From an uncultured virus (IMG/VR IMGVR_UViG_3300017766_004071) (lineage: Duplodnaviria > Heunggongvirae > Uroviricota > Caudoviricetes), in IMG/VR virus record IMGVR_UViG_3300017766_004071, positions 1-64,000 of that record: DNA of 64,000 nucleotides; one strand, 5' to 3'. Made by a program: the position numbers and the translations under genes. Each line of letters begins with the position of its first letter. The first letter of the stretch is position 1. Of the stretch, positions 1 through 64,000 are shown piece by piece. Below the pieces are notes generated by a model. It was not told the origin of the DNA and ran no database searches. It worked only from the letters and a program-made list of their open reading frames with translations.

Positions 1-463
1 TAACAAAAATAAAGTTGGCAATTATCCTTTAGATTCGGTAAATCCTAATAAAGGTAGATATAAAAAAATCATAGCACATTTACCTTTAAATGGAGCTTCC
101 ATTCTCAATGGTGTAGATTTATTACCACCAATTGAAGATGATGTTGAAAGGTTGGCAGAAGAGTATTCTAAAAATCATTCAATATATGAAACTGCACAAG
201 ACGATGTTTATCATGGATTTTTCCAAGGCTATAACAAAGCCAAAGCGAAGTATAAGTACACAGAGGAGGATATGAGAGAGGCCTTTAAAGCAGGACAATT
301 AGATAAAGGTAATAATTGGTATGGAGGGGATTTTATTGAATTTATCAAATCCCTCCAACAACTAAAGATGCCTATTGGATTTGAGTTTGAAACTAAAGAT
401 GAGTATTTAAAAAATGGAATTTTAATTAAAACTGAATGGGTGGGAAAATATATTTTTGATTAA
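1..463 (+). CDS. Hypothetical phage protein, 5' partial
   Basis: The frame of track ORF 152..463 is open back to position 2 (..KKIIAHLPLNGASILNGVDLLPP..), so the gene starts before the window. Confidence 0.75.
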   Translation, partial: NKNKVGNYPLDSVNPNKGRYKKIIAHLPLNGASILNGVDLLPPIEDDVERLAEEYSKNHSIYETAQDDVYHGFFQGYNKAKAKYKYTEEDMREAFKAGQLDKGNNWYGGDFIEFIKSLQQLKMPIGFEFETKDEYLKNGILIKTEWVGKYIFD

Positions 464-465
464 AT

Positions 466-496
466 TTTGAAATAAGAAAATCAAATTGTAATTTTG
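466..496 (+). promoter_or_regulatory. Bacteroidota housekeeping-sigma promoter
   Basis: TTTG (466) + 19 nt + TAATTTTG (489) fits -33 TTTG / -7 TAnnTTTG; ends just before the RNA at 506. Confidence 0.7.
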
Positions 497-505
497 TGAC
501 ACAAT

Positions 506-582
506 AGTCCTGTGGCGGAAGGCACACGTGACCCCTCCTTAAGTGAAGGGGAAGTTTACAGGTTCGAATCCTGTCAGGACTA
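506..582 (+). ncRNA. tRNA-like scaffold RNA, copy 1
   Basis: Acceptor AGTCCTG/CAGGACT+A, T-arm ACAGG-TTCGAAT-CCTGT, degenerate D-arm, CCCCT/AGGGG hairpin with a 10-nt loop and no canonical anticodon loop. Confidence 0.75.
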
Positions 583-597
583 CAAAAATAAAATGAT

Positions 598-876
598 ATG
601 AAAAATAAAGAAAAATTAGAATATTGGTTTTGTAAAATAGGTCCTATTGATAGAAATAAAGTTCCATTTGGAGGTGATTGGCCATTAAGACGAGCAGTTG
701 AAGATAAGTTTATAGAAATGTTTGGTAAGCAAGCTGAAAGATGTTCTAGTGGATGGGGTTTAACAGAGGAAATGAAAACAAGATTAGATATTATTTCTTT
801 ATTAACTATTACTGATTCATCTGGAGATATATTAAAACAGATTGATGAAATCTTGAGTAAAAGACCTATGAACTAA
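598..876 (+). CDS. Hypothetical protein
   Basis: ORF track; lies between two tRNA-like RNAs. Confidence 0.7.
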   Translation: MKNKEKLEYWFCKIGPIDRNKVPFGGDWPLRRAVEDKFIEMFGKQAERCSSGWGLTEEMKTRLDIISLLTITDSSGDILKQIDEILSKRPMN

Positions 877-880
877 AAAT

Positions 881-972
881 AGTCCTGTGGCGGAATTGGT
901 AGACGCAAAAATAGAATATAGGTAAGGTCGTAACCCCTTCACAATTTACAGGTTCGAATCCTGTCAGGACTA
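881..972 (+). ncRNA. tRNA-like scaffold RNA, copy 2
   Basis: AGTCCTG-TG-GCGGAATTGGTAGACGC (Leu-type D-arm), about 40-nt insert without anticodon stem, same T-arm and CAGGACTA end. Confidence 0.8.
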
Positions 973-977
973 CAAAA

Positions 978-1087
978 AGTTAGGTTGGAAGTTGGTAATC
1001 CGCCGGAGGAAAGGAGTTCGTTTGGAGGAGTAAAATCTGAGAACAAATGATTATCTGAGAATACAGGTTCGAATCCTGTCCTAACTA
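978..1087 (+). ncRNA. tRNA-like scaffold RNA, copy 3 (covariant acceptor)
   Basis: Acceptor AGTTAGG/CCTAACT+A, D-like GGAAGTTGGTAATCC, about 60-nt insert, T-arm ACAGG-TTCGAAT-CCTGT. Confidence 0.75.
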
Positions 1088-1101
1088 CAAAAAATAAAAA
1101 T

Positions 1102-1320
1102 ATGAGTTACAAAGAAGAATTTTATAATAAAGTTGGTAAACTCCCAGTAAATGAACTTAAATCTTTTCTTGAAAAAGAAAATTATACATTTGATGACTTC
1201 AGAAAAGAATATCAAAGTTGGAAAGCTGAAGAAGAACGTTATAAAAAACGATTGGATAAATTAGATAAACCAAAACAAATTATAATCATTGAACCTAACA
1301 CAAATATATGTACAGATTAA
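1102..1320 (+). CDS. Hypothetical protein
   Basis: ORF track; A-rich leader. Confidence 0.65.
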   Translation: MSYKEEFYNKVGKLPVNELKSFLEKENYTFDDFRKEYQSWKAEEERYKKRLDKLDKPKQIIIIEPNTNICTD

Positions 1321-1559
1321 CCAGAGAAAGAGACAATAAAACCATAATAGGTGAACAAGTGATATTCATTGAATGGGATGAAGATGGAAGATTTTCCAAT
1401 AAACACGATGAACCAGCTGAAGGTAGGTCAGTTATGATTGACCCCCATCATTTCAGTTATACTTGGTTAACCACAGAAATTACCTCATTCACCAAAGATG
1501 GAAATAAATTAATATTTTCAACCAAAAACTCAAATTACATTTTGGAAATTGAGGATTAA
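1308..1559 (+). CDS. Hypothetical protein
   Basis: ORF track; overlaps upstream gene. Confidence 0.7.
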   Translation: MYRLTRERDNKTIIGEQVIFIEWDEDGRFSNKHDEPAEGRSVMIDPHHFSYTWLTTEITSFTKDGNKLIFSTKNSNYILEIED

Positions 1560-1571
1560 ATCATATCTTTG
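1541..1571 (+). promoter_or_regulatory. Bacteroidota-type promoter
   Basis: TTTG + 19 nt + TATCTTTG upstream of ATG 1593. Confidence 0.6.
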
Positions 1572-1592
1572 TCCTAACAAAAAAACACAATA

Positions 1593-1997
1593 ATGGAATT
1601 TATCACACACACTCAAGCTTTAGAACTGAAACAACTGGGATTCGATGAACTTTGTTGGGCTTGGTACAATATACCTGATGAAGATGTCAGATATTGTTAT
1701 TCAGAACAAAGAAGTCCAATTACAAATAGTCACGAAGAATGGAGTGCTCAAATTTGGGGTTCTAAGGTTGAGAACATTGGATTACCAACATCATCACAAG
1801 TCTTAAAATGGTTTCGTGAGAAATATGATTATTATTGTGAGATATTTGTAGATGATAATAAGACATTTGGTTTTTTAATCAGTTATTTTGTTGAAGATGG
1901 AAGAGCTGATAAACCTATACAAAGAGGATATAATTCTTATGAAGAAGCTGAAGATGCTTGTATATCCAAGTTAATTGAAGTAGTTAAACAAAAATAA
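1593..1997 (+). CDS. Hypothetical protein, tandem paralog 1 of 3
   Basis: QALELKQLGFDE..QVLKWFREKY..YEEAEDACI motifs shared with the next two ORFs. Confidence 0.85.
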   Translation: MEFITHTQALELKQLGFDELCWAWYNIPDEDVRYCYSEQRSPITNSHEEWSAQIWGSKVENIGLPTSSQVLKWFREKYDYYCEIFVDDNKTFGFLISYFVEDGRADKPIQRGYNSYEEAEDACISKLIEVVKQK

Positions 1998-1998
1998 T

Positions 1999-2382
1999 AT
2001 GAAAGATTTATTTATATCTTATGAGCAAGCTATTCAGTTAAAAGAACTTGGATTTGATGAACCTTGTCTATTTGGTTATAACCAAGATGATGAAAATAAA
2101 TTGATGACAGTACCTCAATTATCATCTTATGACATAAATTCAGCTAAAAATAGTGATGCGAGTAAAATTAATAAAGTTACAGCTCCACTCAAACAACAAG
2201 TTCTACGATGGTTCAGAGAGAAGTGTGAATTGCATGGGTATATTGAAGGAATGTATCCTTGGTGTAGATACTACATCAACTCAGAAGATGATAGGTGGGA
2301 GGGACATAAATACAATACGTATGAGGAATGCGAGAATTCCCTTACCAACAAATTAATTGAAATCGTTAAAAACAAACCATAA
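1999..2382 (+). CDS. Hypothetical protein, tandem paralog 2 of 3
   Basis: YEQAIQLKELGFDEPC..QQVLRWFREK. Confidence 0.85.
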   Translation: MKDLFISYEQAIQLKELGFDEPCLFGYNQDDENKLMTVPQLSSYDINSAKNSDASKINKVTAPLKQQVLRWFREKCELHGYIEGMYPWCRYYINSEDDRWEGHKYNTYEECENSLTNKLIEIVKNKP

Positions 2383-2777
2383 TGAAAGATTTATTTGTAT
2401 CTTACGAACAAGCACTCCAACTTAAAGAGTTGGGATTTAATGAACCTTGTTTAAAAGTTGGTAATCCAAATGGACATATTTTGTGGAAGTTTATGGATGT
2501 TCTTGATGTTGAAGGTGTTGACATTGGTGATATAATGAAAGAGAAGTTTGATGATAGGTTTGTTGAAATACCACTCAAACAACAGGTCTTCAAATGGTTC
2601 AGAGAGAAATATAATATCATTGGACTCATTGAAGGGGGTTTTGATATGACAAACATATTCACATATTGTATATGGGAGGGATTTAAAGATAAAATTTATG
2701 ATGATTATTATGGAACTTATGAGGAGGCTGAGGATGTTCTAATTAATATATTGATTGATAAAGTTAAAAACAAATAA
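2382..2777 (+). CDS. Hypothetical protein, tandem paralog 3 of 3
   Basis: YEQALQLKELGFNEPC..QQVFKWFREKY. Confidence 0.85.
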   Translation: MKDLFVSYEQALQLKELGFNEPCLKVGNPNGHILWKFMDVLDVEGVDIGDIMKEKFDDRFVEIPLKQQVFKWFREKYNIIGLIEGGFDMTNIFTYCIWEGFKDKIYDDYYGTYEEAEDVLINILIDKVKNK

Positions 2778-2778
2778 T

Positions 2779-3537
2779 ATGAAAAACATACACGTATTAC
2801 CAACAGACAAAGGAACAGGTAGTTTAGCTAAATCACCCAATACTAAGTATTATGTAGTTTCTGACCATAATAGAGGTATTTCTGACCATATAGATTATAA
2901 CATCTACATCACCAATGATGAGAATCCTAAAGCAGGGGAATGGTCACTATATCGAGGAAAAATACATAAATGTATTGAAAATATTGTTGGTGATGAATTT
3001 AAAAAAATCATCCTAACAACAGACCAAGACTTAATCAAAGATGGTGTACAAGCTATTGATGAAACATTCTTGGAGTGGTATGTAAAGAATCCAAGTTGTG
3101 AGGAGGTTGAAGTTGAAAAACAACGGATATGCGAAAATTGTGGTGTAGAAGATTGTAATAATTTTAGATGTAGAGGTTATGATAATGTTTTAAGATATGA
3201 AATTGTTTTTCCACAAGAAGAACCTAAACAAGAATGGAATCCAACACAAGGTGAAGAAGTTTGGATTAAAGTATTTTCAAATTGGTCAAAAGGAACTTAT
3301 ATTGGGTATGATGTAGCCAAACAGACCCACATAGTTAGAGAAGAAGAAAAAGGAGGAGGACATTTATTTTCAAGTACTGAAGTTTTACCTTACCACGCAA
3401 TGCCAAATGAACCTAAACAAGAAACATTGAAAAAAGTTGAAGAAAACATCGATAGAGAAGAATGGATACACTTTTTTAAAAATAATTCAAAAGAAGAAAT
3501 TTTAGAGTATTTAATTAATTATAAATTTCCATTATGA
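2779..3537 (+). CDS. Hypothetical phage protein (MKNIHVLPT..KIILTTDQDLI)
   Basis: ORF track 2755..3537; ATG 2779 just after the previous stop is the likelier start. Confidence 0.75.
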   Translation: MKNIHVLPTDKGTGSLAKSPNTKYYVVSDHNRGISDHIDYNIYITNDENPKAGEWSLYRGKIHKCIENIVGDEFKKIILTTDQDLIKDGVQAIDETFLEWYVKNPSCEEVEVEKQRICENCGVEDCNNFRCRGYDNVLRYEIVFPQEEPKQEWNPTQGEEVWIKVFSNWSKGTYIGYDVAKQTHIVREEEKGGGHLFSSTEVLPYHAMPNEPKQETLKKVEENIDREEWIHFFKNNSKEEILEYLINYKFPL

Positions 3538-3788
3538 AAAACGAAAAACTTGAAGAAGCCGCAAAAAAATATAGTAATATTCCTGTAAATAGAGTAATAG
3601 ATACTGAAGAAAGGTATTTTAATGGTAATGTAAGAGATTATGATTCTTTTATAGAAGGTGCTAAATGGCAAGCAGAACAAAGTGAACATAAAATATCTGA
3701 AGCATATGAACGTGGATTAAATGCACTAATCCCACTAATTGAAAACTTAAATAAAGAAATTACTGAATTAAAAAGAAAAGGGATATGA
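3534..3788 (+). CDS. Hypothetical protein (FIEGAKWQ motif)
   Basis: ORF track; ATGA overlap. Confidence 0.75.
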   Translation: MKNEKLEEAAKKYSNIPVNRVIDTEERYFNGNVRDYDSFIEGAKWQAEQSEHKISEAYERGLNALIPLIENLNKEITELKRKGI

Positions 3789-4171
3789 TACAACTAAAAT
3801 GGCTTAAAACACAATTGGAAACTTATGGTAGTCCTGACCAATGTGAAGTTGATTGGAAAACATTAGATGAACTATTTGAACAAGCAAAACAAATGAATGA
3901 CCTTAAAGGTAAAACATTTCAAATGACTGAAGGTCACCTAAAACTATTAAGTAATCTTAATGTTGTATGGATAAGAGGTGAATATGGACTTCACGTTGAA
4001 AATGATATTGCAGACATATTAAGTTGCGAAGAACCTTTAACAAAATCAGCAGAAAGAATATACAGAGAACTTGAAACAGCTCTCCAAATAGTCTTGGTTA
4101 CTCAAAAGTTTGAACCAGGATTATACCACCTTGAAAATGAATTTACAAAAGATTGGAAAAAAATTGGATAA
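3785..4171 (+). CDS. Hypothetical protein
   Basis: ORF track; ATGA overlap. Confidence 0.7.
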   Translation: MIQLKWLKTQLETYGSPDQCEVDWKTLDELFEQAKQMNDLKGKTFQMTEGHLKLLSNLNVVWIRGEYGLHVENDIADILSCEEPLTKSAERIYRELETALQIVLVTQKFEPGLYHLENEFTKDWKKIG

Positions 4172-4172
4172 T

Positions 4173-4550
4173 ATGAGAATGGCCAAAGCCCCACAGAAAC
4201 ACATTGATAAATTGAGAAACTTCTTACAATTCACAGAAGAATTATGTAAGATTGACCCAACCAATAGTAGAGAATGGGAAAAACTTAAAGAAGATTGGGA
4301 AGACGATGAAGATTATACAGAAATAATTAAAGATTGTGAAAGTAGAGAAGGATTCAAGTACGAATTTTATTTTGATTTTTTCCAATCCAATATCTCCCAC
4401 ATATATGGAAGAATATTAATGGGATATGAAGTTTTAGTTGAAAATGCTTGTAATCCTGAACTTGACTATTTGGATTACAATGACGATATTAAAAAAGGAT
4501 TAGAATTATTAGAAAAAACAGAAGAAGATGAAAGACAGAATACAAATTGA
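4173..4550 (+). CDS. Hypothetical protein
   Basis: ORF track 4110..4550; likely ATG at 4173. Confidence 0.7.
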   Translation: MRMAKAPQKHIDKLRNFLQFTEELCKIDPTNSREWEKLKEDWEDDEDYTEIIKDCESREGFKYEFYFDFFQSNISHIYGRILMGYEVLVENACNPELDYLDYNDDIKKGLELLEKTEEDERQNTN

Positions 4551-4893
4551 TGGTGTTTGGTATGTTAGAGAAACTGAACCACAACCTGAATTCCTTGATG
4601 TAAAAATACATACATCATTAAGTGCTCATTATGAAAATGAAGATTATAGTTGGGAAGCCATAAGAACATACAAAGATGATAATGAAACTTTCTATCAAGG
4701 TTTTGATATAAAGTTTACTGATAAAAATATCAAACCTTGGAAAGAAGAATATTGGGATAATCCGACATGGTTTCAAAGTGTTTATGAAAATGACCCAAAT
4801 GTAATCAATGAGTTATTAGAAGAAATGAATGAAAATGGCATTAAACACTTTAGGTCATTTCTTAACGAATTAAATAAATTAGGATGGTTCTGA
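4528..4893 (+). CDS. Hypothetical protein
   Basis: ORF track. Confidence 0.7.
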   Translation: MKDRIQIDGVWYVRETEPQPEFLDVKIHTSLSAHYENEDYSWEAIRTYKDDNETFYQGFDIKFTDKNIKPWKEEYWDNPTWFQSVYENDPNVINELLEEMNENGIKHFRSFLNELNKLGWF

Positions 4894-5065
4894 TATGATA
4901 CTAAAGGGAATTATAAAAATGATGAATCTTTAAATTGTTTATAACGATTTGGTATATGAAATGTAACCTAAGTAATACATTAATATTATACACTGAACTA
5001 TAATAGGTTATATTTATATACCTTGTTATACATAGTATGGTTTGTTTAATTAAAATTTTAATAAT

Positions 5066-5461
5066 ATGATATACGATTTAATAGAAACAAAAAAAGCTAA
5101 AATAATACGAAATAATCCAAATAAGCATATCCCAAATAAGATTGAATCTAAATTACTGAGAAAACTTATGTCGGAAAATTCATTAAGTGAGGAAGAAATT
5201 CGTTCAAATATTAAATTTAGGAGAATGCTTGCTGAAGCAAGTAAATTAAATAAGACTAAAATGAATGATAAAGTTAATAAATGGTATTATAATATAATTA
5301 AAATCGCTTGTCGAAAAAGTAAGTTAGTACCACAACACCCTAATACAATAAAAATAATTCAAACTATCTTAGATGACTATTCTTCTTGGAATATACCTTG
5401 GTTTATTTATAATATCAATACTAAAGCAGAAAATGTTGTGAAGTTATATGCAAAAAAATAA
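5066..5461 (+). CDS. Hypothetical basic protein
   Basis: ORF track. Confidence 0.65.
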   Translation: MIYDLIETKKAKIIRNNPNKHIPNKIESKLLRKLMSENSLSEEEIRSNIKFRRMLAEASKLNKTKMNDKVNKWYYNIIKIACRKSKLVPQHPNTIKIIQTILDDYSSWNIPWFIYNINTKAENVVKLYAKK

Positions 5462-5696
5462 ACTTAATTTGAAATACGAATGTAGTATTGTGTATAACGG
5501 TTACAGATATAGATGGGGTAATTTCAATGTCTATGTTAGTAAAGAACCAACAACCGAAGTATTTGACGCAGTTAATGGCGATAATATTCTATCCATAGAT
5601 AATCACGGAGAACAATTTGATGGTTATATGGAAAATGAAACAATGTTAAACCTTATAAAAAATATAATTGATTATGAACAAAGAACAAATGGATGA
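5448..5696 (+). CDS. Hypothetical protein
   Basis: ORF track. Confidence 0.6.
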   Translation: MQKNKLNLKYECSIVYNGYRYRWGNFNVYVSKEPTTEVFDAVNGDNILSIDNHGEQFDGYMENETMLNLIKNIIDYEQRTNG

Positions 5697-6057
5697 ATTC
5701 CTCCAATCAATTGGGGGCTTTAAAAATGGTTTTAATTTGGAATCAAATCCAATCACAGACTCAGATTTCTTTGAAGTTGGGTTAGGTTGGTTTCCTCTTA
5801 TCAAAGACCTTATCACCGACCTTATTGAACTTGGTTGGAATAAAGAAGTATGTCAAGTTAAAGAAAAGTTCGGAGGATTGAGATTCTACATCAATGCGGC
5901 AACAAGTGAAGTCCATAAAAGAATATCTCAAGCTGAAATTGAAAGTATGAACATTTGTGAAGTAACAGGAAAACCTGGTAAACTCAGAACTGATATTGGA
6001 TGGTATAGAACTCTATGTGATGAAGAATATAATAAGATTATATCCAAAAACATATAA
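5674..6057 (+). CDS. Conserved phage protein (QVKEKFGGLRFY motif, Cys/Zn-like C-terminus)
   Basis: GW..L...QVKEKFGGLRFY...CEVTG..G..W..TLC pattern typical of a widespread phage hypothetical family. Confidence 0.8.
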   Translation: MNKEQMDEFLQSIGGFKNGFNLESNPITDSDFFEVGLGWFPLIKDLITDLIELGWNKEVCQVKEKFGGLRFYINAATSEVHKRISQAEIESMNICEVTGKPGKLRTDIGWYRTLCDEEYNKIISKNI

Positions 6058-6167
6058 AAATTAAAAACGGACTTCTGGCTCAATAGAGCACGAGTAAATA
6101 CATATAATCAAAAAAGTAAATAGTAAAAGGTGATGGTTTAAGATATTTATTATTAAAAACCAAACCT

Positions 6168-6455
6168 ATGAAGAAAAAGTATTTTTTTATTGAAATGTTT
6201 AAAGATGAAAATGACATCAACGAAAAATCAGTAGTTGGATTCATTTCATTTATGATGATGGTAATTGCAATGGGTGTTGACATCGTTACTGGTGTCACAG
6301 GAAAAGAATTGTTAATCAATCAATTCATCTTTGATGGATTTATGTATTTAACAATTGCGTCATTCGGTATTGCATCCGTTGACAAATGGATTGTTTCCAA
6401 AAGAGGAAGCAAGGGACAAACAGAAACTCCAGTTGACCCAACATTACCAATGTAA
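6168..6455 (+). CDS. Small two-TM membrane protein (holin-like)
   Basis: Two hydrophobic segments; followed by a terminator. Confidence 0.6.
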   Translation: MKKKYFFIEMFKDENDINEKSVVGFISFMMMVIAMGVDIVTGVTGKELLINQFIFDGFMYLTIASFGIASVDKWIVSKRGSKGQTETPVDPTLPM

Positions 6456-6477
6456 TCAACAAGAAAAAGTTCTTATT

Positions 6478-6510
6478 AAAAGGTGATAGGTTATCTTATC
6501 ACCTTTTTTT
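6478..6510 (+). terminator. Intrinsic terminator
   Basis: AAAAGGTGATAGG-TTAT-CTTATCACCTTTT followed by a T-run. Confidence 0.75.
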
Positions 6511-6547
6511 ATTCATCTTTTAATATTTATATTGATAATATCTACAA

Positions 6548-7183
6548 ATGAACTTACAAGAAACAATAAGAAGAATATTAAGGGAAGAAATTGATGAAAA
6601 TAGAAAAGAAAGAATATTTAAGAAAGTTGTTAATGTTCTAACAACATCAATATATCCAAGAGAAAAAGGAAACAAAATTATATTTTGGTTTATATCTGAC
6701 CAATTAAACGAACCAGTATTTGAATATAGCAAACCAAAGAAAACATTAAAAGTTCTTAAAGGTAGAGTTAAAAACTATTTGGATACATTTATACCTGAAT
6801 CATTAGGTGATGAATTTAGAACTAATGTTCTAAAAAATGTGTTTAATAATCTAACTTCAGATTCATTAACACTTAATAAAATCATTGTTGAAAATCAATC
6901 AATGAAGGGTATTATGACTGAATCAACATTCTTTCGTAGAAGAATAGAATTTAATAGACTGCAAAAATTATTTAAATTGTTTGCACAACAAGTGTATTAT
7001 GAAACAGAAAGTTATGAACAATTTAAATATGAATTGGTTTTAAAATGTGTTGAATATATTATATGGGAAGATTATGAAATGGGGTATGATGAATTACCTG
7101 AACAAGAAGAAATTAAATTTGTTAAAGATGTTTCAGAAATGTTTGATGACAAAATAAAAAATTTGTATAACAAGATGTCATGA
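6548..7183 (+). CDS. Leader-tagged protein (MNLQETIRRILREE)
   Basis: ORF track; leader shared with 8595; TATTTAT at 6524. Confidence 0.8.
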   Translation: MNLQETIRRILREEIDENRKERIFKKVVNVLTTSIYPREKGNKIIFWFISDQLNEPVFEYSKPKKTLKVLKGRVKNYLDTFIPESLGDEFRTNVLKNVFNNLTSDSLTLNKIIVENQSMKGIMTESTFFRRRIEFNRLQKLFKLFAQQVYYETESYEQFKYELVLKCVEYIIWEDYEMGYDELPEQEEIKFVKDVSEMFDDKIKNLYNKMS

Positions 7184-7683
7184 ATTTATTAGAACAAATA
7201 AATAGAATACAATCAATGATGGGTACTCTTAATGAAGACTCAATCAATTCACCAAGACAAAAATTGGAAAGATTAATTGAACGTCAAGGTTTAGTAGAAA
7301 TTGTTAAAATGATTGGTGTTGACAAAGTATCAAAAATATTAGAAACCACACCATTTCAATTAACACAAGATTTCTTTCTTGATAAAACATTTTCAATAGA
7401 TGATTTCGATGTCAATACTGGTGGATATGATTTTACTTTCGAGATTACCGATATTGATGAAGAAGGTGATGATGTATGGTATGTATATGCCAAAATAGGT
7501 GATGGAACTGTAATGTTGTTAACTGATGATAATTACGAACCAAAAGATTTATGGGACTCAGATTTATGGCAAGAAGATTATTGGTGGGAAATCCAAGGTG
7601 AAATTATGGAAATTATTTATGTCATTCTTTTACCATTTATACCAAAAAATATAGACATAAAAGTAGAACACAACTTAATGTAA
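7180..7683 (+). CDS. Leader-tagged acidic protein (MNLLEQINRIQSMM)
   Basis: Leader plus KLERLIERQGL module shared with 9234. Confidence 0.85.
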   Translation: MNLLEQINRIQSMMGTLNEDSINSPRQKLERLIERQGLVEIVKMIGVDKVSKILETTPFQLTQDFFLDKTFSIDDFDVNTGGYDFTFEITDIDEEGDDVWYVYAKIGDGTVMLLTDDNYEPKDLWDSDLWQEDYWWEIQGEIMEIIYVILLPFIPKNIDIKVEHNLM

Positions 7684-7684
7684 T

Positions 7685-7960
7685 ATGAACCTACAAGAAC
7701 AAATAAATAGAATACAAGAAATGATGGGAATTATCAATGAAAGTTCATTAGATGATATGATTAAAGATTTATCTGATGATGAAAGAAAATTCCTTGAAGA
7801 TTTTGGAGACGAAGTTAGATTGAGAAAATTTATGACATCTGAAGAAATAAAGATGGCAAATAAACTGGTTAAAAAAGGATTAATGGAAAAGGGAACATCT
7901 GATGAAAAGAAGTCAAGTGTAACCTATTATGTTGATTCATCAATATACAGAAGATTATGA
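7685..7960 (+). CDS. Leader-tagged protein
   Basis: MNLQEQINRIQEMMGIINE. Confidence 0.85.
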   Translation: MNLQEQINRIQEMMGIINESSLDDMIKDLSDDERKFLEDFGDEVRLRKFMTSEEIKMANKLVKKGLMEKGTSDEKKSSVTYYVDSSIYRRL

Positions 7961-8598
7961 ACCTACAAGAACAATTAAATAGAATACAATCAATGATGGG
8001 GGTTATTAATGAAAACATTGATGACTATTTGGATGCGATTAATAGTAAAGGACATCTATATTGGGATGAGAAAGAAAAACTTTTTATAGGTAAAAACTCA
8101 GGACTCTCAAGAGTTAGAAATTTAGATAAATTACAAGAAAAACTAGTAAATGATTTACCTGATATTATATTGTTTAAAAACGATGATTTTATTTTAATAC
8201 CATATTATGTTGATGGAGATAAGATTGAAGGTGGTGCATATAAAAGAGTTGGTAAAAATATTGAATATAGATTATGGACTAACGAAGATGGTAATATTAA
8301 ATATGGTCCCAAAATGGTTGACGATTTCAATGAATTAAAAAAAGAAGTTATTAATCAATTAAATGATACTGGTAGACCATATGTAGAAGAAAATTATGAT
8401 AACGATGATATTGATGAATGGAGAATTAAAAAAATTTCATCATATCTTGCTTCAAAATCAAATAAACAAGTCGGAGATATAATAAAAAAATGGATATCTG
8501 ATGAAAGATATTGGGATTTTAAAAAATCAATTAATGATGTTGCAAATTATATTGTTAATAAAGGTTTATGGGATAAAGTTAAGAATGAAATAATATGA
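7957..8598 (+). CDS. Leader-tagged protein
   Basis: MNLQEQLNRIQSMMGVINE. Confidence 0.85.
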   Translation: MNLQEQLNRIQSMMGVINENIDDYLDAINSKGHLYWDEKEKLFIGKNSGLSRVRNLDKLQEKLVNDLPDIILFKNDDFILIPYYVDGDKIEGGAYKRVGKNIEYRLWTNEDGNIKYGPKMVDDFNELKKEVINQLNDTGRPYVEENYDNDDIDEWRIKKISSYLASKSNKQVGDIIKKWISDERYWDFKKSINDVANYIVNKGLWDKVKNEII

Positions 8599-8843
8599 AT
8601 TTACAACAAACAATAAGAAGAATATTAAGAGAAGAATTTGATAAAACTATAACTTGTAAAGAATGTGGTTGGTCTTGGAAATTCTCTGAAGGTGGTGATG
8701 AACCATATCTATGTCATCAATGTGGAATTGATAATTCAAAAAAAGAATTAACCGAAAAATGTTGGCCTGGTTATACTCAAAAAGGAATGAAAACAATGTT
8801 TGGTAAAAGATATCCTAACTGTGTAAAAAAGACAAAAAAATGA
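8595..8843 (+). CDS. Leader-tagged Zn-ribbon protein with CWPGY..PNCV motif
   Basis: CKECG..CHQCG and KCWPGYTQKGMKTMFGKRYPNCVK. Confidence 0.8.
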   Translation: MNLQQTIRRILREEFDKTITCKECGWSWKFSEGGDEPYLCHQCGIDNSKKELTEKCWPGYTQKGMKTMFGKRYPNCVKKTKK

Positions 8844-9232
8844 ATCTACAAGAACAATTAAATAGAATCCAAGAAATGATGGGGACAATCAATGAAGATA
8901 ACAAAAAATTATCAGCAATCCAAAACCTCATCAATAGAGAAATTGATTATGTTAAACAAATATGTAAAGAAATGAATGCTGATAGTGAAGAAATTATTTC
9001 ATTTGACGCTTGTGACTTCCTTGAATCCTTAAATAGTGTTCAAGTAACCAATATCAATCCAACAGACAAAACATTCATAGTTCAAATAATAATCAAATAT
9101 GAATCAATATTTGCGGCCATGGATGAAGAAGCCTTCATCTATGAACTACAATGGCAGCTTAAAAAATATATACCCAATATTAAATTACAAGTAGAAGATT
9201 CAATAAACACTAATAAAGATAGACAATGGTAA
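8840..9232 (+). CDS. Leader-tagged protein
   Basis: MNLQEQLNRIQEMMGTINE. Confidence 0.85.
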   Translation: MNLQEQLNRIQEMMGTINEDNKKLSAIQNLINREIDYVKQICKEMNADSEEIISFDACDFLESLNSVQVTNINPTDKTFIVQIIIKYESIFAAMDEEAFIYELQWQLKKYIPNIKLQVEDSINTNKDRQW

Positions 9233-9233
9233 T

Positions 9234-9746
9234 ATGAATCTACAAGAACAAATAAATAGAATTCAAGAAATGATGGGGGTTATTAATGAGGAATCAAATA
9301 ACACAGTCAAAGAAAAATTAGAAAGACTAATTGAACGACAAGGTTTATTAGAAGTTGTTAAAATGGTTGGTGTTGATAAAGTATTAGAAATATTGCAATT
9401 AGAACCAAACGATTTATACTACCAATTATTAGATGACATATTCAATAACCTAACAATTGAAAGACTTTACCCAGATGAACCACAACTTATCGCATATCAG
9501 TGGTTAGATAAAAATGGAAACAAAGCATTTGAGAAGAATCATTGGGGTAGGTTTTTTATTAGAGAATTTAGTCTCATCAAACCAATTAAATCCTTAGCAA
9601 AGAATTTTTTATCATTAACTAATGAAGAATATGAAAAAACATTAATTAATTATTTGAATACAAGATATAAAGAAGAATTTGAAAATAGACCCATTCGTGA
9701 TATTGATAAATCAATTAGATTTTTTGACGATGATGATGCTTGGTAA
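9234..9746 (+). CDS. Leader-tagged protein
   Basis: MNLQEQINRIQEMMGVINEE; KLERLIERQGL module. Confidence 0.85.
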   Translation: MNLQEQINRIQEMMGVINEESNNTVKEKLERLIERQGLLEVVKMVGVDKVLEILQLEPNDLYYQLLDDIFNNLTIERLYPDEPQLIAYQWLDKNGNKAFEKNHWGRFFIREFSLIKPIKSLAKNFLSLTNEEYEKTLINYLNTRYKEEFENRPIRDIDKSIRFFDDDDAW

Positions 9747-9762
9747 CAATATAACAAAATTA

Positions 9763-10110
9763 TTAATCCCATTCCTCATCATAAATCCTGTCAACCTCAG
9801 ATTGAATATATTCACCATACTTTTTATTTATTAATGGATATATTTCACGAAAATATTTATCAAATTCATCTTCCTCCATATTAACATTCCAAATAAGAGG
9901 AATAGTGTCCCAAATTATTTTATATATAAGTCCTTCAGTTGCCTCAATAGGATTATCAAGAATCATTTTAGTGTTTCTTTTAATGTGACGTTCCAATGAT
10001 GATTTAATATCAATATATTGCATCCTCCTTCTTGACCAAGGACTCAACTGAGAATAGATATCCCAATCAGTTAATTCATTATATTGTTCTTCAGTTATTA
10101 TTATTTTCAT
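9763..10110 (-). CDS. Leader-tagged protein (MKIIITEEQ)
   Basis: Last gene of the minus-strand array. Confidence 0.8.
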   Translation of the reverse strand: MKIIITEEQYNELTDWDIYSQLSPWSRRRMQYIDIKSSLERHIKRNTKMILDNPIEATEGLIYKIIWDTIPLIWNVNMEEDEFDKYFREIYPLINKKYGEYIQSEVDRIYDEEWD

Positions 10111-10862
10111 ATATATAAATTACCATTTACTCCAAATTTATTTTTAATTTCATCTTTACTCATCTTTGATTTTAACCTTCCCCCAAGTGGAGTCTTATTT
10201 AACGTCAAATCACCACCAACAGATTTTAATTCACCCAAACTTTCAATAGGGGTACGTTCTAAAGCCAAACCACCACCAACAGATTCTAATTCCCCCAAAC
10301 TTTCAATAGGGGTATCAGATAAATACAAATAACCACCAACAGATTTTAATTCACCCAAACTTTCAATAGAGGTCATTTGTAAATCTAAATAACTACCAAC
10401 AGATTTAAGTTTACCCAAACTTTTAATAGGTGCTTTCCATAATACGAACCAATCACCAACAGAAGTTAAATTCCCCAAATCTTCAATTTTGGAATGAGAT
10501 ACATCCAAATAACCACCAACTTCTTCCAAAGAACCCAAACTTTTAATTGATGTGTCATATAACATCAAATTACCACCAACATATTTAAGTTTACCCAAAC
10601 TTTCAATAGAGGTACGTCCTAAATCCAAATTTCCATCAATCTCAACTATGTGTTCAAATATTCTATCAAAATCCATATAGAACACTGAATTAAAATTAAC
10701 ATCACCAACTAACTTAATACCATCAAATCCTTTCTTCTTGTAGTTATCCAAAATAGCATCCACCTTATTATAAAATAATTCAGTAGGAATACTTAATAGT
10801 TTCTTCATATTCTCAGATTCAATAATCTGTTTCAATTGATTTTCACTTATTATTATTTTCAT
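10107..10862 (-). CDS. Leader-tagged LRR-like repeat protein
   Basis: About 8 repeats of 20 aa (IESLGELKSVGGxLxLxxTP); 60-nt periodicity visible in the DNA at about 10190-10630. Confidence 0.85.
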   Translation of the reverse strand: MKIIISENQLKQIIESENMKKLLSIPTELFYNKVDAILDNYKKKGFDGIKLVGDVNFNSVFYMDFDRIFEHIVEIDGNLDLGRTSIESLGKLKYVGGNLMLYDTSIKSLGSLEEVGGYLDVSHSKIEDLGNLTSVGDWFVLWKAPIKSLGKLKSVGSYLDLQMTSIESLGELKSVGGYLYLSDTPIESLGELESVGGGLALERTPIESLGELKSVGGDLTLNKTPLGGRLKSKMSKDEIKNKFGVNGNLYI

Positions 10863-11401
10863 AAATTATATTTCTCCTTAAATTGTTTAAGATGTCTCTT
10901 TATTGTTTTATATACTGTAGGTTTATATTCATTCTCAAACCAACTAATTAATTCATCAACATTCTTAAACTCAGTTGGACTCTTCATCTCTTTAAGATAA
11001 CCATCAATATCAAAATAATCGTTATCATCCACCATAAATCCTATAGTTTCAATAGGAGTTGAATCGTTATTGGTATAATAAGGGGTGGCATAAGTATTTG
11101 TATAATATTTGTCATCAAAATTACATCGCCAAGCAATTGTACCCTCCGAATAATCATAATCCAATTCACATCCATTATATACATCATTGATATCAACCAA
11201 ATCTTTTAATAATTGACCAACAACAGCTTCATTATGTTTAAAAAATGTATCACCCTTTATAGGAATATTAGTTAATTGTGCCAACCTCATACTATTAATA
11301 CCCAATATATTAACAGCATCCGAAAATCCATACTTATTAATTGCATCCAACATCTTCTGTTGATACTTATCAAATTGTTCTTCACTAATTATTATTCTCA
11401 T
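10859..11401 (-). CDS. Leader-tagged protein, paralog of 12225 and 12788
   Basis: MRIIISEEQ; shared C-terminal WFENEYxPxxYxxI. Confidence 0.8.
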   Translation of the reverse strand: MRIIISEEQFDKYQQKMLDAINKYGFSDAVNILGINSMRLAQLTNIPIKGDTFFKHNEAVVGQLLKDLVDINDVYNGCELDYDYSEGTIAWRCNFDDKYYTNTYATPYYTNNDSTPIETIGFMVDDNDYFDIDGYLKEMKSPTEFKNVDELISWFENEYKPTVYKTIKRHLKQFKEKYNL

Positions 11402-11402
11402 A

Positions 11403-11765
11403 TTACCAATCAGTCATTTTATTGTTTATTGTTAAGTTACCCAAACTAAGTTTTAATTTAATCATTAAATCATTTTTAATACTCCAAACAATTTCCTTTA
11501 ATATTATATCAATAGTATCCCACTTATCAAAAGGAATGTCATTGTCAAGAATAACCTCAACCTCAATATCAAATTTAAGTTCTGGTACTTTCAAAACATC
11601 AATACTCATAACTTTAATTCCATCAACATTGCCAATGTTTTCAGAAAATAATTTGGTATAATCTTTTGGATTAGCTTCAGCGTCCATCTTTAAATAGCTC
11701 AAAGTCTCATCCAATTTTTTCTGAATCGACTTTTCAAATTTGCTCTCACTAATTATTATTTTCAT
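11403..11765 (-). CDS. Leader-tagged protein
   Basis: MKIIISESKFE. Confidence 0.8.
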   Translation of the reverse strand: MKIIISESKFEKSIQKKLDETLSYLKMDAEANPKDYTKLFSENIGNVDGIKVMSIDVLKVPELKFDIEVEVILDNDIPFDKWDTIDIILKEIVWSIKNDLMIKLKLSLGNLTINNKMTDW

Positions 11766-11766
11766 A

Positions 11767-12225
11767 TTATAATCCTGTTTTAATTATTCTATCTCTATCC
11801 ACATCAACCATTTCCGCTATTTCATCCTTACTAAATTTAGAAAGGGGTGTACTGGTAATAACCAAGTTCAACCCAACATATTCCAAATTACCAAATGATT
11901 CCAACTTTTTGCAACGAATTAACACCAATGAACCTGTAACCCTTTTCAATTTACCCAATGACTCAATATCTTTATCTTGCAAATTAATAAATCCATCAAC
12001 CTCAACCACCTCTCCAAGTATCTTATTTATTACATCTTCAGGTAATTTATCCAGATGCAAACTACCCTCAACTCTAATCCCATCATAATCTTTTTTATTC
12101 TTATAGTTATCCAATATCGAATCAGTATAGTCCATCAAAAACCCAACAGGAATAGAAAATAAATTATCCTTACTTTCAGATTCAATAATCAATCTTAATT
12201 GTTCCTCATTAATTATTATTCTCAT
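11767..12225 (-). CDS. Leader-tagged LRR-like protein
   Basis: IESLGKLKRVTGSL and LESFGNLEYVG repeats. Confidence 0.8.
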   Translation of the reverse strand: MRIIINEEQLRLIIESESKDNLFSIPVGFLMDYTDSILDNYKNKKDYDGIRVEGSLHLDKLPEDVINKILGEVVEVDGFINLQDKDIESLGKLKRVTGSLVLIRCKKLESFGNLEYVGLNLVITSTPLSKFSKDEIAEMVDVDRDRIIKTGL

Positions 12226-12791
12226 TAGATTTTATTCTTTAGTTTTAATTGTTTAATTATTTCAAACGCTTGTTTTTCGATTATCTTATATGTTTTTGGA
12301 AAATACTCATTCTCATACCATTTAACCATATCATCCCAACTATCAAATTTGGTGGGAATTTCATAATTAATTGTCTCTACATCATAATCAATTTTATTAT
12401 TAAAATCACTTATCTCTAAATTATTATCAACCCAACAATGAGCATTCTCAACATATATTTTACCAATAGGAAACTCAGGAAAAGCCATTGTAATACAATT
12501 TATTTGATAATTACCTACTTGTTCATTATATACCCAATAAACACCATAATCATCATCCTTATACCAATCAACCACAATCTCACAACCCTTATATTCCTTC
12601 TTTATATCAACCAATACTGGAAATAAGTCAAATAACGTTATTCCACTAATATCATAGTCAATCATTCCCAATAACTTAATTTCTGATACCCCCAACATCT
12701 CAGCAGTATTCAAAAATCCCATCTTATCTATAAGACCCATCAATTTAGATTTCATCTTATCCAATTGTTCTTCACTAATTATTACTTTCAT
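12225..12791 (-). CDS. Leader-tagged protein
   Basis: MKVIISEEQLDKMKSKLMGL; paralog of 12788. Confidence 0.85.
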   Translation of the reverse strand: MKVIISEEQLDKMKSKLMGLIDKMGFLNTAEMLGVSEIKLLGMIDYDISGITLFDLFPVLVDIKKEYKGCEIVVDWYKDDDYGVYWVYNEQVGNYQINCITMAFPEFPIGKIYVENAHCWVDNNLEISDFNNKIDYDVETINYEIPTKFDSWDDMVKWYENEYFPKTYKIIEKQAFEIIKQLKLKNKI

Positions 12792-13336
12792 ATTTGTGTA
12801 CCTATCTCTTTAGCTTGTCTTTTTATTATCTCATATGTCTTCGGAAGATATTCATTATTATACCAATTCATCATTTCATCAATACTACCAAATTCGGTGG
12901 GAATATCATAACTAATCGTTTTAACCTTATAATCAAGTCCATTATTGTAACTCTGAAAATTAATAATACCACCTTCCACAAATGAATGACTATTATCCAC
13001 ATATACCATACCTTCATCAAAATCAGGTGTCGCAATAGATACAACAAATAACTTACCACCATCAATATCCATTTCATACAACCAATCAATACGATAACCC
13101 TCCTCAAAATAATCAACTGTAATCTCACATCCCTTATATACATTATTCTCCTCAACCATAATGGGAAATAAATTATAAATACCCAATTCCTCAATACCAT
13201 AATCAACCAACTTAAATAACTTAAGTTTAGATATACCCAACATCTTAGCAGTACCATCAAATCCCTCCTTATTAACCAAACCCATTAATTTGGATTTCAT
13301 CTTATCCAATTGTTCCTCACTAATTATTATTTTCAT
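12788..13336 (-). CDS. Leader-tagged protein
   Basis: MKIIISEEQLDKMKSKLMGL. Confidence 0.85.
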   Translation of the reverse strand: MKIIISEEQLDKMKSKLMGLVNKEGFDGTAKMLGISKLKLFKLVDYGIEELGIYNLFPIMVEENNVYKGCEITVDYFEEGYRIDWLYEMDIDGGKLFVVSIATPDFDEGMVYVDNSHSFVEGGIINFQSYNNGLDYKVKTISYDIPTEFGSIDEMMNWYNNEYLPKTYEIIKRQAKEIGTQI

Positions 13337-13337
13337 A

Positions 13338-13778
13338 TTATCTATATATTTTTCCTTTTATCTCTATCTGACTTTTAATCTCCTCATCACTTAATTTAGC
13401 GAGGGGACAACTATCGATAAATAAATTCTCACCAACATATTTTAATTTACCTAATGATTTTATTTTTCTACAATGAGCAAGATATAAATTACCACCGACA
13501 TACTCCAAATTACCCAATGATTTAATATTGGTATAGTTCAAATCCAAATAATCCCCAACCTCAACTACATTATCAAATATTATATCAAAATCCGTGTATT
13601 CTTTGTTATAACTTAGACCCCCAAGTACTTTAATACCATCAAACCCCTTCTTCTTATAGTTATTCAAAATTTCATAAGCCTTATTATAAAATAAGTTACC
13701 TGGAACATTTAATAACTTCCTTTCATTCTCAGATTCAATAATCTGTCTTAATTGTTCTTCACTAATTATTACTTTCAT
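13338..13778 (-). CDS. Leader-tagged LRR-like protein
   Basis: IKSLGNLEYVGGNL repeats; NYKKKGFDGI cap. Confidence 0.85.
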   Translation of the reverse strand: MKVIISEEQLRQIIESENERKLLNVPGNLFYNKAYEILNNYKKKGFDGIKVLGGLSYNKEYTDFDIIFDNVVEVGDYLDLNYTNIKSLGNLEYVGGNLYLAHCRKIKSLGKLKYVGENLFIDSCPLAKLSDEEIKSQIEIKGKIYR

Positions 13779-13779
13779 A

Positions 13780-14283
13780 TTAACCTCTATATATTTTTCT
13801 TTTTATTTCTACCTGACTTCTAATCTCCTCATCACTTAATTTAGCGAGGGGACAATCTTCAATATATAAAGTTCCCCTAACTTCTTTTAATTTACCCAAA
13901 GATGTAATTGGTACAAATCTTAAATTCAAAGCCCCAACTGAAATTAAATTACCCAAATCTGTTAATTTTGTACATTTAATTAAATCCAAATAACCTTTAA
14001 CTTCTTCTAATTTACCCAATGATGTTATTTGCGAATTTTGTAAACTCAAATAACCCTCAACTTTAACAATATTATCTAATAGATTTTCAATTAAGTTCAA
14101 ATCAGATTCACTCAAATCCAACTCACCCTCAACTATAATCCCATCAAACCCTTTCTTCTTGTAATTGTTTAGTATAGCATTAGTGTGATTTATTAAAAAA
14201 TCCACAGGGACTCTAAATAATTTTCTTTTATCCTCAGATTCAATAATCAATCTTAATTGTTCCTCACTAATTATTACTTTCAT
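13780..14283 (-). CDS. Leader-tagged LRR-like protein
   Basis: ITSLGKLEEVKGYL repeats; C-cap CPLAKLSDEEI shared with 13338. Confidence 0.85.
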   Translation of the reverse strand: MKVIISEEQLRLIIESEDKRKLFRVPVDFLINHTNAILNNYKKKGFDGIIVEGELDLSESDLNLIENLLDNIVKVEGYLSLQNSQITSLGKLEEVKGYLDLIKCTKLTDLGNLISVGALNLRFVPITSLGKLKEVRGTLYIEDCPLAKLSDEEIRSQVEIKRKIYRG

Positions 14284-14292
14284 AACTCAATT

Positions 14293-14700
14293 TCATTTTA
14301 AATTTTTAATTAATTTACTTTCTAAAAAGTCTACGATATTTTTTATATCTTTTACAGAATAAAATTCACCTATCAATTGATTATCAGCATATAAAAGATA
14401 AGTTTTTCGCTTATTTTTAATCAAACCTTCTACAATTTTTAATGTTACACCATTGATAGTTTTTTCAGCAAGCGGATTATCAATATTAAAAATATTTCTT
14501 CTTATATCATTATCTTCTTTTCCGAATTTAAGTTCATCTGAATAGTTACTTACTATTTCATTTTCCAATTCTTTAGCTTGTCTCTTGTTTAAGAACCTTC
14601 CTTCAATTCCTGTAGAATCCAGCAATGAATTATTTTTTAAGATTTCTAAATAGTTCTCCAAAAGAAGTTTATACTGATTCTCATTAATTATTATTTTCAT
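14293..14700 (-). CDS. Leader-tagged protein
   Basis: MKIIINENQYKLLLE. Confidence 0.8.
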   Translation of the reverse strand: MKIIINENQYKLLLENYLEILKNNSLLDSTGIEGRFLNKRQAKELENEIVSNYSDELKFGKEDNDIRRNIFNIDNPLAEKTINGVTLKIVEGLIKNKRKTYLLYADNQLIGEFYSVKDIKNIVDFLESKLIKNLK

Positions 14701-14701
14701 A

Positions 14702-15262
14702 TTAACCTCTATTTATTTTTTTCCAAACCTGTGGGTTTGTTTCCCTTAGTTTATCATAATCTTTCACTAGTGGACTACCTGATATAGACAATACACCACC
14801 AACATATTTTAATTTTGGTAACTCACTTATCTCAGTATTTTCCATCGCAAATCCACCACCAACATATTCCAACTCAGGCAACCTATCAATCTTAGTATTA
14901 TTAATATTCAAATAACTTTCCACATATTTCAAATTACTCAAATCACTAATCTCACTATTCCTTAAATGTAAAAAACCATTCACCCTAACCAAATACTCAA
15001 ATCCAAATGGCCTGTCTTCCTCATAGTCAAAATTAAAATCATCAATTTAATCATCCATATTGTATTTTCTTAAATCAAGGTTACCATCAATATAATACCC
15101 ATCATAGTTACCCCCATTCTTCTTATTCATAAACAAAAAGTAACTATCCCATTTATTATATGGTAATCCAATTTTAGGTATTTTAGTGAAATCCATTAAA
15201 TTACCCCCACCCTCATTTTCAATAATCAATCTTAATTGTTCTTCAGTTATTATTATTTTCAT
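14702..15262 (-). pseudogene. Leader-tagged LRR-like gene interrupted by one in-frame TAA
   Basis: Track ORFs 15047..15262 and 14702..14992 are in the same frame: ..NMDD*IDDFNFDYEEDRPFGFEYLVRVNG..; the join restores the paralog architecture. Confidence 0.75.
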
Positions 15263-15289
15263 ATTATATTTCTTTTATCATATAAATAC

Positions 15290-15402
15290 AATAATGGGGA
15301 ATTAAATTACTCACTCCCATTTCATTTCCCCCACCTTCAGTGGGTGAACCGCTCCACTCCGTTCCACTATTCATTCCGCTCATAATCCAATTCCCCATTA
15401 TT
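15290..15402. repeat. 14-bp inverted repeat enclosing a degenerate pentamer repeat
   Basis: AATAATGGGGAATT / AATTCCCCATTATT flank TCACT-CCCAT-TTCAT..CCGCT-CCACT-CCGTT-CCACT. Confidence 0.65.
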
Positions 15403-16437
15403 ATTTGGTAATCCTTTATATAACCCTCACATTTCCTCACCACAACACTTTCTCATACGTCTCCGACTCCATATATGGTAAGTGTAATTAAATCCTCCAC
15501 AATCGTAATTTATCATCAATATCAACGATATATTAGACTATCGTCTATTTCAATGATATTTTATGGTAAATTATTACAAGGGTTATTATCAATGGATTTC
15601 ATTATGCCCAATTATATGAACACTATAAGACTCATTTGTATAATCATTTAAACATTATCATATCCATCAAAGATGGGGTTGAAGTATTCATATTATACTC
15701 TATATTAGTCCTATTCCTAAGACACTATGTGTCCCACCCAACCCTCAAAGATAACAAACTTTTTTCTCTGAGAAATGTATATAGTAAAAAAAATACCTCT
15801 AATGATACCTCCAGACACAAAAAATTACGTTTTAGCTATCATTAACACTATTTATTGGTGGATAATTGTGGGAAGAAGTGGGAAATCATTTGTTTAAAAG
15901 TGGGTAAAGGGATTGTCCCCTCCACCTGACACAATGACATTTCCAAATTTTTTAACAATTTTAACATAAAAATTAACGACTGACATAGTGTCAGACCCAA
16001 ATATACTAAATTATGAACCAGTTTTTAACCAACATCCCCACCACAATATCTCAAATAAACGAAAGATATGTGGTGACATATTGTCAGGATGATATAAGTG
16101 GGACTTGTATATACACAATATACACCTCCAAGTTACAACCCAAACCAATATACGTGTTATCTTATTGTAATATGAATGACATCATATCTGACATAAACAA
16201 AAAATCCCCACTCACCGAGGGGGACTTCTTTAATCTTCAATTCGAAATACGAACTGACTCTCTAAATAAACTAACTACTCACCTGTCATCAGGGTCTATA
16301 TCCGATATATGAGACCTCCACATATCAGCAAACCAAGATTGGGGATACTTGTTACTAATAAGTTCCCCAGTGTAGAGGAATAAAGCAACCCCTCCAACAA
16401 TAACCAATACCCAAGCAATAATATACAACATAATAAT

Positions 16438-16836
16438 CTATTTTAGTTCCCTACGAAGATAGTTCAATACCTTCCTATTGTAAACCTTCTCATTACCATA
16501 AGCCTCAATCTCCATTGGGTGGTTCTCATACCCAAACTTCTTATATAGTTTAGTATATGACTTACTAATATCCTGGACAGAGTGGGTATACTCGTGGATA
16601 ATAGTTCTAGTTAAATCACTAACAGTCTTAATGTTATTCATATACACATAGATGTGGTGGGTGTCAGGGTCATACATTCCCCAATCATCACACTCAATAT
16701 ATGATAAAGTTATCCCACTGATACCCAATGTCTTTCTATACCCAAGAGCATTAACACAATACTCCATAACCTTATCCTTAATCTTATTAACCTTGTACTT
16801 GGTCATCCCTTCAAGTCTATCATTAGCGTATATCAT
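16438..16836 (-). CDS. Zn-metallopeptidase-like protein (HExxH)
   Basis: WGMY..IIHEYTHSVQ..HPMEIEA. Confidence 0.75.
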   Translation of the reverse strand: MIYANDRLEGMTKYKVNKIKDKVMEYCVNALGYRKTLGISGITLSYIECDDWGMYDPDTHHIYVYMNNIKTVSDLTRTIIHEYTHSVQDISKSYTKLYKKFGYENHPMEIEAYGNEKVYNRKVLNYLRRELK

Positions 16837-16914
16837 ATCAGTTGTATTATAGGTGGGTGAATAATCATTACAATAATATAACGATTCACCACACCATTTA
16901 GTTCCCCAATGGTA

Positions 16915-17286
16915 TTATTTGTAAGTAAACTTATTCAACTTAATATTAACATTATCACATAACCTAGTACTAACATCTCTATAAAAGTAAGTGGAGAAGA
17001 TACAACCAAACCATCTATTCAAATCTTCCCTAACTACCATCCTTACATCATTATACATCCAATTACTCCTTCTATATGTATGAAAGATATTACCCATACT
17101 ATTGGGGTTGTATGCGTTACTACAATTAATAATCTTTATATTCAAGTCAATACACTTGAATGAATGTCCAGCAACTGTCTTAACCTCTCTAGTATTAACA
17201 TTAACCTTATAGGTAATGGTGAACCCACAACCAATCGCATCATATGTCTTACCCTTGAAGTATTTCTTAACAACGTTCTCAATCAT
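16915..17286 (-). CDS. Hypothetical protein
   Basis: ORF track 16915..17310; likely start at MIENVV. Confidence 0.6.
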   Translation of the reverse strand: MIENVVKKYFKGKTYDAIGCGFTITYKVNVNTREVKTVAGHSFKCIDLNIKIINCSNAYNPNSMGNIFHTYRRSNWMYNDVRMVVREDLNRWFGCIFSTYFYRDVSTRLCDNVNIKLNKFTYK

Positions 17287-17360
17287 ATAAGGAATTATTT
17301 TGTTACACAAAGATAATCATTCCCCATCACACCACCAAACATTTATTAATCTTTTTATTC

Positions 17361-17705
17361 TGTCATAATGTCAGTTGGGGATGTATACAATCCATAACAT
17401 ATACGAAGGTGTTCCCCATGTCATATTGTCAGTCCCCCATATACGTAATACATCTAATCCCTCCTTTGTCATTCTGTCAGTCCCCCATATATACAATCCA
17501 TAACATATACGAAGGAGGGAGGACTATGTCAAAATGTCATAGGGTTTAATTTGACACAGGGAGGGAGCTATTACTTTTTTGACTTTGAACCTTGAAAATA
17601 GGGGGATGCTCCCCCCTGTAGTCCCATATTACCTTATAGACCCCTCCCCTCCTACGTATCCCCCCTTGCTCCCTCCCCTGTTTTCTTCGTATATAGGGGG
17701 GACAA
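17361..17705. repeat. Iteron-like repeat cluster, candidate replication origin
   Basis: 26-bp direct repeat TATACAATCCATAACATATACGAAGG at 17384 and 17490, four TGTCA-N3-TGTCA boxes, G/C homopolymer tracts, A/T-rich flank. Confidence 0.55.
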
Positions 17706-17906
17706 TCCCCTAAATAAAGTATATGGGGTAAAAAAAATTTATGGTAAAAATTTTGGAAAATTGGGAAATACCCATATATGAAAAAAAATTTTGGGTAAAA
17801 AGTAAGTCACCCCTTATATAAGTGAAAATGTAAAAAAAAATTTCTGGAGAAAAATTACAAATTTTAGAAAAAAAACAATAAAATGTTTTTTGTGATATTT
17901 ATATAT

Positions 17907-18383
17907 ATGGGAAGAAATATAAATGAACATTGTTGTATAATATGTGGGGAAAAAACTCCATCATTATTTTATTCAAGCAGAAAAAACAAGTGTAAAACTT
18001 GTTTGTCGTTAAATTACAAAAATAATATAGATAAAGAGGAATATATTGAAAAACAGAAAAAGTGGAGAGGAAATAATTTGATACATTATAGGGTTGAGAG
18101 TGCAAAACATAGAGCTAAAAGAAATAACTTGGATTTTCAACTGACAGATAAGATTATTGAGGACAAACTCAAGGAACAAAATAATTTATGTTATATATCA
18201 AAACAACCATTATCATACAAAGAGAATGATTGGAATTCAATTTCATTAGATAGGTTGGATAGTGAGTTGGGATATACAATTGAGAATACTATTATTGTAA
18301 CTAAATTTGTTAATAATTCCAAAAATAATTTATCATTGGATGAGTATATTAAATTAATTAAATTGGTTTGTGATAATTTGTAA
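17907..18383 (+). CDS. HNH-like / Cys-rich phage endonuclease
   Basis: CxxC..CKTC, AKHRAKR, LCY..SLDRLDSELGYTIEN..N..K. Confidence 0.7.
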   Translation: MGRNINEHCCIICGEKTPSLFYSSRKNKCKTCLSLNYKNNIDKEEYIEKQKKWRGNNLIHYRVESAKHRAKRNNLDFQLTDKIIEDKLKEQNNLCYISKQPLSYKENDWNSISLDRLDSELGYTIENTIIVTKFVNNSKNNLSLDEYIKLIKLVCDNL

Positions 18384-18459
18384 AAACATTTTCTCGTTAT
18401 ACTCGATATCAAACCCCAACCCCTTTTTAAATTGATATATTTATATTAAAAATTAGATA

Positions 18460-18888
18460 ATGAAAAGAATTATAAGATTAACTGAGGGTGAATTGGTTAA
18501 ATTGGTTGATAAGTTAATATATGAGATTAAGGAAGATGGGGTTAGGGAGCGATTGAAATATCTATTGAATGAGTTAAAGGGGTATGGTTTAGAGGATGGG
18601 GATTATGCCATATTTGGTTCTGCACCATTAGTTGTTAAGGGGTTGTTGGATGATGTGAATGATTTGGATGTGATAATAAAACCATCAAAATGGATATTTG
18701 GGGATAATGATGAATATAGGACTGAAGATATTGAATTTTTTAATAATTGGGCAGGATTTGACATTGATGATTTGATTGATAATAAATCATTTGAATACAA
18801 TGGGTTTAGATTTGTAAATGTTGATGAGGTTATAAGGTATAAAAAAATGCTTAAAAGAAATAAAGATAAAAAATTTTGGGATAAATAA
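18460..18888 (+). CDS. Leader-tagged nucleotidyltransferase-fold protein
   Basis: MKRIIRLTEGEL leader; FGSAPL..NDLDV resembles the pol-beta GS..DxD motif. Confidence 0.6.
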   Translation: MKRIIRLTEGELVKLVDKLIYEIKEDGVRERLKYLLNELKGYGLEDGDYAIFGSAPLVVKGLLDDVNDLDVIIKPSKWIFGDNDEYRTEDIEFFNNWAGFDIDDLIDNKSFEYNGFRFVNVDEVIRYKKMLKRNKDKKFWDK

Positions 18889-18957
18889 ATTCTCCCTTCG
18901 GTCGTAATCAATCCCCAACCCCTTTTTAAATTGATATATTTATATTAAAATTAATTT

Positions 18958-19839
18958 ATGAAAATTATTATTAGTGAACAACAACTTCAGAGAATTATTA
19001 AGGAGTTTTATAAGAAAAAACCAAAAGTTAGAAGTATTGGTAAAGGATTATGGGATTATGGTAAAACAGTAAAAGAGTTAATTATTCAAGAATTACAAGT
19101 ATTTCTTTCAAAAAAACGAACAAGTAATTATTCAATGAATAGTGAAATGTTTCTCCAGGATTATGTTGAATATATAAATGAAACAATAATTAGACTTTTT
19201 AATGAAGCTTATATAGAATTTGACGATGAAAATATTGAAAATATTATAAAAGAAAATTTGGCTAGTATTGAGGGTAAAAAAATAATTATGAAATACCCCA
19301 AAAAATTGGTTATATTCAGATATGATGAAAAAAGGACATATTCTAATTTTGAGCAATTAAAGGAAGCCATAGATTTCACGTCTAAAAAATTGGATACATA
19401 CATTAATGAAAATTTTCCTAATGATTTATATAATATGGCACCGACATATAGTGGTCAAGAAATAGAGGATGAATTGACACAAAAAATTTATGATTGGGAG
19501 CATACAAAAACTATACTTGAGAGATTATATAATGACTATATTGTTAGTGATTTGGTTGATGAACAATTATTTGAAAAATTAAAGGGTAAAAACTATATTG
19601 ATGAGATATTCAAAATTATGGATAAAGAGATGGAAAAAAATAATTATCAAATATTCCATAAAATAAAAGAAACTGACCTTAAATATTATTTTAATATGTT
19701 CTTGGAGAGTTACATTAAATATTATTCTAAACGTTTCAATAAAGAAGAACTAAGGTCGGACACAATAAATTTAAAGATAAATTTACCCCTTGAAATTTTA
19801 ATGAGTAAAATATTTAATATGATTTATAAAAATTTATAA
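18958..19839 (+). CDS. Leader-tagged protein
   Basis: MKIIISEQQLQRIIKE. Confidence 0.8.
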   Translation: MKIIISEQQLQRIIKEFYKKKPKVRSIGKGLWDYGKTVKELIIQELQVFLSKKRTSNYSMNSEMFLQDYVEYINETIIRLFNEAYIEFDDENIENIIKENLASIEGKKIIMKYPKKLVIFRYDEKRTYSNFEQLKEAIDFTSKKLDTYINENFPNDLYNMAPTYSGQEIEDELTQKIYDWEHTKTILERLYNDYIVSDLVDEQLFEKLKGKNYIDEIFKIMDKEMEKNNYQIFHKIKETDLKYYFNMFLESYIKYYSKRFNKEELRSDTINLKINLPLEILMSKIFNMIYKNL

Positions 19840-19994
19840 CTAAGATATTATTCCCCATTTCTTATATTAGGATTGGGGATATTTTTTTTCTCTCCCTTCG
19901 GTCGTAATAAATCCCCAACCCCTTTTTTGAAAAAAAATTTGAGAATTTGAAAATAATGTATTAATTTTACGGAATTAATTAATCAAATACATTT

Positions 19995-20495
19995 ATGGGT
20001 AAGTCAAAAAAAGAGAAGGTATTAACGGATATTCAATTTACCAAAATTGATATGGTATTAAAGATGTTTAAATGTCTTTTGCCATTGTATATTGAGTGTA
20101 AGGATGATGAACCACGATGTGTAACATTTTGTGGATTGAATAGGAGTGTGATATATGATATTACAAGTTGTAGTTTTTTTAAGGTTGGTTTAATATCTGA
20201 TGGGGCATTAAAGAAACTTGAGAGGAATGTTGAGGAACATCTATATAATAGGACACTTTCGAGTAGGGTTATATTTTCTATATTGGAAAAGAATCCTGAT
20301 ATGACTGTTGAGGATTTTATAAAAATATTGAAGAAGTATGGTACGACAATAACATTAACTGAGAGTGAACATAATCGTTTACCAAAGGACACAAAAGGGT
20401 TTTACGAAAAGACATATGAAGACTATGAGAAGATTGGGGTGAATGTACTAGGTTTGAGGGATTATATGGAATATTTGAATTCGATTAAATTATAG
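19995..20495 (+). CDS. Hypothetical protein, possible His-Me nuclease-like (EEH..EHN)
   Basis: ORF track; motif match weak. Confidence 0.6.
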   Translation: MGKSKKEKVLTDIQFTKIDMVLKMFKCLLPLYIECKDDEPRCVTFCGLNRSVIYDITSCSFFKVGLISDGALKKLERNVEEHLYNRTLSSRVIFSILEKNPDMTVEDFIKILKKYGTTITLTESEHNRLPKDTKGFYEKTYEDYEKIGVNVLGLRDYMEYLNSIKL

Positions 20496-20529
20496 TTTTA
20501 TACTGGTATATTTATATTAAAATTAATTT

Positions 20530-21726
20530 ATGAGAAGAAAGATTAATGAGGCATTGGGAGTACCTGTTAATATAATACCCAGTGCGATTAAGTTATATGA
20601 TGAGATATATAGATTTTTATCTAGTTTAAAGGACATTCAATCTGATAATAGTTATAAGACCATATTAACTGGTGATTATACAATTTCGGATATGAAATTG
20701 AGAACAATTAATTTGGAGGTTGAGTTACATAAGGTTCAAGGTGGGAGTTTTTCATTTTTAAGTTTTGGTCAAGGTGTACATATTTCGGTTAATGACCAAT
20801 TCCAAATGGAAGTATTTGTGGAAGAGGATGAGACAATTATTAATATTGAGTTTATTGTTCCTGAAAAATTCGAGGATAAGGAATTCTTGGAATATTATCA
20901 ACAGAATAAAAATCGTTTCATATCAATTATTGCCCATGAGTTGAAACATGCGTATGATTCTTTCAAGAAGAATAAGACAAATTTACCTAAGAGGGTTGAT
21001 TATCAAATTAGTGCTAATAGGGGATTTGGTGGGGTAAGACCATTGAATAGATTTTTATTTCTTTCATATTATACTCACCATATTGAGAATTTGGTTAGAC
21101 CAACACAATTGGCGGCAGAGATTCATCTTGGAAAGATTACAGCAAAAGAATTTTATAATTTTTTTGTTGATAATGAGATTTTTAAAATATTAAAAGAGGC
21201 AAAAGAATTTTCATTGGAAAATTTAAAGACATCATTAAAGAACTATATGCCTCAAGTTTATGAGATTTTGAATATGGTTGGTATGGATGTTGATACTGAA
21301 GATGATGCTATTGATAGTATCCTTGAATTATTTTATATTAACCTTGTGAATTGGAAACAAGAACAAATGATTAATTTCATTTATCCAAGAGGGAGGAACA
21401 ATCCTTTCTTTCAACATATGGTAAATGACGATAAAGATAATTATATTAACACTTATTCACATAAGATTGGAAAATATAAAGATGATTATGAAAGATTTTA
21501 TATTGATGAGGCGAGATTTATGAAACATACCGCAACAAAGATGATTAAGAAATTGGGTCGATTATATGAATTAACAAATCAAAAAACTATGAAAGAGAAC
21601 AAATCAATTTGGGATTGGGAGATGTATCAAAAAATACATGGTAAGAACTCACCAATTGTTACCAAGATAAAGACCAAGGATGAATTAATTTCGGAATTGT
21701 CAAAACGTATTAAGAAAAAACTATAA
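20530..21726 (+). CDS. HExxH zincin-like protein
   Basis: IIAHELKHAYD..IE; short MRRKINE leader. Confidence 0.7.
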   Translation: MRRKINEALGVPVNIIPSAIKLYDEIYRFLSSLKDIQSDNSYKTILTGDYTISDMKLRTINLEVELHKVQGGSFSFLSFGQGVHISVNDQFQMEVFVEEDETIINIEFIVPEKFEDKEFLEYYQQNKNRFISIIAHELKHAYDSFKKNKTNLPKRVDYQISANRGFGGVRPLNRFLFLSYYTHHIENLVRPTQLAAEIHLGKITAKEFYNFFVDNEIFKILKEAKEFSLENLKTSLKNYMPQVYEILNMVGMDVDTEDDAIDSILELFYINLVNWKQEQMINFIYPRGRNNPFFQHMVNDDKDNYINTYSHKIGKYKDDYERFYIDEARFMKHTATKMIKKLGRLYELTNQKTMKENKSIWDWEMYQKIHGKNSPIVTKIKTKDELISELSKRIKKKL

Positions 21727-21794
21727 TTTAATATCCCCATACTTTAATTAGTGTGGGGATATTTTTTTTGGTATATTTATAAAATAAAAAATAT

Positions 21795-22556
21795 ATGAAA
21801 AAAATTATAAGATTGACCGAGGATGATTTGATTAGAATTGTGGAAAAAGTTATGATGGAAGAAGGTATAACAAATACTTGGGATAAGGTTATGGATTATG
21901 TATATGGTCAGCCAAAAAAGAAGAATGTAAAATCTGGTCAAAGTACATCAGGTGATTCATATAATAAAATGATGAATTTTGTTACTGACCCATTTAATTT
22001 AAAAAAGGATATTGATTTCACAAAAAAAATAAGTCAACCATCATCAACAGGTAAACAAAAGTTAGATGGGTCAACATTGAGTGTTAGTGGAAAAATATGG
22101 CCATTTTTAAGAGAATGGGAGGGTGACCCAAAGAATAGGGTAGGTGGGGTTAAAGAACCGAAGTATAAGGCATATAAGGATAGTGTGGGTGTTGTTACGA
22201 TAGGGTATGGTCACACACAGAATGTTAAACCGACTGATGTATTAAAGAGTAAAAAAGAAGCGGATGATTTATTGGTTTTAGATGTTAGAGAGAACGCAAA
22301 TTATATTCGAAAGATATTGAAGGGTTGGAAGGATAAAAAAATTCCTGGGTATATGGTGACACAAGGGCAATTTGATGCTTTGGTATCATTATCATTTAAT
22401 TCTGGGATTGGTAATGTTAGGAAGTCCGCATTTCTTCAAGAATTAAAAAAGGGAAATGATAAGAAGGCGGCTGAATTAATTAAAACATATAATACAATTG
22501 GAACTCAAGGCGTATCAAATCGAAGACAAGCTGAAATTGATTTATTTAATTCTTGA
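21795..22556 (+). CDS. Leader-tagged phage lysozyme (GH24-like)
   Basis: EG..AYKDSVGVVTIGYGHT..QFDALVSLSFNSG..RRQAEIDLF. Confidence 0.9.
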   Translation: MKKIIRLTEDDLIRIVEKVMMEEGITNTWDKVMDYVYGQPKKKNVKSGQSTSGDSYNKMMNFVTDPFNLKKDIDFTKKISQPSSTGKQKLDGSTLSVSGKIWPFLREWEGDPKNRVGGVKEPKYKAYKDSVGVVTIGYGHTQNVKPTDVLKSKKEADDLLVLDVRENANYIRKILKGWKDKKIPGYMVTQGQFDALVSLSFNSGIGNVRKSAFLQELKKGNDKKAAELIKTYNTIGTQGVSNRRQAEIDLFNS

Positions 22557-22593
22557 TATATTTATTATTATTAATAAATTAATAAAAAAAACA

Positions 22594-23016
22594 ATGAAAA
22601 GAATAGTAAAATTAACTGAATCTGACTTAAGTAAATTGGTTAAAAGAATAATTAAAGAATCCTATGATATTGATGAAGTGATAACTGAGTTGGATGATTG
22701 GATTGAAGGTAATGTTGACCATATCAGTCGATATTCATTAGAAGACAAAGTAAAAGAATTATTAAATATGGATGAAGAAATAACTTCAGAAGTAGAAGAA
22801 TTGGAAAGTGATGAGGGTGATGAATATGGTGAAAATTGGGGAACAAAAATAATTGTAATAAAATACAATGATGAAGATTTGATGAAGGTGTGTGTGACTT
22901 CTGAAGGTGGATATCATTTTGGTAAAAATAATATTGTTTTTGAAGGTGAACCAAGAGATAAATTGGTGCGTGCTGGCTTTGGTATTCGTTTTTATTTCGA
23001 TAAAAGTTTGTTATAA
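22594..23016 (+). CDS. Leader-tagged acidic protein
   Basis: MKRIVKLTESDLSKLVKRIIKE at ATG 22594. Confidence 0.8.
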   Translation: MKRIVKLTESDLSKLVKRIIKESYDIDEVITELDDWIEGNVDHISRYSLEDKVKELLNMDEEITSEVEELESDEGDEYGENWGTKIIVIKYNDEDLMKVCVTSEGGYHFGKNNIVFEGEPRDKLVRAGFGIRFYFDKSLL

Positions 23017-23208
23017 AAAAATCCCCATTCTTTAATTAGAGTGGGGATTTTTTATTTGTATTAATATATTTATAAATAAAAAAATGGCAAAAAATATAAG
23101 AAAATCTAGAGTTTACATTAAGAGTAAAAAATCCTCCAAGAAAACATTCAAAAGGATTAAAAATAATATGGAGGTAATAAAAGAATTAACAATTAAAAAA
23201 TAAAAACT

Positions 23209-23454
23209 ATGAAACATTTATTAAACGAACTATCAGATTCTGAAAAACAAAGAATATTAGGACAATATAATGATTCCTTAATTATTGAAACAAAAAAATT
23301 TAACAAGTTTATAAATTCAAAACTTGGAAATGTAAAACCTCTACTTGAACAAGATGAAGAAGAAGAGGATGAAATGGAAGATGAAGAAGAATATTACTTA
23401 GATATGGATTCAGATGAAGAAGAAGAGGATGAAATGGAAGATGAAGATTATTAA
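23209..23454 (+). CDS. Small protein with duplicated poly-acidic tail
   Basis: DEEEEDEMEDE twice, 60 nt apart. Confidence 0.75.
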   Translation: MKHLLNELSDSEKQRILGQYNDSLIIETKKFNKFINSKLGNVKPLLEQDEEEEDEMEDEEEYYLDMDSDEEEEDEMEDEDY

Positions 23455-23549
23455 TTTAAAATCATAATTATATCCCCATCATATAATATTATGGTGGGGA
23501 TTTTTATTTATAAGAATATTGTGTTATATTTATAGTAAAATTAGATACA

Positions 23550-24023
23550 ATGAGAAAAGAAGGATATAGAATTGGAGAATTTGGTGAGATGGAGATGAAG
23601 GGAATTAATTTGGTTGTTAAAGCATTGGCCAAAAAATTTCCATTTGTAACAGGTTGGGAATTAAGTCAAATTTGGGATGAGTATTACAATGTTATTTTTA
23701 TTAACTTGATAGTTGACCTTGAAAAGGCTGGAGAATATTATAATGTTGAGTTTTCGGATTATTGGATTGATTTATGGAAATCAGATAAAATAGTTGACTC
23801 ATCATATATTTTGTCAATGGCATATAATAATAACTTGAATAATTTAGTTGAGACAAATAAAATCAAAGAAAAATTGGAAGAATTATATTCAAATTTACCT
23901 GATGATTTTTGTTTGTTTTATAGATTTGAAGATACTGATTTAAATAAATTCAAAAATAAATGTTATATTAACATACATTATTTTGTTAATAAACCATCTC
24001 AAAATATATACTATTCAATATAA
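23550..24023 (+). CDS. Hypothetical protein
   Basis: ORF track. Confidence 0.7.
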   Translation: MRKEGYRIGEFGEMEMKGINLVVKALAKKFPFVTGWELSQIWDEYYNVIFINLIVDLEKAGEYYNVEFSDYWIDLWKSDKIVDSSYILSMAYNNNLNNLVETNKIKEKLEELYSNLPDDFCLFYRFEDTDLNKFKNKCYINIHYFVNKPSQNIYYSI

Positions 24024-24029
24024 AGAATT

Positions 24030-24491
24030 ATGAAAATTATAATAACTGAGTCACAATTAAAAAAACTAACTGAAGATAAAGTTGAGAGGACTAAAAATTT
24101 GATAAGACAGAAAGCTAACGAGGATGGTATTATGGATACGTCAAGAATGTTAGGTATGGATTATAAGGATTTTATTAATAAATTTGAAATTCCATTTGAT
24201 GATGATAAGGCAAAAAAACTTATCGAAGATTATATGGATGATAAACTTGATAGAATCTATGATTTTGAGAAAAATAAGGATTTGTATTGTGAACGATATG
24301 AAACACCTGACAAATTTCTCAATGTAGTTGAAGAAGCAATTCTTGACTTCTTATATTACAACCATTTTCAGGATATATTAGATGACGATAGTGTTGAATT
24401 TGAGAATGTTGTTTTTTTGGTGTCAAATTATTTAATTGAAAATTATGGTGATATTATCAAAAATAAATTTATTGAAAATTGTAAGAAATGA
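24030..24491 (+). CDS. Leader-tagged protein
   Basis: MKIIITESQLKKLTE. Confidence 0.8.
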   Translation: MKIIITESQLKKLTEDKVERTKNLIRQKANEDGIMDTSRMLGMDYKDFINKFEIPFDDDKAKKLIEDYMDDKLDRIYDFEKNKDLYCERYETPDKFLNVVEEAILDFLYYNHFQDILDDDSVEFENVVFLVSNYLIENYGDIIKNKFIENCKK

Positions 24492-24940
24492 AAATATTAA
24501 TTAATGAATCTCAACTTGAGGGAGCAATAAAAAAGTATTTAGAAAGATTCTATTCCGATAAAATTATGGACATTGAAATAGAAGGGTCTAAAATTACTAT
24601 AACCTTAGAAGGTGAACCAAATTGGTCTAATATGGCTGAATTGGAATCCGATATTAAAAATGATTTGAAAAGTGTATTTTCAGGTAAAAATCTTCAATTG
24701 GAAATAAAATTTGAAAAAGAATTTGAGGCGACAATTGAATTTGATGGCAATGATGTTAGATTAGAAAAAACAATGGATAATGGTGAAATATTTGAATTGG
24801 AGGGAGAATTGATTCAATATAGTTCTGGTAGAGCTGATGAATGGGAATTCGAACCAACTTATATTTCTGATGATGATTATTATCGTGAAAATTGGGAGAT
24901 GTTGGATGAATATATTTTGGATAGATTTGCTAACAAGTAG
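24488..24940 (+). CDS. Leader-tagged acidic protein
   Basis: MKILINESQLE. Confidence 0.8.
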   Translation: MKILINESQLEGAIKKYLERFYSDKIMDIEIEGSKITITLEGEPNWSNMAELESDIKNDLKSVFSGKNLQLEIKFEKEFEATIEFDGNDVRLEKTMDNGEIFELEGELIQYSSGRADEWEFEPTYISDDDYYRENWEMLDEYILDRFANK

Positions 24941-25064
24941 GTATAATCAAAAAAAGACTAAGTAAAACCAAAAATTATATCAATCAAGTCTTTAACTATT
25001 CTTCTGATATATTTATTATGTAATGGGGTAAAACTAAATGTGGTTTTACAAAACAAAAAACAAA

Positions 25065-25676
25065 ATGAAAAAAGTAATTGTAATCATTTTGTGGTTTATA
25101 TTAGTATTTACAAATTTAAATAAATCACAAAACATTTCAGTTTCTTCGGAAGATGAAAATTTAGTTCACAGAGATGTTACAGCAATTAGTTTCTCGGTAA
25201 ATGCGAACATCAAAAACAACCACCCTTTCACCAATTTTTGTAAGGAGTATCTAAAAGTTGCGATATTATACCATATTGAGTGTGGTATCCCTGCAAGTAT
25301 TCAATTGGCACAAGCAATAGCTGAAAGTGGTGGTGGTAAATCAGAACTTGCTTTGAAAGCAAATAATCTTTTTGGTATGAAGTATTATGAAACTTTATAT
25401 AATGGAGATTATTGGGAATCACCAGGTGGTATTAAATGGAGAAAATACGATAATTTCGAACATTCATTTTCTGACCATGCTGATTTTTTACACAAATTTT
25501 ATCCTAATTTTATTGGTAAAGATTGGAAATTTTGGGTAAAAAATTGTAAAGGTTACGGAGGTGTGGGGTATTGGGCTCACATTGGTTCTGTAATCGAATA
25601 TTATGAGTTATGGAGATATGATGAATATGTTGATAATTACAAGTTGAGAATGGAGGAAAAAACCTATAATTTGTGA
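25065..25676 (+). CDS. Glucosaminidase/muramidase (GH73, FlgJ-like) with N-terminal signal
   Basis: GIPASIQLAQAIAESGGGKS.LA..ANNLFGMK..WRKY..SF.DH. Confidence 0.85.
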   Translation: MKKVIVIILWFILVFTNLNKSQNISVSSEDENLVHRDVTAISFSVNANIKNNHPFTNFCKEYLKVAILYHIECGIPASIQLAQAIAESGGGKSELALKANNLFGMKYYETLYNGDYWESPGGIKWRKYDNFEHSFSDHADFLHKFYPNFIGKDWKFWVKNCKGYGGVGYWAHIGSVIEYYELWRYDEYVDNYKLRMEEKTYNL

Positions 25677-26155
25677 TGATTATATTCTCTTAATTTATCC
25701 AAGTAATGTTTATATAATAAGATTGTCAGATGGTATGACCCCAGTATTAAAACACAATAAATTTCAAACCACAACATACCTGATGATAATAAAATAAGGA
25801 TAGACATTAGATAAAAAACCGTAAATAATCGGAATCGTTTAAGTGTTAATAAGGGATAAGAACATGAGAGAAAAAAAAGTCCCGCGAAAATGTTATGAGT
25901 AATGGGATAAAGTTCTATTGAAAACGCAGTCAGGAGTAATAAAAAAAATGAAGGTATTTGCCATTTGTCAGTACTAAAAAAGAAATAACTTGTGGCTGCG
26001 TTTACTAAAATAAAAAGGGGTTGTAAAGGTGTTTTCCAATAACTTGATATTGACCATAATTCACCACATATTGACAAAAGAATAAAAGGTTGTATAATTG
26101 ATAATATAATCACAAAGAATTTGATATAAAATTCATATTTCTTGATAAATTGCAT
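25664..26155 (-). CDS. Multi-pass membrane protein
   Basis: About 5-6 hydrophobic segments; SISSYW motif. Confidence 0.75.
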   Translation of the reverse strand: MQFIKKYEFYIKFFVIILSIIQPFILLSICGELWSISSYWKTPLQPLFILVNAATSYFFFSTDKWQIPSFFLLLLTAFSIELYPITHNIFAGLFFLSCSYPLLTLKRFRLFTVFYLMSILILLSSGMLWFEIYCVLILGSYHLTILLYKHYLDKLREYNHHKL

Positions 26156-26169
26156 AAAAAAATAAAATT

Positions 26170-26355
26170 ATGAATGACGAACAAAAAGCTCAAGTTTATG
26201 GTTCACTATTAAATGAACATACTAAATATTTCAACGAAATAAATAGAATAAAGGGAGATAGTTTAGACTTGAATCGAGAGCAAAGGTTAAAAATCCAAGA
26301 ATTGGAGAATAAACAAAGAGAAGTGATGGAAAAGGTTAAAAAGTTATTTAGTTAA
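26170..26355 (+). CDS. Small coiled-coil protein
   Basis: ORF track; terminator follows. Confidence 0.65.
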   Translation: MNDEQKAQVYGSLLNEHTKYFNEINRIKGDSLDLNREQRLKIQELENKQREVMEKVKKLFS

Positions 26356-26421
26356 TAACACAAAAACACATCTTTTTAGATGTGTTTTGTTTTTATAAAA
26401 TATTTATTATAAAAAAGTATT

Positions 26422-26766
26422 ATGTCTTATAGAAAAACTAAATTAATTCAAGAAAGAAATATATTATTAGAGAAAAAATACATATTGGAACAAGGTCCTG
26501 TACCACCTCCAGCACCACCTCCTGCACCTGTTCCTATACCACCATCTACAGGAACACCACCTCCATCAAGTGGGGAAACAAAACCTTTTGAAATTAAATC
26601 TGTGGAGGATTTTAAAACCCCTGAAAACAAAAATAAATTATGTAGTAAGATGAAAATACCTACAGAAATAATATCCCAAAAAAAAGAAATTGAGGGGTAT
26701 CAATATTATTTAACTAAAGATAATAGTCAATTATTTTGTTATGATGAAATTGAGGATAAAAAATAA
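26422..26766 (+). CDS. Proline-rich protein with IQERNILLE leader
   Basis: ORF track. Confidence 0.7.
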   Translation: MSYRKTKLIQERNILLEKKYILEQGPVPPPAPPPAPVPIPPSTGTPPPSSGETKPFEIKSVEDFKTPENKNKLCSKMKIPTEIISQKKEIEGYQYYLTKDNSQLFCYDEIEDKK

Positions 26767-26769
26767 TAT

Positions 26770-27597
26770 CTAAGCACTATATCCTGCTTCATCATCAATT
26801 GCTGCATTTACTTTTTCTGTTCCTTTAGCCCAAAAAGTACCAGCAAATTTATTTGTACGGTCTTCTTTGGCTATTTTAACAAGTTCACGAATAGATAATC
26901 CATCTTTTACACCTTGATTAATTCTTTTAGCGAAACCCTGAAAGAAACCAGGACCATTCCAAGTTGCGTATGAAAAATGTAACATTAATGGTCTACTACT
27001 TTCAACAACTTTTTGAGTATCACCTTTAAAGAAACTCTTGGCATTAGAATCGTATAATTTTTTCATCAATTTTGCTCCTAGTTCAAGGAGTTGAGGTCTT
27101 AATTCACCACCATCATAATTCCATTTCCATTTATTACAAAAACTTTCCATACCCATTTTTTCTTTTTCCTTATCAATAAGTCCAAAAAATTCTTTACCTT
27201 CTTGTGCTGTAACACTATTTCCTTCAATATTTCCCGCCACTCTATCAATACCAAACATAGTTTCACCTGACCTACTATAAGCACCTTCTTTTCTTGGATG
27301 TTTAGTACCTGGATATTTGGCACATTCAGGATTCCAATAACCACCTTCAAATTTTTGTATAACTTTTTTAGTTATTTCAATAAAATCAGAAGAAGTACCA
27401 CTTCCACCACCACTATCTGTAGAGGATGAATAATCTGTCGTACTATTGTTACTACCATCAGAACTTGATTCAGATTTTTTAGCTAAATCCATTGCATAAT
27501 CTAAAAAGTCCTTAGCAAATTGTTTTGAATCTAATTCGGTTAAATTATATAGTTTTTTTATTTGAATTTTTTCTTGTTCACTAATTATTAGTCTCAT
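26770..27597 (-). CDS. Leader-tagged lysozyme-like protein (GH108-like)
   Basis: FEGGY..GETMFGIDR; Ser/Gly linker; N-terminus paralogous to 28047. Confidence 0.65.
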   Translation of the reverse strand: MRLIISEQEKIQIKKLYNLTELDSKQFAKDFLDYAMDLAKKSESSSDGSNNSTTDYSSSTDSGGGSGTSSDFIEITKKVIQKFEGGYWNPECAKYPGTKHPRKEGAYSRSGETMFGIDRVAGNIEGNSVTAQEGKEFFGLIDKEKEKMGMESFCNKWKWNYDGGELRPQLLELGAKLMKKLYDSNAKSFFKGDTQKVVESSRPLMLHFSYATWNGPGFFQGFAKRINQGVKDGLSIRELVKIAKEDRTNKFAGTFWAKGTEKVNAAIDDEAGYSA

Positions 27598-27656
27598 TTT
27601 ATTTCTTTTATTTATAAATATTTGATGATAATTAAAATAACTTATATTTATTTAAT

Positions 27657-28046
27657 ATGCAAGTTAAAGTAGAATATAAAGATTCGTGTGTTGATAAAAC
27701 TAAACACAAATACATTCATGAATTTATAAAGTTCTTGAATAAGAATTACCCAATACAACAAGACATTAAAATCATATTTTTATCTAAGAGATTAGGGAAT
27801 ATGACTACAGGTTCTAGAAATAATAAAGGAGAAATTAAAGTATTAGGTAAAAAAAGAATGGTTAGAGACATTTTAAGAACTCTAGCTCACGAATGGATAC
27901 ACGAATACCAATTGGGAGTTTTAGGTAGAAGTAATGGTCCCGATATTGGGGGAATAAATGAAGATGAAGCTAATTCAATTGCAGCTAAGTTACTTAAAAT
28001 ATTTGAAAAATTACATCCTGAAAAGGAATATATGATGTATGAGTAA
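27657..28046 (+). CDS. HExxH metallopeptidase-like protein
   Basis: LRTLAHEWIHEYQ..EDEAN. Confidence 0.75.
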   Translation: MQVKVEYKDSCVDKTKHKYIHEFIKFLNKNYPIQQDIKIIFLSKRLGNMTTGSRNNKGEIKVLGKKRMVRDILRTLAHEWIHEYQLGVLGRSNGPDIGGINEDEANSIAAKLLKIFEKLHPEKEYMMYE

Positions 28047-29345
28047 TTAAACAAATGATGCAAATTCTGAAAAGAATTGTGCTGGCATTTGTGAGTGACT
28101 AACATTTCTTCTTATATCTGGTTGAGTTTTTTCAATTTTACTTAAACTATCACCATGTTTTCTGTATTGACCACCCCAATTCTCTTGTCTTGATACCATT
28201 TTAACATTCTGTGGTAAAGTTCCAGTTAAATCGTTTCCTAATAAAGACATAGTATCAGAAGTAACTATAGGGTCTATAAGTCCTGCTTTATATCCTTGTT
28301 TAGCTGCAGCCCAAGCATTTTTACCACCAGCAGAAAAACCACTCACAGAACTAATTTTAGCATTAGGGTCAGTTGATTTGATATAGTTTATAACACTATC
28401 CAATGAATTCTCAAAATTACTATACGCAACGTTTTTATTTTTCAAGTAATTACTACCTTGTTGTTGCATAAATTGAGCACCAAATTGGGTGCTAGGGTAA
28501 CCACCAAAAACAATAGCATAATCAGAAGAATCAACATTCTTATCAATAATAATTCCTTGTTTAGAAATTGCTTTATCAGATTTTTTTTCACCTTGTTTTG
28601 AACTGCTACCTGGTGATGAAATACCACCTTTATCAGTTACATTAAAATTAAATTCAATGTGTACAGCATTATTTCCTTTTTCTCTTAGAACTTTTCTAAT
28701 CCCTGAGTTACCTTGGTTCATTAATTTTTCAGCTGTAGATGCAAATTTTTCACTATATGGTGTAATATCAATTGCAAAACCAGATAAGTGGTTACTCATA
28801 AGTTTTCCAGTACGTTTGTCTCTCTCTCTTAAAAAATCAGCAAATTGTTGCTGTGTCATTTGATTTGCTTTTAGCTTGTCCCAAGCTTGGACAACCTCAT
28901 TACCGTACCAATTTAATATATCAACCCTTCTGTTTTGTGAATTTGCTCTTGCTTGGTCTTCATAAGTTCTAAGTGTACTTGTATATGTTAAATCAGGTGT
29001 ACCAGCTTCAGCAAATATACTTTTTAAAAGTTTTTCTGCATCGGCATTAAGTGGTATAGCTGATGGATATGACTTTAAAGTTATACTATCGGCATTAGGA
29101 TGTTTAAAATATTCACCAGCGGCAACACTACCACTTTGACCTAAAGATTCACTTGAAGAACTTGAAGAACTTGAAGAACTTGTTGATGATAATCCTCCAC
29201 TTTCACTTGATTGATTTTGTTGATTGGCTAATGACTTAGCATAATTCAAAAAATCACTTGCGAATTTTTTTGAATCCACCTCATCTAATTTATAAAGTTT
29301 TCTTATATTTTTTCGTTCTGATTCTGATATAATTAATCGTTTCAT
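28047..29345 (-). CDS. Leader-tagged protein with M15-like peptidase and alpha/beta-hydrolase-like domains
   Basis: TSTLRTYEDQ..SNHLSGFAIDI..VHIE; GFSAGG; likely start MKRLIISESE at 29345. Confidence 0.65.
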   Translation of the reverse strand: MKRLIISESERKNIRKLYKLDEVDSKKFASDFLNYAKSLANQQNQSSESGGLSSTSSSSSSSSSSESLGQSGSVAAGEYFKHPNADSITLKSYPSAIPLNADAEKLLKSIFAEAGTPDLTYTSTLRTYEDQARANSQNRRVDILNWYGNEVVQAWDKLKANQMTQQQFADFLRERDKRTGKLMSNHLSGFAIDITPYSEKFASTAEKLMNQGNSGIRKVLREKGNNAVHIEFNFNVTDKGGISSPGSSSKQGEKKSDKAISKQGIIIDKNVDSSDYAIVFGGYPSTQFGAQFMQQQGSNYLKNKNVAYSNFENSLDSVINYIKSTDPNAKISSVSGFSAGGKNAWAAAKQGYKAGLIDPIVTSDTMSLLGNDLTGTLPQNVKMVSRQENWGGQYRKHGDSLSKIEKTQPDIRRNVSHSQMPAQFFSEFASFV

Positions 29346-29388
29346 TAAAATAATTTCTTTATAAATATCAGAAAAATTAATTGGTATC

Positions 29389-29814
29389 TTAAGAGATACC
29401 AATTAATTCCAAATCAAATATTAGTTTTTGACCAGCTAATGGATGATTAGCATCTATAACAACACTTGATTCATTTATATCCAAAATTTTCACGATTATA
29501 GGACCTTGTGAACTCATCCCTTGTAAAGTTTCACCAACTTTAACATCTTGAGGGACTTGAGATTTACTGATTGTAGTAATTCTTTCAGGGTCATAGTCAC
29601 CATAAGCATCATTTGGTTCAATTTCGATTGTTTTTTTATCACCAACACTCATCTCCATTAATCCTTGTTCAAATCCTTTGATTAATTGATTTTGACCTAA
29701 AGTTGAAACCAAAGGTTCACGACCTTCATTTAATGAAGAATCAAAAATTGTTCCATCAGATAATCTACCTGTATAATTGACTGTAATGGTGTCACCATTT
29801 TGTACTTTTTTCAT
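29389..29814 (-). CDS. FKBP-type peptidyl-prolyl isomerase (SlyD/SlpA-like)
   Basis: VNYTGRL.DG.IFDSS..LIKGFE..DAYG..DANHPLAGQKLIFDLE. Confidence 0.95.
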   Translation of the reverse strand: MKKVQNGDTITVNYTGRLSDGTIFDSSLNEGREPLVSTLGQNQLIKGFEQGLMEMSVGDKKTIEIEPNDAYGDYDPERITTISKSQVPQDVKVGETLQGMSSQGPIIVKILDINESSVVIDANHPLAGQKLIFDLELIGIS

Positions 29815-29854
29815 TTTATTAATATTTTAATGAAACAATAATAATATAAATTCG

Positions 29855-30127
29855 TTAAGTCAATTCGAATGATATTTGTAACATAAATTTTTTATTATAA
29901 AATCCCATAAACTCCCAAGCTTCCTCAACAATAAAATTTAAACCATCTTGACCAATTTCTTCATATAATTTTGAATCCCCAATAAATAATTTACACCGAA
30001 TAATATATATTTTTTTATTTGTGCTAAAGAATAAGTCTTGTATTTCTACATTACTACCCACCCCATATAGAAGTTCTAGTTCAGAATTAAAAATTCTATT
30101 AATTAAAAAGTGAATTGTTTTGTGCAT
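29855..30127 (-). CDS. Hypothetical protein
   Basis: ORF track. Confidence 0.65.
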   Translation of the reverse strand: MHKTIHFLINRIFNSELELLYGVGSNVEIQDLFFSTNKKIYIIRCKLFIGDSKLYEEIGQDGLNFIVEEAWEFMGFYNKKFMLQISFELT

Positions 30128-30175
30128 TAAAAAAAAATGATTTAATTTGTATTAAAATACTATATTTATATAAAT

Positions 30176-30478
30176 ATGAAAAGACTAATTATAACTGAAG
30201 AAGAAAAAGATGATATACTGAGTAAGTATTCAGAAGCTGACGATAGGATTTTACGTTATATAAGACGTAATTATAGAGTTATTGAAGTACCTGAAGATTT
30301 TATATCTTTTCTTGGAAAATATAAGATTATGGTTGACGATAAAGGTATTCCTGTCAAAAATAATGTTAAAAGATTAGTTGATTTAATTGATTTGGAAATT
30401 ATAGACAATTTTCCTGATGTTTCTGATAAAGTTAGAAGACAAACAATAAAAAAATACATTAAAAATTTTGAAGAGTAA
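30176..30478 (+). CDS. Leader-tagged protein
   Basis: MKRLIITEEEK. Confidence 0.75.
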   Translation: MKRLIITEEEKDDILSKYSEADDRILRYIRRNYRVIEVPEDFISFLGKYKIMVDDKGIPVKNNVKRLVDLIDLEIIDNFPDVSDKVRRQTIKKYIKNFEE

Positions 30479-30512
30479 TTCTAATTTCATATCTTAGATT
30501 AAAATTAGAATT

Positions 30513-30698
30513 ATGTCTGAAATTATTTGGTCTTTGGTTGGTGTTGTTTGGCTAACCATTTCAATCTATATTGCTTATTTGGTCTTTAAATTTGGTAAAC
30601 CTTTATTTCAAAAATTATTGAAATCAAATGGTGTTACTGATTTATATAATGTTAATAATATTTTAAACAAATTTAATAACCCCAATAATAAAAAATAA
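30513..30698 (+). CDS. Small membrane protein
   Basis: N-terminal TM helix. Confidence 0.6.
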   Translation: MSEIIWSLVGVVWLTISIYIAYLVFKFGKPLFQKLLKSNGVTDLYNVNNILNKFNNPNNKK

Positions 30699-30699
30699 A

Positions 30700-30954
30700 A
30701 TGTTGAGTAACGAATCATTAAAAGAATTTACTTGGATAATGAAAGTATTGGATTCTTGTGAAAATAATTCACAAATTGAAACTACTATTAAGTTATTTGA
30801 GTTATATTTGAAGAAATGGAAAATGAATATGAATTCAAAACACATCTCAACTTTCAATTCTAACTTTGAAAAGGAAAAGAAATCAAAAATGATTTCATTT
30901 AAGAGAAAAGGGAAATCAACTCTTTTCGGTTCGTCACAATTTTTCTTATTTTAA
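30700..30954 (+). CDS. Hypothetical protein
   Basis: ORF track. Confidence 0.65.
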   Translation: MLSNESLKEFTWIMKVLDSCENNSQIETTIKLFELYLKKWKMNMNSKHISTFNSNFEKEKKSKMISFKRKGKSTLFGSSQFFLF

Positions 30955-30968
30955 TAAAATTAAATCAT

Positions 30969-31526
30969 ATGGGATATAGTTATACTTGGTTTGGAAGAGC
31001 CAAACGATTTTTAATGCGAGATTTACCTAATTTCTTTAGGAATATATACAAATTCAGAAAAGCTCTGTGGAATCATCACTGGTGGGACTATAGTGGTACA
31101 TTAGATTTCATTGAAATTGGTGTTGATGATATCGCTAATGGTGTTGAAAAAAAAGGTATCGAAATTCAACACAGTAGAATGAAGAAAGTAGCTAAAATGA
31201 GACGTGCTACTGAGATAATTAAAAACATACGTGAAGATAGATATTTTGATATCGTTGAAAAAGAAATGGGAAGAGGTTTGAGTGGGTTTAATTATGATTT
31301 TATACCTCTTGAAGATAAACCAGGTTTCTTGGAAATGGTTGATAAAGATTCTGAAGAAGAAAAAGAGTTCAAAAATAGATATTTTGCTAGAATTAGAGAA
31401 CTAGAAGAGCAGGAGTGGAATGAACTTTGGGATATTTTGAAAGGTCAACACCCAAGTGTTTATGAAAATGAAGGGAATTGGGATGATATTTTTGATGGAA
31501 CAGGAATGCGTGGATGGTGGGATTAA
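30969..31526 (+). CDS. Conserved phage hypothetical protein (..WWD end)
   Basis: HWWDY..MRGWWD. Confidence 0.75.
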   Translation: MGYSYTWFGRAKRFLMRDLPNFFRNIYKFRKALWNHHWWDYSGTLDFIEIGVDDIANGVEKKGIEIQHSRMKKVAKMRRATEIIKNIREDRYFDIVEKEMGRGLSGFNYDFIPLEDKPGFLEMVDKDSEEEKEFKNRYFARIRELEEQEWNELWDILKGQHPSVYENEGNWDDIFDGTGMRGWWD

Positions 31527-31599
31527 ATTTTTTTTTAAAAAAACTCCTAATGTTTTGGAAATAGAAAATAGAATTGTACTTTTGTACTTATTAAATCAT

Positions 31600-32358
31600 A
31601 TGAAAAACAACACTACAATGAAAAACACAATTTTATTCCTACTTTGTCTTCTACCATTAATTTCATTTTCACAAATGGTATACAATGATGGTTATATTTC
31701 AGTTAAATATGTTGATTTACTTGAGAGAGATAGAATTAAAGATTCTGTTTTAATTCCATCTGATAATAAAATAAAAACAAACAAAGTATACGTTGTTGAA
31801 GGTAATAGATTACCAACATCAAAAAGTGAGTATTTCTCCAATGAAGATTTAACTATGTTTAGTTTAAATAATTTTGTTAGTGAGTATTCTAATGATTTAG
31901 TATTAGACAATTATAAAAATCCTAGTAAAATAACTTTTAAAAATACAAATTTTGAAGTATTTTTAGAAAAAGATAATCGTTTAAATTTTTATAGTGGATA
32001 TGGTTTTTTTGAATTTGATAGTATTATACAATACACAACAAATCAAGATTTCAGAGTTGAGATTGTGTACTATGATGGTTTGATAACTTCGGTTGAATTT
32101 AATTTTGACTATATAGGAGAAAAAACTTTAAATTCCACATTGAAATGGTTCAATTCATTATCTGATAATCAAAAAAATTTATACAATATTAGTGATAATC
32201 AAGATATGATAAATCTTTGGATTGATTATCAATTTATGAATTCAATGTCAGAATCACTACCAAATAAAAATTTTAGAAATAATATTGTTAAAAATGAAGC
32301 ATTTTCTTTCGTTTTTTCAAATAACGATTTAAACATTATCAATAAAAAAGAATGGTAA
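31600..32358 (+). CDS. Exported protein with signal peptide
   Basis: Bacteroidota promoter at 31554-31584; MKNTILFLLCLLPLISFSQ signal. Confidence 0.7.
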   Translation: MKNNTTMKNTILFLLCLLPLISFSQMVYNDGYISVKYVDLLERDRIKDSVLIPSDNKIKTNKVYVVEGNRLPTSKSEYFSNEDLTMFSLNNFVSEYSNDLVLDNYKNPSKITFKNTNFEVFLEKDNRLNFYSGYGFFEFDSIIQYTTNQDFRVEIVYYDGLITSVEFNFDYIGEKTLNSTLKWFNSLSDNQKNLYNISDNQDMINLWIDYQFMNSMSESLPNKNFRNNIVKNEAFSFVFSNNDLNIINKKEW

Positions 32359-32390
32359 AAAAAAAACACTACGTTTCCGTAGTGTTTTTT

Positions 32391-33398
32391 TTATCCTAAT
32401 TGAATTGTTTTAGGTTCACCAACTCTAGGCGGACTTATCGTAGTAACGTTAATTAAAACTCTATCATATTTAAGTTTTAAATCTGAAACCAATTTTGGAA
32501 TTGGTGCTGTAAGTGACCCTGACACATTTAAATCTTTATTAATACTTCTTATTATGGTGTCTAGTTGTGGATTAATTGTTATTAAATACTCAATAGAAGG
32601 AATAGTAACAATTCCGTTTTGCGTTATTCCTCCACTATTTATGAATTTTTTAAATGTACTACAAAGTGCATCTAAAAGTTTTTTTCTGTTTTCTTCTTCT
32701 GTCTTACCAATCCTATTTTTATCAATAGAAAAATCTGCTGAAACAAATACCTTTTCATTTAATTTTAAATTATTCAATGATACATTATCTACAGAAGGAA
32801 ATGAAACATTATTACCTAATTTTAGTTCATTTTCTACAAATTTTACAATTTCAGATTTAAAATTTTGAATATTTTTGATTAATCTATTAATTTGTTCAAC
32901 ATTATACTTTGGTAAATCATCTTCAATAATATGATTTATATCGTCAGTTGTTGGTTCTGCTGGTAAGCCAGGAAAATTAGACCTAAATTTATCTCTTAAA
33001 GTATTAAATCTTGTGTTGAATTCTCGTTTTTCTTCAGGGTCAAGTGGTAAACCATCTCTTTTTCTTACGTTTCTGATAATTGTACCAAAAGAAAGCCCAA
33101 GTGATACCATTAAATAATCTTTTAAAACTTGAGAATTATCTTTTATCGCTATGGTTAATCCATCCCCATATCCTTCCTTTAAAGGACCTGGTTTTTTTCC
33201 ATTATATTTTAAATTTGTATTTTTATCAATTTCAATTTTAAGTGTTGTCATTGTATCAGGTGTGACTAATCCTTTACCACCTTCACAATAAAGTTGAAGT
33301 ACTGTAGGTCCATACGCTATAGGTTTTTCTTGTTCAAATATCACACGTTTAACTAATTTTATTAAATCATTTTCAGTTAATCTTATTATTTTTTTCAT
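32391..33398 (-). CDS. Leader-tagged protein
   Basis: MKKIIRLTENDLIKLVKRVIFE starts at 33398. Confidence 0.75.
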   Translation of the reverse strand: MKKIIRLTENDLIKLVKRVIFEQEKPIAYGPTVLQLYCEGGKGLVTPDTMTTLKIEIDKNTNLKYNGKKPGPLKEGYGDGLTIAIKDNSQVLKDYLMVSLGLSFGTIIRNVRKRDGLPLDPEEKREFNTRFNTLRDKFRSNFPGLPAEPTTDDINHIIEDDLPKYNVEQINRLIKNIQNFKSEIVKFVENELKLGNNVSFPSVDNVSLNNLKLNEKVFVSADFSIDKNRIGKTEEENRKKLLDALCSTFKKFINSGGITQNGIVTIPSIEYLITINPQLDTIIRSINKDLNVSGSLTAPIPKLVSDLKLKYDRVLINVTTISPPRVGEPKTIQLG

Positions 33399-33447
33399 AA
33401 AGTTTGTTTTTATCATAAATATAACTATCTTTGAAAAAAAAGTAAAA

Positions 33448-34170
33448 ATGAAAATTACATTTATATCTGACACACACTCCAAACACAAATTAATCACTGA
33501 TGACTTAATTGGTGGAAATTTATTAATCCACGCTGGGGATATATCTTCAATGGGTTATAAACACGAAATTGAAGATTTTTGTGAGTGGTATAATAGTTTG
33601 GAAAATTATGACTTCAAAATGTTCATTGCAGGTAATCACGATTGGGGTTTCATAGATAGAGAGCCATTCTTTGTTCATAGAAGTGTCCTAATCCCCAAAT
33701 CTACCGAAGAAATATTAAATACCTATAAGAACTTTGAATACCTAAGAGATAATTCAGTAGAAGTCCAAATTGGGGATGAAAACCCAGTGAAGATATATGG
33801 TAGTCCTTGGCAACCAGAATTCTTTGATTGGGCATTTAATCTACCAAGAAAAGGTGAGGAACTGAAACGTAGATGGAATAATATTCCAACTGATACTGAC
33901 ATCTTAATCACTCACGGACCAGCTTATGGTTACCTAGATAAAGTAATTGGTAGAACTGACCATCTTGGGTGTGAACTATTGACTAAAAGAATTAAAGAGA
34001 TAAAACCAAAAATTCACGTTTGTGGTCATATTCATACTGGTTATGGTTATACTTTTGATGGTGATACTCATTACATAAACGCATCAGTTCTTAATGAACA
34101 ATATGCTTATAGTAATAAACCACTTACAATTGATTGGAATCCAACAACAAATGAATTAGAATTCATATAA
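33448..34170 (+). CDS. Calcineurin-like metallophosphoesterase
   Basis: SDTH, HAGD, GNHD, THGP, GHIH motifs. Confidence 0.93.
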   Translation: MKITFISDTHSKHKLITDDLIGGNLLIHAGDISSMGYKHEIEDFCEWYNSLENYDFKMFIAGNHDWGFIDREPFFVHRSVLIPKSTEEILNTYKNFEYLRDNSVEVQIGDENPVKIYGSPWQPEFFDWAFNLPRKGEELKRRWNNIPTDTDILITHGPAYGYLDKVIGRTDHLGCELLTKRIKEIKPKIHVCGHIHTGYGYTFDGDTHYINASVLNEQYAYSNKPLTIDWNPTTNELEFI

Positions 34171-34199
34171 AAAAACCCCCATTTATTGGGGGTTATTTT

Positions 34200-35000
34200 T
34201 TAAGATAATAAACTATTAAATTTTTTAAATTCTTGTAAACGATGAGCTAAACCATTTGTTCCACCATTCACTCTTCTTGTTACTTTTGTTACAACATCAT
34301 CTGTTGAACCTTCATCACACATAGGCCAAAGACCTACATTGTTGAAAAAGAACGCAGCAGAACCAAGTGGGTATTTAGTTGCCACCAAATCAGGATTTAC
34401 GACACAATCTTCACCAATGAATTTTGAGAAGATTTCATAATTTTGTTTACCTGTAAGTTGAATGTAGCCACGGCCTCTGAATTTCCATCCTTCTTTTGAC
34501 GTTTCATCACCATTACCCATCCTACTTCCATAAACACGAGATGCAATTTTCTCAGGTTGGTGAGCATAAGATTCAGCTAAGTTACCAGGGAAATATCCAC
34601 CGAAGATTTTCATCAAACCATCTTTTGAATAGTTTAAATTTTCTGATACCGCTTTGAAATTACCTGACTCGTGAGAACATTGAGCTAAGAAATGTGCCAA
34701 ACGAAGATTTGTGATGAGGTTAAATTTTTCAGCAATTAAACCAATCTCGTCAATCACATTTTGAGGTACGTGACCTTTAAGTTTCTCCAATTTTAATGGT
34801 TCTTTTTTGACTGTGGGTATTTCAATTCCCATTTTACCCAAAGTCACTTGACCTGCAATACCATCGGCAACTAACCCATTCTTAGATTGCCATTCTTTTA
34901 GTACTTTTTCAGTACCAGGACCGAATATACCATCGGCAGTTACCCCCAATTTTTCTTGTAGGAGTTTTACTAAAGCTCCTTGTGAACCAATTTTTAACAT
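34200..35000 (-). CDS. Endolysin: peptidoglycan-binding domain + GH19 catalytic domain
   Basis: DGIFGPGT..DGIAG; AHFLAQCSHES..ENLNYS..FRGRGYIQLTGKQNY..VNGGTNGL. Confidence 0.92.
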   Translation of the reverse strand: MLKIGSQGALVKLLQEKLGVTADGIFGPGTEKVLKEWQSKNGLVADGIAGQVTLGKMGIEIPTVKKEPLKLEKLKGHVPQNVIDEIGLIAEKFNLITNLRLAHFLAQCSHESGNFKAVSENLNYSKDGLMKIFGGYFPGNLAESYAHQPEKIASRVYGSRMGNGDETSKEGWKFRGRGYIQLTGKQNYEIFSKFIGEDCVVNPDLVATKYPLGSAAFFFNNVGLWPMCDEGSTDDVVTKVTRRVNGGTNGLAHRLQEFKKFNSLLS

Positions 35001-35073
35001 AGTTTTATATTTTTAAAATAAATACTAACAATCATAACAAATCTGATATTTATTATTGTTAATTTTTTTAAAA

Positions 35074-36834
35074 ATGTCATTCAAAGTTAAAAGAACTATT
35101 TACTTTTCATTTTTTATAATGTTTCTGTTCGTTATAATAAATCTTATTTCTCTTGTTTCACCAAAAGAGATATCAACTTATTTGAGTATTTTAGAAATTT
35201 TCAGTTTAATATTTTTATTTCCCTTATTCTGTTATTTAGGAAACGTTTACACCAGAAAACTAAAGTTAGTTACAAACCACAACAGATATTCAAACAAACT
35301 AAATGAATTAATAATTGAGGAGTCTCACAATCCATTATTCTACCAAGGTAATATAAATGAGGGTGGAAAACTTTTAACTAAAAAGATTTCTGAAGTACTA
35401 AATGTTGATAGAGTTTCAATTTGGTTATATGGTAAGAATAAAAGTTCCATAATTTGTAAACAATTATATATAAAAAACGATAAAATATGGGATGAAGGTA
35501 TTTTTTTAAATAAAAAAGATTTTTTACCATATTTTAATCATTTAGAAATTGACCCAATCATTGTTGCCAATAATGCTGAGAAACACGAAGCAACTTCTTG
35601 TTTTACTGAATCTTATTTAAGACCAAATAAAATAAAATCTATTTTAGATGTACCAATAATTTATCGTGGTGAAGTTATTGGAGTATTTTGTTTTGAGAAT
35701 TTAAAGGTAAGAGATTGGTTACAAATTGAAATAAATTTTGGACAAGTTATTGCGTCAATATATTCTTTTACATATTCAATTATGGAGACTAAAAAAGCAC
35801 AAGAAGAATTAAAAGAGTTTGAAAACTTTGTAGATAATTCAGTATTAGTTTCAAATGCGGATAAAAAAGGTAGGATAACTTATGTTAACAAAAGATTTGA
35901 AGAAGTTTCAGGGTGGAAAATGGGAGAAACCATAGGTAAAGACCACAATATTGTAAGTTCTAATTTACATCCAAAAGAATTTTGGAAAGAAATGTATAAT
36001 GTTGTAGTAAAACAGAAAAAAATATGGAATGATGTAATAACGAACAAAAGTAAAAATGGTGATTTGTATTGGGTTGATTCATTTATTAAAGCTGATTTTG
36101 ATGAAAAGGGTAATCTTAAAGGGTATCGTTCAATCAGATATGATGTAACCGAAATCATTAAACAAAATATTGAAATAGAGAAAAAGAACACCTATTTAGA
36201 GCATGCAGCAAAGATTCTAAGACACGATATGCACTCAGGTATCAATACATATATCCCTAGAGGAATTAATTCGTTAGAACGAAGATTAACTCCAGAACAA
36301 ATGGAGGAATTAAAAATAACCGCACCATTCAAAATGTTAAAGGATGGGTTGACACATACTCAAAAAGTGTATAATGGTGTTTATGAATTTACAAATTTAG
36401 TTAAAAAAGATTCAGTATTAAACGTCAAAAATTGCGACCTCAAGAAAATACTTGATAATTTCTTATCAACCACATCATACAAAAGTCAGGTTAAAATACA
36501 TTCATTAATTGAGAAAGAAGTAAATGAACCATTATTTTGTACAGCAATAGATAACTTAATTCGTAATGGATTAAAATATAATGATTCAAATACAAAGTTA
36601 GTGACAGTCCAAATGGAGGGTAATTATTTAATTATTCAGGATAATGGTCGAGGATTAACTCAAGAAGATTTTATAAAATATTCAAAACCATATTCAAGGA
36701 AGGAAGGACAAAAAGAAAGTGGAACTGGATTAGGTTTAAATATTTGTATTGCAATATTGAATGAACACGGATTTGAGGTTTCTTGTGAAAAAAATGAAAT
36801 AGGTACTAAATTCAAAATAAACTTAGAAAAATAA
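35074..36834 (+). CDS. Membrane sensor histidine kinase (TM-GAF-PAS-HisKA-HATPase)
   Basis: Two N-terminal TMs; GAF (DRVSIW..LDVPI); PAS (GRITYVN..YWVD); RHD H-box; NLIRNGLKY, DNGRG, GTGLGL. Confidence 0.9.
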   Translation: MSFKVKRTIYFSFFIMFLFVIINLISLVSPKEISTYLSILEIFSLIFLFPLFCYLGNVYTRKLKLVTNHNRYSNKLNELIIEESHNPLFYQGNINEGGKLLTKKISEVLNVDRVSIWLYGKNKSSIICKQLYIKNDKIWDEGIFLNKKDFLPYFNHLEIDPIIVANNAEKHEATSCFTESYLRPNKIKSILDVPIIYRGEVIGVFCFENLKVRDWLQIEINFGQVIASIYSFTYSIMETKKAQEELKEFENFVDNSVLVSNADKKGRITYVNKRFEEVSGWKMGETIGKDHNIVSSNLHPKEFWKEMYNVVVKQKKIWNDVITNKSKNGDLYWVDSFIKADFDEKGNLKGYRSIRYDVTEIIKQNIEIEKKNTYLEHAAKILRHDMHSGINTYIPRGINSLERRLTPEQMEELKITAPFKMLKDGLTHTQKVYNGVYEFTNLVKKDSVLNVKNCDLKKILDNFLSTTSYKSQVKIHSLIEKEVNEPLFCTAIDNLIRNGLKYNDSNTKLVTVQMEGNYLIIQDNGRGLTQEDFIKYSKPYSRKEGQKESGTGLGLNICIAILNEHGFEVSCEKNEIGTKFKINLEK

Positions 36835-36839
36835 AAAAA

Positions 36840-37271
36840 ATGATTGAATCTTTAATGTTAATTGATGATGAGGACTTGTTCCATTTGGTGTTTGAAGATG
36901 CTTGTTCGTTATTGGATATAAGTTTGTCTTTAAAGGCATTGACGAGTTCTGATGAAGCCGCAAAACTATTTGAGAAGTGGCATAAAAATGGAGACAAGAA
37001 ACCTGAGTGTGTTTTTGTTGATTTAAATTTGATAGGTTCATCATTTGATGGTATTGAACTTATAAGAAAAATAAATTTTGAGTTTGGAAATCACGTTATT
37101 ATTGGGATAATATCATCATCCAATGAACCTGAAGAACAAACAAAAGCATTACAAGCTGGAGCTCAATTTTGGATTATTAAATCTGATGATATTGAACCTA
37201 GATTAGAATCGTTTAGACAAGATTATGAGGGATATAAAAATAGAACAGCCCCATTTAAAGTATACTCATGA
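36840..37271 (+). CDS. Single-domain response regulator
   Basis: LIDDE..VFVDLNL..DG..SSS..GA..IIK receiver motifs. Confidence 0.88.
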   Translation: MIESLMLIDDEDLFHLVFEDACSLLDISLSLKALTSSDEAAKLFEKWHKNGDKKPECVFVDLNLIGSSFDGIELIRKINFEFGNHVIIGIISSSNEPEEQTKALQAGAQFWIIKSDDIEPRLESFRQDYEGYKNRTAPFKVYS

Positions 37272-37945
37272 AAATTTGTAAACAAACTAAGAATGAATTA
37301 ATTGACCTCCTTAATAAAAAGGATGTTGGATTAGAAGGAAACATATTAAAAATTTTGGACACATCAGATGACCCAGAATTTAAAGAATATATTGACACTT
37401 GTAAGAAAAAAGACTCAGAATCAAGGAAAAAACGTCTGGAGATTACAAAACAGATTCAAATAAAAAATAGAGAACTTGAGGATTTGAATACAGAAAATAA
37501 GAGAATAATGGAAGAACTCCAAAAAACCTTATTAGATGTTGAAAGTACTAAATCAACGTTAGAAATTCAAAATCAAGAACTAATTACTTGGAAAGAAGAT
37601 AATGAAAGAATAAGTTTGGAACTCAAGGAAGCTATGGATAAGTCAGAAATAGCAAGAATTGAGGCGGAAAGTGCTAAACAAACAGCACTAAATGACTTAG
37701 ATATTATACAAAAAAGAAAACAAACTGAATTAATTGGGAGTATTGTAACAATTGCATTAGGTGTGATTATATCAATCGGAATTATCACCACTTTTATGTA
37801 TATTTTAGCTTTATTGATAAATAAAGATACTCAAATGATAGGTTCAACTTGGTCAAATATGTTAGGTATTCTTTTAACTAATGCTTTTAGTATAATTGGA
37901 ACGATAATGGGGGTTAAATATTCTTCTAAAGAAGGAAAAGAGTGA
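37268..37945 (+). CDS. Coiled-coil protein with two C-terminal TM helices
   Basis: ATGA-coupled to the regulator. Confidence 0.75.
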   Translation: MKICKQTKNELIDLLNKKDVGLEGNILKILDTSDDPEFKEYIDTCKKKDSESRKKRLEITKQIQIKNRELEDLNTENKRIMEELQKTLLDVESTKSTLEIQNQELITWKEDNERISLELKEAMDKSEIARIEAESAKQTALNDLDIIQKRKQTELIGSIVTIALGVIISIGIITTFMYILALLINKDTQMIGSTWSNMLGILLTNAFSIIGTIMGVKYSSKEGKE

Positions 37946-37958
37946 AAAAAAAAGGGGT

Positions 37959-38144
37959 CTATTTCGACCCCTTTTTTAATTTATTAAATTTTGGTTCTCC
38001 TTTATAGATATTTTCTATTTCATATGGTGTTTTACTGATTCTTTTGTCATATTTCCATATTTGAATAATATCATCCCCATCAACAACAACCTCGTATTTA
38101 GTAGTTCCAGTGTTAATCGGTTCAGGATTTTGTTTTTTTGCCAT
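37959..38144 (-). CDS. Small hypothetical protein
   Basis: ORF track. Confidence 0.6.
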   Translation of the reverse strand: MAKKQNPEPINTGTTKYEVVVDGDDIIQIWKYDKRISKTPYEIENIYKGEPKFNKLKKGSK

Positions 38145-38146
38145 AA

Positions 38147-38980
38147 TTAAGCGATGTCTAGACTAAGTTTTTTTTGAAGATTAAGTTCATATGCTCTTGC
38201 CAATCTGGTCATACCACAACCCCAACCAAATCTTGGGAAGAAGTCCAAAGATAAGAAATCTTCCAAATCTTTTTCTACTCTTTCCTTACCAAATAATTCA
38301 AAAAGTTTTCCAGCGTAGTTTCCACCTTCAATTGTGTAGAACATTTCTTTCATACTTTCTTTATCACAACTTCTTTCTGCTGAACCAATAGTCTCTTGGC
38401 CAAATAATATTACGTCAACTTTGTTGAATTTGTCTCCATCACCTTTTTGCATATTCCAGAATGGGTTTGTTCGCAATGGAAAATTTTGAAGAGAAATTGA
38501 ATCACCGATTTCATCCCACATTTTTGTTTCGTGTTCAGCCTCAAGGATTTCTGTACCATAATGTTCACATAGTTGGTTATAATCAACAACTTTTGGTGTA
38601 TCAAAACCAAGATATTCCAGCATTTCAGCTTGAAGTTTAACCATATCTTCTTTAGTACCTTTAGTCTCAACCTCAAACATAGGAAAAATTAAATCATGTC
38701 TTCCAGGTATTGGTGTTTTCTCTTGTCTATATGATGTTGAGATACAATATACTCCAGGATATTCAGGATTTTTCAATAATTCGTACTCAAGCCACATCTG
38801 TCCAGTCTGCGGTAATGGCCAAACCTCATTAGAATACTCAAATGTTGTGATGCTATGTGGATTTTCACATGCGGCTAAGATAGAGAGTCTTGATTGAGTA
38901 GGTACTTCTAAGAAACCTTTAGCTTGGAAGAAGGTTCTCATTTTTTGAACCAATTCGTTGTAAATTTTAGTGTTTTTCAT
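38147..38980 (-). CDS. Class II aminoacyl-tRNA synthetase catalytic core (Asn/Asp/Lys subclass) without anticodon-binding domain
   Basis: RTFF..GFLEVPT (motif 1), SYRQE..RH..F.M.E (motif 2), ETIGSAER, GWGCGMTRL (motif 3); 277 aa. Confidence 0.85.
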   Translation of the reverse strand: MKNTKIYNELVQKMRTFFQAKGFLEVPTQSRLSILAACENPHSITTFEYSNEVWPLPQTGQMWLEYELLKNPEYPGVYCISTSYRQEKTPIPGRHDLIFPMFEVETKGTKEDMVKLQAEMLEYLGFDTPKVVDYNQLCEHYGTEILEAEHETKMWDEIGDSISLQNFPLRTNPFWNMQKGDGDKFNKVDVILFGQETIGSAERSCDKESMKEMFYTIEGGNYAGKLFELFGKERVEKDLEDFLSLDFFPRFGWGCGMTRLARAYELNLQKKLSLDIA

Positions 38981-39160
38981 TTTTTAAAAAAGTGTTTTTA
39001 GTTTATTAATTTATATGATAAAAAAAATCCCCCTAATAATAGGAGGATTAGTAAGATAAAATTTGATTTATGTTGATTAGATTAGTTCCCATTGATTTTG
39101 TTTTAGGAATAAATACAACATATTTTTTAAAAAAACAATAATTTTATAAAAAAAATTTAA

Positions 39161-39190
39161 TTTGTCATAAAAACTGACAAATTGTCAGTT
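39161..39190. promoter_or_regulatory. Inverted-repeat operator upstream of dnaK
   Basis: AACTGACAA-A-TTGTCAGTT plus an upstream TGTCA half-site. Confidence 0.55.
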
Positions 39191-39286
39191 ATTTTTACTA
39201 TGGTATTGTTTTTATACATTAAAATATAAATTTTGGATTGACTCCATAAAAAATAAAATATATTATTAAACAAAAACAGAAAAATT

Positions 39287-41155
39287 ATGAGTAAAATTTT
39301 AGGAATTGACTTAGGTACGACAAATTCGTGCGTTGCAATTATGGAAAATGGTGAACCAGTGATTATCACCAATTCGGAAGGTAAACGAACTACCCCATCA
39401 ATTGTTGGATTTATTGATGGAGGGGAAAGAAAGATTGGAGACCCTGCTAAAAGACAATCTGTAACAAATCCAGACAAGACTGTGTATTCAATTAAACGAT
39501 TTATGGGCTCAAATTATGACGAAATCAAGTCTGAGGTTAAGAGAGTACCATATAATGTCGTAAAAGGGAAAAATAACACACCTAAAGTGAATATAGATGG
39601 TAAAGAATATTCCCCACAAGAAATATCTGCTATGGTATTACAGAAGATGAAACAAACCGCTGAGGATTATTTGGGTCAATCAGTAACTGAGGCAGTAATT
39701 ACCGTTCCAGCATACTTTAATGATGCTCAAAGACAAGCAACAAAGGAAGCTGGAGAGATTGCTGGGTTGAATGTAAGACGTATCATCAATGAACCAACGG
39801 CTGCAGCATTGGCTTATGGTCTTGATAAGAAGAACAAAGACTCAAAAATCGTTGTTTTTGACTGTGGTGGTGGTACTCATGACGTGTCTATCCTTGAATT
39901 GGGTGGGGGTGTATTTGAAGTATTGTCAACTGATGGTGATACACACCTTGGGGGTGATGATTTTGACCAAGCAATTGTAGATTGGTTAGCAAATGAATTT
40001 AAAAATGAAAATGGGGGATGGAATGATGATTCTATGTCATTACAACGACTAAAAGAAGCCGCAGAAAGGGCTAAAATTGAACTTTCATCATCTCAAAGTA
40101 CTGAAATCAACTTACCATACTTTATGGTCATTGATAACCAACCAAAACACCTTGTAAAAACACTTACAAGAGCCAAATTTGAACAATTGATTGACAAATT
40201 GGTTGAAAGAACTATTGAACCTTGTAAAAGAGCAATGTCAAGCGCAAATCTTACTATCGGAGAGATTGATGAGGTAATTTTAGTTGGAGGTTCAACAAGA
40301 ATACCCGCAATTCAAGAGGCTGTTAAGAAATTCTTCTGAAAAGAACCATCAAAAGGTGTAAATCCTGATGAAGTTGTTGCTTTGGGAGCAGCAATTCAGG
40401 GTGGTGTGTTAGCTGGTGACGTAAAAGATGTACTTTTATTGGATGTTACCCCACTTTCACTAGGAATTGAGACAATGGGTGGTGTATTTACAAAATTAAT
40501 TGAGGCAAACACCACAATTCCAACTAAAAAGTCTCAAATATTCTCAACTGCTATAGATAATCAACCATCTGTTGAAATTCACGTACTTCAAGGTGAGAGA
40601 GCAATGGCTAAAGATAACAAATCAATAGGTAGATTTCACTTGGATGGTATTCCACCATCAATGAGGGGTATTCCTCAAATCGAAGTTACATTTGACATTG
40701 ATTCAAATGGTATTATTAACGTATCAGCTCAAGACAAAGGTACAAATAAGAAACAAACAATTAGAATTGAGTCATCATCAGGTCTTTCTCAAGATGAAAT
40801 TGATAGAATGAAACGTGAAGCTGAAGAAAATGCCGAATCCGATAAGGTTTTGAAAGAAAAAGCTGAAAAAATAAATGAAGCTGACTCAACAATCTTCAAT
40901 ATTGAAAAAGCTTTGAAAGATTTGGATGAAAAAATGAACGAAGAAGAAAAAGAAACAATAAAATCTGAATTGGAACTATTAAAAGAAGCTAAAAATTCAG
41001 GTGATGTCCAATCAATTGATAAAGCATTGGATAATGTAAACATCAAAATGCAAGAAGTAACCCAAAAAATATATGGGAATGTTGGGGAACAATTTAATAA
41101 CCCTGATAATTTTACAGGTTCTGATGTTGAATTTGAAGAAGTTAAGAGTAACTAA
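39287..41155 (+). pseudogene. dnaK: Hsp70 chaperone DnaK, full length but with one in-frame TGA at 40337-40339
   Basis: [36 protein letters not shown]; reads [22 protein letters not shown] where DnaK has FFGKEP. Confidence 0.92.
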
Positions 41156-41169
41156 TGAAAAACCCCTGA

Positions 41170-41463
41170 TTATTCAGGGGTTTCTTCTTTTTGTTCTTCA
41201 GTTTTCTTTTCTTTTTGTATTTGGTGGATAATGTAACCTGATATTGCAAATTCAACACCTGCCCACATAATTAAATCAGTCATAGTTAATGTTGAATGTT
41301 TTTCCAATAAGAAAAAAATCATTCCCCATTGGGCAATAACAAACGCTAAACCAGATTCAATCCTTTTTTTTGAGAAAAAAGATTCTTTCGATGAATACAT
41401 ATTTGTAATTTCTCTAAACAACCATTTTGTGTTTTCCCATCCAAAAAATAATTTATTCTTCAT
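41170..41463 (-). CDS. Small two-TM membrane protein (holin-like)
   Basis: Likely start MKNK at 41463; SKKRIES followed by two TMs. Confidence 0.6.
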   Translation of the reverse strand: MKNKLFFGWENTKWLFREITNMYSSKESFFSKKRIESGLAFVIAQWGMIFFLLEKHSTLTMTDLIMWAGVEFAISGYIIHQIQKEKKTEEQKEETPE

Positions 41464-41571
41464 ATCTTTTTTTTTATAAATAGTATAAATAGAAAAAGAG
41501 GACGTAGCGATGTCCTCTTTCTTTGTTGCCATAACAGCAAACGGTCCTAATAGTCCTCCTAAGAGGTTAGA

Positions 41572-42099
41572 TTATTTACCTTTAATTAATTCTAAAGACC
41601 TTTTCAAGTATTCTTTTGCTCTTGGTGATGGTGTTTTGTCATCGTCTTTAGTTTGAAGGTTTAAAACACGTTCAATATCCTTAACAAGTTCAGTTCCGTG
41701 TTCATTTTCTTTATATAGTTCAATTATTTTATCCATTGCTTTATTACATTGACCTGATGTTTCATCATAATAATTTTTATTTCTGAACTTATTCAAATGG
41801 TGCATCATATTATAAGCTAAATGTGCTCCTCCATCTTTAACATCTTTAAATAATCGAATATTATTAAGAATACCCAAGGTATCAACCATTGAATTAACTC
41901 CTAATTTTCTTTTATTTACACCTGGTGCATAATCAACATATTCATCAGCAGTACCAACAATCTCATCTAATGGTACGACATTCTCAGGAACACATCTAGG
42001 TTTCTCTTGAACCTCTTTCATTTCACCATTTTCTTGTTCCAAAATTGTTTTTCTAACTATTTTTCTTAACTCAGATTCTGTTATTGTAAACTTTCTCAT
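41572..42099 (-). CDS. Leader-tagged protein
   Basis: MRKFTITESELRKIVRKTILE. Confidence 0.8.
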   Translation of the reverse strand: MRKFTITESELRKIVRKTILEQENGEMKEVQEKPRCVPENVVPLDEIVGTADEYVDYAPGVNKRKLGVNSMVDTLGILNNIRLFKDVKDGGAHLAYNMMHHLNKFRNKNYYDETSGQCNKAMDKIIELYKENEHGTELVKDIERVLNLQTKDDDKTPSPRAKEYLKRSLELIKGK

Positions 42100-42147
42100 A
42101 AAACTTTTTCTTTATAAATATACACAAGTTATATAAATTTAAAACCC

Positions 42148-42381
42148 CTATTGATTAGGGGTTTCATTTTCTTTTTCTTCGTTTTTTATTTCAGTTGTTG
42201 ATTTTTTATTTGGTAATATAACTTCCAACCAAATATCAAATATCAAAAAATAAATCCACCAAGTTAACAAACTAATTGGATATAAATCAGGGTAATAATA
42301 CGTAACAACAAGTAAGTAAAATATTTTGGCAAAAATATAAATTCTTATTAAGATGTAGAATACACGATATAATGAAAACAT
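42148..42381 (-). CDS. Small membrane protein
   Basis: Hydrophobic, aromatic-rich. Confidence 0.55.
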   Translation of the reverse strand: MFSLYRVFYILIRIYIFAKIFYLLVVTYYYPDLYPISLLTWWIYFLIFDIWLEVILPNKKSTTEIKNEEKENETPNQ

Positions 42382-42449
42382 AGAATTTATTAAATTAAAA
42401 AGTGAATTAATATTGTAAAGTTAAGAATATTTATTTTAAAAAACAAACT

Positions 42450-43076
42450 ATGAATAACAATTTAGATAAATTAATACAAAAAGTTTTACGAGAATCTTTA
42501 ACACCCCCAATGAGGTTAATTAAAAAATCTTTAATATCTGAGGAATTAAAATATCATTTGGAAAATAAAATTTCATTGAGTGAAAATATATTCAGAATAT
42601 ATTCAGAAAAATATTTTAAACTAATTAATGAAGTTAGAAATTTATACAATGAAGGTAAGATAATGTTAAATGATGAGGATACTTGGTTGGTTGAATCCGA
42701 TTTAGGTAAAAAAGTATTACTAGAAAATGGTGATGAAGTTTGGTTAGATGCTCCAATGTATGAAGAAGAAGTTGATGAACTTTTATTTGAAGCAAAACAT
42801 CACGGAAAGAATGTTAAATTAAATTCTCCCTTTAGAACACCTGGAGGACCTAAGAAATTTGCCGTTTATGTAAAAACACCGAAAGGTACAATTAAAAAAG
42901 TAACATTTGGCGACCCTAATCTTAAAGTTAAAAATAGAAATCCAAAAGCCGCAAAATCATTTAGAGCAAGACATAATTGTGCTCAAAAGAAAGATAGAAC
43001 AATGGCAGGATACTGGAGTTGTAATGTCGGAAGATATGCAAAAAAATTGGGTCTTAAATCAAGTGCAAGCTGGTAA
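42450..43076 (+). CDS. Conserved phage protein with basic C-terminal domain
   Basis: KKFAVYV..KKVTFGD..SFRARHNC..GYWSC. Confidence 0.75.
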   Translation: MNNNLDKLIQKVLRESLTPPMRLIKKSLISEELKYHLENKISLSENIFRIYSEKYFKLINEVRNLYNEGKIMLNDEDTWLVESDLGKKVLLENGDEVWLDAPMYEEEVDELLFEAKHHGKNVKLNSPFRTPGGPKKFAVYVKTPKGTIKKVTFGDPNLKVKNRNPKAAKSFRARHNCAQKKDRTMAGYWSCNVGRYAKKLGLKSSASW

Positions 43077-43342
43077 TGGAAAATTTCCCCTTTCAACAAG
43101 AAATTATTGATGACATTAAAATCAGAACATTTGAAGAAAATGTTGATAATGAAGAATTAAAATGGCATAGAGATAGAAAAGATAGAATTGTTGAAATATT
43201 AGAAAATGATGATTGGTATTTACAGATGGATAATGAACTCCCCTCCAAATTAATTGTAGGGGAGAAATATTTTATCCCTAAAGGTGTTTATCATCGTGTA
43301 ATTAAAGGAAAGGGGAAACTAGTGGTATCAATAAAAGAGTAA
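43076..43342 (+). CDS. Cupin-fold protein
   Basis: WHRD..FIPKGVYHRVIKG. Confidence 0.75.
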   Translation: MENFPFQQEIIDDIKIRTFEENVDNEELKWHRDRKDRIVEILENDDWYLQMDNELPSKLIVGEKYFIPKGVYHRVIKGKGKLVVSIKE

Positions 43343-43344
43343 TA

Positions 43345-44373
43345 TTACTTATTATATCTTTTCAAAGCATTTTCAGTAATAAAAACATATTCGGTTTCCT
43401 TAAACTCTTCTAAATTTTTTGAATTTGTATAAGACATTGCAGATTTTAGATAGTCTTTAAGATTATCAACCCATTTTTCCAAAGAGTATTCAATCTTGTT
43501 GAACTTAGATATACCTTCAGAAGTAACTAATTTATCTTTACCCCATTTTTTTTGTACTTCTTTAGTACTCATACCTCTAAATTTCTTATATAAAAATCTT
43601 TTTAAGAATGGGTAATTGTTGAATATGAAATTTGAAGTTTTTTCACTTATTGGGATGAGTTTATTAATATAGATTGGAGAAGATGATTCTAAACATTTAT
43701 TCAAAACACCCCCCAACATAACATAATCAGCTCCTAAGGCCAATGCTTTAATAATATCATCATAATTTCTGAATCCACCATCAGCAACAATTTTTGTATT
43801 ATAACCTCTTTTCTTTTTTATTTGATAACATTCTGAAATAAGTGATGCCATAGGATAGTGAACACCTGTATTAGCTGAAGTTAAACAACCTGAACCACCA
43901 CCAATACCAACACGGATGTAATCAACACCAAGTTCTGCAAACTTTTCATAAGTGTTAGGATTTGCAATATTACCAATCATCAATTTATGTTTTATTTTTA
44001 TGTTTTCAACAAAATACTTACATAAATCATATAATTTTGACATATGACCATTAGCAATATCTACCAAAATTTTTTGATTTGTTGGGACTTTTTCGAAATT
44101 TTGATGGGAAGATATAATTATTTCAAAATCTGATAGTGATATTGAAGTAAACCCTTCATTACTATCATTAAAATATTCACCTCTTGGTAAACAAACTTTA
44201 AGATTATTATCAATAAATTTTTTGTAGTTTTTATGGTTAACTACAGTATCCATAGGACTGACTATGATTGGTAAATTACCATTTTCGGTAAAAATATTAA
44301 TTTCAGCCCTTGATGTTATTGATGAAATAGTTTCGGGAACTAAAGTAATGTCTTTGAAATCAAATTTTTTCAT
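43345..44373 (-). CDS. IMP dehydrogenase / GMP reductase family protein
   Basis: SPMDTV, VDIANGH, VGIGGGSGCLT, ADGG, KALALGADYVMLG, FRGMS, SAMSY. Confidence 0.9.
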   Translation of the reverse strand: MKKFDFKDITLVPETISSITSRAEINIFTENGNLPIIVSPMDTVVNHKNYKKFIDNNLKVCLPRGEYFNDSNEGFTSISLSDFEIIISSHQNFEKVPTNQKILVDIANGHMSKLYDLCKYFVENIKIKHKLMIGNIANPNTYEKFAELGVDYIRVGIGGGSGCLTSANTGVHYPMASLISECYQIKKKRGYNTKIVADGGFRNYDDIIKALALGADYVMLGGVLNKCLESSSPIYINKLIPISEKTSNFIFNNYPFLKRFLYKKFRGMSTKEVQKKWGKDKLVTSEGISKFNKIEYSLEKWVDNLKDYLKSAMSYTNSKNLEEFKETEYVFITENALKRYNK

Positions 44374-44422
44374 AATTTATTCTTTTTTTATAAAGCATAA
44401 ATTAAAAAAGTGATAAGTTCAA

Positions 44423-45049
44423 TTAATTTCCTTTAAATCTTCTAACCATTTTTGTAATAAGTTCTTTAAAAATAATACCTGAAATAGTTAATCCAGAAAA
44501 TCCAATAACTCTAACTACCAATTGTTTTAAATCAAAACCATTAACTAATCCATCAGTTGTCATTTGATAGATAATTGGAATTAAAGGAATTATAAATGTG
44601 TAACTCATCATATTTGTTACCCTATGAAAGAGTACACCCAAACTTTCTATAAACTCCAAAAATGTACGTTTTAATTCATCACTTTTTCTAATAACTTTTT
44701 CAAATGTTTTACTTAGACCTTCTTGTTGAATTTTATCTGATATTTTTTTGATTAATTCTTTATTTTCAAAGAAATAAGTTGAGATAACTCCAATCAATAT
44801 TAATGTAACTTCCATATCAGATAAACTTGGGAATCTACCTCTTACAAAACTTTCAATAGGACCTATGAAACCACCAATACCCGCACCCCAAGTTAATAAG
44901 AATTGAAGATTCATCCCAATTTGACCTTGGGCTTCTTCAATAAGTTTTTTTACCCTTTCAGCATTCTGTTTAATAATATTACCTAGTTCTTCTCCACTAC
45001 TTTCTAGTAATATCATTCGTTTTTGACTTTCTGTTATTAGTATTCTCAT
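44423..45049 (-). CDS. Leader-tagged membrane protein
   Basis: MRILITESQKRMILLE; several hydrophobic helices. Confidence 0.75.
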   Translation of the reverse strand: MRILITESQKRMILLESSGEELGNIIKQNAERVKKLIEEAQGQIGMNLQFLLTWGAGIGGFIGPIESFVRGRFPSLSDMEVTLILIGVISTYFFENKELIKKISDKIQQEGLSKTFEKVIRKSDELKRTFLEFIESLGVLFHRVTNMMSYTFIIPLIPIIYQMTTDGLVNGFDLKQLVVRVIGFSGLTISGIIFKELITKMVRRFKGN

Positions 45050-45094
45050 AAATAATAAATATAATATAAATATTTATTTAAAAAATTAAAATTT

Positions 45095-46120
45095 ATGATA
45101 AATCCAAAATTAAATAAAGGTGATAGAATTGTGTTATTATCTATGGTTGATGAACCTGATATGAGTTATGGAGACCGTGGTGTGGTAACAGATGTGAGTA
45201 AAGTATTTGATTATGTACAATATAATGTAAAGTGGGATAAGGGACGTACACTTCAAGTGCTTGAAGATACCGATAAGTGGATGAGTGAAGATGATTTTAA
45301 CGAATTGATAAATAAAAAAAAGAAGATAAAGGAAAGTTATACTATTAGTAAAAAAAAAATATTAAAGTTAATTATTGAAGCTCAACAAATTACTGTCATT
45401 GACTTTTGTGGTAGGAGTAAACAAGAAGACTATCAAAAATGGTGGTATAATGGAGGTCAAAAACCTGCACCATATACTAATAGTTATACTTGGAATGCGA
45501 CTAAAAAGGCTTTTGTATTTGATTTCAACAAAGACCCTGAATTTAAAAGTCTAACTCAAACTCAAAGGGATTATAAGTTAAGAACAAAATGTTCTGGGCA
45601 ATATACCAAAAATCCAAATTTAATTACACTTGCTGCTGAAGAAATATCTAATAATGCCTCAGATTGGTTACATGATTTTGCGGATTATTTTTCGGGAGGC
45701 TTAGATTTAATAGTGCCTGGTAGTGGAATTATTGTTGATGCACTGAATACCTTAGTTTATCTAATAGAATGGTATTTAACTACAGATATAAATAGAAAAA
45801 ATGATTTGTTATTAACAACAGCTATTTCAGGTTTATTTATGTTTTTACCAGGACCTGCACAAACAATAGCACCAACTATAAAAAAATTTATAAAAACAAA
45901 AAAGGTGGAAGGATATATGAAAGATGTGATAAAAACATTTTTACAATATATTGATAGTATGGTTATTGATTTGGAAGGTAAAGTTACTAATGCTTTGAAA
46001 TCACCATTAGCTAAAACAATTATTGGGGATTTGACAAGTCGAAAACTTAGTTTTCAAAATTTATTACAATCTTTTTCAACTCAACTTAAACCTTTACTTA
46101 CTAAACTATCAACAAACTAA
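45095..46120 (+). CDS. Multidomain protein, DUF4314-like N-terminus and hydrophobic hairpin
   Basis: GDRIVLLSM.D..GDRGVV..VKWDKG; later GLDLIVPGSGIIVDALN. Confidence 0.6.
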   Translation: MINPKLNKGDRIVLLSMVDEPDMSYGDRGVVTDVSKVFDYVQYNVKWDKGRTLQVLEDTDKWMSEDDFNELINKKKKIKESYTISKKKILKLIIEAQQITVIDFCGRSKQEDYQKWWYNGGQKPAPYTNSYTWNATKKAFVFDFNKDPEFKSLTQTQRDYKLRTKCSGQYTKNPNLITLAAEEISNNASDWLHDFADYFSGGLDLIVPGSGIIVDALNTLVYLIEWYLTTDINRKNDLLLTTAISGLFMFLPGPAQTIAPTIKKFIKTKKVEGYMKDVIKTFLQYIDSMVIDLEGKVTNALKSPLAKTIIGDLTSRKLSFQNLLQSFSTQLKPLLTKLSTN

Positions 46121-46143
46121 TATATTTATAAAAAAAAACAATT

Positions 46144-46659
46144 ATGAACGCATACTTTTTTAAAATGTCACAAGCAGAAAGAAATAATATCCTTGACCAA
46201 CACAAACAAGTATATGATGGATTTGTGACAACTTACGGACAACAAATTAATCAACAACCTTTATACATTCAAGACTTGGCAAATGATAAAGGTGGTATTA
46301 CAGTTAATAATAGAGGTGAAGTTAAAACTTACACTAATATGAGAATAAATGAAATGAGACACGATGGTATGAGTACTGGTCTTTTTTCAGATGAAGAGGA
46401 CGATTATTCTTATGTTTCACCTAAAAAACATTTTAATGGTTTAGACCAAATTGGTGATGGTGAAGATGATTTGACTTATGGTACTATGGATGACGAATAT
46501 ATGGATGATGAAGATAGTGATGACACTGAATATCATATTGATGTTGAAATAGACGATGATTCTGATATATATGATGAAGTTGAAGAGGATATGGTTGAAC
46601 CTTTACAAGAACAAGTAAATAAATCTTTGGATATGTTTAGACGATTCAAAAAATATTAA
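46144..46659 (+). CDS. Acidic hypothetical protein
   Basis: ORF track. Confidence 0.75.
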   Translation: MNAYFFKMSQAERNNILDQHKQVYDGFVTTYGQQINQQPLYIQDLANDKGGITVNNRGEVKTYTNMRINEMRHDGMSTGLFSDEEDDYSYVSPKKHFNGLDQIGDGEDDLTYGTMDDEYMDDEDSDDTEYHIDVEIDDDSDIYDEVEEDMVEPLQEQVNKSLDMFRRFKKY

Positions 46660-46662
46660 AAA

Positions 46663-46971
46663 ATGGAAATAATAGAAATTGTAACTTTTCATCTCAATAA
46701 TTTTGAAGAAGTTTTGGAAGTTTCATTTAGAACCAATTCAGATAACGAAGATGTTATACGAGAAGCAAAAATACCATATATTGATTTAGAAGATTTTGGT
46801 TATGAATTCCATAACGACTCAGATGAGTTTAACGAATTAAATGAAAGTGATGATTTATTTGAGGAATTTGAAGATGAGGATTTATTTATTGATGAATCTG
46901 AAATCTTATCATTTTTAAATGAATATTATACCCTATATATGGATAAACTACCAAGTGCTGAATTATTTTAA
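46663..46971 (+). CDS. Acidic hypothetical protein
   Basis: ORF track. Confidence 0.75.
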   Translation: MEIIEIVTFHLNNFEEVLEVSFRTNSDNEDVIREAKIPYIDLEDFGYEFHNDSDEFNELNESDDLFEEFEDEDLFIDESEILSFLNEYYTLYMDKLPSAELF

Positions 46972-47213
46972 TGGACAAATTTGAAGTTGACACAATAATA
47001 TCTTTGATGAAAAGATTCACAAATAAAACAACTGAAGGTGAGATTGATGAACAAGATGCCGCCGCCGCTGGGGGTGGAGGAGGAAAAGCAAAATATCCAA
47101 CAGTAACAAAATGGGAGTCAGGAGTAACAAGAGGACCTGCTAATCAAATTGGTTTAACCAAATGGAGAGATATAGTTAAAATTAATCGAGGTAAAGCGAA
47201 TACTTTATTATAA
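46971..47213 (+). CDS. Small protein with internal repeat (KW..G..RG.AN twice)
   Basis: KWESGVTRGPANQ and KWRDIVKINRGKANT. Confidence 0.7.
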   Translation: MDKFEVDTIISLMKRFTNKTTEGEIDEQDAAAAGGGGGKAKYPTVTKWESGVTRGPANQIGLTKWRDIVKINRGKANTLL

Positions 47214-47243
47214 TACTTAATATTTATTATTTAAAATATAGAA

Positions 47244-48575
47244 ATGGAAAACCATTCAAGTTTAAATCTTAAAAATAGAATGAAATTGTTAATGAATTAT
47301 CAAAGTGATAAAACATTAACTGAAAACTATAACACATTATTAGTAAAATCAAACAATAATGATTTTATAATTAGTGATATGATGTCTCCAGATAACAGAT
47401 ATTTCATTTTGATGGATGAAATGTATGATTTGAAGGAAAATAGAAAAATTGGTAATTTTTGGGATAGTATTGACAATATAACCCTTTTCCTTACACACTC
47501 TTTCAAACACGCAACAAATATACCTCAACAAATTCGTGAAGAAAACTTGATGAATTTGGGTAAATTATCATTAAATGAATCGTTAAACTCAGATTTATTT
47601 TTTATAAAAGAATCTGCGAAAGAATTATTTAATCAAATAAATCTTAATGAAAGAACATGGGGTGAATGGGCATGGAGTGGTGCTAAAGATTTAGGAAATT
47701 GGTTAGGTAAAAGTGCAACAGACTTAGTTACAGGAACAACTAAAATGATTGGTGACGCAGGAAAAGGTCTATATCAATTAGGGGGTGCTGTTTTAAGTGG
47801 CGATGTTACTAAAATATTGTCTTTGTTAGGACAAGGATTTATATATTTTGCTCGTTGGTTAAGAAATACGTTATATAACCCTATTGGTGCAACAATAGAC
47901 GCTGTATTAATTGCTACAGGCATTGGTAAAACAGTTCAATGGATACCTTGGGCAATTGTGGTTGCGTTAGATATCTACGAATTTATGTCAGGAGATAGTG
48001 AACATAAAGGTGACCCATTATGGTGGCAACTTTTAACTATAGGTTTTGATGTAATAGGACTTGTTAGTGCTGGTGCCGCGGCAAAAGCAGCAAAAGCCGA
48101 ATTAAGTGTAGTTAAAGAATTAGTTCAAAAATCACCTGAAGAAATTGCACTATTTTTAGAAAAAAATCCAGGAATGAGAAAAACAGTTGAAGGTATGTTG
48201 ACTAATGTTAATAAAGTACCTGGATTTTTAGACAAGGCTGTAAATTTCCTTATGAAACCTTTTCCAAAAGCTGCAGAATGGATTAAAGGTATGTTGGGTA
48301 AAGTGAGTGGTTTTATTAGTAAATTCACTCAAGGACTTGGTGAACTTTTATCCAAAAAGGGAGCAAAATTAGCAGGTAGAGAACTTGCAATTAATTATGG
48401 TGTTGAAAAAGGGGTAGGTAAAGCTATAGAATATGTGAGCGGTGCAGGTTCTAGAGGTGCGGAAGCAGCAATAGCACAAGGTAGTTCTGAAGCCGCAAAA
48501 GGTACTGAAAATTTAATATCAAACATACAAAGAAGTGGTGTTAATGTTGATTACGAAGGAACTGGATTATTTTAA
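47244..48575 (+). CDS. Large Gly/Ala-rich helical protein, candidate virion/ejection protein
   Basis: Hydrophobic hairpins and repeated LxE motifs. Confidence 0.7.
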   Translation: MENHSSLNLKNRMKLLMNYQSDKTLTENYNTLLVKSNNNDFIISDMMSPDNRYFILMDEMYDLKENRKIGNFWDSIDNITLFLTHSFKHATNIPQQIREENLMNLGKLSLNESLNSDLFFIKESAKELFNQINLNERTWGEWAWSGAKDLGNWLGKSATDLVTGTTKMIGDAGKGLYQLGGAVLSGDVTKILSLLGQGFIYFARWLRNTLYNPIGATIDAVLIATGIGKTVQWIPWAIVVALDIYEFMSGDSEHKGDPLWWQLLTIGFDVIGLVSAGAAAKAAKAELSVVKELVQKSPEEIALFLEKNPGMRKTVEGMLTNVNKVPGFLDKAVNFLMKPFPKAAEWIKGMLGKVSGFISKFTQGLGELLSKKGAKLAGRELAINYGVEKGVGKAIEYVSGAGSRGAEAAIAQGSSEAAKGTENLISNIQRSGVNVDYEGTGLF

Positions 48576-48601
48576 ATAAAATAAAATAAAAATAATATAA
48601 A

Positions 48602-49945
48602 ATGGAAAAGAAAATTTTATTAGAAGAAATAGAAAGATTTAGATTACTTTCTGGTTATAAAACTAAACATACACTTACAGAAAATGAAGAAATTTTAGAA
48701 TATGGTTTAGGTTCAGCTGAAAGTGCTTTGATAAAAGATTTAAAATTTGCGGCTTCAGCTGAAGGTAGAGCTTTAAGAAGTAAGGTTGAGGATGCACTTA
48801 GAACTATTCAACATACATTCACAATAAATGGTGTTAAAAGTAACAGACATACAATTCAGGATATTGTTACAGCCGCAGAAAAAGGATTATTAAAATCAGA
48901 TGAAATCGGAAATATGTACTCACATCTTATGAAAGAATTAGGAAAAGATACAAGTAGTGAAGCAAGAAGAATTAAGGACGCCATCATTTCTGATTTTGTT
49001 CAAAAACCATCATTTATTAAAAAATATGCAATTAAAACTGAGGAAGAAGCTTTAGCCGCTTTAAAAGCAACTGGTAATTACACCGAAGATGAAGCTAAGA
49101 AAGTTTTACAAAAATATAAAGATACTGGTGGTAGATTTAAACCAGGTGGTGATATAAATTTAAAACCAAAACCAGGGCCTGATGATTTTGATATTCACAT
49201 AGAACCAGTACCAATTCCAATTCCTGAACCTTGGTGGAGTAAATTATGGAAGAATAAAAATTTCAAGTATGCTATGGCGGCAGCTGCTGGTGCAGGAACT
49301 TTAGCTTTATTATATTGGTGGATGACTGGTGGTGATGATGATTCAGGTTTCTCACCTTGTTTAACAACAGTTACAAAAGGAAATGGATTCACCCAAAGTG
49401 ACCTTCAGAAATTAGCTGATAGTGGGGGTGATTATTTACCAATGGGTAGTCCTAATATTGTTACAGTTGATGGTACACCATCAAATTTAAAAGATGTTAA
49501 ATTTTATAAAGATGGTACTTTTGAAGCTCAAGGTGTTAAAGGTAACTATAAACCAGGTAATGGTACAATTCAAATTTCACATGGCGGTAACAACTATATC
49601 ATCATATGTAACTATGTTGATAATGATGACGATGTAGTTCCACCACCACCAGTTCCAACTCGTGGTTGCTCACCAGGATATGATTTTCCATTTGGTTTTT
49701 ATAAGAGTAATCCAATGGTTGCCGAAGTTCAACGTTGTGTTGGAGCAAGTGAAGATAGTTGTATGGGTCCTGAAACTGCAGGTAAAATTAGCACTTTCTT
49801 AGGTTTAGCTGATAGACCTAGTTCATTGACTAAAGATATTTATGATAAAGTTATTGCAAAATGTAAAGGCAGTAACAAAACTGAAGAAAAAAAATATAAA
49901 GACCCAAATAGAGAAGGTGGTGATAGTTCAACAATGACAACTTAA
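48602..49945 (+). CDS. Single-TM protein, candidate virion-associated
   Basis: Pro-rich linkers, TM AMAAAAGAGTLALLYWW, Cys-containing C-terminus resembling a PG-binding unit (MGPETA). Confidence 0.65.
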   Translation: MEKKILLEEIERFRLLSGYKTKHTLTENEEILEYGLGSAESALIKDLKFAASAEGRALRSKVEDALRTIQHTFTINGVKSNRHTIQDIVTAAEKGLLKSDEIGNMYSHLMKELGKDTSSEARRIKDAIISDFVQKPSFIKKYAIKTEEEALAALKATGNYTEDEAKKVLQKYKDTGGRFKPGGDINLKPKPGPDDFDIHIEPVPIPIPEPWWSKLWKNKNFKYAMAAAAGAGTLALLYWWMTGGDDDSGFSPCLTTVTKGNGFTQSDLQKLADSGGDYLPMGSPNIVTVDGTPSNLKDVKFYKDGTFEAQGVKGNYKPGNGTIQISHGGNNYIIICNYVDNDDDVVPPPPVPTRGCSPGYDFPFGFYKSNPMVAEVQRCVGASEDSCMGPETAGKISTFLGLADRPSSLTKDIYDKVIAKCKGSNKTEEKKYKDPNREGGDSSTMTT

Positions 49946-49961
49946 ATTCAAAAAAAAAATT

Positions 49962-51719
49962 ATGAAATCAAAAAAAATAATTAAAGAACAACAAGAACAA
50001 GGTCAAAATAATCCTAGTAATCTTTTAGATTTGGCGGTTATGTACAATTGTTTTCCTGAAAATCAATATGGTGCATTTACTAAAAGAAGAGATGTGGTTA
50101 CAAATAAACTTTGTTTATATAAAAAATCAACTAACCCAACACTAGTTGATGCTAAAAAAAATTACGTCTTTATATTTCCAAATGATGATGGATATACCTT
50201 TAGTATGGAATATAGAGATAATCCAGAACAAGAAGGAAAAGTTATTGAAAAAAATCCTAGTGTTTCTTGTAAGAGTATTACAAAGACAGGTGCACTTTTA
50301 GCATCACCTGACCAACAAAAAGTAATTGATTATTTAAAACAAGAAAAGTTTATTCAAATAGACCAATTACCTAAAGAAAAATGGAATCAATATTCTTTGG
50401 TTGATTTATCTCAAGACCCTGATTCTGTTAAATTATTACAAGATAAAGGGTTATATAACACATTATTAATATCTATTAAAGATAAACAACCTTTACAAAT
50501 GTGGAAACCAAAAGGATTAAGTGCTGCGACTGAAGATATATTTGAACAAGGTAATAAATTAGTTAGTCATTTATCTAAATTAGGTTGGATAAGTAAAGAT
50601 AAAATGTCACCTGAAATTGCTGGTGATTATATTGGAATTGATTTAAGTAACAAAGATGAATATGTTAAAAACGATGTCCTTAAAAATTTAGGGGATTATT
50701 CAAAATATTTTAAACAAGGATATGTTATGTATCAACCAATCAAGGTTATGTCAATGCAGGAATTACTTTCTCAAAAACAAACAACAGCAAAAAGACTGAA
50801 AACCGAATATAATAAAAATGATTGTGTGAAACTTATTAAACTTTATTGGGAAAGTATGGAAAAAGATTTACCAATAGGACAAGGTGAAAAAAGTATGGTT
50901 GAGATGTGTGTAAAAAGTTATCAATATCCATATATGAAAGGAAAAATTGATGCCATCAAATATACCACTCGTGAGAAAAAGAAATATCAATTATTTACTA
51001 ATCAAGATAGTAAAGAAAGAGATAAGGTTTTACAACAAACAATATCTGAAGGTCTTCAAAAATTAAAAAAACAGAAAAAGATTAATGAAACTTTAGTAAT
51101 TAAAAAAAAACTTACAATTCTTTCAGAAGGTAAAAATTTAAGAAATAAGAAGGAATTAAATTCTTTTTTTGATAAATTTTTAGTAGAAACAGCAATACTA
51201 AATTCAAAAGGATATGATTCAAAATTAATTTCAGAAGGGTTCTTTGATTTTATTGGTAGTTTCTTTGGTACTGGTGTTGAATCTGTAATGTCTTATTTTA
51301 AGGAATATGCCGCAAAATGGTTATTAAGTATTGCTGGAATAGATTCTAAAGGTTGGATAGGTTCAATTATTACAACAGCATTAGGAAACTTAAAATTTGG
51401 AGATATTCCTAAAATAACTTCTTGTGAATTTTTAGTCCCTTATTTAGCAAAAACAATCAGTGAGTCTGCAGCAAAAAAATATATGGAATCACAAACCAGT
51501 GAATCTCCGATTGGTTCAATTATGAGAAACGCTGTTTTTGAAGTTCTTGAGGATAGTGCATTCGGACAAGCGATTGAAAAAGGCTTAGAGGGTTTAATAT
51601 GTCCAAAACTTGGACATCTACAAACAAAAATGGGTAATGTTAAAGACCAATTGATAACTAAAGCTGAGACATCAGGTGAACAAATGAAATCAGCCCCATC
51701 ACTTGCTTCGCAACTATAA
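49962..51719 (+). CDS. Large hypothetical protein
   Basis: 585-aa ORF with several I/L-x-E motifs. Confidence 0.75.
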   Translation: MKSKKIIKEQQEQGQNNPSNLLDLAVMYNCFPENQYGAFTKRRDVVTNKLCLYKKSTNPTLVDAKKNYVFIFPNDDGYTFSMEYRDNPEQEGKVIEKNPSVSCKSITKTGALLASPDQQKVIDYLKQEKFIQIDQLPKEKWNQYSLVDLSQDPDSVKLLQDKGLYNTLLISIKDKQPLQMWKPKGLSAATEDIFEQGNKLVSHLSKLGWISKDKMSPEIAGDYIGIDLSNKDEYVKNDVLKNLGDYSKYFKQGYVMYQPIKVMSMQELLSQKQTTAKRLKTEYNKNDCVKLIKLYWESMEKDLPIGQGEKSMVEMCVKSYQYPYMKGKIDAIKYTTREKKKYQLFTNQDSKERDKVLQQTISEGLQKLKKQKKINETLVIKKKLTILSEGKNLRNKKELNSFFDKFLVETAILNSKGYDSKLISEGFFDFIGSFFGTGVESVMSYFKEYAAKWLLSIAGIDSKGWIGSIITTALGNLKFGDIPKITSCEFLVPYLAKTISESAAKKYMESQTSESPIGSIMRNAVFEVLEDSAFGQAIEKGLEGLICPKLGHLQTKMGNVKDQLITKAETSGEQMKSAPSLASQL

Positions 51720-51822
51720 CCAAAGATACCTGTGATGTAGAGGTCACATGGGATAAACTCGACTAAAAGAAAGGGAGGTATCCAACATCTACCAAAAGGA
51801 CGTTTTTACGTCCTTTTGTGTT

Positions 51823-52314
51823 TTAGTAGATATCGTTTTTAAATTCATTCCAAACTTGACCAACAGATGAATTTAATATTTCTGAGAATATTGTTGGTTC
51901 ATAAGGTTTGGTATTTAATTTCATATTAGCTTCTTCAGGAGTCTTGTCTCCTTTCAATCTATTACAACTTGAACAACAAGTTACTAAATTCATCCAAGTG
52001 TTTTGACCCCCTCTTGATTTGGGGATGATGTGGTCTATAGTAAGATTTTTCTTACTACCACAATATGTACATTCATTGTTGTCTCTTTTATAAATTCTCT
52101 GCCTATTGATTCTTAATTTATTGATTCTGAACTTAACAAAATTTAATAAACGGATTATCAATGGGCGTACAAATTCTTTCATACCTGAGACAATTGGATT
52201 CTCACTTGCTTTTATTACTTCAGCCTTTCCTTTATTGACCAAAGTAAATCCCTTGTAAACACTTGTGATGTTTATTGGTGTGAAGTCTGCATTTAATACT
52301 AATACTTTTTCCAT
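51823..52314 (-). CDS. HNH endonuclease (McrA-like)
   Basis: VLVLNADF.P..RD..CTYCG..TIDHIIPKSRGG..W.NLV..C..CN..KG. Confidence 0.92.
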   Translation of the reverse strand: MEKVLVLNADFTPINITSVYKGFTLVNKGKAEVIKASENPIVSGMKEFVRPLIIRLLNFVKFRINKLRINRQRIYKRDNNECTYCGSKKNLTIDHIIPKSRGGQNTWMNLVTCCSSCNRLKGDKTPEEANMKLNTKPYEPTIFSEILNSSVGQVWNEFKNDIY

Positions 52315-52511
52315 ATGATATGAGTTAGTATTTATAAATATAAATCATTATTTGAGTTAAAAAAAAATAATACCAATTAATGGTAGGTAAATTTTTTATA
52401 AAAACATAGGGGGCATTTTTTAAAATAAAAAAAATTGTAAAAAAAATTGTAAAGAATTCTTTTTTTAAAAAAACTTGTCTATCTTTGTAGTCACAAAAAT
52501 AAATCAATACT

Positions 52512-53210
52512 ATGCGTGACTTTATTAAAATCTCCGTTATTCTTCTCATTATCTATTGTGTATGGGATTATATGAAAGAACACAATCTAACATTGGTTGA
52601 AATGTTCACAACTTTCCCAGCACAAAATATTAATAATTCTATGGAGAATGTTAATGTAACTATTAACAACCAAAGAGATTATAACTATAACAATGTTAGT
52701 CATAATTCTAATGTTCAAGAAACTTCATATCAACCAAAACCTAAAGTTTCTACTGAAGATGTAATAGTTAAACCACTTGGAAATGTTGATTATAGTGACT
52801 TAACTGATGCTTGTAGTATTATAAAGGAAGCCTATGGTTTTAATTGTGTCATTGGTGAACCTGAACCAATAACTCCTGATTTATACATTTCAGGTACTGA
52901 AGACATCATAAATGCTCACACTTGTTATGAAAAGTTTTATACTAAACGTAGAGTTGTTTACATTGTAGATAAAAGACTTTGGGCAACTGGTGATTTCTTG
53001 AGAGGTTATGCCGCAATGAATGCAGGATTTGTAATTGTTAGAGGTGAAAAATCTTTTTTGAGAGAAACTATAGTCCACGAAATGGGTCATACTTTTGGTT
53101 TGGGACATTGTGATGATTTGGGTTGTATTATGGCAACTAACAATGACCAATATGACACAGGAAGATTTTGTAACAAATGCAGAAATAAAATTTCACACTT
53201 TTTTAATTAA
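52512..53210 (+). CDS. Zn metalloprotease (archaemetzincin/matrixin-like) with N-terminal anchor
   Basis: HEMGHTFGLGHC..CIM..FC..C. Confidence 0.85.
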   Translation: MRDFIKISVILLIIYCVWDYMKEHNLTLVEMFTTFPAQNINNSMENVNVTINNQRDYNYNNVSHNSNVQETSYQPKPKVSTEDVIVKPLGNVDYSDLTDACSIIKEAYGFNCVIGEPEPITPDLYISGTEDIINAHTCYEKFYTKRRVVYIVDKRLWATGDFLRGYAAMNAGFVIVRGEKSFLRETIVHEMGHTFGLGHCDDLGCIMATNNDQYDTGRFCNKCRNKISHFFN

Positions 53211-53216
53211 AAAAAT

Positions 53217-53591
53217 ATGAACACACCTAAAGATAAATTGATGAAATTCTACCAAAAAAATGGTATCCTTGAACTTAGTAAAGTCACAGGATTAACAATA
53301 AAAGAATTAGTTGATTTATTAAATTTAAATTTCAAAACATTTGAGGATATTAACTTTATGCCCCATTATGGAGGTGTTGCAGGTAAAATTATGTTTAAAA
53401 ATGGGTATGGTGCTTCGGTAATTCGTCATGAACATTCATATGGTGGTAAAAAAGGTCTTTATGAATTAGCAGTTCTTGATAATGAAGGTAATTTAACTTA
53501 TGATACACCAGTTACAAATGATGTTCTTGGATTTTTAAGTCCAAAAGAAGTAACAGATTATTTAATTCAAATACAAGATTTAAAAAATTAA
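53217..53591 (+). CDS. Conserved phage protein (FxNGYGASV..YELAVL)
   Basis: Motif common in phage hypotheticals. Confidence 0.75.
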   Translation: MNTPKDKLMKFYQKNGILELSKVTGLTIKELVDLLNLNFKTFEDINFMPHYGGVAGKIMFKNGYGASVIRHEHSYGGKKGLYELAVLDNEGNLTYDTPVTNDVLGFLSPKEVTDYLIQIQDLKN

Positions 53592-53595
53592 AATT

Positions 53596-53868
53596 ATGCC
53601 TAGATTTTATCAAGAAGTAGAAGCTGAAGTTGACATAGATGTTGAAGACTTCATTTATCAATGTTCCGATAGAGATATTGAGAAAATAATCAAATGTTTG
53701 GTTGAGGAAGGTAAATTACCTAAAACATTGACAACTTATAGTAAGACTCAAAGTCTATCTCTTAGTGAAGTTACTTGGTATGAAACCATTGAAAAGATAA
53801 GAAGTAATAGATTTCTACTAAGTGATGAAGAAACTGAATTAATTGAAAAAATAGCAAAAAGATTTTAA
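53596..53868 (+). CDS. Hypothetical protein
   Basis: ORF track. Confidence 0.7.
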   Translation: MPRFYQEVEAEVDIDVEDFIYQCSDRDIEKIIKCLVEEGKLPKTLTTYSKTQSLSLSEVTWYETIEKIRSNRFLLSDEETELIEKIAKRF

Positions 53869-53877
53869 TCAAAACCC

Positions 53878-53906
53878 TTGACAAACCAAAGTATTAATTA
53901 TATACT
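53878..53906 (+). promoter_or_regulatory. Sigma70-like promoter
   Basis: TTGACA-17 nt-TATACT upstream of ATG 53935. Confidence 0.5.
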
Positions 53907-53934
53907 TTCAAAACAAATTCAAAAACAGAATATT

Positions 53935-55338
53935 ATGAACTTCTTAGACGCATTACAAACAGAAGATACCTTAACTGAAAATGGTATGGTTACAAATTCA
54001 TCAACTCTTAACGAGTGTGTGAATCTATTCTTCACCATTGGAGCAATGAGAGGACAAGACAAAGAAAGATTGTTAAGTCTATTCTCAAAGGCTTTCATTG
54101 AGAATCCTCAGACTGCATTGCGTATATTATTTTGGGCAAGAGATGTTCGTGGTGGTGCTGGTGAAAGACAAATATTCCGTGATATAATCCAACTCTTAGC
54201 AGAGGTGGCACCAGAAGTATTGGCGAAGAATATTAAATTCATTCCTGAATTCGGTCGTTGGGACGATATTACAGTCCTATTCAATACAAAAGTGAATGAC
54301 GATGCGATTAACACAATAGTACAAGGTTTAGAAGCCAAAAATGGACTATGTGCAAAGTGGATGCCAAGAAAAGGAGTTATTTTTAACTCAATCAGGAAGG
54401 TTATGGGTCTTACACCAAAAACATTACGTAAAATGTTGGTAGTTCTTTCCAAAACGGTCGAGCAAAAGATGTGTGCTAACGAGTGGACAAATATTGAATA
54501 CTCAAAAGTACCATCTTTGGCTATGGCTCGATACACCAAAGCATTCTCTAAACACGATTTAACTGGTTTTGGAGTATACTTGGAATCATTGAAAAAAGGT
54601 GAGACTAAAGTAAACGCTGGGGCTGTATATCCATATGATATAGTTAAAACTTTGGGGCAAGGTGTCAAAGATTTGGCTGTAGAACAATGGAAAGCTCTTC
54701 CCAACTTTATGGAAGGAAGTACCGAAAGAATTTTACCAGTAGTTGATGTATCAGGTTCAATGTCTACTAGTGCTGGTAACAACAATAATCTATCTTGTAT
54801 GGATGTTGCAGTATCATTGGGATTGTACATTTCAGAAAGAAATGAAGGTTCTTTTAAAGACTCTTTCATTACATTCTCTGAGAGACCAAAATTACAAAAG
54901 TTGAGTGGTAATCTATATAATAGATACATACAACTACGTACTGCTGATTGGGGTATGAGTACAAACTTGGAGTCTGTGTTCAAATTGATTCTAAACCAAT
55001 CAATTAAACATAATGTACCTCAAAGTGAAATGCCGACCAAAATCCTTATCTTATCGGATATGGAATTTAATCAAGCAACTGGACGTAATAATTCCGCAAT
55101 TCAAATGATTCGTAAAGAATATGAGAATAGTGGATATCAACTACCTGGTATTATCTTTTGGAACATACAATCGAGAGGAGATAACTTCCCAGTTCGTTTT
55201 GATGAAAGTGGTACAGCGTTAATATCTGGTTTTAGTCCATCAATCTTGAAGTCAATTCTTGGGGGAAAAGAACTATCACCAATATTAATTATGAATGAAA
55301 CCATCGAGTCCGAAAGATATAAGATGATAGAAGTTTAA
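53935..55338 (+). CDS. DUF2828-family (TROVE/Ro60-related) protein with C-terminal vWA domain
   Basis: TENG..LFF..ARDVRGGAGER..GRWDD..AKWMPR; MIDAS DVSGSM, STN, LSDMEF, IFWN, SGFSP. Confidence 0.85.
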   Translation: MNFLDALQTEDTLTENGMVTNSSTLNECVNLFFTIGAMRGQDKERLLSLFSKAFIENPQTALRILFWARDVRGGAGERQIFRDIIQLLAEVAPEVLAKNIKFIPEFGRWDDITVLFNTKVNDDAINTIVQGLEAKNGLCAKWMPRKGVIFNSIRKVMGLTPKTLRKMLVVLSKTVEQKMCANEWTNIEYSKVPSLAMARYTKAFSKHDLTGFGVYLESLKKGETKVNAGAVYPYDIVKTLGQGVKDLAVEQWKALPNFMEGSTERILPVVDVSGSMSTSAGNNNNLSCMDVAVSLGLYISERNEGSFKDSFITFSERPKLQKLSGNLYNRYIQLRTADWGMSTNLESVFKLILNQSIKHNVPQSEMPTKILILSDMEFNQATGRNNSAIQMIRKEYENSGYQLPGIIFWNIQSRGDNFPVRFDESGTALISGFSPSILKSILGGKELSPILIMNETIESERYKMIEV

Positions 55339-55344
55339 AAAAAT

Positions 55345-55714
55345 GGAAAAATTGGTTTAAAAGGAATGATTACTGCAAAGTTAACACAACAAATCAATTA
55401 ATCAAAATGGTAGCCGAGGATAGGTTCAAACCCTGTCACCCTCTGATAAGGAGGGGGGTTAGTCTCACTTTCCTAATCGCACGGGAATAAATTACTAACC
55501 AAAACCCATTCTGAAACCAATTTTTCCTATTTTTTCTTGACTTAATGAAACTTTTAAATTAATTTTACGTTATATAGAACAAAGGATAGATTCAGCAAAC
55601 TAAAAAAATCAAAACTTGTAAATTTGAACAAAAACTATCCTGACAATTAAGGTTATAACGAATGACTTCAGCAACTTAAAAAAGACAGCACATCTTAAAA
55701 AATCATTCCGAACC
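55345..55714 (+). ncRNA. Three stem-loop RNAs with C[A/T]GCAA motif directly downstream of the DUF2828 gene
   Basis: Units 55345-55527, 55583-55642 and 55651-55714; each is a 5' stem arm, then C[A/T]GCAA, an A-rich variable loop and the complementary arm. Confidence 0.6.
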
Positions 55715-55758
55715 AAACTTTTTAATAATTTAGTAATATTTATAAACAAATAACAAAA

Positions 55759-55854
55759 ATGAGAACATCGATAAACCATATTAGTAATTCAGTACAACCG
55801 CAATTTAAAAATTGTTGGTCAGCGGATTCTTATGGTTCAGGTGGAATCTCGTGA
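55759..55854 (+). CDS. 31-aa putative leader peptide
   Basis: MRTSINHISNSVQPQFKNCWSADSYGSGGIS; TATTTAT upstream, terminator downstream. Confidence 0.4.
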   Translation: MRTSINHISNSVQPQFKNCWSADSYGSGGIS

Positions 55855-55882
55855 TGGTAAAAAAGATATTAATTTTTTATAC

Positions 55883-55915
55883 AAACCCTGGACAAAAGAC
55901 GTTCAGGGTTTTTTT
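55883..55915 (+). terminator. Intrinsic terminator ahead of the tRNA cluster
   Basis: AAACCCTGGAC..GTTCAGGGTTT followed by a T-run. Confidence 0.65.
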
Positions 55916-55945
55916 GTGTTCTTTGACATCGTTGGTAAAATATAA

Positions 55946-56018
55946 TCCCCCTTGGTATAAAGGTTGATTACATCAGATTTTGAATCTGAGGATGGTGGTT
56001 CAATTCCATCAGGGGGAA
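55946..56018 (+). tRNA. trnQ: tRNA-Gln(TTG)
   Basis: TCCCCCT/AGGGGGA acceptor; TCAGA-TT TTG AA-TCTGA; TTCAATT loop. Confidence 0.88.
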
Positions 56019-56060
56019 CAATTTAAAGTGGTGAAATTTGACCACTTTAAAAAAAATATC

Positions 56061-56105
56061 AAATCTTGGAACTAATAGAACTTAAGGTTGGTTCATATAG
56101 ATGAA
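56061..56105 (+). promoter_or_regulatory. Two-box repeat, ECF-sigma-like promoter, copy 1
   Basis: AAATCTTGGAACTAA-N14-GGTTCATATAGATGAA; second copy at 57434-57478. Confidence 0.5.
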
Positions 56106-56136
56106 AGTTGATTATTAAATTTTAAAATAAAAAATT

Positions 56137-56412
56137 ATGGAACTAGTAAGAAAGGGGGAATCGAGATGTTATGTATTCCGTGAAGAAGACATCCAAAAGG
56201 TATATGATACCATCAAAGAAATTGATAATTTTGAATTTGATTATATGCCTAATAATTGGGTAACAGTTTTCAATAGTAAAGACGTACATAAAAACTATAT
56301 GGTATATAATGGTAAATTTGACATTGATGTACCTAAACTGATTGACGAGTGTGGTAAAAGGGGTGTAGGTATCATTGTTAGGTCTACTAATATTCAAGAT
56401 GATTGTTGGTAA
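56137..56412 (+). CDS. Hypothetical protein
   Basis: ORF track. Confidence 0.7.
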   Translation: MELVRKGESRCYVFREEDIQKVYDTIKEIDNFEFDYMPNNWVTVFNSKDVHKNYMVYNGKFDIDVPKLIDECGKRGVGIIVRSTNIQDDCW

Positions 56413-56466
56413 AAAAAACTTGATAAAACATTTGGAAATAAGAATATAGTGTCGTAATTTTGTGGA

Positions 56467-56532
56467 AGAGTAAGGAAAGGTCGTAGGTAGCACTGTCCAC
56501 AACCAGCCTTAAACGTGGTGGATACTTACTCT
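56467..56532 (+). ncRNA. Small structured RNA with possible pseudoknot
   Basis: Promoter at 56431-56462; AGAGTAAG/CTTACTCT stem, AAGG/CCTT inner stem, TCCAC/GTGGA pairing. Confidence 0.45.
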
Positions 56533-56562
56533 AAATTTTTTCAAACTTAAAATATTAATTTT

Positions 56563-56754
56563 ATGACTAAAAATCAAATTTTAAATCTTGAAGTTGGGGA
56601 TGTTATTCCAAATATGTTTGGTAAACTAAAAAAAGTCACAAGAATTTTACATAAAGGAACTGACATTAATGGAAAAATGTTTGTTTATTTTTACCAAGAA
56701 TTTGGGGATAGTAGTGAAATGTCTTCAACTTTAAAAGAAGGTAATCAAATATAA
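56563..56754 (+). CDS. Hypothetical protein
   Basis: ORF track. Confidence 0.6.
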   Translation: MTKNQILNLEVGDVIPNMFGKLKKVTRILHKGTDINGKMFVYFYQEFGDSSEMSSTLKEGNQI

Positions 56755-56759
56755 ATTAT

Positions 56760-56835
56760 GGTGGGATTGCCAAGTTGGTCAAGGCGAATAGCTGAAGATT
56801 ATTTAATGTAGGTTCGATTCCTACTCCCACCACCA
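56760..56835 (+). tRNA. trnF: tRNA-Phe(GAA), encoded CCA
   Basis: GGTGGGA/TCCCACC; AATAG-CT GAA GA-TTATT. Confidence 0.88.
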
Positions 56836-56850
56836 AACAACTATAAGACA

Positions 56851-57021
56851 ATGAGAAGCAAAACCGTAGATAGATTGCTGAAAAGCACACCGAAAGATGT
56901 AGAAATCTTTGTGGATTGGTATGCCGACCTGGTGGTTCGCATCAATCAGCTATTGCGTGAAAACGACATCAGCAAAAAGGAACTCGCAGAGAAGATGGAC
57001 AAAAAACCATCTGAAATTTAG
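56851..57021 (+). pseudogene. Truncated XRE/HigA-type HTH gene fragment
   Basis: MRSKTVDRLL..RINQLLRENDISKKELAEKMDKKPSEI*KW stops inside the recognition helix; visibly higher GC. Confidence 0.65.
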
Positions 57022-57034
57022 AAATGGATTATAT

Positions 57035-57107
57035 GAGGTATGAACCCAAATGGAGAGGGACAACATTGTGGATGTTGGTTTAGTGAGTTCGATTCTCATC
57101 ATACCTA
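57035..57107 (+). tRNA. trnH: tRNA-His(GTG)
   Basis: G-1, AGGTATG/CATACCT; CAACA-TT GTG GA-TGTTG. Confidence 0.85.
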
Positions 57108-57119
57108 CTTAAACAAATT

Positions 57120-57206
57120 GGAAAGTTAAGCTCGGCGGCCCGAGTCTACGTCTTGAAAACGATAGGTACAATTGTATTGTATGGGGCTCGACACCTCAGC
57201 TTTCCG
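57120..57206 (+). tRNA. trnS: tRNA-Ser(TGA), atypical
   Basis: GGAAAGT/GCTTTCC+G; loop CT TGA AA; long variable arm; bulged A in the anticodon stem. Confidence 0.75.
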
Positions 57207-57215
57207 CAAATATTT

Positions 57216-57288
57216 AGTCCCATAGTTCAATGGATTAGAACCGAACAATACGAATGTTCAAATACCCGTTCAAATCGGGTTGGGACTA
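57216..57288 (+). tRNA. trnR: tRNA-Arg(ACG)
   Basis: AGTCCCA/TGGGACT; GAACA-AT ACG AA-TGTTC. Confidence 0.85.
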
Positions 57289-57296
57289 CAAAACTC

Positions 57297-57419
57297 AGTC
57301 TTGTGGCGGAATGGTAGACGCAGCTGTGATAACTTCGCTGGAAGGTGAATCTCCTTTAAAATATTAGCAGGGTCAATCAGTTCTCAGTTATCGTATAGGT
57401 TCAAATCCTATCAAGACTA
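57297..57419 (+). ncRNA. tRNA-like scaffold RNA, copy 4
   Basis: AGTCTTG/CAAGACT+A, GCGGAATGGTAGACGC, insert closed by GATAACT/AGTTATC, T-arm ATAGG-TTCAAAT-CCTAT. Confidence 0.8.
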
Positions 57420-57433
57420 CAAAAAAAAATTTT

Positions 57434-57478
57434 AAATCTTGGAACTAAATGGTGAGAGAAGGGGTTTATGTAAATGAA
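57434..57478 (+). promoter_or_regulatory. Two-box repeat, ECF-sigma-like promoter, copy 2
   Basis: AAATCTTGGAACTAA-N14-GGTTTATGTAAATGAA just upstream of tRNA-Ser(GCT). Confidence 0.5.
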
Positions 57479-57491
57479 TTTAGAAACAATT

Positions 57492-57578
57492 GGAGGATAA
57501 AGTAATCAGGGTCGTTACCACCGCCTGCTAAGCGAGTGGCACCAAGTATGGTGTGGGGTTCGTGTCCTCTGTCCTCCG
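57492..57578 (+). tRNA. trnS: tRNA-Ser(GCT), atypical
   Basis: GGAGGAT/GTCCTCC+G; loop CT GCT AA; variable arm CACCA/TGGTG; bulged A in the anticodon stem. Confidence 0.78.
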
Positions 57579-57737
57579 CAAAAAAATATTAATAAGATTA
57601 GAGCAGTTGAGTTCATAACTCAAAGGAATGCAGACAGTGGAGATGAGCGACCCACCTAATCATTTTAAATGAATAAAAAAATATTCCAAAGTGTTTGGAA
57701 ATTAGAAAATGAAATCGTAATTTTGTGATACAATAAT

Positions 57738-57885
57738 AGTCCTGTGGCGGAATTGGTAGACGCTATTAAGATAACTAAGGCAGTATATTTTCTCGGAGTA
57801 AATATGCAAAGTCATAGTGTTGTACAGATTATCCGAGTGACGAGTACATGCTTAATTTTTACAGGTTCGAATCCTGTCAGGACTA
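57738..57885 (+). ncRNA. tRNA-like scaffold RNA, copy 5
   Basis: Own Bacteroidota promoter at 57694-57725; ends identical to copy 2; about 95-nt insert closed by ATTAAG/CTTAAT. Confidence 0.8.
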
Positions 57886-58098
57886 CAAAAAATTAAAAAA
57901 TAAAAGTTATGGACACACATTATTGGGTAAGATTTGAGATTAGAATTGAAACTATCAACAATCAATTAACTTCTGATGAACAAAAAGAAATCTTTGACTA
58001 TATAAAATCAAGAATTGACGGTAGAGATGACATAGATAGACCTAAAAAGTTGGATTGTTGTTTTGTCAATATGAGGAAATTTTAGATAAGTTAAATCA

Positions 58099-58228
58099 AG
58101 TCCTGTGGCGAAAGCTAAGGGTAGAGTGAAGATTGAATGTTCAGACACTCCTTAATACTAGGATTGGAGCGAAAGGTCTAACATAAACAATATGTAGCTT
58201 AATACGGGTTCGAATCCTGTCAGGACTA
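58099..58228 (+). ncRNA. tRNA-like scaffold RNA, copy 6 (D-arm lost)
   Basis: AGTCCTGTGGCG..insert closed by AAGCTA/TAGCTT..ACGGG-TTCGAAT-CCTGT-CAGGACTA. Confidence 0.72.
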
Positions 58229-58255
58229 TTTTTTAAACTATAAAATTAAAATATA

Positions 58256-58468
58256 ATGAACGCAAGAAAAGAAATACTTGGAAAAATAGAAGAGTTTGAA
58301 AAACGTGTGAAGTATTGGAAAGATAGACAAATAAATTTTAAATGGACAGAAGAAACTATAAAAGAGGGTGACCCATTATTTGTAATGTGTCAAGATTTTG
58401 AACATTCTTTTAAAGAAAAAATATTACTCTTGCAATGGGTATTAGATTTAATTAAAGATGAAAATTAA
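58256..58468 (+). CDS. Hypothetical protein
   Basis: ORF track. Confidence 0.6.
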   Translation: MNARKEILGKIEEFEKRVKYWKDRQINFKWTEETIKEGDPLFVMCQDFEHSFKEKILLLQWVLDLIKDEN

Positions 58469-58807
58469 AACAAACTAATATGATAAATAAAATTTCAGCA
58501 CTTTTTGCACTTTTAATCGGTATAATGTATTTTTCTTTATTTGCATACGATATAGAATATGACCGAGATTTAATGACTTGGTTTTGGCTATTATTTTCCG
58601 AAATTTGGTTTATGATTAGTTTACGTTTTTGGATTTTATATGATAAAAATAATTAAAAAATGTTAGTAATTATTGGTCTTTTATTTTTGATAATTGGAAT
58701 CTTATTCTTAATTTTGTCTTACAAAACAAAGAACTCAGACTTGTTTATAGTTGGAATTATATTTCTAATTGTTCTTTTGTTTGGATTTATATATGGTTTA
58801 ATAATAT

Positions 58808-58882
58808 AGAGTAGTAGCGCAATTGGTAGCGCACTCGGTTTGGGACCGAGAGATTTTGCAGGTTCGAGTCCTGTCTACTCTA
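58808..58882 (+). tRNA. trnP: tRNA-Pro(TGG)
   Basis: AGAGTAG/CTACTCT; CTCGG-TT TGG GA-CCGAG. Confidence 0.9.
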
Positions 58883-58890
58883 CAAGATTT

Positions 58891-58967
58891 AGGAAAGTAT
58901 CCCCTCAGCCTTATACGCCGTAGAAAGGGTAACTGGTAACATATGGGTTCGAACCCCATCTTTCCTA
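58891..58967 (+). ncRNA. Arm-rearranged tRNA-Ile(TAT)-like RNA
   Basis: AGGAAAG/CTTTCCT+A; the CT TAT AC loop lies 5' of the D-loop-like GTAACTGGTAAC; normal T-arm. Confidence 0.7.
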
Positions 58968-58980
58968 CAAAATTATAATA

Positions 58981-59057
58981 CGGCAAGTATACCCTCCGTC
59001 TGATACACGGTAGAAAGGTTAATTGGTTACATATAGGTTCGATTCCTATCTTGCCGA
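58981..59057 (+). ncRNA. Arm-rearranged tRNA-Ile(GAT)-like RNA
   Basis: CGGCAAG/CTTGCCG+A; CCGT-CT GAT AC-ACGG lies 5' of TTAATTGGTTAC; normal T-arm. Confidence 0.72.
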
Positions 59058-59066
59058 CAACAATAA

Positions 59067-59140
59067 GTCTCAGTAACTCAGTGGTTTAGAGTTCTCGACT
59101 GTTAATCGAGTGGTCGTAGGTTCGAATCCTACCTGGGACG
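59067..59140 (+). tRNA. trnN: tRNA-Asn(GTT)
   Basis: GTCTCAG/CTGGGAC+G; CTCGA-CT GTT AA-TCGAG. Confidence 0.92.
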
Positions 59141-59156
59141 CAAATTTTAATAAATT

Positions 59157-59384
59157 ATGGTTAATGTAAAAATTGGTGAATTTAAGGTTGGTGATAAGTT
59201 GTTTATTGATTATAGTGAAGATAATCCAAACAATAAACACATCGAAATTAGAGCAATTGTGGATATGGAGGTGGTGATTTATTTGGATGACAAAAATAAC
59301 TACCATATGGAACCAATTCATTACTTCAATGTGTTATGTAGATGTCACTCACTTAAAAAAATAACAAATGAAACGGACAATTAG
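59157..59384 (+). CDS. Hypothetical protein
   Basis: ORF track. Confidence 0.6.
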   Translation: MVNVKIGEFKVGDKLFIDYSEDNPNNKHIEIRAIVDMEVVIYLDDKNNYHMEPIHYFNVLCRCHSLKKITNETDN

Positions 59385-59523
59385 AAAACCAAGTTCTGCA
59401 AAGTTTTATGAAATGCTTAGAAATAAGTACAACAACTACATTAAGAAACAAGAAAATGAAATGGAAGATTCTACAAATTAGATTCCAACCTAAAAAATTT
59501 AATTAACAATATATAATTTTCAT

Positions 59524-60033
59524 ATGAAAAAAGAGTTTTTATTTAATGATAACATTATTGATTTTGAATTTGACGAAGTAATAGATAAAAAAATAAATGT
59601 TAAGGTATTTCACTATTTCAATAATAATCTTTTATTTGAAAAAATTGATGATAGAATAATTTGTCTTAAAGGTATTGGTAAATTATTCTTTCAAGAAGGA
59701 TTCCCAATTTCATTATCTATTTCAAAATTAAAAGAACAAGGGGTTGAGGTTAGTATATTACACGTTGCTGATGAATGTTTAAAAAATGGGTGGTCACCAA
59801 TCACAACATATAATAAATTAAAATCTGACTTTGAAGAAGATATTGACAAAGAAAATCATTATGATTTACATTTATTAAAAAAATTTTGTGAATCAAATTA
59901 TGAAGACCAAAGAGAAATGATATTTGAATATCTGTTTAAATGCAAAACTGATGATGTTAGAAATAAAAAAAATGAAAATCCAATAAATTGGTTACAATCA
60001 CTTGTAACTAGTGGGGCTAAAAATAAACTTTAA
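59524..60033 (+). CDS. Hypothetical protein with an AlaRS-like segment
   Basis: KLFFQEGFPISLS..GVEV resembles the AlaRS FKLYDTYGFPxDL segment; weak. Confidence 0.55.
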   Translation: MKKEFLFNDNIIDFEFDEVIDKKINVKVFHYFNNNLLFEKIDDRIICLKGIGKLFFQEGFPISLSISKLKEQGVEVSILHVADECLKNGWSPITTYNKLKSDFEEDIDKENHYDLHLLKKFCESNYEDQREMIFEYLFKCKTDDVRNKKNENPINWLQSLVTSGAKNKL

Positions 60034-60042
60034 CAAGAAAAT

Positions 60043-60117
60043 GACCCTGTAGCTTAGCTGGTTTAAAGCACAATACTTTTAATATTGGGAGCGGGAGTTC
60101 GAATCTCCCCAGGGTCA
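60043..60117 (+). tRNA. trnK: tRNA-Lys(TTT)
   Basis: GACCCTG/CAGGGTC; CAATA-CT TTT AA-TATTG. Confidence 0.9.
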
Positions 60118-60126
60118 CAACACAAT

Positions 60127-60211
60127 GTCCTTATGGTGTAATGGTTAAACATCCCACTCTTACAAAGTGGAGACGAGAAGTATAATCCTAGTTCGAATCT
60201 AGGTAAGGACA
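60127..60211 (+). tRNA. trnV: tRNA-Val(TAC) with enlarged variable region
   Basis: GTCCTTA/TAAGGAC; CCACT-CT TAC AA-AGTGG; 16-nt variable region. Confidence 0.8.
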
Positions 60212-60239
60212 CATTAAATGATTTTTAAAATATAAAAAA

Positions 60240-60488
60240 ATGAAAAAAATATTATTTCTTGGTTTGATATCTGTATTATTCCTTAGTTGCAAAAGAGAAG
60301 CTAAAGAAGAAATAGAAACAGATAATACTAATTATAGTGTTGAACTTCTATTTGAAGTTGATGGATGTAAAGTCTATCGATTTTTGGATGGTGAATTCCA
60401 TTATTTCACAACTTGTAATGGTTCTGTAACTCATAAAAGTAATGAAAAAAACTCCAAAGATTTGGAAATACAAACCGTTGTGAAATAA
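60240..60488 (+). CDS. Small lipoprotein (DUF4884-like)
   Basis: Lipobox LFLSC; LFEVDGCKVYRF. Confidence 0.75.
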   Translation: MKKILFLGLISVLFLSCKREAKEEIETDNTNYSVELLFEVDGCKVYRFLDGEFHYFTTCNGSVTHKSNEKNSKDLEIQTVVK

Positions 60489-60719
60489 AGATTTGAACAA
60501 TTAAGGGACCGAGCCTGCCTACAATTTCGGTGTGAGGTGCTAGTAGGTAATTGTTCTTTATGTTATAATAGTACCACGAGGCATCCCATAAGAACTGCTC
60601 ACTGCTGTGGTCTTGTTGCTTGTAAACGAATAGCCCAAGGTATAAGTTAGGAAGCTTAACTCAACCTATCCCCCACTGACGAGTGGGGTGAAGTTGGGGG
60701 ATTAAAAAAGAAACAATAG

Positions 60720-60805
60720 GGTCGGGTGGCCGAGTTGGTTAAGGCACTAGTCTGCAAAACTATCGAATGAAAAATTCATCGTGGGTTCAAATCCCTCCCC
60801 GACCT
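60720..60805 (+). tRNA. trnC: tRNA-Cys(GCA) with long variable arm
   Basis: GGTCGGG/CCCGACC+T; loop CT GCA AA; ATGAA/TTCAT variable stem. Confidence 0.82.
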
Positions 60806-60868
60806 CAAAAAAAAAGTTCAGTTAGTTATTTTTACTCATTTTGTTGATATTTATATATATATATATAT

Positions 60869-61618
60869 ATGAAATGGAATGATAACGATATTGAAAAATT
60901 AATTGATTTGGTTAATCAAGGATTAAAACCAAATAGTATTGCTGAAATTTTTGGGGTTACGTATAAAACGATAACTAATAAAATGTTTAGATTGGGTTTA
61001 CAAGTAGTTTATACAACAAATAAAACTTGTAAAAATTGTGGAAATACATTTGAGTCTTATTTAAGTAAAAACAAATTATTTTGTAATTCATCTTGTTCAA
61101 CAACGTTTAATAATAAAAAACGTAAACATAGTGAAGAAACTAAAAATAAAATATCAAAAACATTAAAAAGTAAACCAACTAAACCAACTAAGCCTACTAA
61201 ACCTAAAGTTGGTAAAATAAAAACTTGTAGGATTTGTAATAATAAAGTTATTGAAAAGTACAAAATTGTTTGTACTAATTGTAGGTTAGAGTATTATCAA
61301 TATTATAGACCTTCTTGTACTTTTCAATTTAATGTAAAGGATTATCCACAAGAATTTGATTTAATTTTAATTGAACAATATGGATGGTATTCTCCAACAA
61401 ATAAAAAAAATAATTTGGTTGGAGTCACAAAAGACCATAAATATTCAGTGATGGAAGGTTATAGAAATAAAATAGACCCTAATATTTTATCTCATCCAGC
61501 AAATTGTGAATTACTTTTATTTTCGGATAATTCGTCTAAAAATGGTAAATCGTCTTTAACATTAACCGAATTGCTTGAAAATATTGAAATTTGGAATAAG
61601 AAATACGGAAATATTTAA
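60869..61618 (+). CDS. Homing endonuclease-like protein (HTH, Zn fingers, NUMOD3-like, HNH-like C-terminus)
   Basis: CKNCG..FCNSSC, HSEETKNKISK, KDHKYS..HPANCELL..NSSK; inserted within the tRNA cluster. Confidence 0.7.
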   Translation: MKWNDNDIEKLIDLVNQGLKPNSIAEIFGVTYKTITNKMFRLGLQVVYTTNKTCKNCGNTFESYLSKNKLFCNSSCSTTFNNKKRKHSEETKNKISKTLKSKPTKPTKPTKPKVGKIKTCRICNNKVIEKYKIVCTNCRLEYYQYYRPSCTFQFNVKDYPQEFDLILIEQYGWYSPTNKKNNLVGVTKDHKYSVMEGYRNKIDPNILSHPANCELLLFSDNSSKNGKSSLTLTELLENIEIWNKKYGNI

Positions 61619-61646
61619 AAGTTATTATTATCTTTACAAAACATAT

Positions 61647-61721
61647 GGGAATGTAGCTCAATTGGATTAGAGTAGTGGATTCCAGACCCACAGGTTATAG
61701 GTTCGAGTCCTATCGTTCTCG
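61647..61721 (+). tRNA. trnW: tRNA-Trp(CCA)
   Basis: GGGAATG/CGTTCTC+G; GTGGA-TT CCA GA-CCCAC. Confidence 0.88.
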
Positions 61722-61752
61722 CAAATTTTATCAACAATTTAAAATACTTATT

Positions 61753-62064
61753 ATGGTAAGGGATTACATAATCGAAACATTAAAGAAAATCAAGGAACAC
61801 GATGAGAAGGTGCACAAGTTGTATGATATGGGAGTTGATTTACTTGACTTTAACAATACCACGTCCCAACTTGAGAAGTCTATTCCGACCATCCTCAGAA
61901 AAGAAAAAGACGAATCATACGGATGGATACAGGATTTAGTTGGTTGGTGGTTGTATGAAAATATTGAAAAAAAGATTTGGTATGATGAAATTGAAGTTAA
62001 TGTTGAAAGTGTCGAAGATTTTACCGACTATTTATTAAAAGAGTACAGCTCTATTAATGAATAA
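61753..62064 (+). CDS. Hypothetical protein
   Basis: The track start at 61675 lies inside tRNA-Trp; ATG 61753 preferred. Confidence 0.7.
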   Translation: MVRDYIIETLKKIKEHDEKVHKLYDMGVDLLDFNNTTSQLEKSIPTILRKEKDESYGWIQDLVGWWLYENIEKKIWYDEIEVNVESVEDFTDYLLKEYSSINE

Positions 62065-62075
62065 TCGTTTAAACT

Positions 62076-63413
62076 ATGAAAATTTTCTATTCAATTTTAC
62101 TAATCTTTTTACCTTTTTTAATTTATTCCCAAGGTCTTATAATAAATGAAATATCAAATGGTGATTCTGGAAACAGAGAATATTTTGAGTTAGTTGTTAT
62201 TGGCTCGACTTCAAACCCTACAATAAGTGTAGACTTGGGTGGATGGATAATAGATGATAATAATGGAGATTTTGAAGGTGTTTTAAGTGGGGTTGGTACA
62301 GCTCAAGGTCATATAAGAATTAAACCAGGATGTTTATCTAATGTAAAACCTGGGTCAATTATTTTAATTTATAATAGTGCTGATGTTAATCCCACTTTTG
62401 GGATAACTCCAGACCCATTAGATTTTGATGGTGATTGTGTTTATATTTTACCAATAAGTGATTTGTGTTTGGATAATACATCAAATTTACCAACAACAAC
62501 AAATCCATTGTATACTCCAGTTAGTTATACCGCAACAAGAATTTGGGATAGGATTGGATTTAGAAATGATGGTGATGCCGCACAAGTTAGAAGTCCAAAT
62601 GGTTTATTTTTTCACGGATTTTCATACGGGGATGTGTCAACCCCATTTCCCACTTTTCCATTTGGTGGTTCATCTTTTAATATTATAACAGGGAGTGGAT
62701 TACAAAGAAATTATTTTTTCAATAGTGGTAGTTTTGGAGCAAAAGTCAATTTCAGTAGAGGTGTTGCCCCAACAAATGAAACTCCAGGTCAACCAAATAA
62801 TGATGCCAATAGATATTTTATAAATTCATTAAGAATTGGGACTTATAATTATTCAAACTTATTAGACCCAATTAATATTGGTTCATCAACAACATTGGTT
62901 GATTGTGGGACAATATTACCAATTGGTATAATTGAATTTAAGGGAACAAAAATTAACGATAATGTCAATCTTCAATGGACGCTTGATAATGTCACAGAAG
63001 TCAATTATATTGAGTTGGAGAAGAGTTCAAATGGTTATGATTTCTATCCCATTTCTGAGATTTATCCTTATGATTTAACAATGAATTATATTGATGATTT
63101 GACTTACTCAGAAAATTATTATAGACTTAAAATTGTTGAATATAGTGGTGATATAACTTATAGTAATATTATTAATATCTCAAATAAAATTAACGATGAT
63201 GTATTAATATATCCCAATCCAACAAAAGATATATTGAATATAAAAACAATCAAAAATATTAATAGAATTTCACTATTTAATGAACTTGGGGTTGAATTTG
63301 TTATTGAGAATCCGACATCTCAAATTGATTTATCCTCATTGTCAAAAGGAATTTATATAGTTAAGATTAATATTGATGAGAATACAATTATTAAAAAAAT
63401 AATATTAATTTAA
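62076..63413 (+). CDS. Secreted protein with T9SS type A C-terminal sorting domain
   Basis: Signal peptide; LIINEI..E.FEL..DLGGWIIDD (lamin-tail-like); YYRLK..YSNI; IYPNPTKDILNI..IDLSSLSKGIYIVKI..KKI. Confidence 0.88.
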   Translation: MKIFYSILLIFLPFLIYSQGLIINEISNGDSGNREYFELVVIGSTSNPTISVDLGGWIIDDNNGDFEGVLSGVGTAQGHIRIKPGCLSNVKPGSIILIYNSADVNPTFGITPDPLDFDGDCVYILPISDLCLDNTSNLPTTTNPLYTPVSYTATRIWDRIGFRNDGDAAQVRSPNGLFFHGFSYGDVSTPFPTFPFGGSSFNIITGSGLQRNYFFNSGSFGAKVNFSRGVAPTNETPGQPNNDANRYFINSLRIGTYNYSNLLDPINIGSSTTLVDCGTILPIGIIEFKGTKINDNVNLQWTLDNVTEVNYIELEKSSNGYDFYPISEIYPYDLTMNYIDDLTYSENYYRLKIVEYSGDITYSNIINISNKINDDVLIYPNPTKDILNIKTIKNINRISLFNELGVEFVIENPTSQIDLSSLSKGIYIVKINIDENTIIKKIILI

Positions 63414-64000
63414 ATGGCTTATATTGAAGGTAATTTTTTCCCCTTAAAGGTATATGTTCGAAATGAATATCTATATCAAAATAAGAAGGGATTTGGTGAA
63501 TTTACTGAGGGTGTTATAATATCAATTAGATGTTTACCAGGACAAGCGGCACTATTCCAAGTATTATTTAATAATGGTGTTATGAGAGATAAACTTCCAT
63601 CTCACGCATTATTAACTGAACCAAAATTACCTGATGTTGATTTACCATTCCATTATCTTCAAATATGGAATTGTTTTTCATATAATTTCTCGGTACATCA
63701 TTTAAGTTATGTCTATGATACCAGAGTTTCAGTCTTTATGAAAGATAAGAAATGGTATGATGGAAGTTATTATGCCACAATAAATTGGGGTTCTAGTGAT
63801 TTGAATAGTGATTTTACCTTGGCTGAAGACCCAATGGAACATAAGTCACACCATATATTACTACTAGATAATGGCCAGATTGCCCTACAACCGAATAATA
63901 GGATAAGATGGTCAGAACCATCCTTTGTCACAAAATCTTTCCCTGAGAGACCTGATTATTTGGTTAATAAGGATTATTATAATTGTGAGGGTTATGATAA
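63414..64000 (+). CDS. Conserved phage hypothetical protein, 3' partial
   Basis: Open frame MAYIEGNFFPLKVYVRNEYLY..EHKSHH..NGQIALQPNNRI runs off the window; absent from the ORF track. Confidence 0.8.
   Translation, partial: MAYIEGNFFPLKVYVRNEYLYQNKKGFGEFTEGVIISIRCLPGQAALFQVLFNNGVMRDKLPSHALLTEPKLPDVDLPFHYLQIWNCFSYNFSVHHLSYVYDTRVSVFMKDKKWYDGSYYATINWGSSDLNSDFTLAEDPMEHKSHHILLLDNGQIALQPNNRIRWSEPSFVTKSFPERPDYLVNKDYYNCEGYD

What the first reader, a model, noticed from the sequence alone, without database searches (positions are those of the whole stretch)
506..58228. Family of six tRNA-scaffold RNAs with variable inserts replacing the anticodon arm
Seen: six elements (506-582, 881-972, 978-1087, 57297-57419, 57738-57885, 58099-58228) share the acceptor stem AGTCCTG/CAGGACT+A and a perfect T-arm, and most keep a Leu-type D-arm GCGGAATTGGTAGACGC. 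The middle is unrelated between copies (total length 77-148 nt) and never forms a 7-nt anticodon loop. Copies 3 and 4 show compensatory changes (AGTTAGG/CCTAACT, AGTCTTG/CAAGACT, ATAGG/CCTAT), which argues for selection on structure rather than decay. Several inserts are closed by their own stem. Copies 1 and 5 sit behind near-identical promoters, and four copies are directly followed by a small ORF. Established: the acceptor/T/D elbow is what RNase P, RNase Z and the CCA enzyme read, and most bacterial LeuRS ignores the anticodon. Inference: a constant-scaffold, variable-cargo RNA system. It could be stabilised guide/antisense RNAs, decoys for tRNA-targeting defences, Y-RNA-like partners of the DUF2828 protein, or tRNA punctuation for mRNA processing.
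Basis: partly seen in the sequence, partly recalled or inferred. Interest (0 to 1): 0.9.

Follow-up and report, generated by a model that had tools for sequence, protein, structure and literature searches.

The report
Phage tRNA-framed RNAs with swappable inserts
A large freshwater phage carries genes for small RNAs that keep the outer frame of a leucine tRNA but hold a different folded insert where the anticodon arm should be; they belong to a big phage-only RNA family whose job is still unknown.

Summary
The six elements are real and sit at the stated coordinates. Three more lie beyond the window in the same 75.7-kb phage record. All keep a 7-bp acceptor stem, A73 and a T arm, and most keep a tRNA-Leu D arm.

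They belong to a large family:
- 197 distinct elements came from IMG/VR and metagenomes; 133 have the Leu D arm and measure 69-212 nt.
- Their middles fall into 158 unrelated clusters.
- ARAGORN of the 133.

Acceptor and T stems covary. Some cargos are better conserved than their flanks (e6, 79/79) and show compensatory changes and pseudoknots. At one syntenic site the cargo is exchanged exactly between the scaffold halves.

The inserts match no Rfam family (no group I intron), cannot be excised to give an anticodon arm (0 of 63), and are not antisense to the contig.

Best reading: these are small RNAs matured through the tRNA frame, with the cargo as the working part and the target unknown. 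The neighbouring DUF2828 protein folds like Ro60, but 0 of 6 near-complete records of this frame have it. Closest known are T5 RNA1/RNA2 and T4 species 1/2. This scan met the family before on other DNA.

The parts
466..496 (+). Promoter-like site TTTG-N19-TAATTTTG, 9 nt upstream of e1
   Evidence: Regex scan. Near-identical sites lie before e5 and e7. That this is the Bacteroidota -33/-7 consensus is recalled knowledge, not a tool result.
506..582 (+). e1, 77 nt. Scaffold with altered D arm (GCGGAAGGCACACGT), a 7-nt loop CTTAAGT on a stem with one mismatch, and no long variable arm. It is the only tRNA-like decoder candidate among the six.
   Evidence: ARAGORN tRNA-Leu(taa). Rfam tRNA 40.4 bits. 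Own model R1 49.6 bits. 76 of 77 bases identical in G002.
881..972 (+). e2, 92 nt. Exact Leu D arm, 41-nt middle without an anticodon arm.
   Evidence: Rfam tRNA 41.0 bits with the middle skipped. R1 81.8 bits. Not called by ARAGORN.
978..1087 (+). e3, 110 nt. Acceptor AGTTAGG/CCTAACT (compensatory), 3-bp D stem GGA/TCC, 59-nt middle. It starts 5 nt after e2.
   Evidence: Rfam tRNA only 17.8 bits. R1 46.4 bits. The same element occurs in IMG/VR locus L102.
57297..57419 (+). e4, 123 nt. Acceptor AGTCTTG/CAAGACT and T stem ATAGG/CCTAT (both compensatory). The cargo is closed by GATAACT/AGTTATC.
   Evidence: Rfam tRNA 41.4 bits. R1 65.3 bits. Cargo 95.8% against flanks 92.8% identical to G002.
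57694..57725 (+). Promoter-like site TTTG-N20-TAATTTTG, 12 nt upstream of e5
57738..57885 (+). e5, 148 nt. Exact Leu D arm. The 97-nt cargo is closed by ATTAAG/CTTAAT and followed by TTTT and the T arm.
   Evidence: R1 62.3 bits. An ortholog in another record (L098) has 2 changes in the cargo, a 3-nt deletion in the D loop and 1 change in the D stem.
58099..58228 (+). e6, 130 nt. The D arm is reduced to GGCGAAAGC, which fits the Y-RNA motif GNCGAAN0-1G. 79-nt cargo, T-run trailer.
   Evidence: R1 48.2 bits. Cargo 79/79 identical in G001, G002 and G003 while the 150-nt flanks are 89-96% identical and the T stem changed with compensation (ACGGG/CCTGT to ACAAG/CTTGT).
598..876 (+). Small ORF (92 aa) starting 15 nt after e1. 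Similar ORFs follow e3 (1102-1320), e5 (57909-58085) and e6 (58256-58468).
   Evidence: No Pfam or PHROG family. Across the family the downstream ORFs are unrelated (95 clusters among 107 ORFs).
53878..55338 (+). Context, not shown to be part of the system: a Ro60-like protein (DUF2828 + DUF7788/vWA) just upstream of the tRNA cluster.
   Evidence: Pfam. AlphaFold2 pLDDT 75. The top 13 Foldseek PDB hits are all Ro60/TROVE, best E 4e-8, TM 0.53.

Best explanation
These are genes for small, non-decoding RNAs built on a tRNA-Leu frame.

Shown: each element keeps the 7-bp acceptor stem, discriminator A73, T arm, U8, A14, A15, G18G19 and, in at least 90% of an aligned set, the U just before the T stem. 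The region that holds the anticodon and variable arms in a tRNA is occupied by one of more than 150 unrelated, mostly folded 'cargo' modules. Cargos can be exchanged between copies exactly at the scaffold borders.

Inferred: the RNA is transcribed either from its own host-type promoter or within the tRNA array. It is then cut at the 5' end by RNase P and at the 3' end after A73, and given CCA like the neighbouring true tRNAs. It is probably leucylated, because bacterial LeuRS reads A73 and the tertiary core rather than the anticodon (recalled knowledge). This would make it a stable, tRNA-protected molecule.

The working part is the cargo. It most likely binds a host or phage protein, RNA or small ligand early in infection, in host takeover or counter-defence. 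The target is unknown. Confidence that this is a tRNA-Leu-framed variable-cargo RNA family under selection is about 0.9. Confidence that the cargo acts in trans as the functional part is about 0.45.
For: Scaffold under selection:
- Among 197 distinct elements there are 24 acceptor variants, many changed on both strands (AGTCAGG/CCTGACT 111, AGTCCTG/CAGGACT 38, AGTTAGG/CCTAACT, AGTCTTG/CAAGACT, GGTCAAG/CTTGACT, AGTCCTA/TAGGACT and others), plus the T-stem variant ATAGG/CCTAT.
- In 35 non-redundant members, 22 cells changed on both sides against 5.8 in shuffles (0 of 500 reach it). Slid controls pair at 27-38%.

Not decoders:
- ARAGORN of 133 Leu-type members, several of them with odd loops.

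Cargo matters:
- The e6 cargo is 79/79 identical in three relatives whose flanks are 89-96% identical.
- The e9 cargo is 54 of 66 alignment columns identical to a copy in a different scaffold subtype (L120), with ATGG/CCAT changed to ATGA/TCAT and a GAAA-to-TACG loop swap on a kept stem.
- One cargo class forms an H-type pseudoknot with 96.8% paired cells and 3 pairs changed on both sides (covariation 0.104 against 0.061; 3 of 500 shuffles reach it).
- Cargo folding z averages -0.70 against -0.15 for flanks (n=80 each, Mann-Whitney p=4e-4).

Modularity:
- At the e7 site, G000 and G002 are more than 98% identical on both sides, including promoter and scaffold, but the cargo differs completely between GACGCT and ACAGG.
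- Chimeras exist (L090, L116).

Expression signals:
- Consensus promoter-like sites lie directly before e1, e5 and e7.
- 8 of 9 elements and 15 of 22 true tRNAs of the contig share a 'CA...' trailer without encoded CCA.

Distribution:
- The exact 3' end occurs in 57 IMG/VR loci and at least 128 metagenome stretches, but in only one contig of 185,579 species genomes, and that contig has the same length as an IMG/VR viral record.
- Near-complete phages of 36-115 kb carry 1-3 copies; this clade carries 8-13 model hits per fragment.

RNA library:
- One metatranscriptome contig (X23, 219 nt, no differences) spans all of e8 unspliced. Such libraries can hold DNA, so this is weak.
Against: - No target was found. 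Cargos are not complementary to the own 75.7-kb contig above shuffles or to their own flanks, and match no Rfam family.
- 128 of 158 cargo clusters are singletons. For most cargos there is therefore no evidence of constraint, and the diversity could partly be drift.
- The folding signal is modest. The covariation sets are small (5 sequences).
- The 35 sequences were picked by a script that demanded a fully paired acceptor, so their 100% pairing is by construction.
- Decay is seen. Of 30 distinct 3' ends without a perfect 5' partner, about 10 are cut by contig ends, about 13 have one acceptor mismatch, 2 are chimeras and the rest have no partner. Some T loops carry an extra base (L083, L089, L119), and L084 is a deletion scar.
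- Processing, CCA addition, leucylation and stability were not tested here.
- Contigs cannot show RNA ends.
Confidence: 0.5

Rival explanations
1. The scaffold is the function. The RNAs act as anticodon-less tRNA-Leu look-alikes that soak up or deflect something that reads the upper half of a tRNA. Candidates are a tRNA-targeting host nuclease or toxin, LeuRS, EF-Tu, RNase P/Z or the CCA enzyme. The middle only has to be 'not an anticodon arm'.
For: The scaffold is the constant part, with near-identical halves across many phage lineages. The Leu identity-type features are kept. There are many copies per genome in this clade. Cargo diversity is extreme, with 128 singletons. Very short members of 52-60 nt exist, with almost no middle.
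Against: Some cargos are conserved more strongly than their flanks and their own scaffold (e6). Cargos show compensatory changes and loop swaps and persist across scaffold subtypes (e9 cargo in three frames). Cargos of 100-160 nt cost genome space in 36-46 kb phages that carry only 1-3 copies.
Confidence: 0.2
2. tRNA punctuation. The elements serve mainly as RNase P/Z cutting signals that separate and set the 5' ends of the downstream small-gene mRNAs, and the cargo is a passenger.
For: 107 of 197 elements have an ATG ORF starting within 90 nt downstream. Most start 13-29 nt away behind an A-rich spacer, and the ORFs are unrelated (95 clusters). Four of the six window elements are followed this way.
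Against: True tRNAs in the same compact clusters have the same spacing (for example tRNA-Phe 56760-56835 to the ORF at 56851), so the pattern is not specific. A minimal acceptor-T hairpin would be enough. Cargo conservation and covariation are not explained. e1, e5 and e7 are the first thing behind their own promoters, where there is no upstream message to separate.
Confidence: 0.1
3. Y-RNA-like partners of the phage's Ro60-like (DUF2828) protein. The tRNA-like RNAs would gate or tether this ring protein, perhaps to host PNPase, as shown for bacterial Y RNAs and for Thermus phage phiLo Yrl1/Yrl2.
For: The DUF2828/DUF7788 protein folds like Ro60: the top 13 PDB hits are all Ro60, including the phage phiLo protein, at E 4e-8. 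Its gene lies just upstream of the cluster in G000-G003, G008, G018 and G031. [quoted passage not shown] Phage phiLo Ro60 binds two neighbouring Y-like RNAs (PMC12135203, passages). e6 carries GGCGAAAG, which fits the GNCGAAN0-1G motif, next to its terminal stem, and has a strongly conserved cargo.
Against: 0 of 6 records at least 90% complete that carry this frame encode DUF2828 (G006, G012, G013, G016; G033, G034). G013 holds only an ordinary tRNA of the frame. Rfam YrlA and Y_RNA give no match on the nine elements; the best elsewhere is 33.5 bits against a cut-off of 69. The motif is not enriched in cargos (4 of 197 against 3.8 in shuffles). The ends lie in the acceptor stem, not in an anticodon-side Ro-binding stem as in YrlA. 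All the Ro60-positive records except G031 are close relatives, so co-occurrence is not independent.
Confidence: 0.12
4. Decaying duplicates of phage tRNA-Leu genes (pseudogenes) made by recombination among clustered tRNA genes.
For: There is a gradient from near-normal (e1, e7, e8 keep anticodon-like loops) to fully altered copies. e8 and a G002 element hold an inner second T-arm hairpin, as expected from illegitimate recombination. Broken copies and chimeras exist.
Against: Scaffold halves stay intact and covary while the middles are unrelated. Some copies have their own consensus promoters. There is cargo conservation and covariation. The family is spread over many phage lineages, including small near-complete genomes where these are the only tRNA-like genes in 10-kb surroundings.
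Confidence: 0.05
5. Interrupted tRNA-Leu genes. The inserts are introns that are removed to give working tRNAs.
For: The Lak megaphage paper reports phage tRNAs with 'enigmatic introns' (PMC6784885, passages). A true group I intron sits in the ordinary tRNA-Leu(UAA) of relative G001 (62.3 bits). ARAGORN in intron mode proposes introns for e4, e5, e7 and e8.
Against: No element matches the group I model or any ribozyme family, although the method did find the G001 intron. 0 of 63 non-redundant cargo-bearing members can give a 5-bp stem plus a 7-nt loop with U33 after one excision (shuffled mean 0.5). ARAGORN's intron-mode isotypes (Tyr, Val, Pro) do not fit the Leu frame. An RNA-library contig spans e8 unspliced (weak). 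The excision test did not cover products with a long variable arm.
Confidence: 0.03

Closest known systems
Phage T5 RNA1, RNA2, RNA3 (NC_005859: 30501-30644, 32959-33083, 33877-33949), annotated 'tRNA-like stable RNA with unknown functions'
   Same: They lie in the phage tRNA gene region among small ORFs. RNA1 (144 nt) has a Leu-type D arm (CCGGAATTGGTAGACGG), a T arm and an insert of about 80 nt in between. RNA2 (125 nt) has the T arm GCAGGTTCGAATCCTGT, an 8-bp terminal stem and an inner T-arm-like hairpin like e8 (my reading of the sequence). The full-length family model R1 matches RNA1 at 25.5 bits (E 2.6e-4); RNA2 matches over 81 nt (L275 2668-2748) at 17.7 bits. Function is unknown there too.
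   Different: There is no sequence kinship beyond generic tRNA features: T5's true tRNA-Leu scores the same (27.6 bits). RNA1's acceptor pairs at only 6 of 7 positions by my reading. T5 has single copies, and no family of interchangeable cargos has been described for it.
Phage T4 species 1 and species 2 RNAs (rnaC, rnaD; NC_000866 70908-71171)
   Same: They are small stable RNAs encoded at the end of the T4 tRNA cluster. rnaC ends in a T arm CCGGGTTCGAATCCCGG and matches R1 at 21.9 bits. Their function has stayed unknown for decades (recalled).
   Different: The terminal stem of rnaC pairs at only 5 of 7 positions by my reading. There is no Leu-type D arm and no variable-cargo family.
Bacterial class II tRNA-Leu (Rfam RF00005)
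   Same: Acceptor stem, A73, D arm GCGGAATTGGTAGACGC and T arm. e1, e2 and e4 pass the Rfam cut-off. The contig's true tRNA-Leu(tag) and tRNA-Leu(taa) score 46.3 and 40.3 bits with R1.
   Different: There is no anticodon arm in 5 of the 6 window elements and in 115 of 133 family members by ARAGORN. The start is A1-U72. The exact frame was found in only one contig of the 185,579 species genomes, most likely a viral contig binned into a MAG.
YrlA / Y-RNA-like RNAs with Ro60 (Rfam RF02553; phage phiLo Yrl1/Yrl2)
   Same: tRNA-like D/T/acceptor mimicry. A Ro60-like gene lies next to the cluster in this phage clade.
   Different: The topology differs, because here the ends are in the acceptor stem. 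The Rfam model does not match. The motif is absent except in e6. Most element-bearing phages lack the protein.
tmRNA
   Same: A tRNA-like acceptor/T domain with the anticodon arm replaced by a pseudoknot-rich domain. It is charged by a synthetase that ignores the anticodon.
   Different: ARAGORN's tmRNA search finds none. Position 3-70 is U-A, not G.U. No tag reading frame was looked for beyond ARAGORN. The cargos are unrelated to each other.
Engineered 'tRNA scaffold' for expressing recombinant RNAs (recalled; no call)
   Same: The design principle is the same: cargo placed in the anticodon-arm position so that the cell's tRNA enzymes process and protect it.
   Different: That scaffold is man-made. 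The natural family uses a Leu frame and was not known to me from the literature.
'Enigmatic introns' in tRNAs of Lak megaphages (PMC6784885)
   Same: Over-long phage tRNA genes that standard bacterial tRNA finders cannot classify (passages).
   Different: There the remainder forms a typed tRNA, for example Tyr(GTA) or Thr(TGT). Here no anticodon arm can be rebuilt. I did not compare the Lak sequences themselves, and that paper's supplementary tables were not opened.

Membership tests
Canonical tRNA (RF00005) | 7-bp acceptor stem with a discriminator base, and a T arm with the TTCRAnT loop | tested here: met
   All six window elements and e7-e9.
Canonical tRNA (RF00005) | Anticodon arm: 5-bp stem and 7-nt loop with U33 | tested here: not met
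   Only e1 has it, with one C.A mismatch. e2-e6 lack it. Across the family ARAGORN of 133.
Canonical tRNA (RF00005) | Score at or above the Rfam gathering cut-off (29 bits) | tested here: inconclusive
   e1 40.4, e2 41.0 and e4 41.4 pass. e3 17.8 and e5 20.7 fail, and e6 gives no match. The passes arise by local skipping of the middle.
Phage tRNA-like stable RNAs (T5 RNA1/2/3, T4 species 1/2) | Encoded within the phage tRNA gene cluster, tRNA-like ends, no decoding arm | tested here: met
Phage tRNA-like stable RNAs (T5 RNA1/2/3, T4 species 1/2) | Accumulates as a discrete stable RNA in infected cells | not testable with these tools
   Only assembled contigs of two RNA libraries were available. 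They cannot show ends or levels.
Phage tRNA-like stable RNAs (T5 RNA1/2/3, T4 species 1/2) | Sequence or model kinship with the T5/T4 RNAs | tested here: inconclusive
   R1 gives T5 RNA1 25.5, T4 rnaC 21.9 and T5 RNA2 17.7 bits, no better than those phages' true tRNA-Leu (27.6, 28.4).
YrlA / Y RNA | Match to Rfam RF02553 or RF00019 | tested here: not met
   No match on the elements at E up to 10. The best elsewhere in the family is 33.5 bits against a cut-off of 69.
YrlA / Y RNA | GNCGAAN0-1G motif in the loop beside the terminal stem | tested here: not met
   Present only in e6. In cargos 4 of 197, against 3.8 in shuffles.
YrlA / Y RNA | Encoded beside a Ro60 gene | tested here: inconclusive
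   True in this clade, but 0 of 6 near-complete records with the frame have the gene.
tRNA gene with group I intron | Match to RF00028 inside the gene, with exons that rebuild a tRNA | tested here: not met
   No match in any element. Positive control: the G001 tRNA-Leu(UAA) intron at 62.3 bits.
tRNA gene with a small (protein-spliced type) intron | Removal of one segment restores a 5-bp stem and a 7-nt loop next to the D and T arms | tested here: not met
   0 of 63, with a shuffled mean of 0.5. Products with a long variable arm were not covered.
tmRNA | Detected by ARAGORN's tmRNA search; G3.U70 alanine identity | tested here: not met
   No tmRNA found. Position 3-70 is T-A in all 35 aligned members.

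The most novel reading that the evidence does not exclude
Phages keep a natural 'plug-in' RNA expression system. A leucine-tRNA frame lets host enzymes cut out, tail, charge and protect any folded RNA placed in the anticodon slot (and sometimes the D-loop slot). The two short conserved frame halves double as homology arms, through which cargos are traded between copies and between phages. The cargos would be a fast-evolving library of aptamer-like binders or sponges aimed at host defence proteins, nucleases or signalling nucleotides. This would also explain the long-unexplained T4 and T5 stable RNAs.
Probability: 0.25. Interest if true: 0.9.

Novelty: new variant of a known kind. Interest (0 to 1): 0.7.

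Why it matters
- tRNA-like stable RNAs of T4 and T5 have lacked a function since they were sequenced. This family offers hundreds of natural variants, a clear modular anatomy and syntenic cargo swaps, so the question becomes testable by comparing cargos, hosts and defence systems.
- If the frame works as inferred, it is a natural counterpart of the engineered tRNA scaffold and a source of stable RNA modules.
- Such genes are missed or mislabelled by tRNA finders: ARAGORN of 133. Phage 'tRNA counts' and intergenic annotations in metagenomes are therefore affected.

Tried and rejected
1. Antisense targets. The longest complementary matches of each cargo to the own 75.7-kb contig were 10-12 nt, and 66-193 of 200 shuffles reached as much. 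The first script timed out.
2. Cis pairing with flanks. The cargo-flank duplex energy (-11.4 downstream, -12.7 upstream) is no better than with permuted partners.
3. Known RNA families in cargos. Only tRNA hits in the window, in three relatives and in 20 long-cargo loci.
4. Intron reading.
5. Partner proteins. The DUF2828/Ro60-like protein and the class II aaRS-like core at 38147-38980 are confined to this clade plus a few fragments. Both score 0 among near-complete smaller phages.
6. A common downstream gene: none. In four related smaller phages an endolysin-type gene follows within 0.03-0.7 kb, but this looks like shared ancestry.
7. Cultured phages. No record in the phage collection holds both frame halves of this family. 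One look-alike with a different frame was found, unannotated, in Enterococcus phage EFP01 (R1 24.6 bits).
8. Host genomes. The exact 3' end is absent from 185,579 species genomes except for one contig.
9. RNA evidence. The two metatranscriptome runs hold 6-7% of the sampled words as contigs. They can show neither ends, levels nor absence of cover, and DNA carry-over is possible.
10. Records behind metagenome loci could not be searched.
11. Literature. Searches turned up no paper describing this Leu-framed variable-cargo family. Fremin et al. 2023 (PMC10690425, passages) mention tRNA-like candidates in IMG/VR only in general terms. Subscription-journal papers on the T5 and T4 RNAs are not in the library.

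Full report
**What the window is.** The window is the first 64,000 bases of a 75,704-base IMG/VR virus record. CheckV rates it 27% complete, which implies a phage of roughly 260-280 kb. A T9SS sorting-domain protein at 62076-63413 and promoter-like sites of the form TTTG-N19/20-TAnnTTTG point to a Bacteroidota host; that this is the Bacteroidota consensus is recalled. Runs holding the sequence are labelled freshwater or lake metagenomes.

**Checking the observation.**
- All six elements are at the stated coordinates.
- The shared 3' end matches 8 places in the window, against 0.01 expected by chance.
- The whole record has nine copies, all on one strand. The extra three are e7 at 66541-66633, e8 at 70290-70435 and e9 at 70537-70650.
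- One statement is wrong. e1 does have a 7-nt loop with anticodon TAA, and ARAGORN calls it tRNA-Leu.
- Rfam's tRNA model passes e1, e2 and e4 by skipping their middles. It fails e3 and e5, and finds nothing in e6.
- The contig also has ordinary, unrelated tRNA-Leu(taa) and tRNA-Leu(tag) genes.

**Size of the family.**
- The exact 22-nt 3' end occurs in 57 IMG/VR loci.
- In 185,579 species genomes it occurs only in one contig binned into a MAG, and that contig has the length of an IMG/VR viral contig.
- From all loci a script extracted 197 distinct elements with a fully paired acceptor. It set aside 34 3' ends without a perfect 5' partner. These are 30 distinct cases: about 10 cut by contig ends, about 13 with one mismatch, 2 chimeras, and the rest with no partner.
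- 133 elements have the Leu-type D arm and measure 69-212 nt.
- Their middles fall into 158 clusters, of which 128 are singletons.
- ARAGORN of the 133, several with 6- or 8-nt loops or stop anticodons.
- Three close relatives (G001-G003) carry 8, 10 and 6 pattern matches.
- A covariance model of the frame (R1) scores the nine own elements at 46-82 bits.
- R1 finds 1-3 copies in near-complete phages of 36-115 kb.

**Evidence for selection on the frame.**
- There are 24 acceptor variants, many changed on both strands, and T-stem variants such as ATAGG/CCTAT.
- On 35 non-redundant members, 22 cells changed on both sides against 5.8 in shuffles, and slid controls pair at only 27-38%.
- These 35 were pre-selected for a paired acceptor, so only the covariation counts here, not the pairing percentage.
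- T8, A14, A15 and the GG of the D loop are invariant. The T just before the T stem is kept in at least 90% of members, although it abuts the variable part.
- 8 of 9 elements and 15 of 22 true tRNAs of the contig have a 'CA...' trailer and no encoded CCA. This suggests the same end-processing route.

**Evidence about the cargo.**
- Some cargos are clearly constrained. The e6 cargo is 79/79 identical in G001-G003 while its flanks are 89-96% identical and its T stem changed with compensation.
- The e9 cargo recurs in a copy with another acceptor, an altered T loop and a 39-nt D-loop insert (L120). It is identical at 54 of 66 alignment columns, with a compensated stem and a GAAA-to-TACG loop swap.
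- One cargo class of five sequences forms an H-type pseudoknot with 96.8% paired cells and three doubly changed pairs. By eye, two other classes have the same a-b-a'-b' order.
- Cargos fold somewhat better than shuffles and flanks.
- Cargos are also exchanged. At the e7 site, G000 and G002 are more than 98% identical through promoter, frame halves and downstream sequence, yet the 42-nt and 56-nt cargos are unrelated.
- e8 evolves faster than its flanks, but with two doubly compensated pairs in its anticodon-like stem.

**What the inserts are not.**
- They are not group I introns or any Rfam family. The same search did find a true group I intron in the ordinary tRNA-Leu(UAA) of G001.
- They are not removable so as to restore an anticodon arm: 0 of 63.
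- They are not antisense to the phage's available 75.7 kb or to their own flanks.
- A 219-nt contig from an RNA library spans e8 unspliced. This is weak, since DNA can be present in such libraries.

**The Ro60 lead.**
- The DUF2828/DUF7788 protein at 53878-55338 gives an AlphaFold2 model (pLDDT 75) whose 13 best PDB matches are all Ro60, led by the Thermus phage phiLo protein.
- That protein binds neighbouring Y-like RNAs (PMC12135203, passages), and bacterial YrlA RNAs mimic tRNAs (PMC4201824, passages).
- The gene accompanies the cluster in this clade and in G031. It is absent from all 6 records at least 90% complete that carry the frame.
- YrlA models and the Y-RNA motif do not fit, except that e6 has GGCGAAAG beside its terminal stem.
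- I therefore treat Ro60 partnership as possible for e6 only.

**How it most likely works.**
- Shown: the anatomy, the selection on the frame, the constraint on some cargos and the modular exchange.
- Inferred: transcription from host-type promoters or within the tRNA array, then 5' cutting by RNase P, 3' cutting after A73 and CCA addition as for the neighbouring tRNAs.
- Also inferred: probable leucylation, because bacterial LeuRS reads A73 and the tertiary core and tolerates loss of the anticodon and variable arms (recalled, not tested).
- The result would be a stable carrier that presents the cargo. I think the cargo acts in trans on host or phage factors, but the target is unknown.

**Comparison with what is known.**
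- The T5 record annotates RNA1, RNA2 and RNA3 as tRNA-like stable RNAs of unknown function inside its tRNA region.
- By my reading, RNA1 has a Leu-type D arm, a T arm and an insert of about 80 nt. RNA2 has this family's T-arm sequence and an inner T-arm-like hairpin.
- T4 rnaC and rnaD are the species 1 and 2 stable RNAs.
- R1 scores these RNAs no higher than those phages' true tRNA-Leu. They are analogues in build, not shown relatives.
- An unannotated element of the same build sits in Enterococcus phage EFP01.
- Earlier notes of this scan describe the same family on other DNA and gave me the T5, T4, YrlA and Lak leads. I checked those leads myself.
- My literature searches found no paper on a Leu-framed variable-cargo family. 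Older subscription papers are outside the library.

**Verdict.** This is a real, selected, phage-only RNA gene family: a new variant of a known but unexplained kind. Its function is open, and its modular anatomy makes it testable.

Noticed in passing
window 53878-55338 (+): The DUF2828+DUF7788 protein is a Ro60/TROVE+vWA look-alike. The AF2 model has pLDDT 75, and the top 13 PDB matches are all Ro60, the best being Thermus phage phiLo Ro60 (E 4e-8). The family is very large: more than 8000 relatives at E<=1e-10.
   Followed up: yes
window 55395-55500 (+): About 60 nt after the Ro60-like gene there is a conserved structured stretch: a T-arm-like hairpin (ATAGGTTCAAACCCTGT), a hairpin with a 7-nt loop and a long hairpin. 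It is kept in G002 and G003 with a compensated change, and has no Rfam match. It may be this protein's own Y-like RNA.
   Followed up: partly
window 60127-60212, 60720-60806; own contig 65677-65768, 67640-67726, 69381-69466, 70864-70952: Ordinary-looking tRNAs for Val, Cys, Gln, Met, Thr and Arg(TCT) are 86-92 nt long and carry a long extra arm, which is unusual for these isotypes.
   Followed up: no
window 58891-58967 and 58981-59057 (+): Two paralogous 77-nt tRNA-like genes have a good acceptor and T arm but no normal D arm. Their acceptors differ by compensated changes. Rfam tRNA scores are 28.6 and 31.1 bits.
   Followed up: no
own contig 66541-66633 (e7) and 70290-70435 (e8), beyond the window: e7 has an 8-nt anticodon-like loop, which ARAGORN reads as a 4-base anticodon caag. 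e8 keeps a CAA loop with G at position 33 and holds a second, inner T-arm hairpin.
   Followed up: partly
L067 9890-10175 (relative G001): The ordinary tRNA-Leu(UAA) of G001 is split by a group I intron (RF00028, 62.3 bits) in the anticodon loop. The G000 ortholog at 66174-66258 has none.
   Followed up: yes
L067 11273-11333; L068 5727-5787: Matches to the Rfam 'freshwater-1' RNA motif at 58.9 bits, below its cut-off of 72, inside the tRNA clusters of G001 and G002.
   Followed up: no
window 39287-40339 and 40382-41155 (+): An Hsp70/DnaK gene appears as two adjacent ORFs covering profile positions 1-350 and 366-598, with a 42-nt gap.
   Followed up: no
window 38147-38980 (-): A class II aminoacyl-tRNA-synthetase-like catalytic core (277 aa; weak AsnRS/AspRS/EpmA similarity) without an anticodon-binding domain. 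It is present in G001-G003, G008, G020 and G027 but in none of the four near-complete smaller phages searched.
   Followed up: partly
window 35056-36834 and 36840-37271 (+): A phage-borne GAF-PAS histidine kinase followed by a response-regulator receiver protein.
   Followed up: no
L274 402-531 (Enterococcus phage EFP01, record 111568-111697): An unannotated element of about 130 nt with a 7-bp acceptor, a Leu-type D arm, a T arm with the loop TGCAAAT and an insert of about 77 nt. ARAGORN finds nothing; R1 gives 24.6 bits.
   Followed up: partly
L120 (IMG/VR locus), minus strand: A copy of the e9-type element carries an additional 39-nt hairpin inside its D loop, so the frame has a second insertion slot.
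   Followed up: partly
L013, L014, L030, L039, L053, L056, L059 and others: 91-93-nt tRNAs with the same acceptor/T frame have anticodon TAT and a long variable arm. Their anticodon stem covaries.
   Followed up: no
window 598-876 (+): The small ORF after e1 is 72% identical in DNA over 256 nt to a hypothetical gene of a Leptolyngbya cyanophage.
   Followed up: no

What the first reader, a model, noticed from the sequence alone, without database searches (positions are those of the whole stretch)
58891..59057. Two 77-nt Ile-anticodon RNAs with the anticodon arm and D-loop in swapped order
Seen: both tandem RNAs read 7-bp acceptor, TA, TmCCCT, anticodon hairpin (CAGC-CT TAT AC-GCCG with one mismatch; CCGT-CT GAT AC-ACGG), TAGAAAGG, a D-loop-like AAYTGGT segment, AT, a canonical T-arm, acceptor+A. 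The D-loop GG motif lies 3' of the anticodon arm, where the variable loop normally is, and CCT/AGG can extend the anticodon helix. The acceptor stems differ but both pair fully. The two anticodons are both Ile (TAT, GAT), and no canonical tRNA-Ile is visible in this window. Inference: a functional tRNA with re-wired topology that rebuilds the L-shape and would be missed by cloverleaf finders. It might evade host anticodon nucleases, and TAT would bypass the lysidine route for AUA.
Basis: partly seen in the sequence, partly recalled or inferred. Interest (0 to 1): 0.88.

Follow-up and report, generated by a model that had tools for sequence, protein, structure and literature searches.

The report
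Phage isoleucine tRNAs with transposed D-arm
Two neighbouring phage genes encode isoleucine tRNAs in which the pieces of the D-arm lie in a different order along the chain, a conserved and widespread design that standard tRNA finders and genome annotations miss.

Summary
Window 58891-58967 (anticodon UAU) and 58981-59057 (GAU) are 77-nt tRNA-like genes between tRNA-Pro and tRNA-Asn. Acceptor stem, anticodon arm, T-arm and A73 are canonical, but no D hairpin follows nt 8-9. ARAGORN finds neither; Rfam's tRNA model scores them 28.6 and 31.1 bits (threshold 29).

They belong to a large phage family. Scaffold patterns that leave the anticodon free gave 122 of 122 NAU anticodons, twice. Exclusion scans of IMG/VR found 0, 0 and 1 (CAU) exceptions. 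RNAalifold, a blind mutual-information ranking and pair counts all recover the same fold. It includes a 3-bp helix joining the 5' linker to the segment after the anticodon arm; its one variable pair is always paired (85 of 85, 95 of 95).

The parts map onto canonical positions: block 10-21 (D-stem 5' strand plus the GG D-loop) has moved behind the anticodon arm.

A sister family has the same topology with Arg anticodons (108 of 109), A after GG (the ArgRS A20 position) and mostly G73.

Members occur, mostly unannotated, in cultured Streptomyces, Microbacterium and Vibrio phages and in crAss-like phages.

Charging, decoding and the L-shape are inferred, not shown. Ten literature searches found no description.

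The parts
58891..58967 (+). RNA1: 77-nt rewired tRNA-Ile, anticodon UAU (58912-58914)
   Evidence: Sequence; RF00005 28.6 bits with the D-arm deleted and an 18-nt variable insertion; family model R1 92.5 bits against 23.1 or less for canonical tRNAs of the same record.
58981..59057 (+). RNA2: 77-nt rewired tRNA-Ile, anticodon GAU (59002-59004)
   Evidence: Sequence; RF00005 31.1 bits; R1 96.8 bits. Its minimum-free-energy fold already contains the anticodon hairpin and the extra 3-bp helix.
58900..58903 (+). RNA1 U-C-C-C: counterpart of the D-stem 3' strand (positions 22-25), directly after U8 A9. RNA2 counterpart is 58990-58993 (U-A-C-C).
   Evidence: Alignment column 11 pairs with column 39 in 85 of 85 Ile-type and 95 of 95 Arg-type sequences, with 3 and 4 Watson-Crick pair types. 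RNAalifold predicts the helix unprompted.
58905..58921 (+). RNA1 anticodon arm (U.U, 4 bp, loop CUUAUAC). RNA2 counterpart is 58995-59011 (loop CUGAUAC).
   Evidence: All 4 stem pairs show double compensatory changes. The loop is CU-NAU-A-N in 122 of 122 matches to a pattern that specifies nothing in the arm.
58922..58926 (+). RNA1 connector A-G-A-A-A between the anticodon stem and the D-stem 5'-strand counterpart. RNA2 counterpart is 59012-59016.
   Evidence: Sequence. GAAA was fixed by the search patterns, so its conservation is not independent evidence. A Vibrio phage member has a longer, different connector.
58927..58939 (+). RNA1 GGGU + AACUGGUAA: counterpart of D-stem 5' strand (10-13) and D-loop (14-21, with G18 G19 and U20). 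RNA2 counterpart is 59017-59029 (GGUU + AAUUGGUUA).
   Evidence: Moving this block in silico to behind A9 makes ARAGORN of 85 family members as cloverleaf tRNAs, against 0 of 85 in native order. The base after GG follows the anticodon class: U with Ile 73 of 74, A with Arg 33 of 33.
58940..58959 (+). RNA1 C-A-U linker (U as a candidate position 48) and canonical T-arm. RNA2 counterpart is 59030-59049.
   Evidence: 4 of 5 T-stem pairs covary and G53:C61 is invariant. Column 42 with column 53 is A:U in 76 and A.C in 9 of 85.
58808..58883 (+). Flanking canonical tRNA-Pro(UGG), 7 nt upstream of RNA1
   Evidence: ARAGORN and RF00005 64.6 bits.
59067..59141 (+). Flanking canonical tRNA-Asn(GUU), 9 nt downstream of RNA2
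   Evidence: ARAGORN and RF00005 69.7 bits.

Best explanation
The two RNAs are working elongator tRNAs for isoleucine: UAU for AUA, GAU for AUU and AUC. They belong to a phage-borne tRNA class whose chain is a non-circular permutation of the normal one. The canonical order is acceptor 5', 8-9, D-stem 5' strand (10-13), D-loop (14-21), D-stem 3' strand (22-25), 26, anticodon arm, variable loop, T-arm, acceptor 3'. Here the order is acceptor 5', U8 A9, [U22 x23 C24 C25], C26, anticodon arm, AGAAA connector, [G10 G11 y12 U13], [A14 A15 Y16 U17 G18 G19 U20 N A21], C-A-U48, T-arm, acceptor 3', A73. The D-stem and anticodon stem, which normally only stack, become one continuous hairpin. The D-loop becomes an open strand that runs from the D-stem to the T-stem. 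It can still put G18 G19 on the T-loop and A14 on U8, so the L-shape is rebuilt. The acceptor/T-arm half is unchanged, so RNase P, CCA addition and EF-Tu should see a normal substrate. IleRS would read NAU, A37, A73 and U20. Shown here: the sequence, its conservation, the helices by covariation, the restriction of anticodons, and the array context. Inferred: the tertiary contacts, transcription and processing, aminoacylation and decoding.
For: Fold:
- RNAalifold on 85 distinct family sequences predicts, unprompted, the acceptor stem, a 3-bp helix (columns 11-13 with 37-39), a 4-bp anticodon stem and the T-stem. 16 of 19 pairs keep pairing through double changes.
- Pair counts: 93.3% of cells are paired against 63.9% in shuffles and 34-48% when partners are slid. 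For 95 Arg-type sequences the figures are 95.5% against 65.8%.
- A blind APC-corrected mutual-information ranking puts the 16 variable helix pairs at ranks 1-16. The rewired pair 11:39 is at rank 7.
- Pair 11:39 is never unpaired: C:G 52, A:U 26, U:A 7; A:U 42, C:G 34, G:C 15, U:A 4. Members found by the covariance model also change the neighbouring pairs compensatorily: CCG:CGG in Mildred21 and CCUA:UAGG in a Vibrio phage.

Anticodon:
- With the triplet left free: TAT 91, GAT 31 of 122.
- With nothing specified in the whole arm: TAT 84, GAT 37, CAT 1 of 122.
- Scans of all IMG/VR for a middle base other than A, a third base other than T, and a first base A or C gave 0, 0 and 1 hit.

Identity marks:
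- A73 in 129 of 131.
- U after GG in 73 of 74 Ile-type against A in 33 of 33 Arg-type, in a sample not selected on that base.
- A:U at the 23:12 counterpart in 19 of 25 GAU-type members.
- These match the bacterial Ile set (A73, U12-A23, U20, A35, U36, A37) and Arg set (A20, C35, A/G73) tabulated in PMC9976931 (passages seen).

Permutation:
- Moving columns 37-50 to behind column 9 turns 0 of 85 into 85 of 85 ARAGORN cloverleaf calls, each with the same anticodon as in native order.

Context:
- The genes sit in a tight Pro-Ile-Ile-Asn array.
- 79 of 116 family loci have other tRNAs within 400 nt.
- The record's 25 canonical tRNAs cover 19 amino acids, all but Ile.
- Ile is 8.6% of codons, and AUA is 35% of those.
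- In two complete crAss-like genomes the rewired tRNA is the only Ile tRNA, beside 12 and 3 canonical tRNAs.
Against: - No experiment stands behind charging, decoding or the 3D fold.
- The only expression hint is one 204-nt contig of a metatranscriptome covering 58857-59013. It may derive from DNA in the library and shows no ends.
- The single-sequence folding energies are ordinary: z = -0.39 and -1.04.
- RNA1's minimum-free-energy fold is not the family fold.
- Only 1 of the 3 pairs of the extra helix varies within the pattern-derived alignments. Many conserved columns (CCC, GAAAGG, TAA, GG) were fixed by my search patterns, so their invariance there is by construction.
- The controls of the un-permutation test are loose. 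Blocks slid by -6 to +2 columns still give 31-85 of 85 calls, so that test does not fix the block's boundaries.
- The U/A-after-GG association may partly reflect two clades rather than repeated events.
- Some Ile identity elements are absent: G16 is Y, and C4-G69 holds in 36 of 85.
- Several phages carry canonical Ile tRNAs beside the rewired one: Jay2Jay, Mildred21 and G001. The rewired copy is therefore not always needed.
- The window's record is about 27% complete, so a canonical tRNA-Ile may lie elsewhere.
Confidence: 0.8

Rival explanations
1. A D-armless tRNA in the mitochondrial sense. It is functional in decoding, but the segment after the anticodon arm is only a flexible connector. 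The molecule is a floppy or boomerang-like adaptor without a rebuilt D-stem/D-loop core.
For: Rfam's tRNA model aligns it as a D-arm deletion plus a variable-region insertion. The extra helix has only 3 pairs. No tertiary contact was observed directly.
Against: Pair 11:39 is paired in 180 of 180 sequences, with four Watson-Crick types. The connector carries the canonical D-loop signature A14 R15 .. G18 G19 N20. A21, at normal length. Its base after GG tracks the amino-acid class as position 20 does in canonical tRNAs. At 77 nt it is not shortened like D-armless mitochondrial tRNAs.
Confidence: 0.1
2. A tRNA mimic that does not decode. For example, a decoy or sponge for host tRNA-directed defence nucleases, modification enzymes or sensors, or a primer-like or regulatory RNA.
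For: Phage tRNAs that counter tRNA-targeting defences are known (recalled, not tested here). Several phages carry canonical Ile tRNAs as well, so decoding capacity may be redundant there.
Against: A decoy would not need strict NAU or Arg anticodons together with matching discriminator and position-20 bases in two sister families. Nor would it need a full 7-bp acceptor stem with covariation at all 7 pairs. In this record and in two complete crAss-like genomes it is the only Ile tRNA.
Confidence: 0.07
3. Rearranged, decaying tRNA pseudogenes or an assembly artefact with no function.
For: The window holds other tRNA fragments and odd tRNA-like pieces.
Against: The same architecture is found in well over 200 independent viral contigs and in cultured phages of three bacterial genera. 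Compensatory changes occur in every helix. Near-identical DNA of this locus is held by runs of at least 8 further studies.
Confidence: 0.01

Closest known systems
Canonical bacterial and phage tRNA-Ile (GAU; UAU or CAU-lysidine for AUA)
   Same: 7-bp acceptor stem, A73, 5-bp T-stem with a GTTCRA loop, anticodon loop CU-NAU-A-N, total length 77 nt. All conserved core nucleotides are present (U8, A14, R15, G18, G19, A21, a candidate U48). The genes lie in tRNA arrays.
   Different: The order of parts along the chain. The D-stem 3' strand follows A9, and the D-stem 5' strand plus D-loop follow the anticodon arm. There is no closed D hairpin, and a 5-nt AGAAA connector is added. RF00005 scores at or below threshold and ARAGORN misses it.
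D-armless mitochondrial tRNAs (mammalian mt-tRNA-Ser(AGY), nematode mt-tRNAs; review PMC7609411, passages seen)
   Same: No D hairpin between the acceptor and anticodon stems. The anticodon helix is effectively extended.
   Different: Those are shortened molecules that have lost the D-loop/T-loop contact and need adapted partner proteins. This one keeps full length and a D-stem and GG D-loop counterpart elsewhere in the chain. It occurs in phages of bacteria.
Circularly permuted tRNA genes of Cyanidioschyzon merolae (cited in PMC10085705)
   Same: The gene order of tRNA segments differs from the canonical order.
   Different: There the 3' half precedes the 5' half and processing through a circular intermediate restores a normal tRNA. 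Here both termini are the normal acceptor ends and the permutation is internal (non-circular). No cut-and-join route to a normal tRNA is apparent.
Natural non-circular permutations in self-cleaving ribozymes (PMC10085705, passages seen)
   Same: An internal re-ordering of structural elements that should keep the 3D positions.
   Different: That paper's introduction says no non-circular permutation was known in natural RNAs before it. In the passages I read, it mentions tRNA only for the circularly permuted genes. This would be such a case in tRNA.
allo-tRNAs and other (8/4), (9/3) tRNAs of bacteria and phages (PMC5389517, passages seen)
   Same: Non-canonical tRNA architecture found by metagenome mining, partly in phages. 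UAU is among their frequent anticodons.
   Different: allo-tRNAs change the acceptor/T-stem split and carry a long variable arm, but keep the normal order of arms. Here the 7/5 split is normal and the D-arm is re-wired.

Membership tests
tRNA (Rfam RF00005 / canonical cloverleaf) | 7-bp acceptor stem with discriminator base | tested here: met
   7 of 7 pairs in both RNAs. All 7 pairs covary in the family.
tRNA (Rfam RF00005 / canonical cloverleaf) | T-arm: 5-bp stem, 7-nt loop T54 T55 C56 R57 A58 | tested here: met
   AUGGG-UUCGAAC-CCCAU and AUAGG-UUCGAUU-CCUAU. 4 of 5 pairs covary.
tRNA (Rfam RF00005 / canonical cloverleaf) | Anticodon arm with 7-nt loop, U33 and purine 37 | tested here: met
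   CUUAUAC and CUGAUAC. The stem has 4 Watson-Crick pairs plus a conserved U.U at the 27:43 place.
tRNA (Rfam RF00005 / canonical cloverleaf) | D-arm hairpin between positions 9 and 26 | tested here: not met
   cmscan aligns 4 nt where the model has 15. ARAGORN gives no call in standard or mitochondrial mode.
tRNA (Rfam RF00005 / canonical cloverleaf) | Score at or above Rfam's gathering threshold (29 bits) | tested here: inconclusive
   RNA2 scores 31.1 bits (met); RNA1 scores 28.6 bits (not met).
tRNA-Ile isoacceptor (bacterial identity set, PMC9976931 table) | Anticodon N34 A35 U36 with A37 | tested here: met
   UAU and GAU. Family: 122 of 122, in two separate samples. Exclusion scans gave 0, 0 and 1 (CAU).
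tRNA-Ile isoacceptor (bacterial identity set, PMC9976931 table) | Discriminator A73 | tested here: met
   A in both RNAs. 129 of 131 in the family.
tRNA-Ile isoacceptor (bacterial identity set, PMC9976931 table) | U12-A23, C29-G41, C4-G69 | tested here: inconclusive
   RNA2 has all three at the mapped places. RNA1 has G:C, A.C and A:U instead. Family: A:U at 23:12 in 19 of 25 GAU-type but 6 of 59 UAU-type.
tRNA-Ile isoacceptor (bacterial identity set, PMC9976931 table) | D-loop determinants G16, U20, U21 | tested here: inconclusive
   U at the mapped position 20 in 73 of 74 Ile-type. Position 16 is C or U, not G. Position 21 is A.
tRNA-Ile isoacceptor (bacterial identity set, PMC9976931 table) | Aminoacylation by IleRS and decoding of AUH codons | not testable with these tools
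D-armless mitochondrial-type tRNA | Loss of the D-arm without replacement; shortened molecule; no D-loop/T-loop contact | tested here: not met
   77 nt. A covarying 3-bp D-stem counterpart and a 9-nt loop with GG are present.
Circularly permuted tRNA gene | 3' half encoded upstream of the 5' half, with the acceptor ends internal to the gene | tested here: not met
   Acceptor 5' and 3' strands are at the two ends of the gene and pair 7 of 7.
Class II tRNA (long variable arm) | Self-contained stem-loop between positions 44 and 48, in addition to a normal D-arm | tested here: not met
   The extra segment pairs with the 5' linker (columns 11-13 with 37-39), not with itself, and there is no D hairpin.

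The most novel reading that the evidence does not exclude
This is a second, topologically distinct natural solution to the tRNA L-shape: the first non-circular permutation of a tRNA. It works in bacterial translation for two amino acids (Ile and Arg) and moves between phages of unrelated hosts. It is kept by selection because the re-wired core is not recognised by host factors that read the canonical D-arm or core (defence tRNases, or modification or decay enzymes). That would secure the phage's supply of AUA, AUY, AGR and CGN decoders while the host's own tRNAs are attacked.
Probability: 0.2. Interest if true: 0.95.

Novelty: new variant of a known kind. Interest (0 to 1): 0.88.

Why it matters
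[quoted passage not shown] A natural, conserved tRNA whose D-arm is wired differently would show that the cloverleaf order is not the only chain path to a working adaptor in bacterial systems. It would also offer a ready-made test of which tRNA partners read chain connectivity rather than shape.

There is a practical point too. These genes are missed or mis-named in public phage genomes. Most of the 41 matching records for the Ile type carry no annotation there. One is labelled tRNA-Leu, others tRNA-Phe, tRNA-OTHER or hypothetical protein. Phage tRNA complements and codon-supply analyses are therefore undercounted for Ile and Arg.

Cultured Streptomyces phages carry both types, so the question can be tested directly at the bench. 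A scaffold that IleRS and ArgRS may accept but other tRNA-binding enzymes may not could also interest genetic-code engineers.

Tried and rejected
- Alternative canonical cloverleaf: none. ARAGORN in standard and mitochondrial modes gave no call, and the cmscan alignment has no D-arm.
- Thermodynamic stability as evidence: z-scores of -0.39 and -1.04 are unremarkable.
- Promoter and terminator scan of 55500-62500: 32 promoter-like sites against 37.2 expected and 3 terminator-like against 2.7. Uninformative.
- Expression: four RNA-library runs hold only small parts of the stretch. One 204-nt contig (X18) spans 58857-59013; the rest of RNA2 has no cover. Contigs show no ends, and DNA carry-over cannot be excluded. 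I do not count this as proof of transcription.
- Earlier findings of this scan: nothing by place or by sequence.
- Cellular genomes: the strict pattern hit 9 contigs among one genome each of 185,579 species. All 9 are metagenome-assembled bins, and one has the same length as an IMG/VR viral contig. I read these as phage contigs; no isolate genome was hit. Divergent cellular copies are not excluded.
- Other amino acids on this scaffold: a scan for C or G after GG gave 6 loci, of which only 1 is a real member (CAU). One 1.2-kb metagenome contig has an Ile-type scaffold with UCU. It may be an anticodon switch, a mutation or an error.
- Conserved protein partner: none is apparent in the short flanks. 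A nucleotidyltransferase gene precedes the Streptomyces-phage Ile copy, and HNH endonuclease genes precede two Arg copies. I did not follow this up.
- Un-permutation controls: too tolerant to define the block's boundaries.
- Bacterial Schlafen paper (PMC13056530, passages seen): it concerns cleavage of canonical tRNAs and has no bearing on this structure.
Full report
**1. The observation**

There are two 77-nt units. Each has a fully paired 7-bp acceptor stem and U8 A9. Then come six pyrimidine-rich bases (UCCCCU, UACCCU) and a 4-bp stem closing a 7-nt loop, CU-UAU-AC or CU-GAU-AC. After that come UAGAAAGG, y-UAAYUGGUNA-CAU, a canonical T-arm, the acceptor 3' strand and a discriminator A.

The units lie 7 nt after tRNA-Pro(UGG), 13 nt apart, and 9 nt before tRNA-Asn(GUU). 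ARAGORN finds 12 tRNAs in the window but neither of these, and none in mitochondrial mode. Rfam's tRNA model scores them 28.6 and 31.1 bits against a gathering score of 29. It does so only by deleting the D-arm (4 nt for 15 model positions) and inserting 18 nt in the variable region. The scaffold motif occurs twice in the window and never in 100 shuffles.

**2. The source genome**

The window is part of an IMG/VR virus record of 75.7 kb, estimated 27% complete, with 29.7% G+C. Near-identical DNA of this locus is held by runs labelled freshwater or lake-water metagenomes from at least 8 studies, besides the possible source samples.

ARAGORN finds 25 tRNAs in the record. They cover 19 amino acids, every one except Ile. 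Ile makes up 8.6% of codons in long ORFs: AUA 35%, AUU 54% and AUC 11% of those. A UAU plus a GAU tRNA would therefore cover a real demand.

**3. A large family**

BLAST found copies in a 462-kb uncultured phage, in two crAss-like phages and in 40 cultured Streptomyces phages. All have the same layout and different acceptor stems.

I ran three kinds of pattern scan.
All 122 matches, including the window, L001 and L002, carry TAT (91) or GAT (31).
- Three scans of all IMG/VR asked for the opposite. A middle base other than A gave 0 hits, a third base other than T gave 0, and a first base A or C gave 1 (CAT).
- A pattern that specifies nothing in the 18-nt anticodon arm again gave 122 of 122 loops of the form CU-NAU-A-N: TAT 84, GAT 37, CAT 1. 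Of these, 48 were not hit by the first pattern.

In 241 million metagenome records, one 1.2-kb contig has this scaffold with UCU.

**4. The fold**

I aligned 85 distinct Ile-type sequences (A1). Three independent analyses agree.
- RNAalifold, given no structure, predicts the acceptor stem, the T-stem, a 4-bp anticodon stem and a 3-bp helix between columns 11-13 and 37-39. That helix joins the linker after A9 to the segment after the anticodon arm.
- A blind mutual-information ranking puts the 16 variable pairs of exactly these helices at ranks 1-16. Pair 11:39 is at rank 7.
- Pair counts give 93.3% of cells paired, against 63.9% in shuffles and 34-48% with slid partners.

Pair 11:39 is C:G 52, A:U 26, U:A 7 and never unpaired. 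Both columns were free in the search pattern. In 95 Arg-type sequences it is A:U 42, C:G 34, G:C 15, U:A 4.

The other two pairs are invariant C:G in these pattern-derived sets. That is partly by construction. Members found with the covariance model change them compensatorily, to CCG:CGG in Streptomyces phage Mildred21 and CCUA:UAGG in a Vibrio phage.

A U.U at the 27:43 place is constant in the Ile type. Whether C26 and U27 pair with the AG of the connector, as in RNA2's minimum-free-energy fold, is unresolved.

**5. Mapping onto the canonical tRNA (inference from the sequence)**

Read 5' to 3', the parts are:
- 1-7, U8, A9
- U22, x23, C24, C25
- C26
- anticodon arm 27-43
- AGAAA connector
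- G10, G11, y12, U13
- A14, A15, Y16, U17, G18, G19, N20, N, A21
- C, A, U48
- T-arm, 66-72, A73

Every universally conserved core nucleotide (U8, G10, A14, R15, G18, G19, A21, Y48; established tRNA knowledge) has a counterpart at the right distance. Only the order differs: block 10-21 has moved from behind A9 to behind the anticodon arm.

In the known L-shape, the D-stem stacks on the anticodon stem through 26:44, the U8:A14 pair stacks on 13:22, and 21 and 48 are neighbours. The three new junctions (9 to 22, 43 to 10 through a 5-nt connector, 21 to 48 through 2 nt) therefore link residues that are already close. This rests on recalled structural knowledge and was not modelled here.

I tested the mapping in silico. 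Moving alignment columns 37-50 to behind column 9, with nothing deleted, turns 0 of 85 ARAGORN calls into 85 of 85 cloverleaf calls: 84 tRNA-Ile and 1 tRNA-Met for the CAU member. The controls are loose. Blocks slid by -6 to +2 columns still give 31-85 of 85 calls, while +3 to +6 give 23, 4 and 0. The test shows that all cloverleaf parts are present, but not the exact boundaries.

**6. A sister family for arginine**

Dropping the GGT from the pattern revealed members with ACG, TCT and TCG anticodons.
- Anticodons: 108 are Arg (ACG 50, TCT 43, CCT 8, TCG 5, CCG 2) and 1 is GAT.
- Discriminator: G 65, A 30, U 13, C 1.
- CCA is encoded after the discriminator in 80 of 109.

In the sample not selected on that base, 107 of 121 matches parse as full rewired tRNAs. 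Ile-type members have U after GG in 73 and A in 1; Arg-type members have A in 33 and U in 0. The Fisher test gives 8e-27, but it is not corrected for relatedness, and the two types may simply be two clades.

The match to the textbook identity rules is the point. These are A20, C35 and A/G73 for bacterial ArgRS, and A73, U20, A35 and U36 for IleRS (PMC9976931, table and passages seen). It is what one expects if the open strand after the extra helix is read as a D-loop and the RNAs are charged by the ordinary synthetases. RNA2 also has the counterparts of U12-A23, C29-G41 and C4-G69; RNA1 does not.

**7. Distribution and annotation**

A covariance model built on A1 (R1) separates members from canonical tRNAs cleanly. 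Ile-type members score 85-97 bits, against at most 24.3 bits for canonical tRNAs in six records. Arg-type and divergent members found with R1 score lower, from 30.1 to 76.1 bits.

Members occur in these cultured phages:
- Streptomyces phages: Ile(GAU), Arg(ACG), Arg(UCG) and a divergent Arg(UCU) in Mildred21.
- Microbacterium phages: Arg(ACG).
- Vibrio crassostreae phages: Arg(UCU), with a longer connector.

They also occur in crAss-like phages and in contigs from 4 kb to more than 400 kb. Under most BLAST matches the GenBank record has no feature. Where it has one, it reads tRNA-Leu (EGole), tRNA-Phe(gaa), tRNA-OTHER or hypothetical protein.

ARAGORN overlaps 2 of 118 elements in their native context. 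Among family loci, 79 of 116 have other tRNAs within 400 nt, including a canonical tRNA-Ile(GAU) in 17.

In the complete crAss-like genomes PQ006092.1 and NC_055901.1, the rewired UAU tRNA is the only Ile tRNA, beside 12 and 3 canonical tRNAs. A 412-kb phage and the Streptomyces phages have canonical Ile tRNAs as well.

The strict pattern hit only 9 contigs in one genome each of 185,579 prokaryote species. All 9 are metagenome bins.

**8. What is not shown**

- No call demonstrates transcription, end maturation, charging or decoding.
- One metatranscriptome contig covers RNA1 and the start of RNA2. This is weak evidence.
- The elbow contact and base triples are inferred.
- The reason for the re-wiring is open. 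Nothing supports evasion of anticodon nucleases, and the anticodon loop is fully canonical.
- The idea that host factors reading the D-arm or core fail to recognise it is my speculation.

**9. Rivals**

- A floppy D-armless adaptor without a rebuilt core. The covarying helix and the D-loop signature argue against it.
- A non-decoding mimic. The anticodon and identity-element coupling in two families argues against it, as does the cases where it is the sole Ile tRNA.
- Pseudogenes. The conservation excludes this.

**10. Novelty**

Ten full-text searches of the held open-access library found no description. Neither did targeted reading of the review on non-canonical tRNAs (PMC7609411) or of the allo-tRNA paper (PMC5389517).

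The abstract of PMC11551756 (listing) says all known bacterial tRNAs are canonical cloverleafs. The introduction of PMC10085705 (passages) says no non-circular permutation was known in natural RNAs before its ribozyme cases. In the passages I read, it mentions tRNA only for the circularly permuted genes.

Subscription journals are not covered by these searches, and I opened no supplements, so prior description elsewhere cannot be excluded.

**11. Verdict**

This is a real, conserved, widespread and largely unannotated class of phage tRNAs with a transposed D-arm segment. The window holds two Ile members. I file it as a new variant of a known kind (tRNA), with high interest.

Noticed in passing
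window 60127-60212, 60720-60806; same record beyond the window: G000 65677-65768, 67640-67726, 69381-69466, 70864-70952: tRNAs for class-I amino acids carry a long variable-arm hairpin like class-II tRNAs: Val(UAC), Cys(GCA), Gln(UUG), Met or Ile2(CAU), Thr(UGU) and Arg(UCU), 86-92 nt by ARAGORN's drawings. This is unusual for bacterial-type tRNAs.
   Followed up: partly
window 57297-57419 and 881-972: RF00005 hits of about 41 bits that ARAGORN misses. Acceptor stem, D-arm and T-arm are normal. The first has about 49 extra nt at the anticodon region. The second has no clear anticodon arm. They may be intron-bearing, degenerate or otherwise non-canonical tRNA-Leu-like genes.
   Followed up: partly
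window 561-582, 951-972, 1066-1087, 57398-57419, 57864-57885, 58207-58228: The 22-nt 3' end (T-arm 3' half plus acceptor strand) of tRNA-Leu(UAA) recurs 6 times with up to 3 mismatches, against 0 expected. Two copies belong to tRNA-like stubs that R1 picks up weakly. This may be a trace of repeated insertion or recombination at tRNA-Leu.
   Followed up: partly
G000 66541-66634 (outside the window): A 94-nt tRNA with an 8-nt anticodon loop, read by ARAGORN as a 4-base anticodon 'caag'.
   Followed up: no
L499 18368-18443 and 13380-13454 (Streptomyces phage Mildred21); L120 595-671 (EGole): GenBank annotations that cover rewired tRNAs with a wrong label: tRNA-Phe(gaa) for an Arg(UCG) member, tRNA-OTHER for a divergent Arg(UCU) member, and tRNA-Leu for an Ile(GAU) member.
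   Followed up: yes
L499 17932-18366 (Mildred21) and L498 326-688 (Microbacterium phage A3Wally): An HNH endonuclease gene ends 2 and 7 nt before a rewired Arg tRNA in two unrelated phages. In Streptomyces phages the Ile member follows a tRNA nucleotidyltransferase gene. This could be chance in endonuclease-rich tRNA clusters.
   Followed up: no
A1 rows L008, L112, L125; A2 rows L424, L426, L447: Six members have a T-loop that reads A-U-C-A-U instead of U-U-C-R-A. Positions 54 and 58 are swapped together (U54:A58 to A54:U58). This looks like a compensatory change in the T-loop's internal pair.
   Followed up: no
L144 (metagenome contig, 1.2 kb): An Ile-type scaffold (U after GG, A73) with anticodon UCU. 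It is the only hit in 241 million metagenome records with a middle anticodon base other than A on this scaffold. It may be an Ile-to-Arg anticodon switch in progress, or an error.
   Followed up: partly
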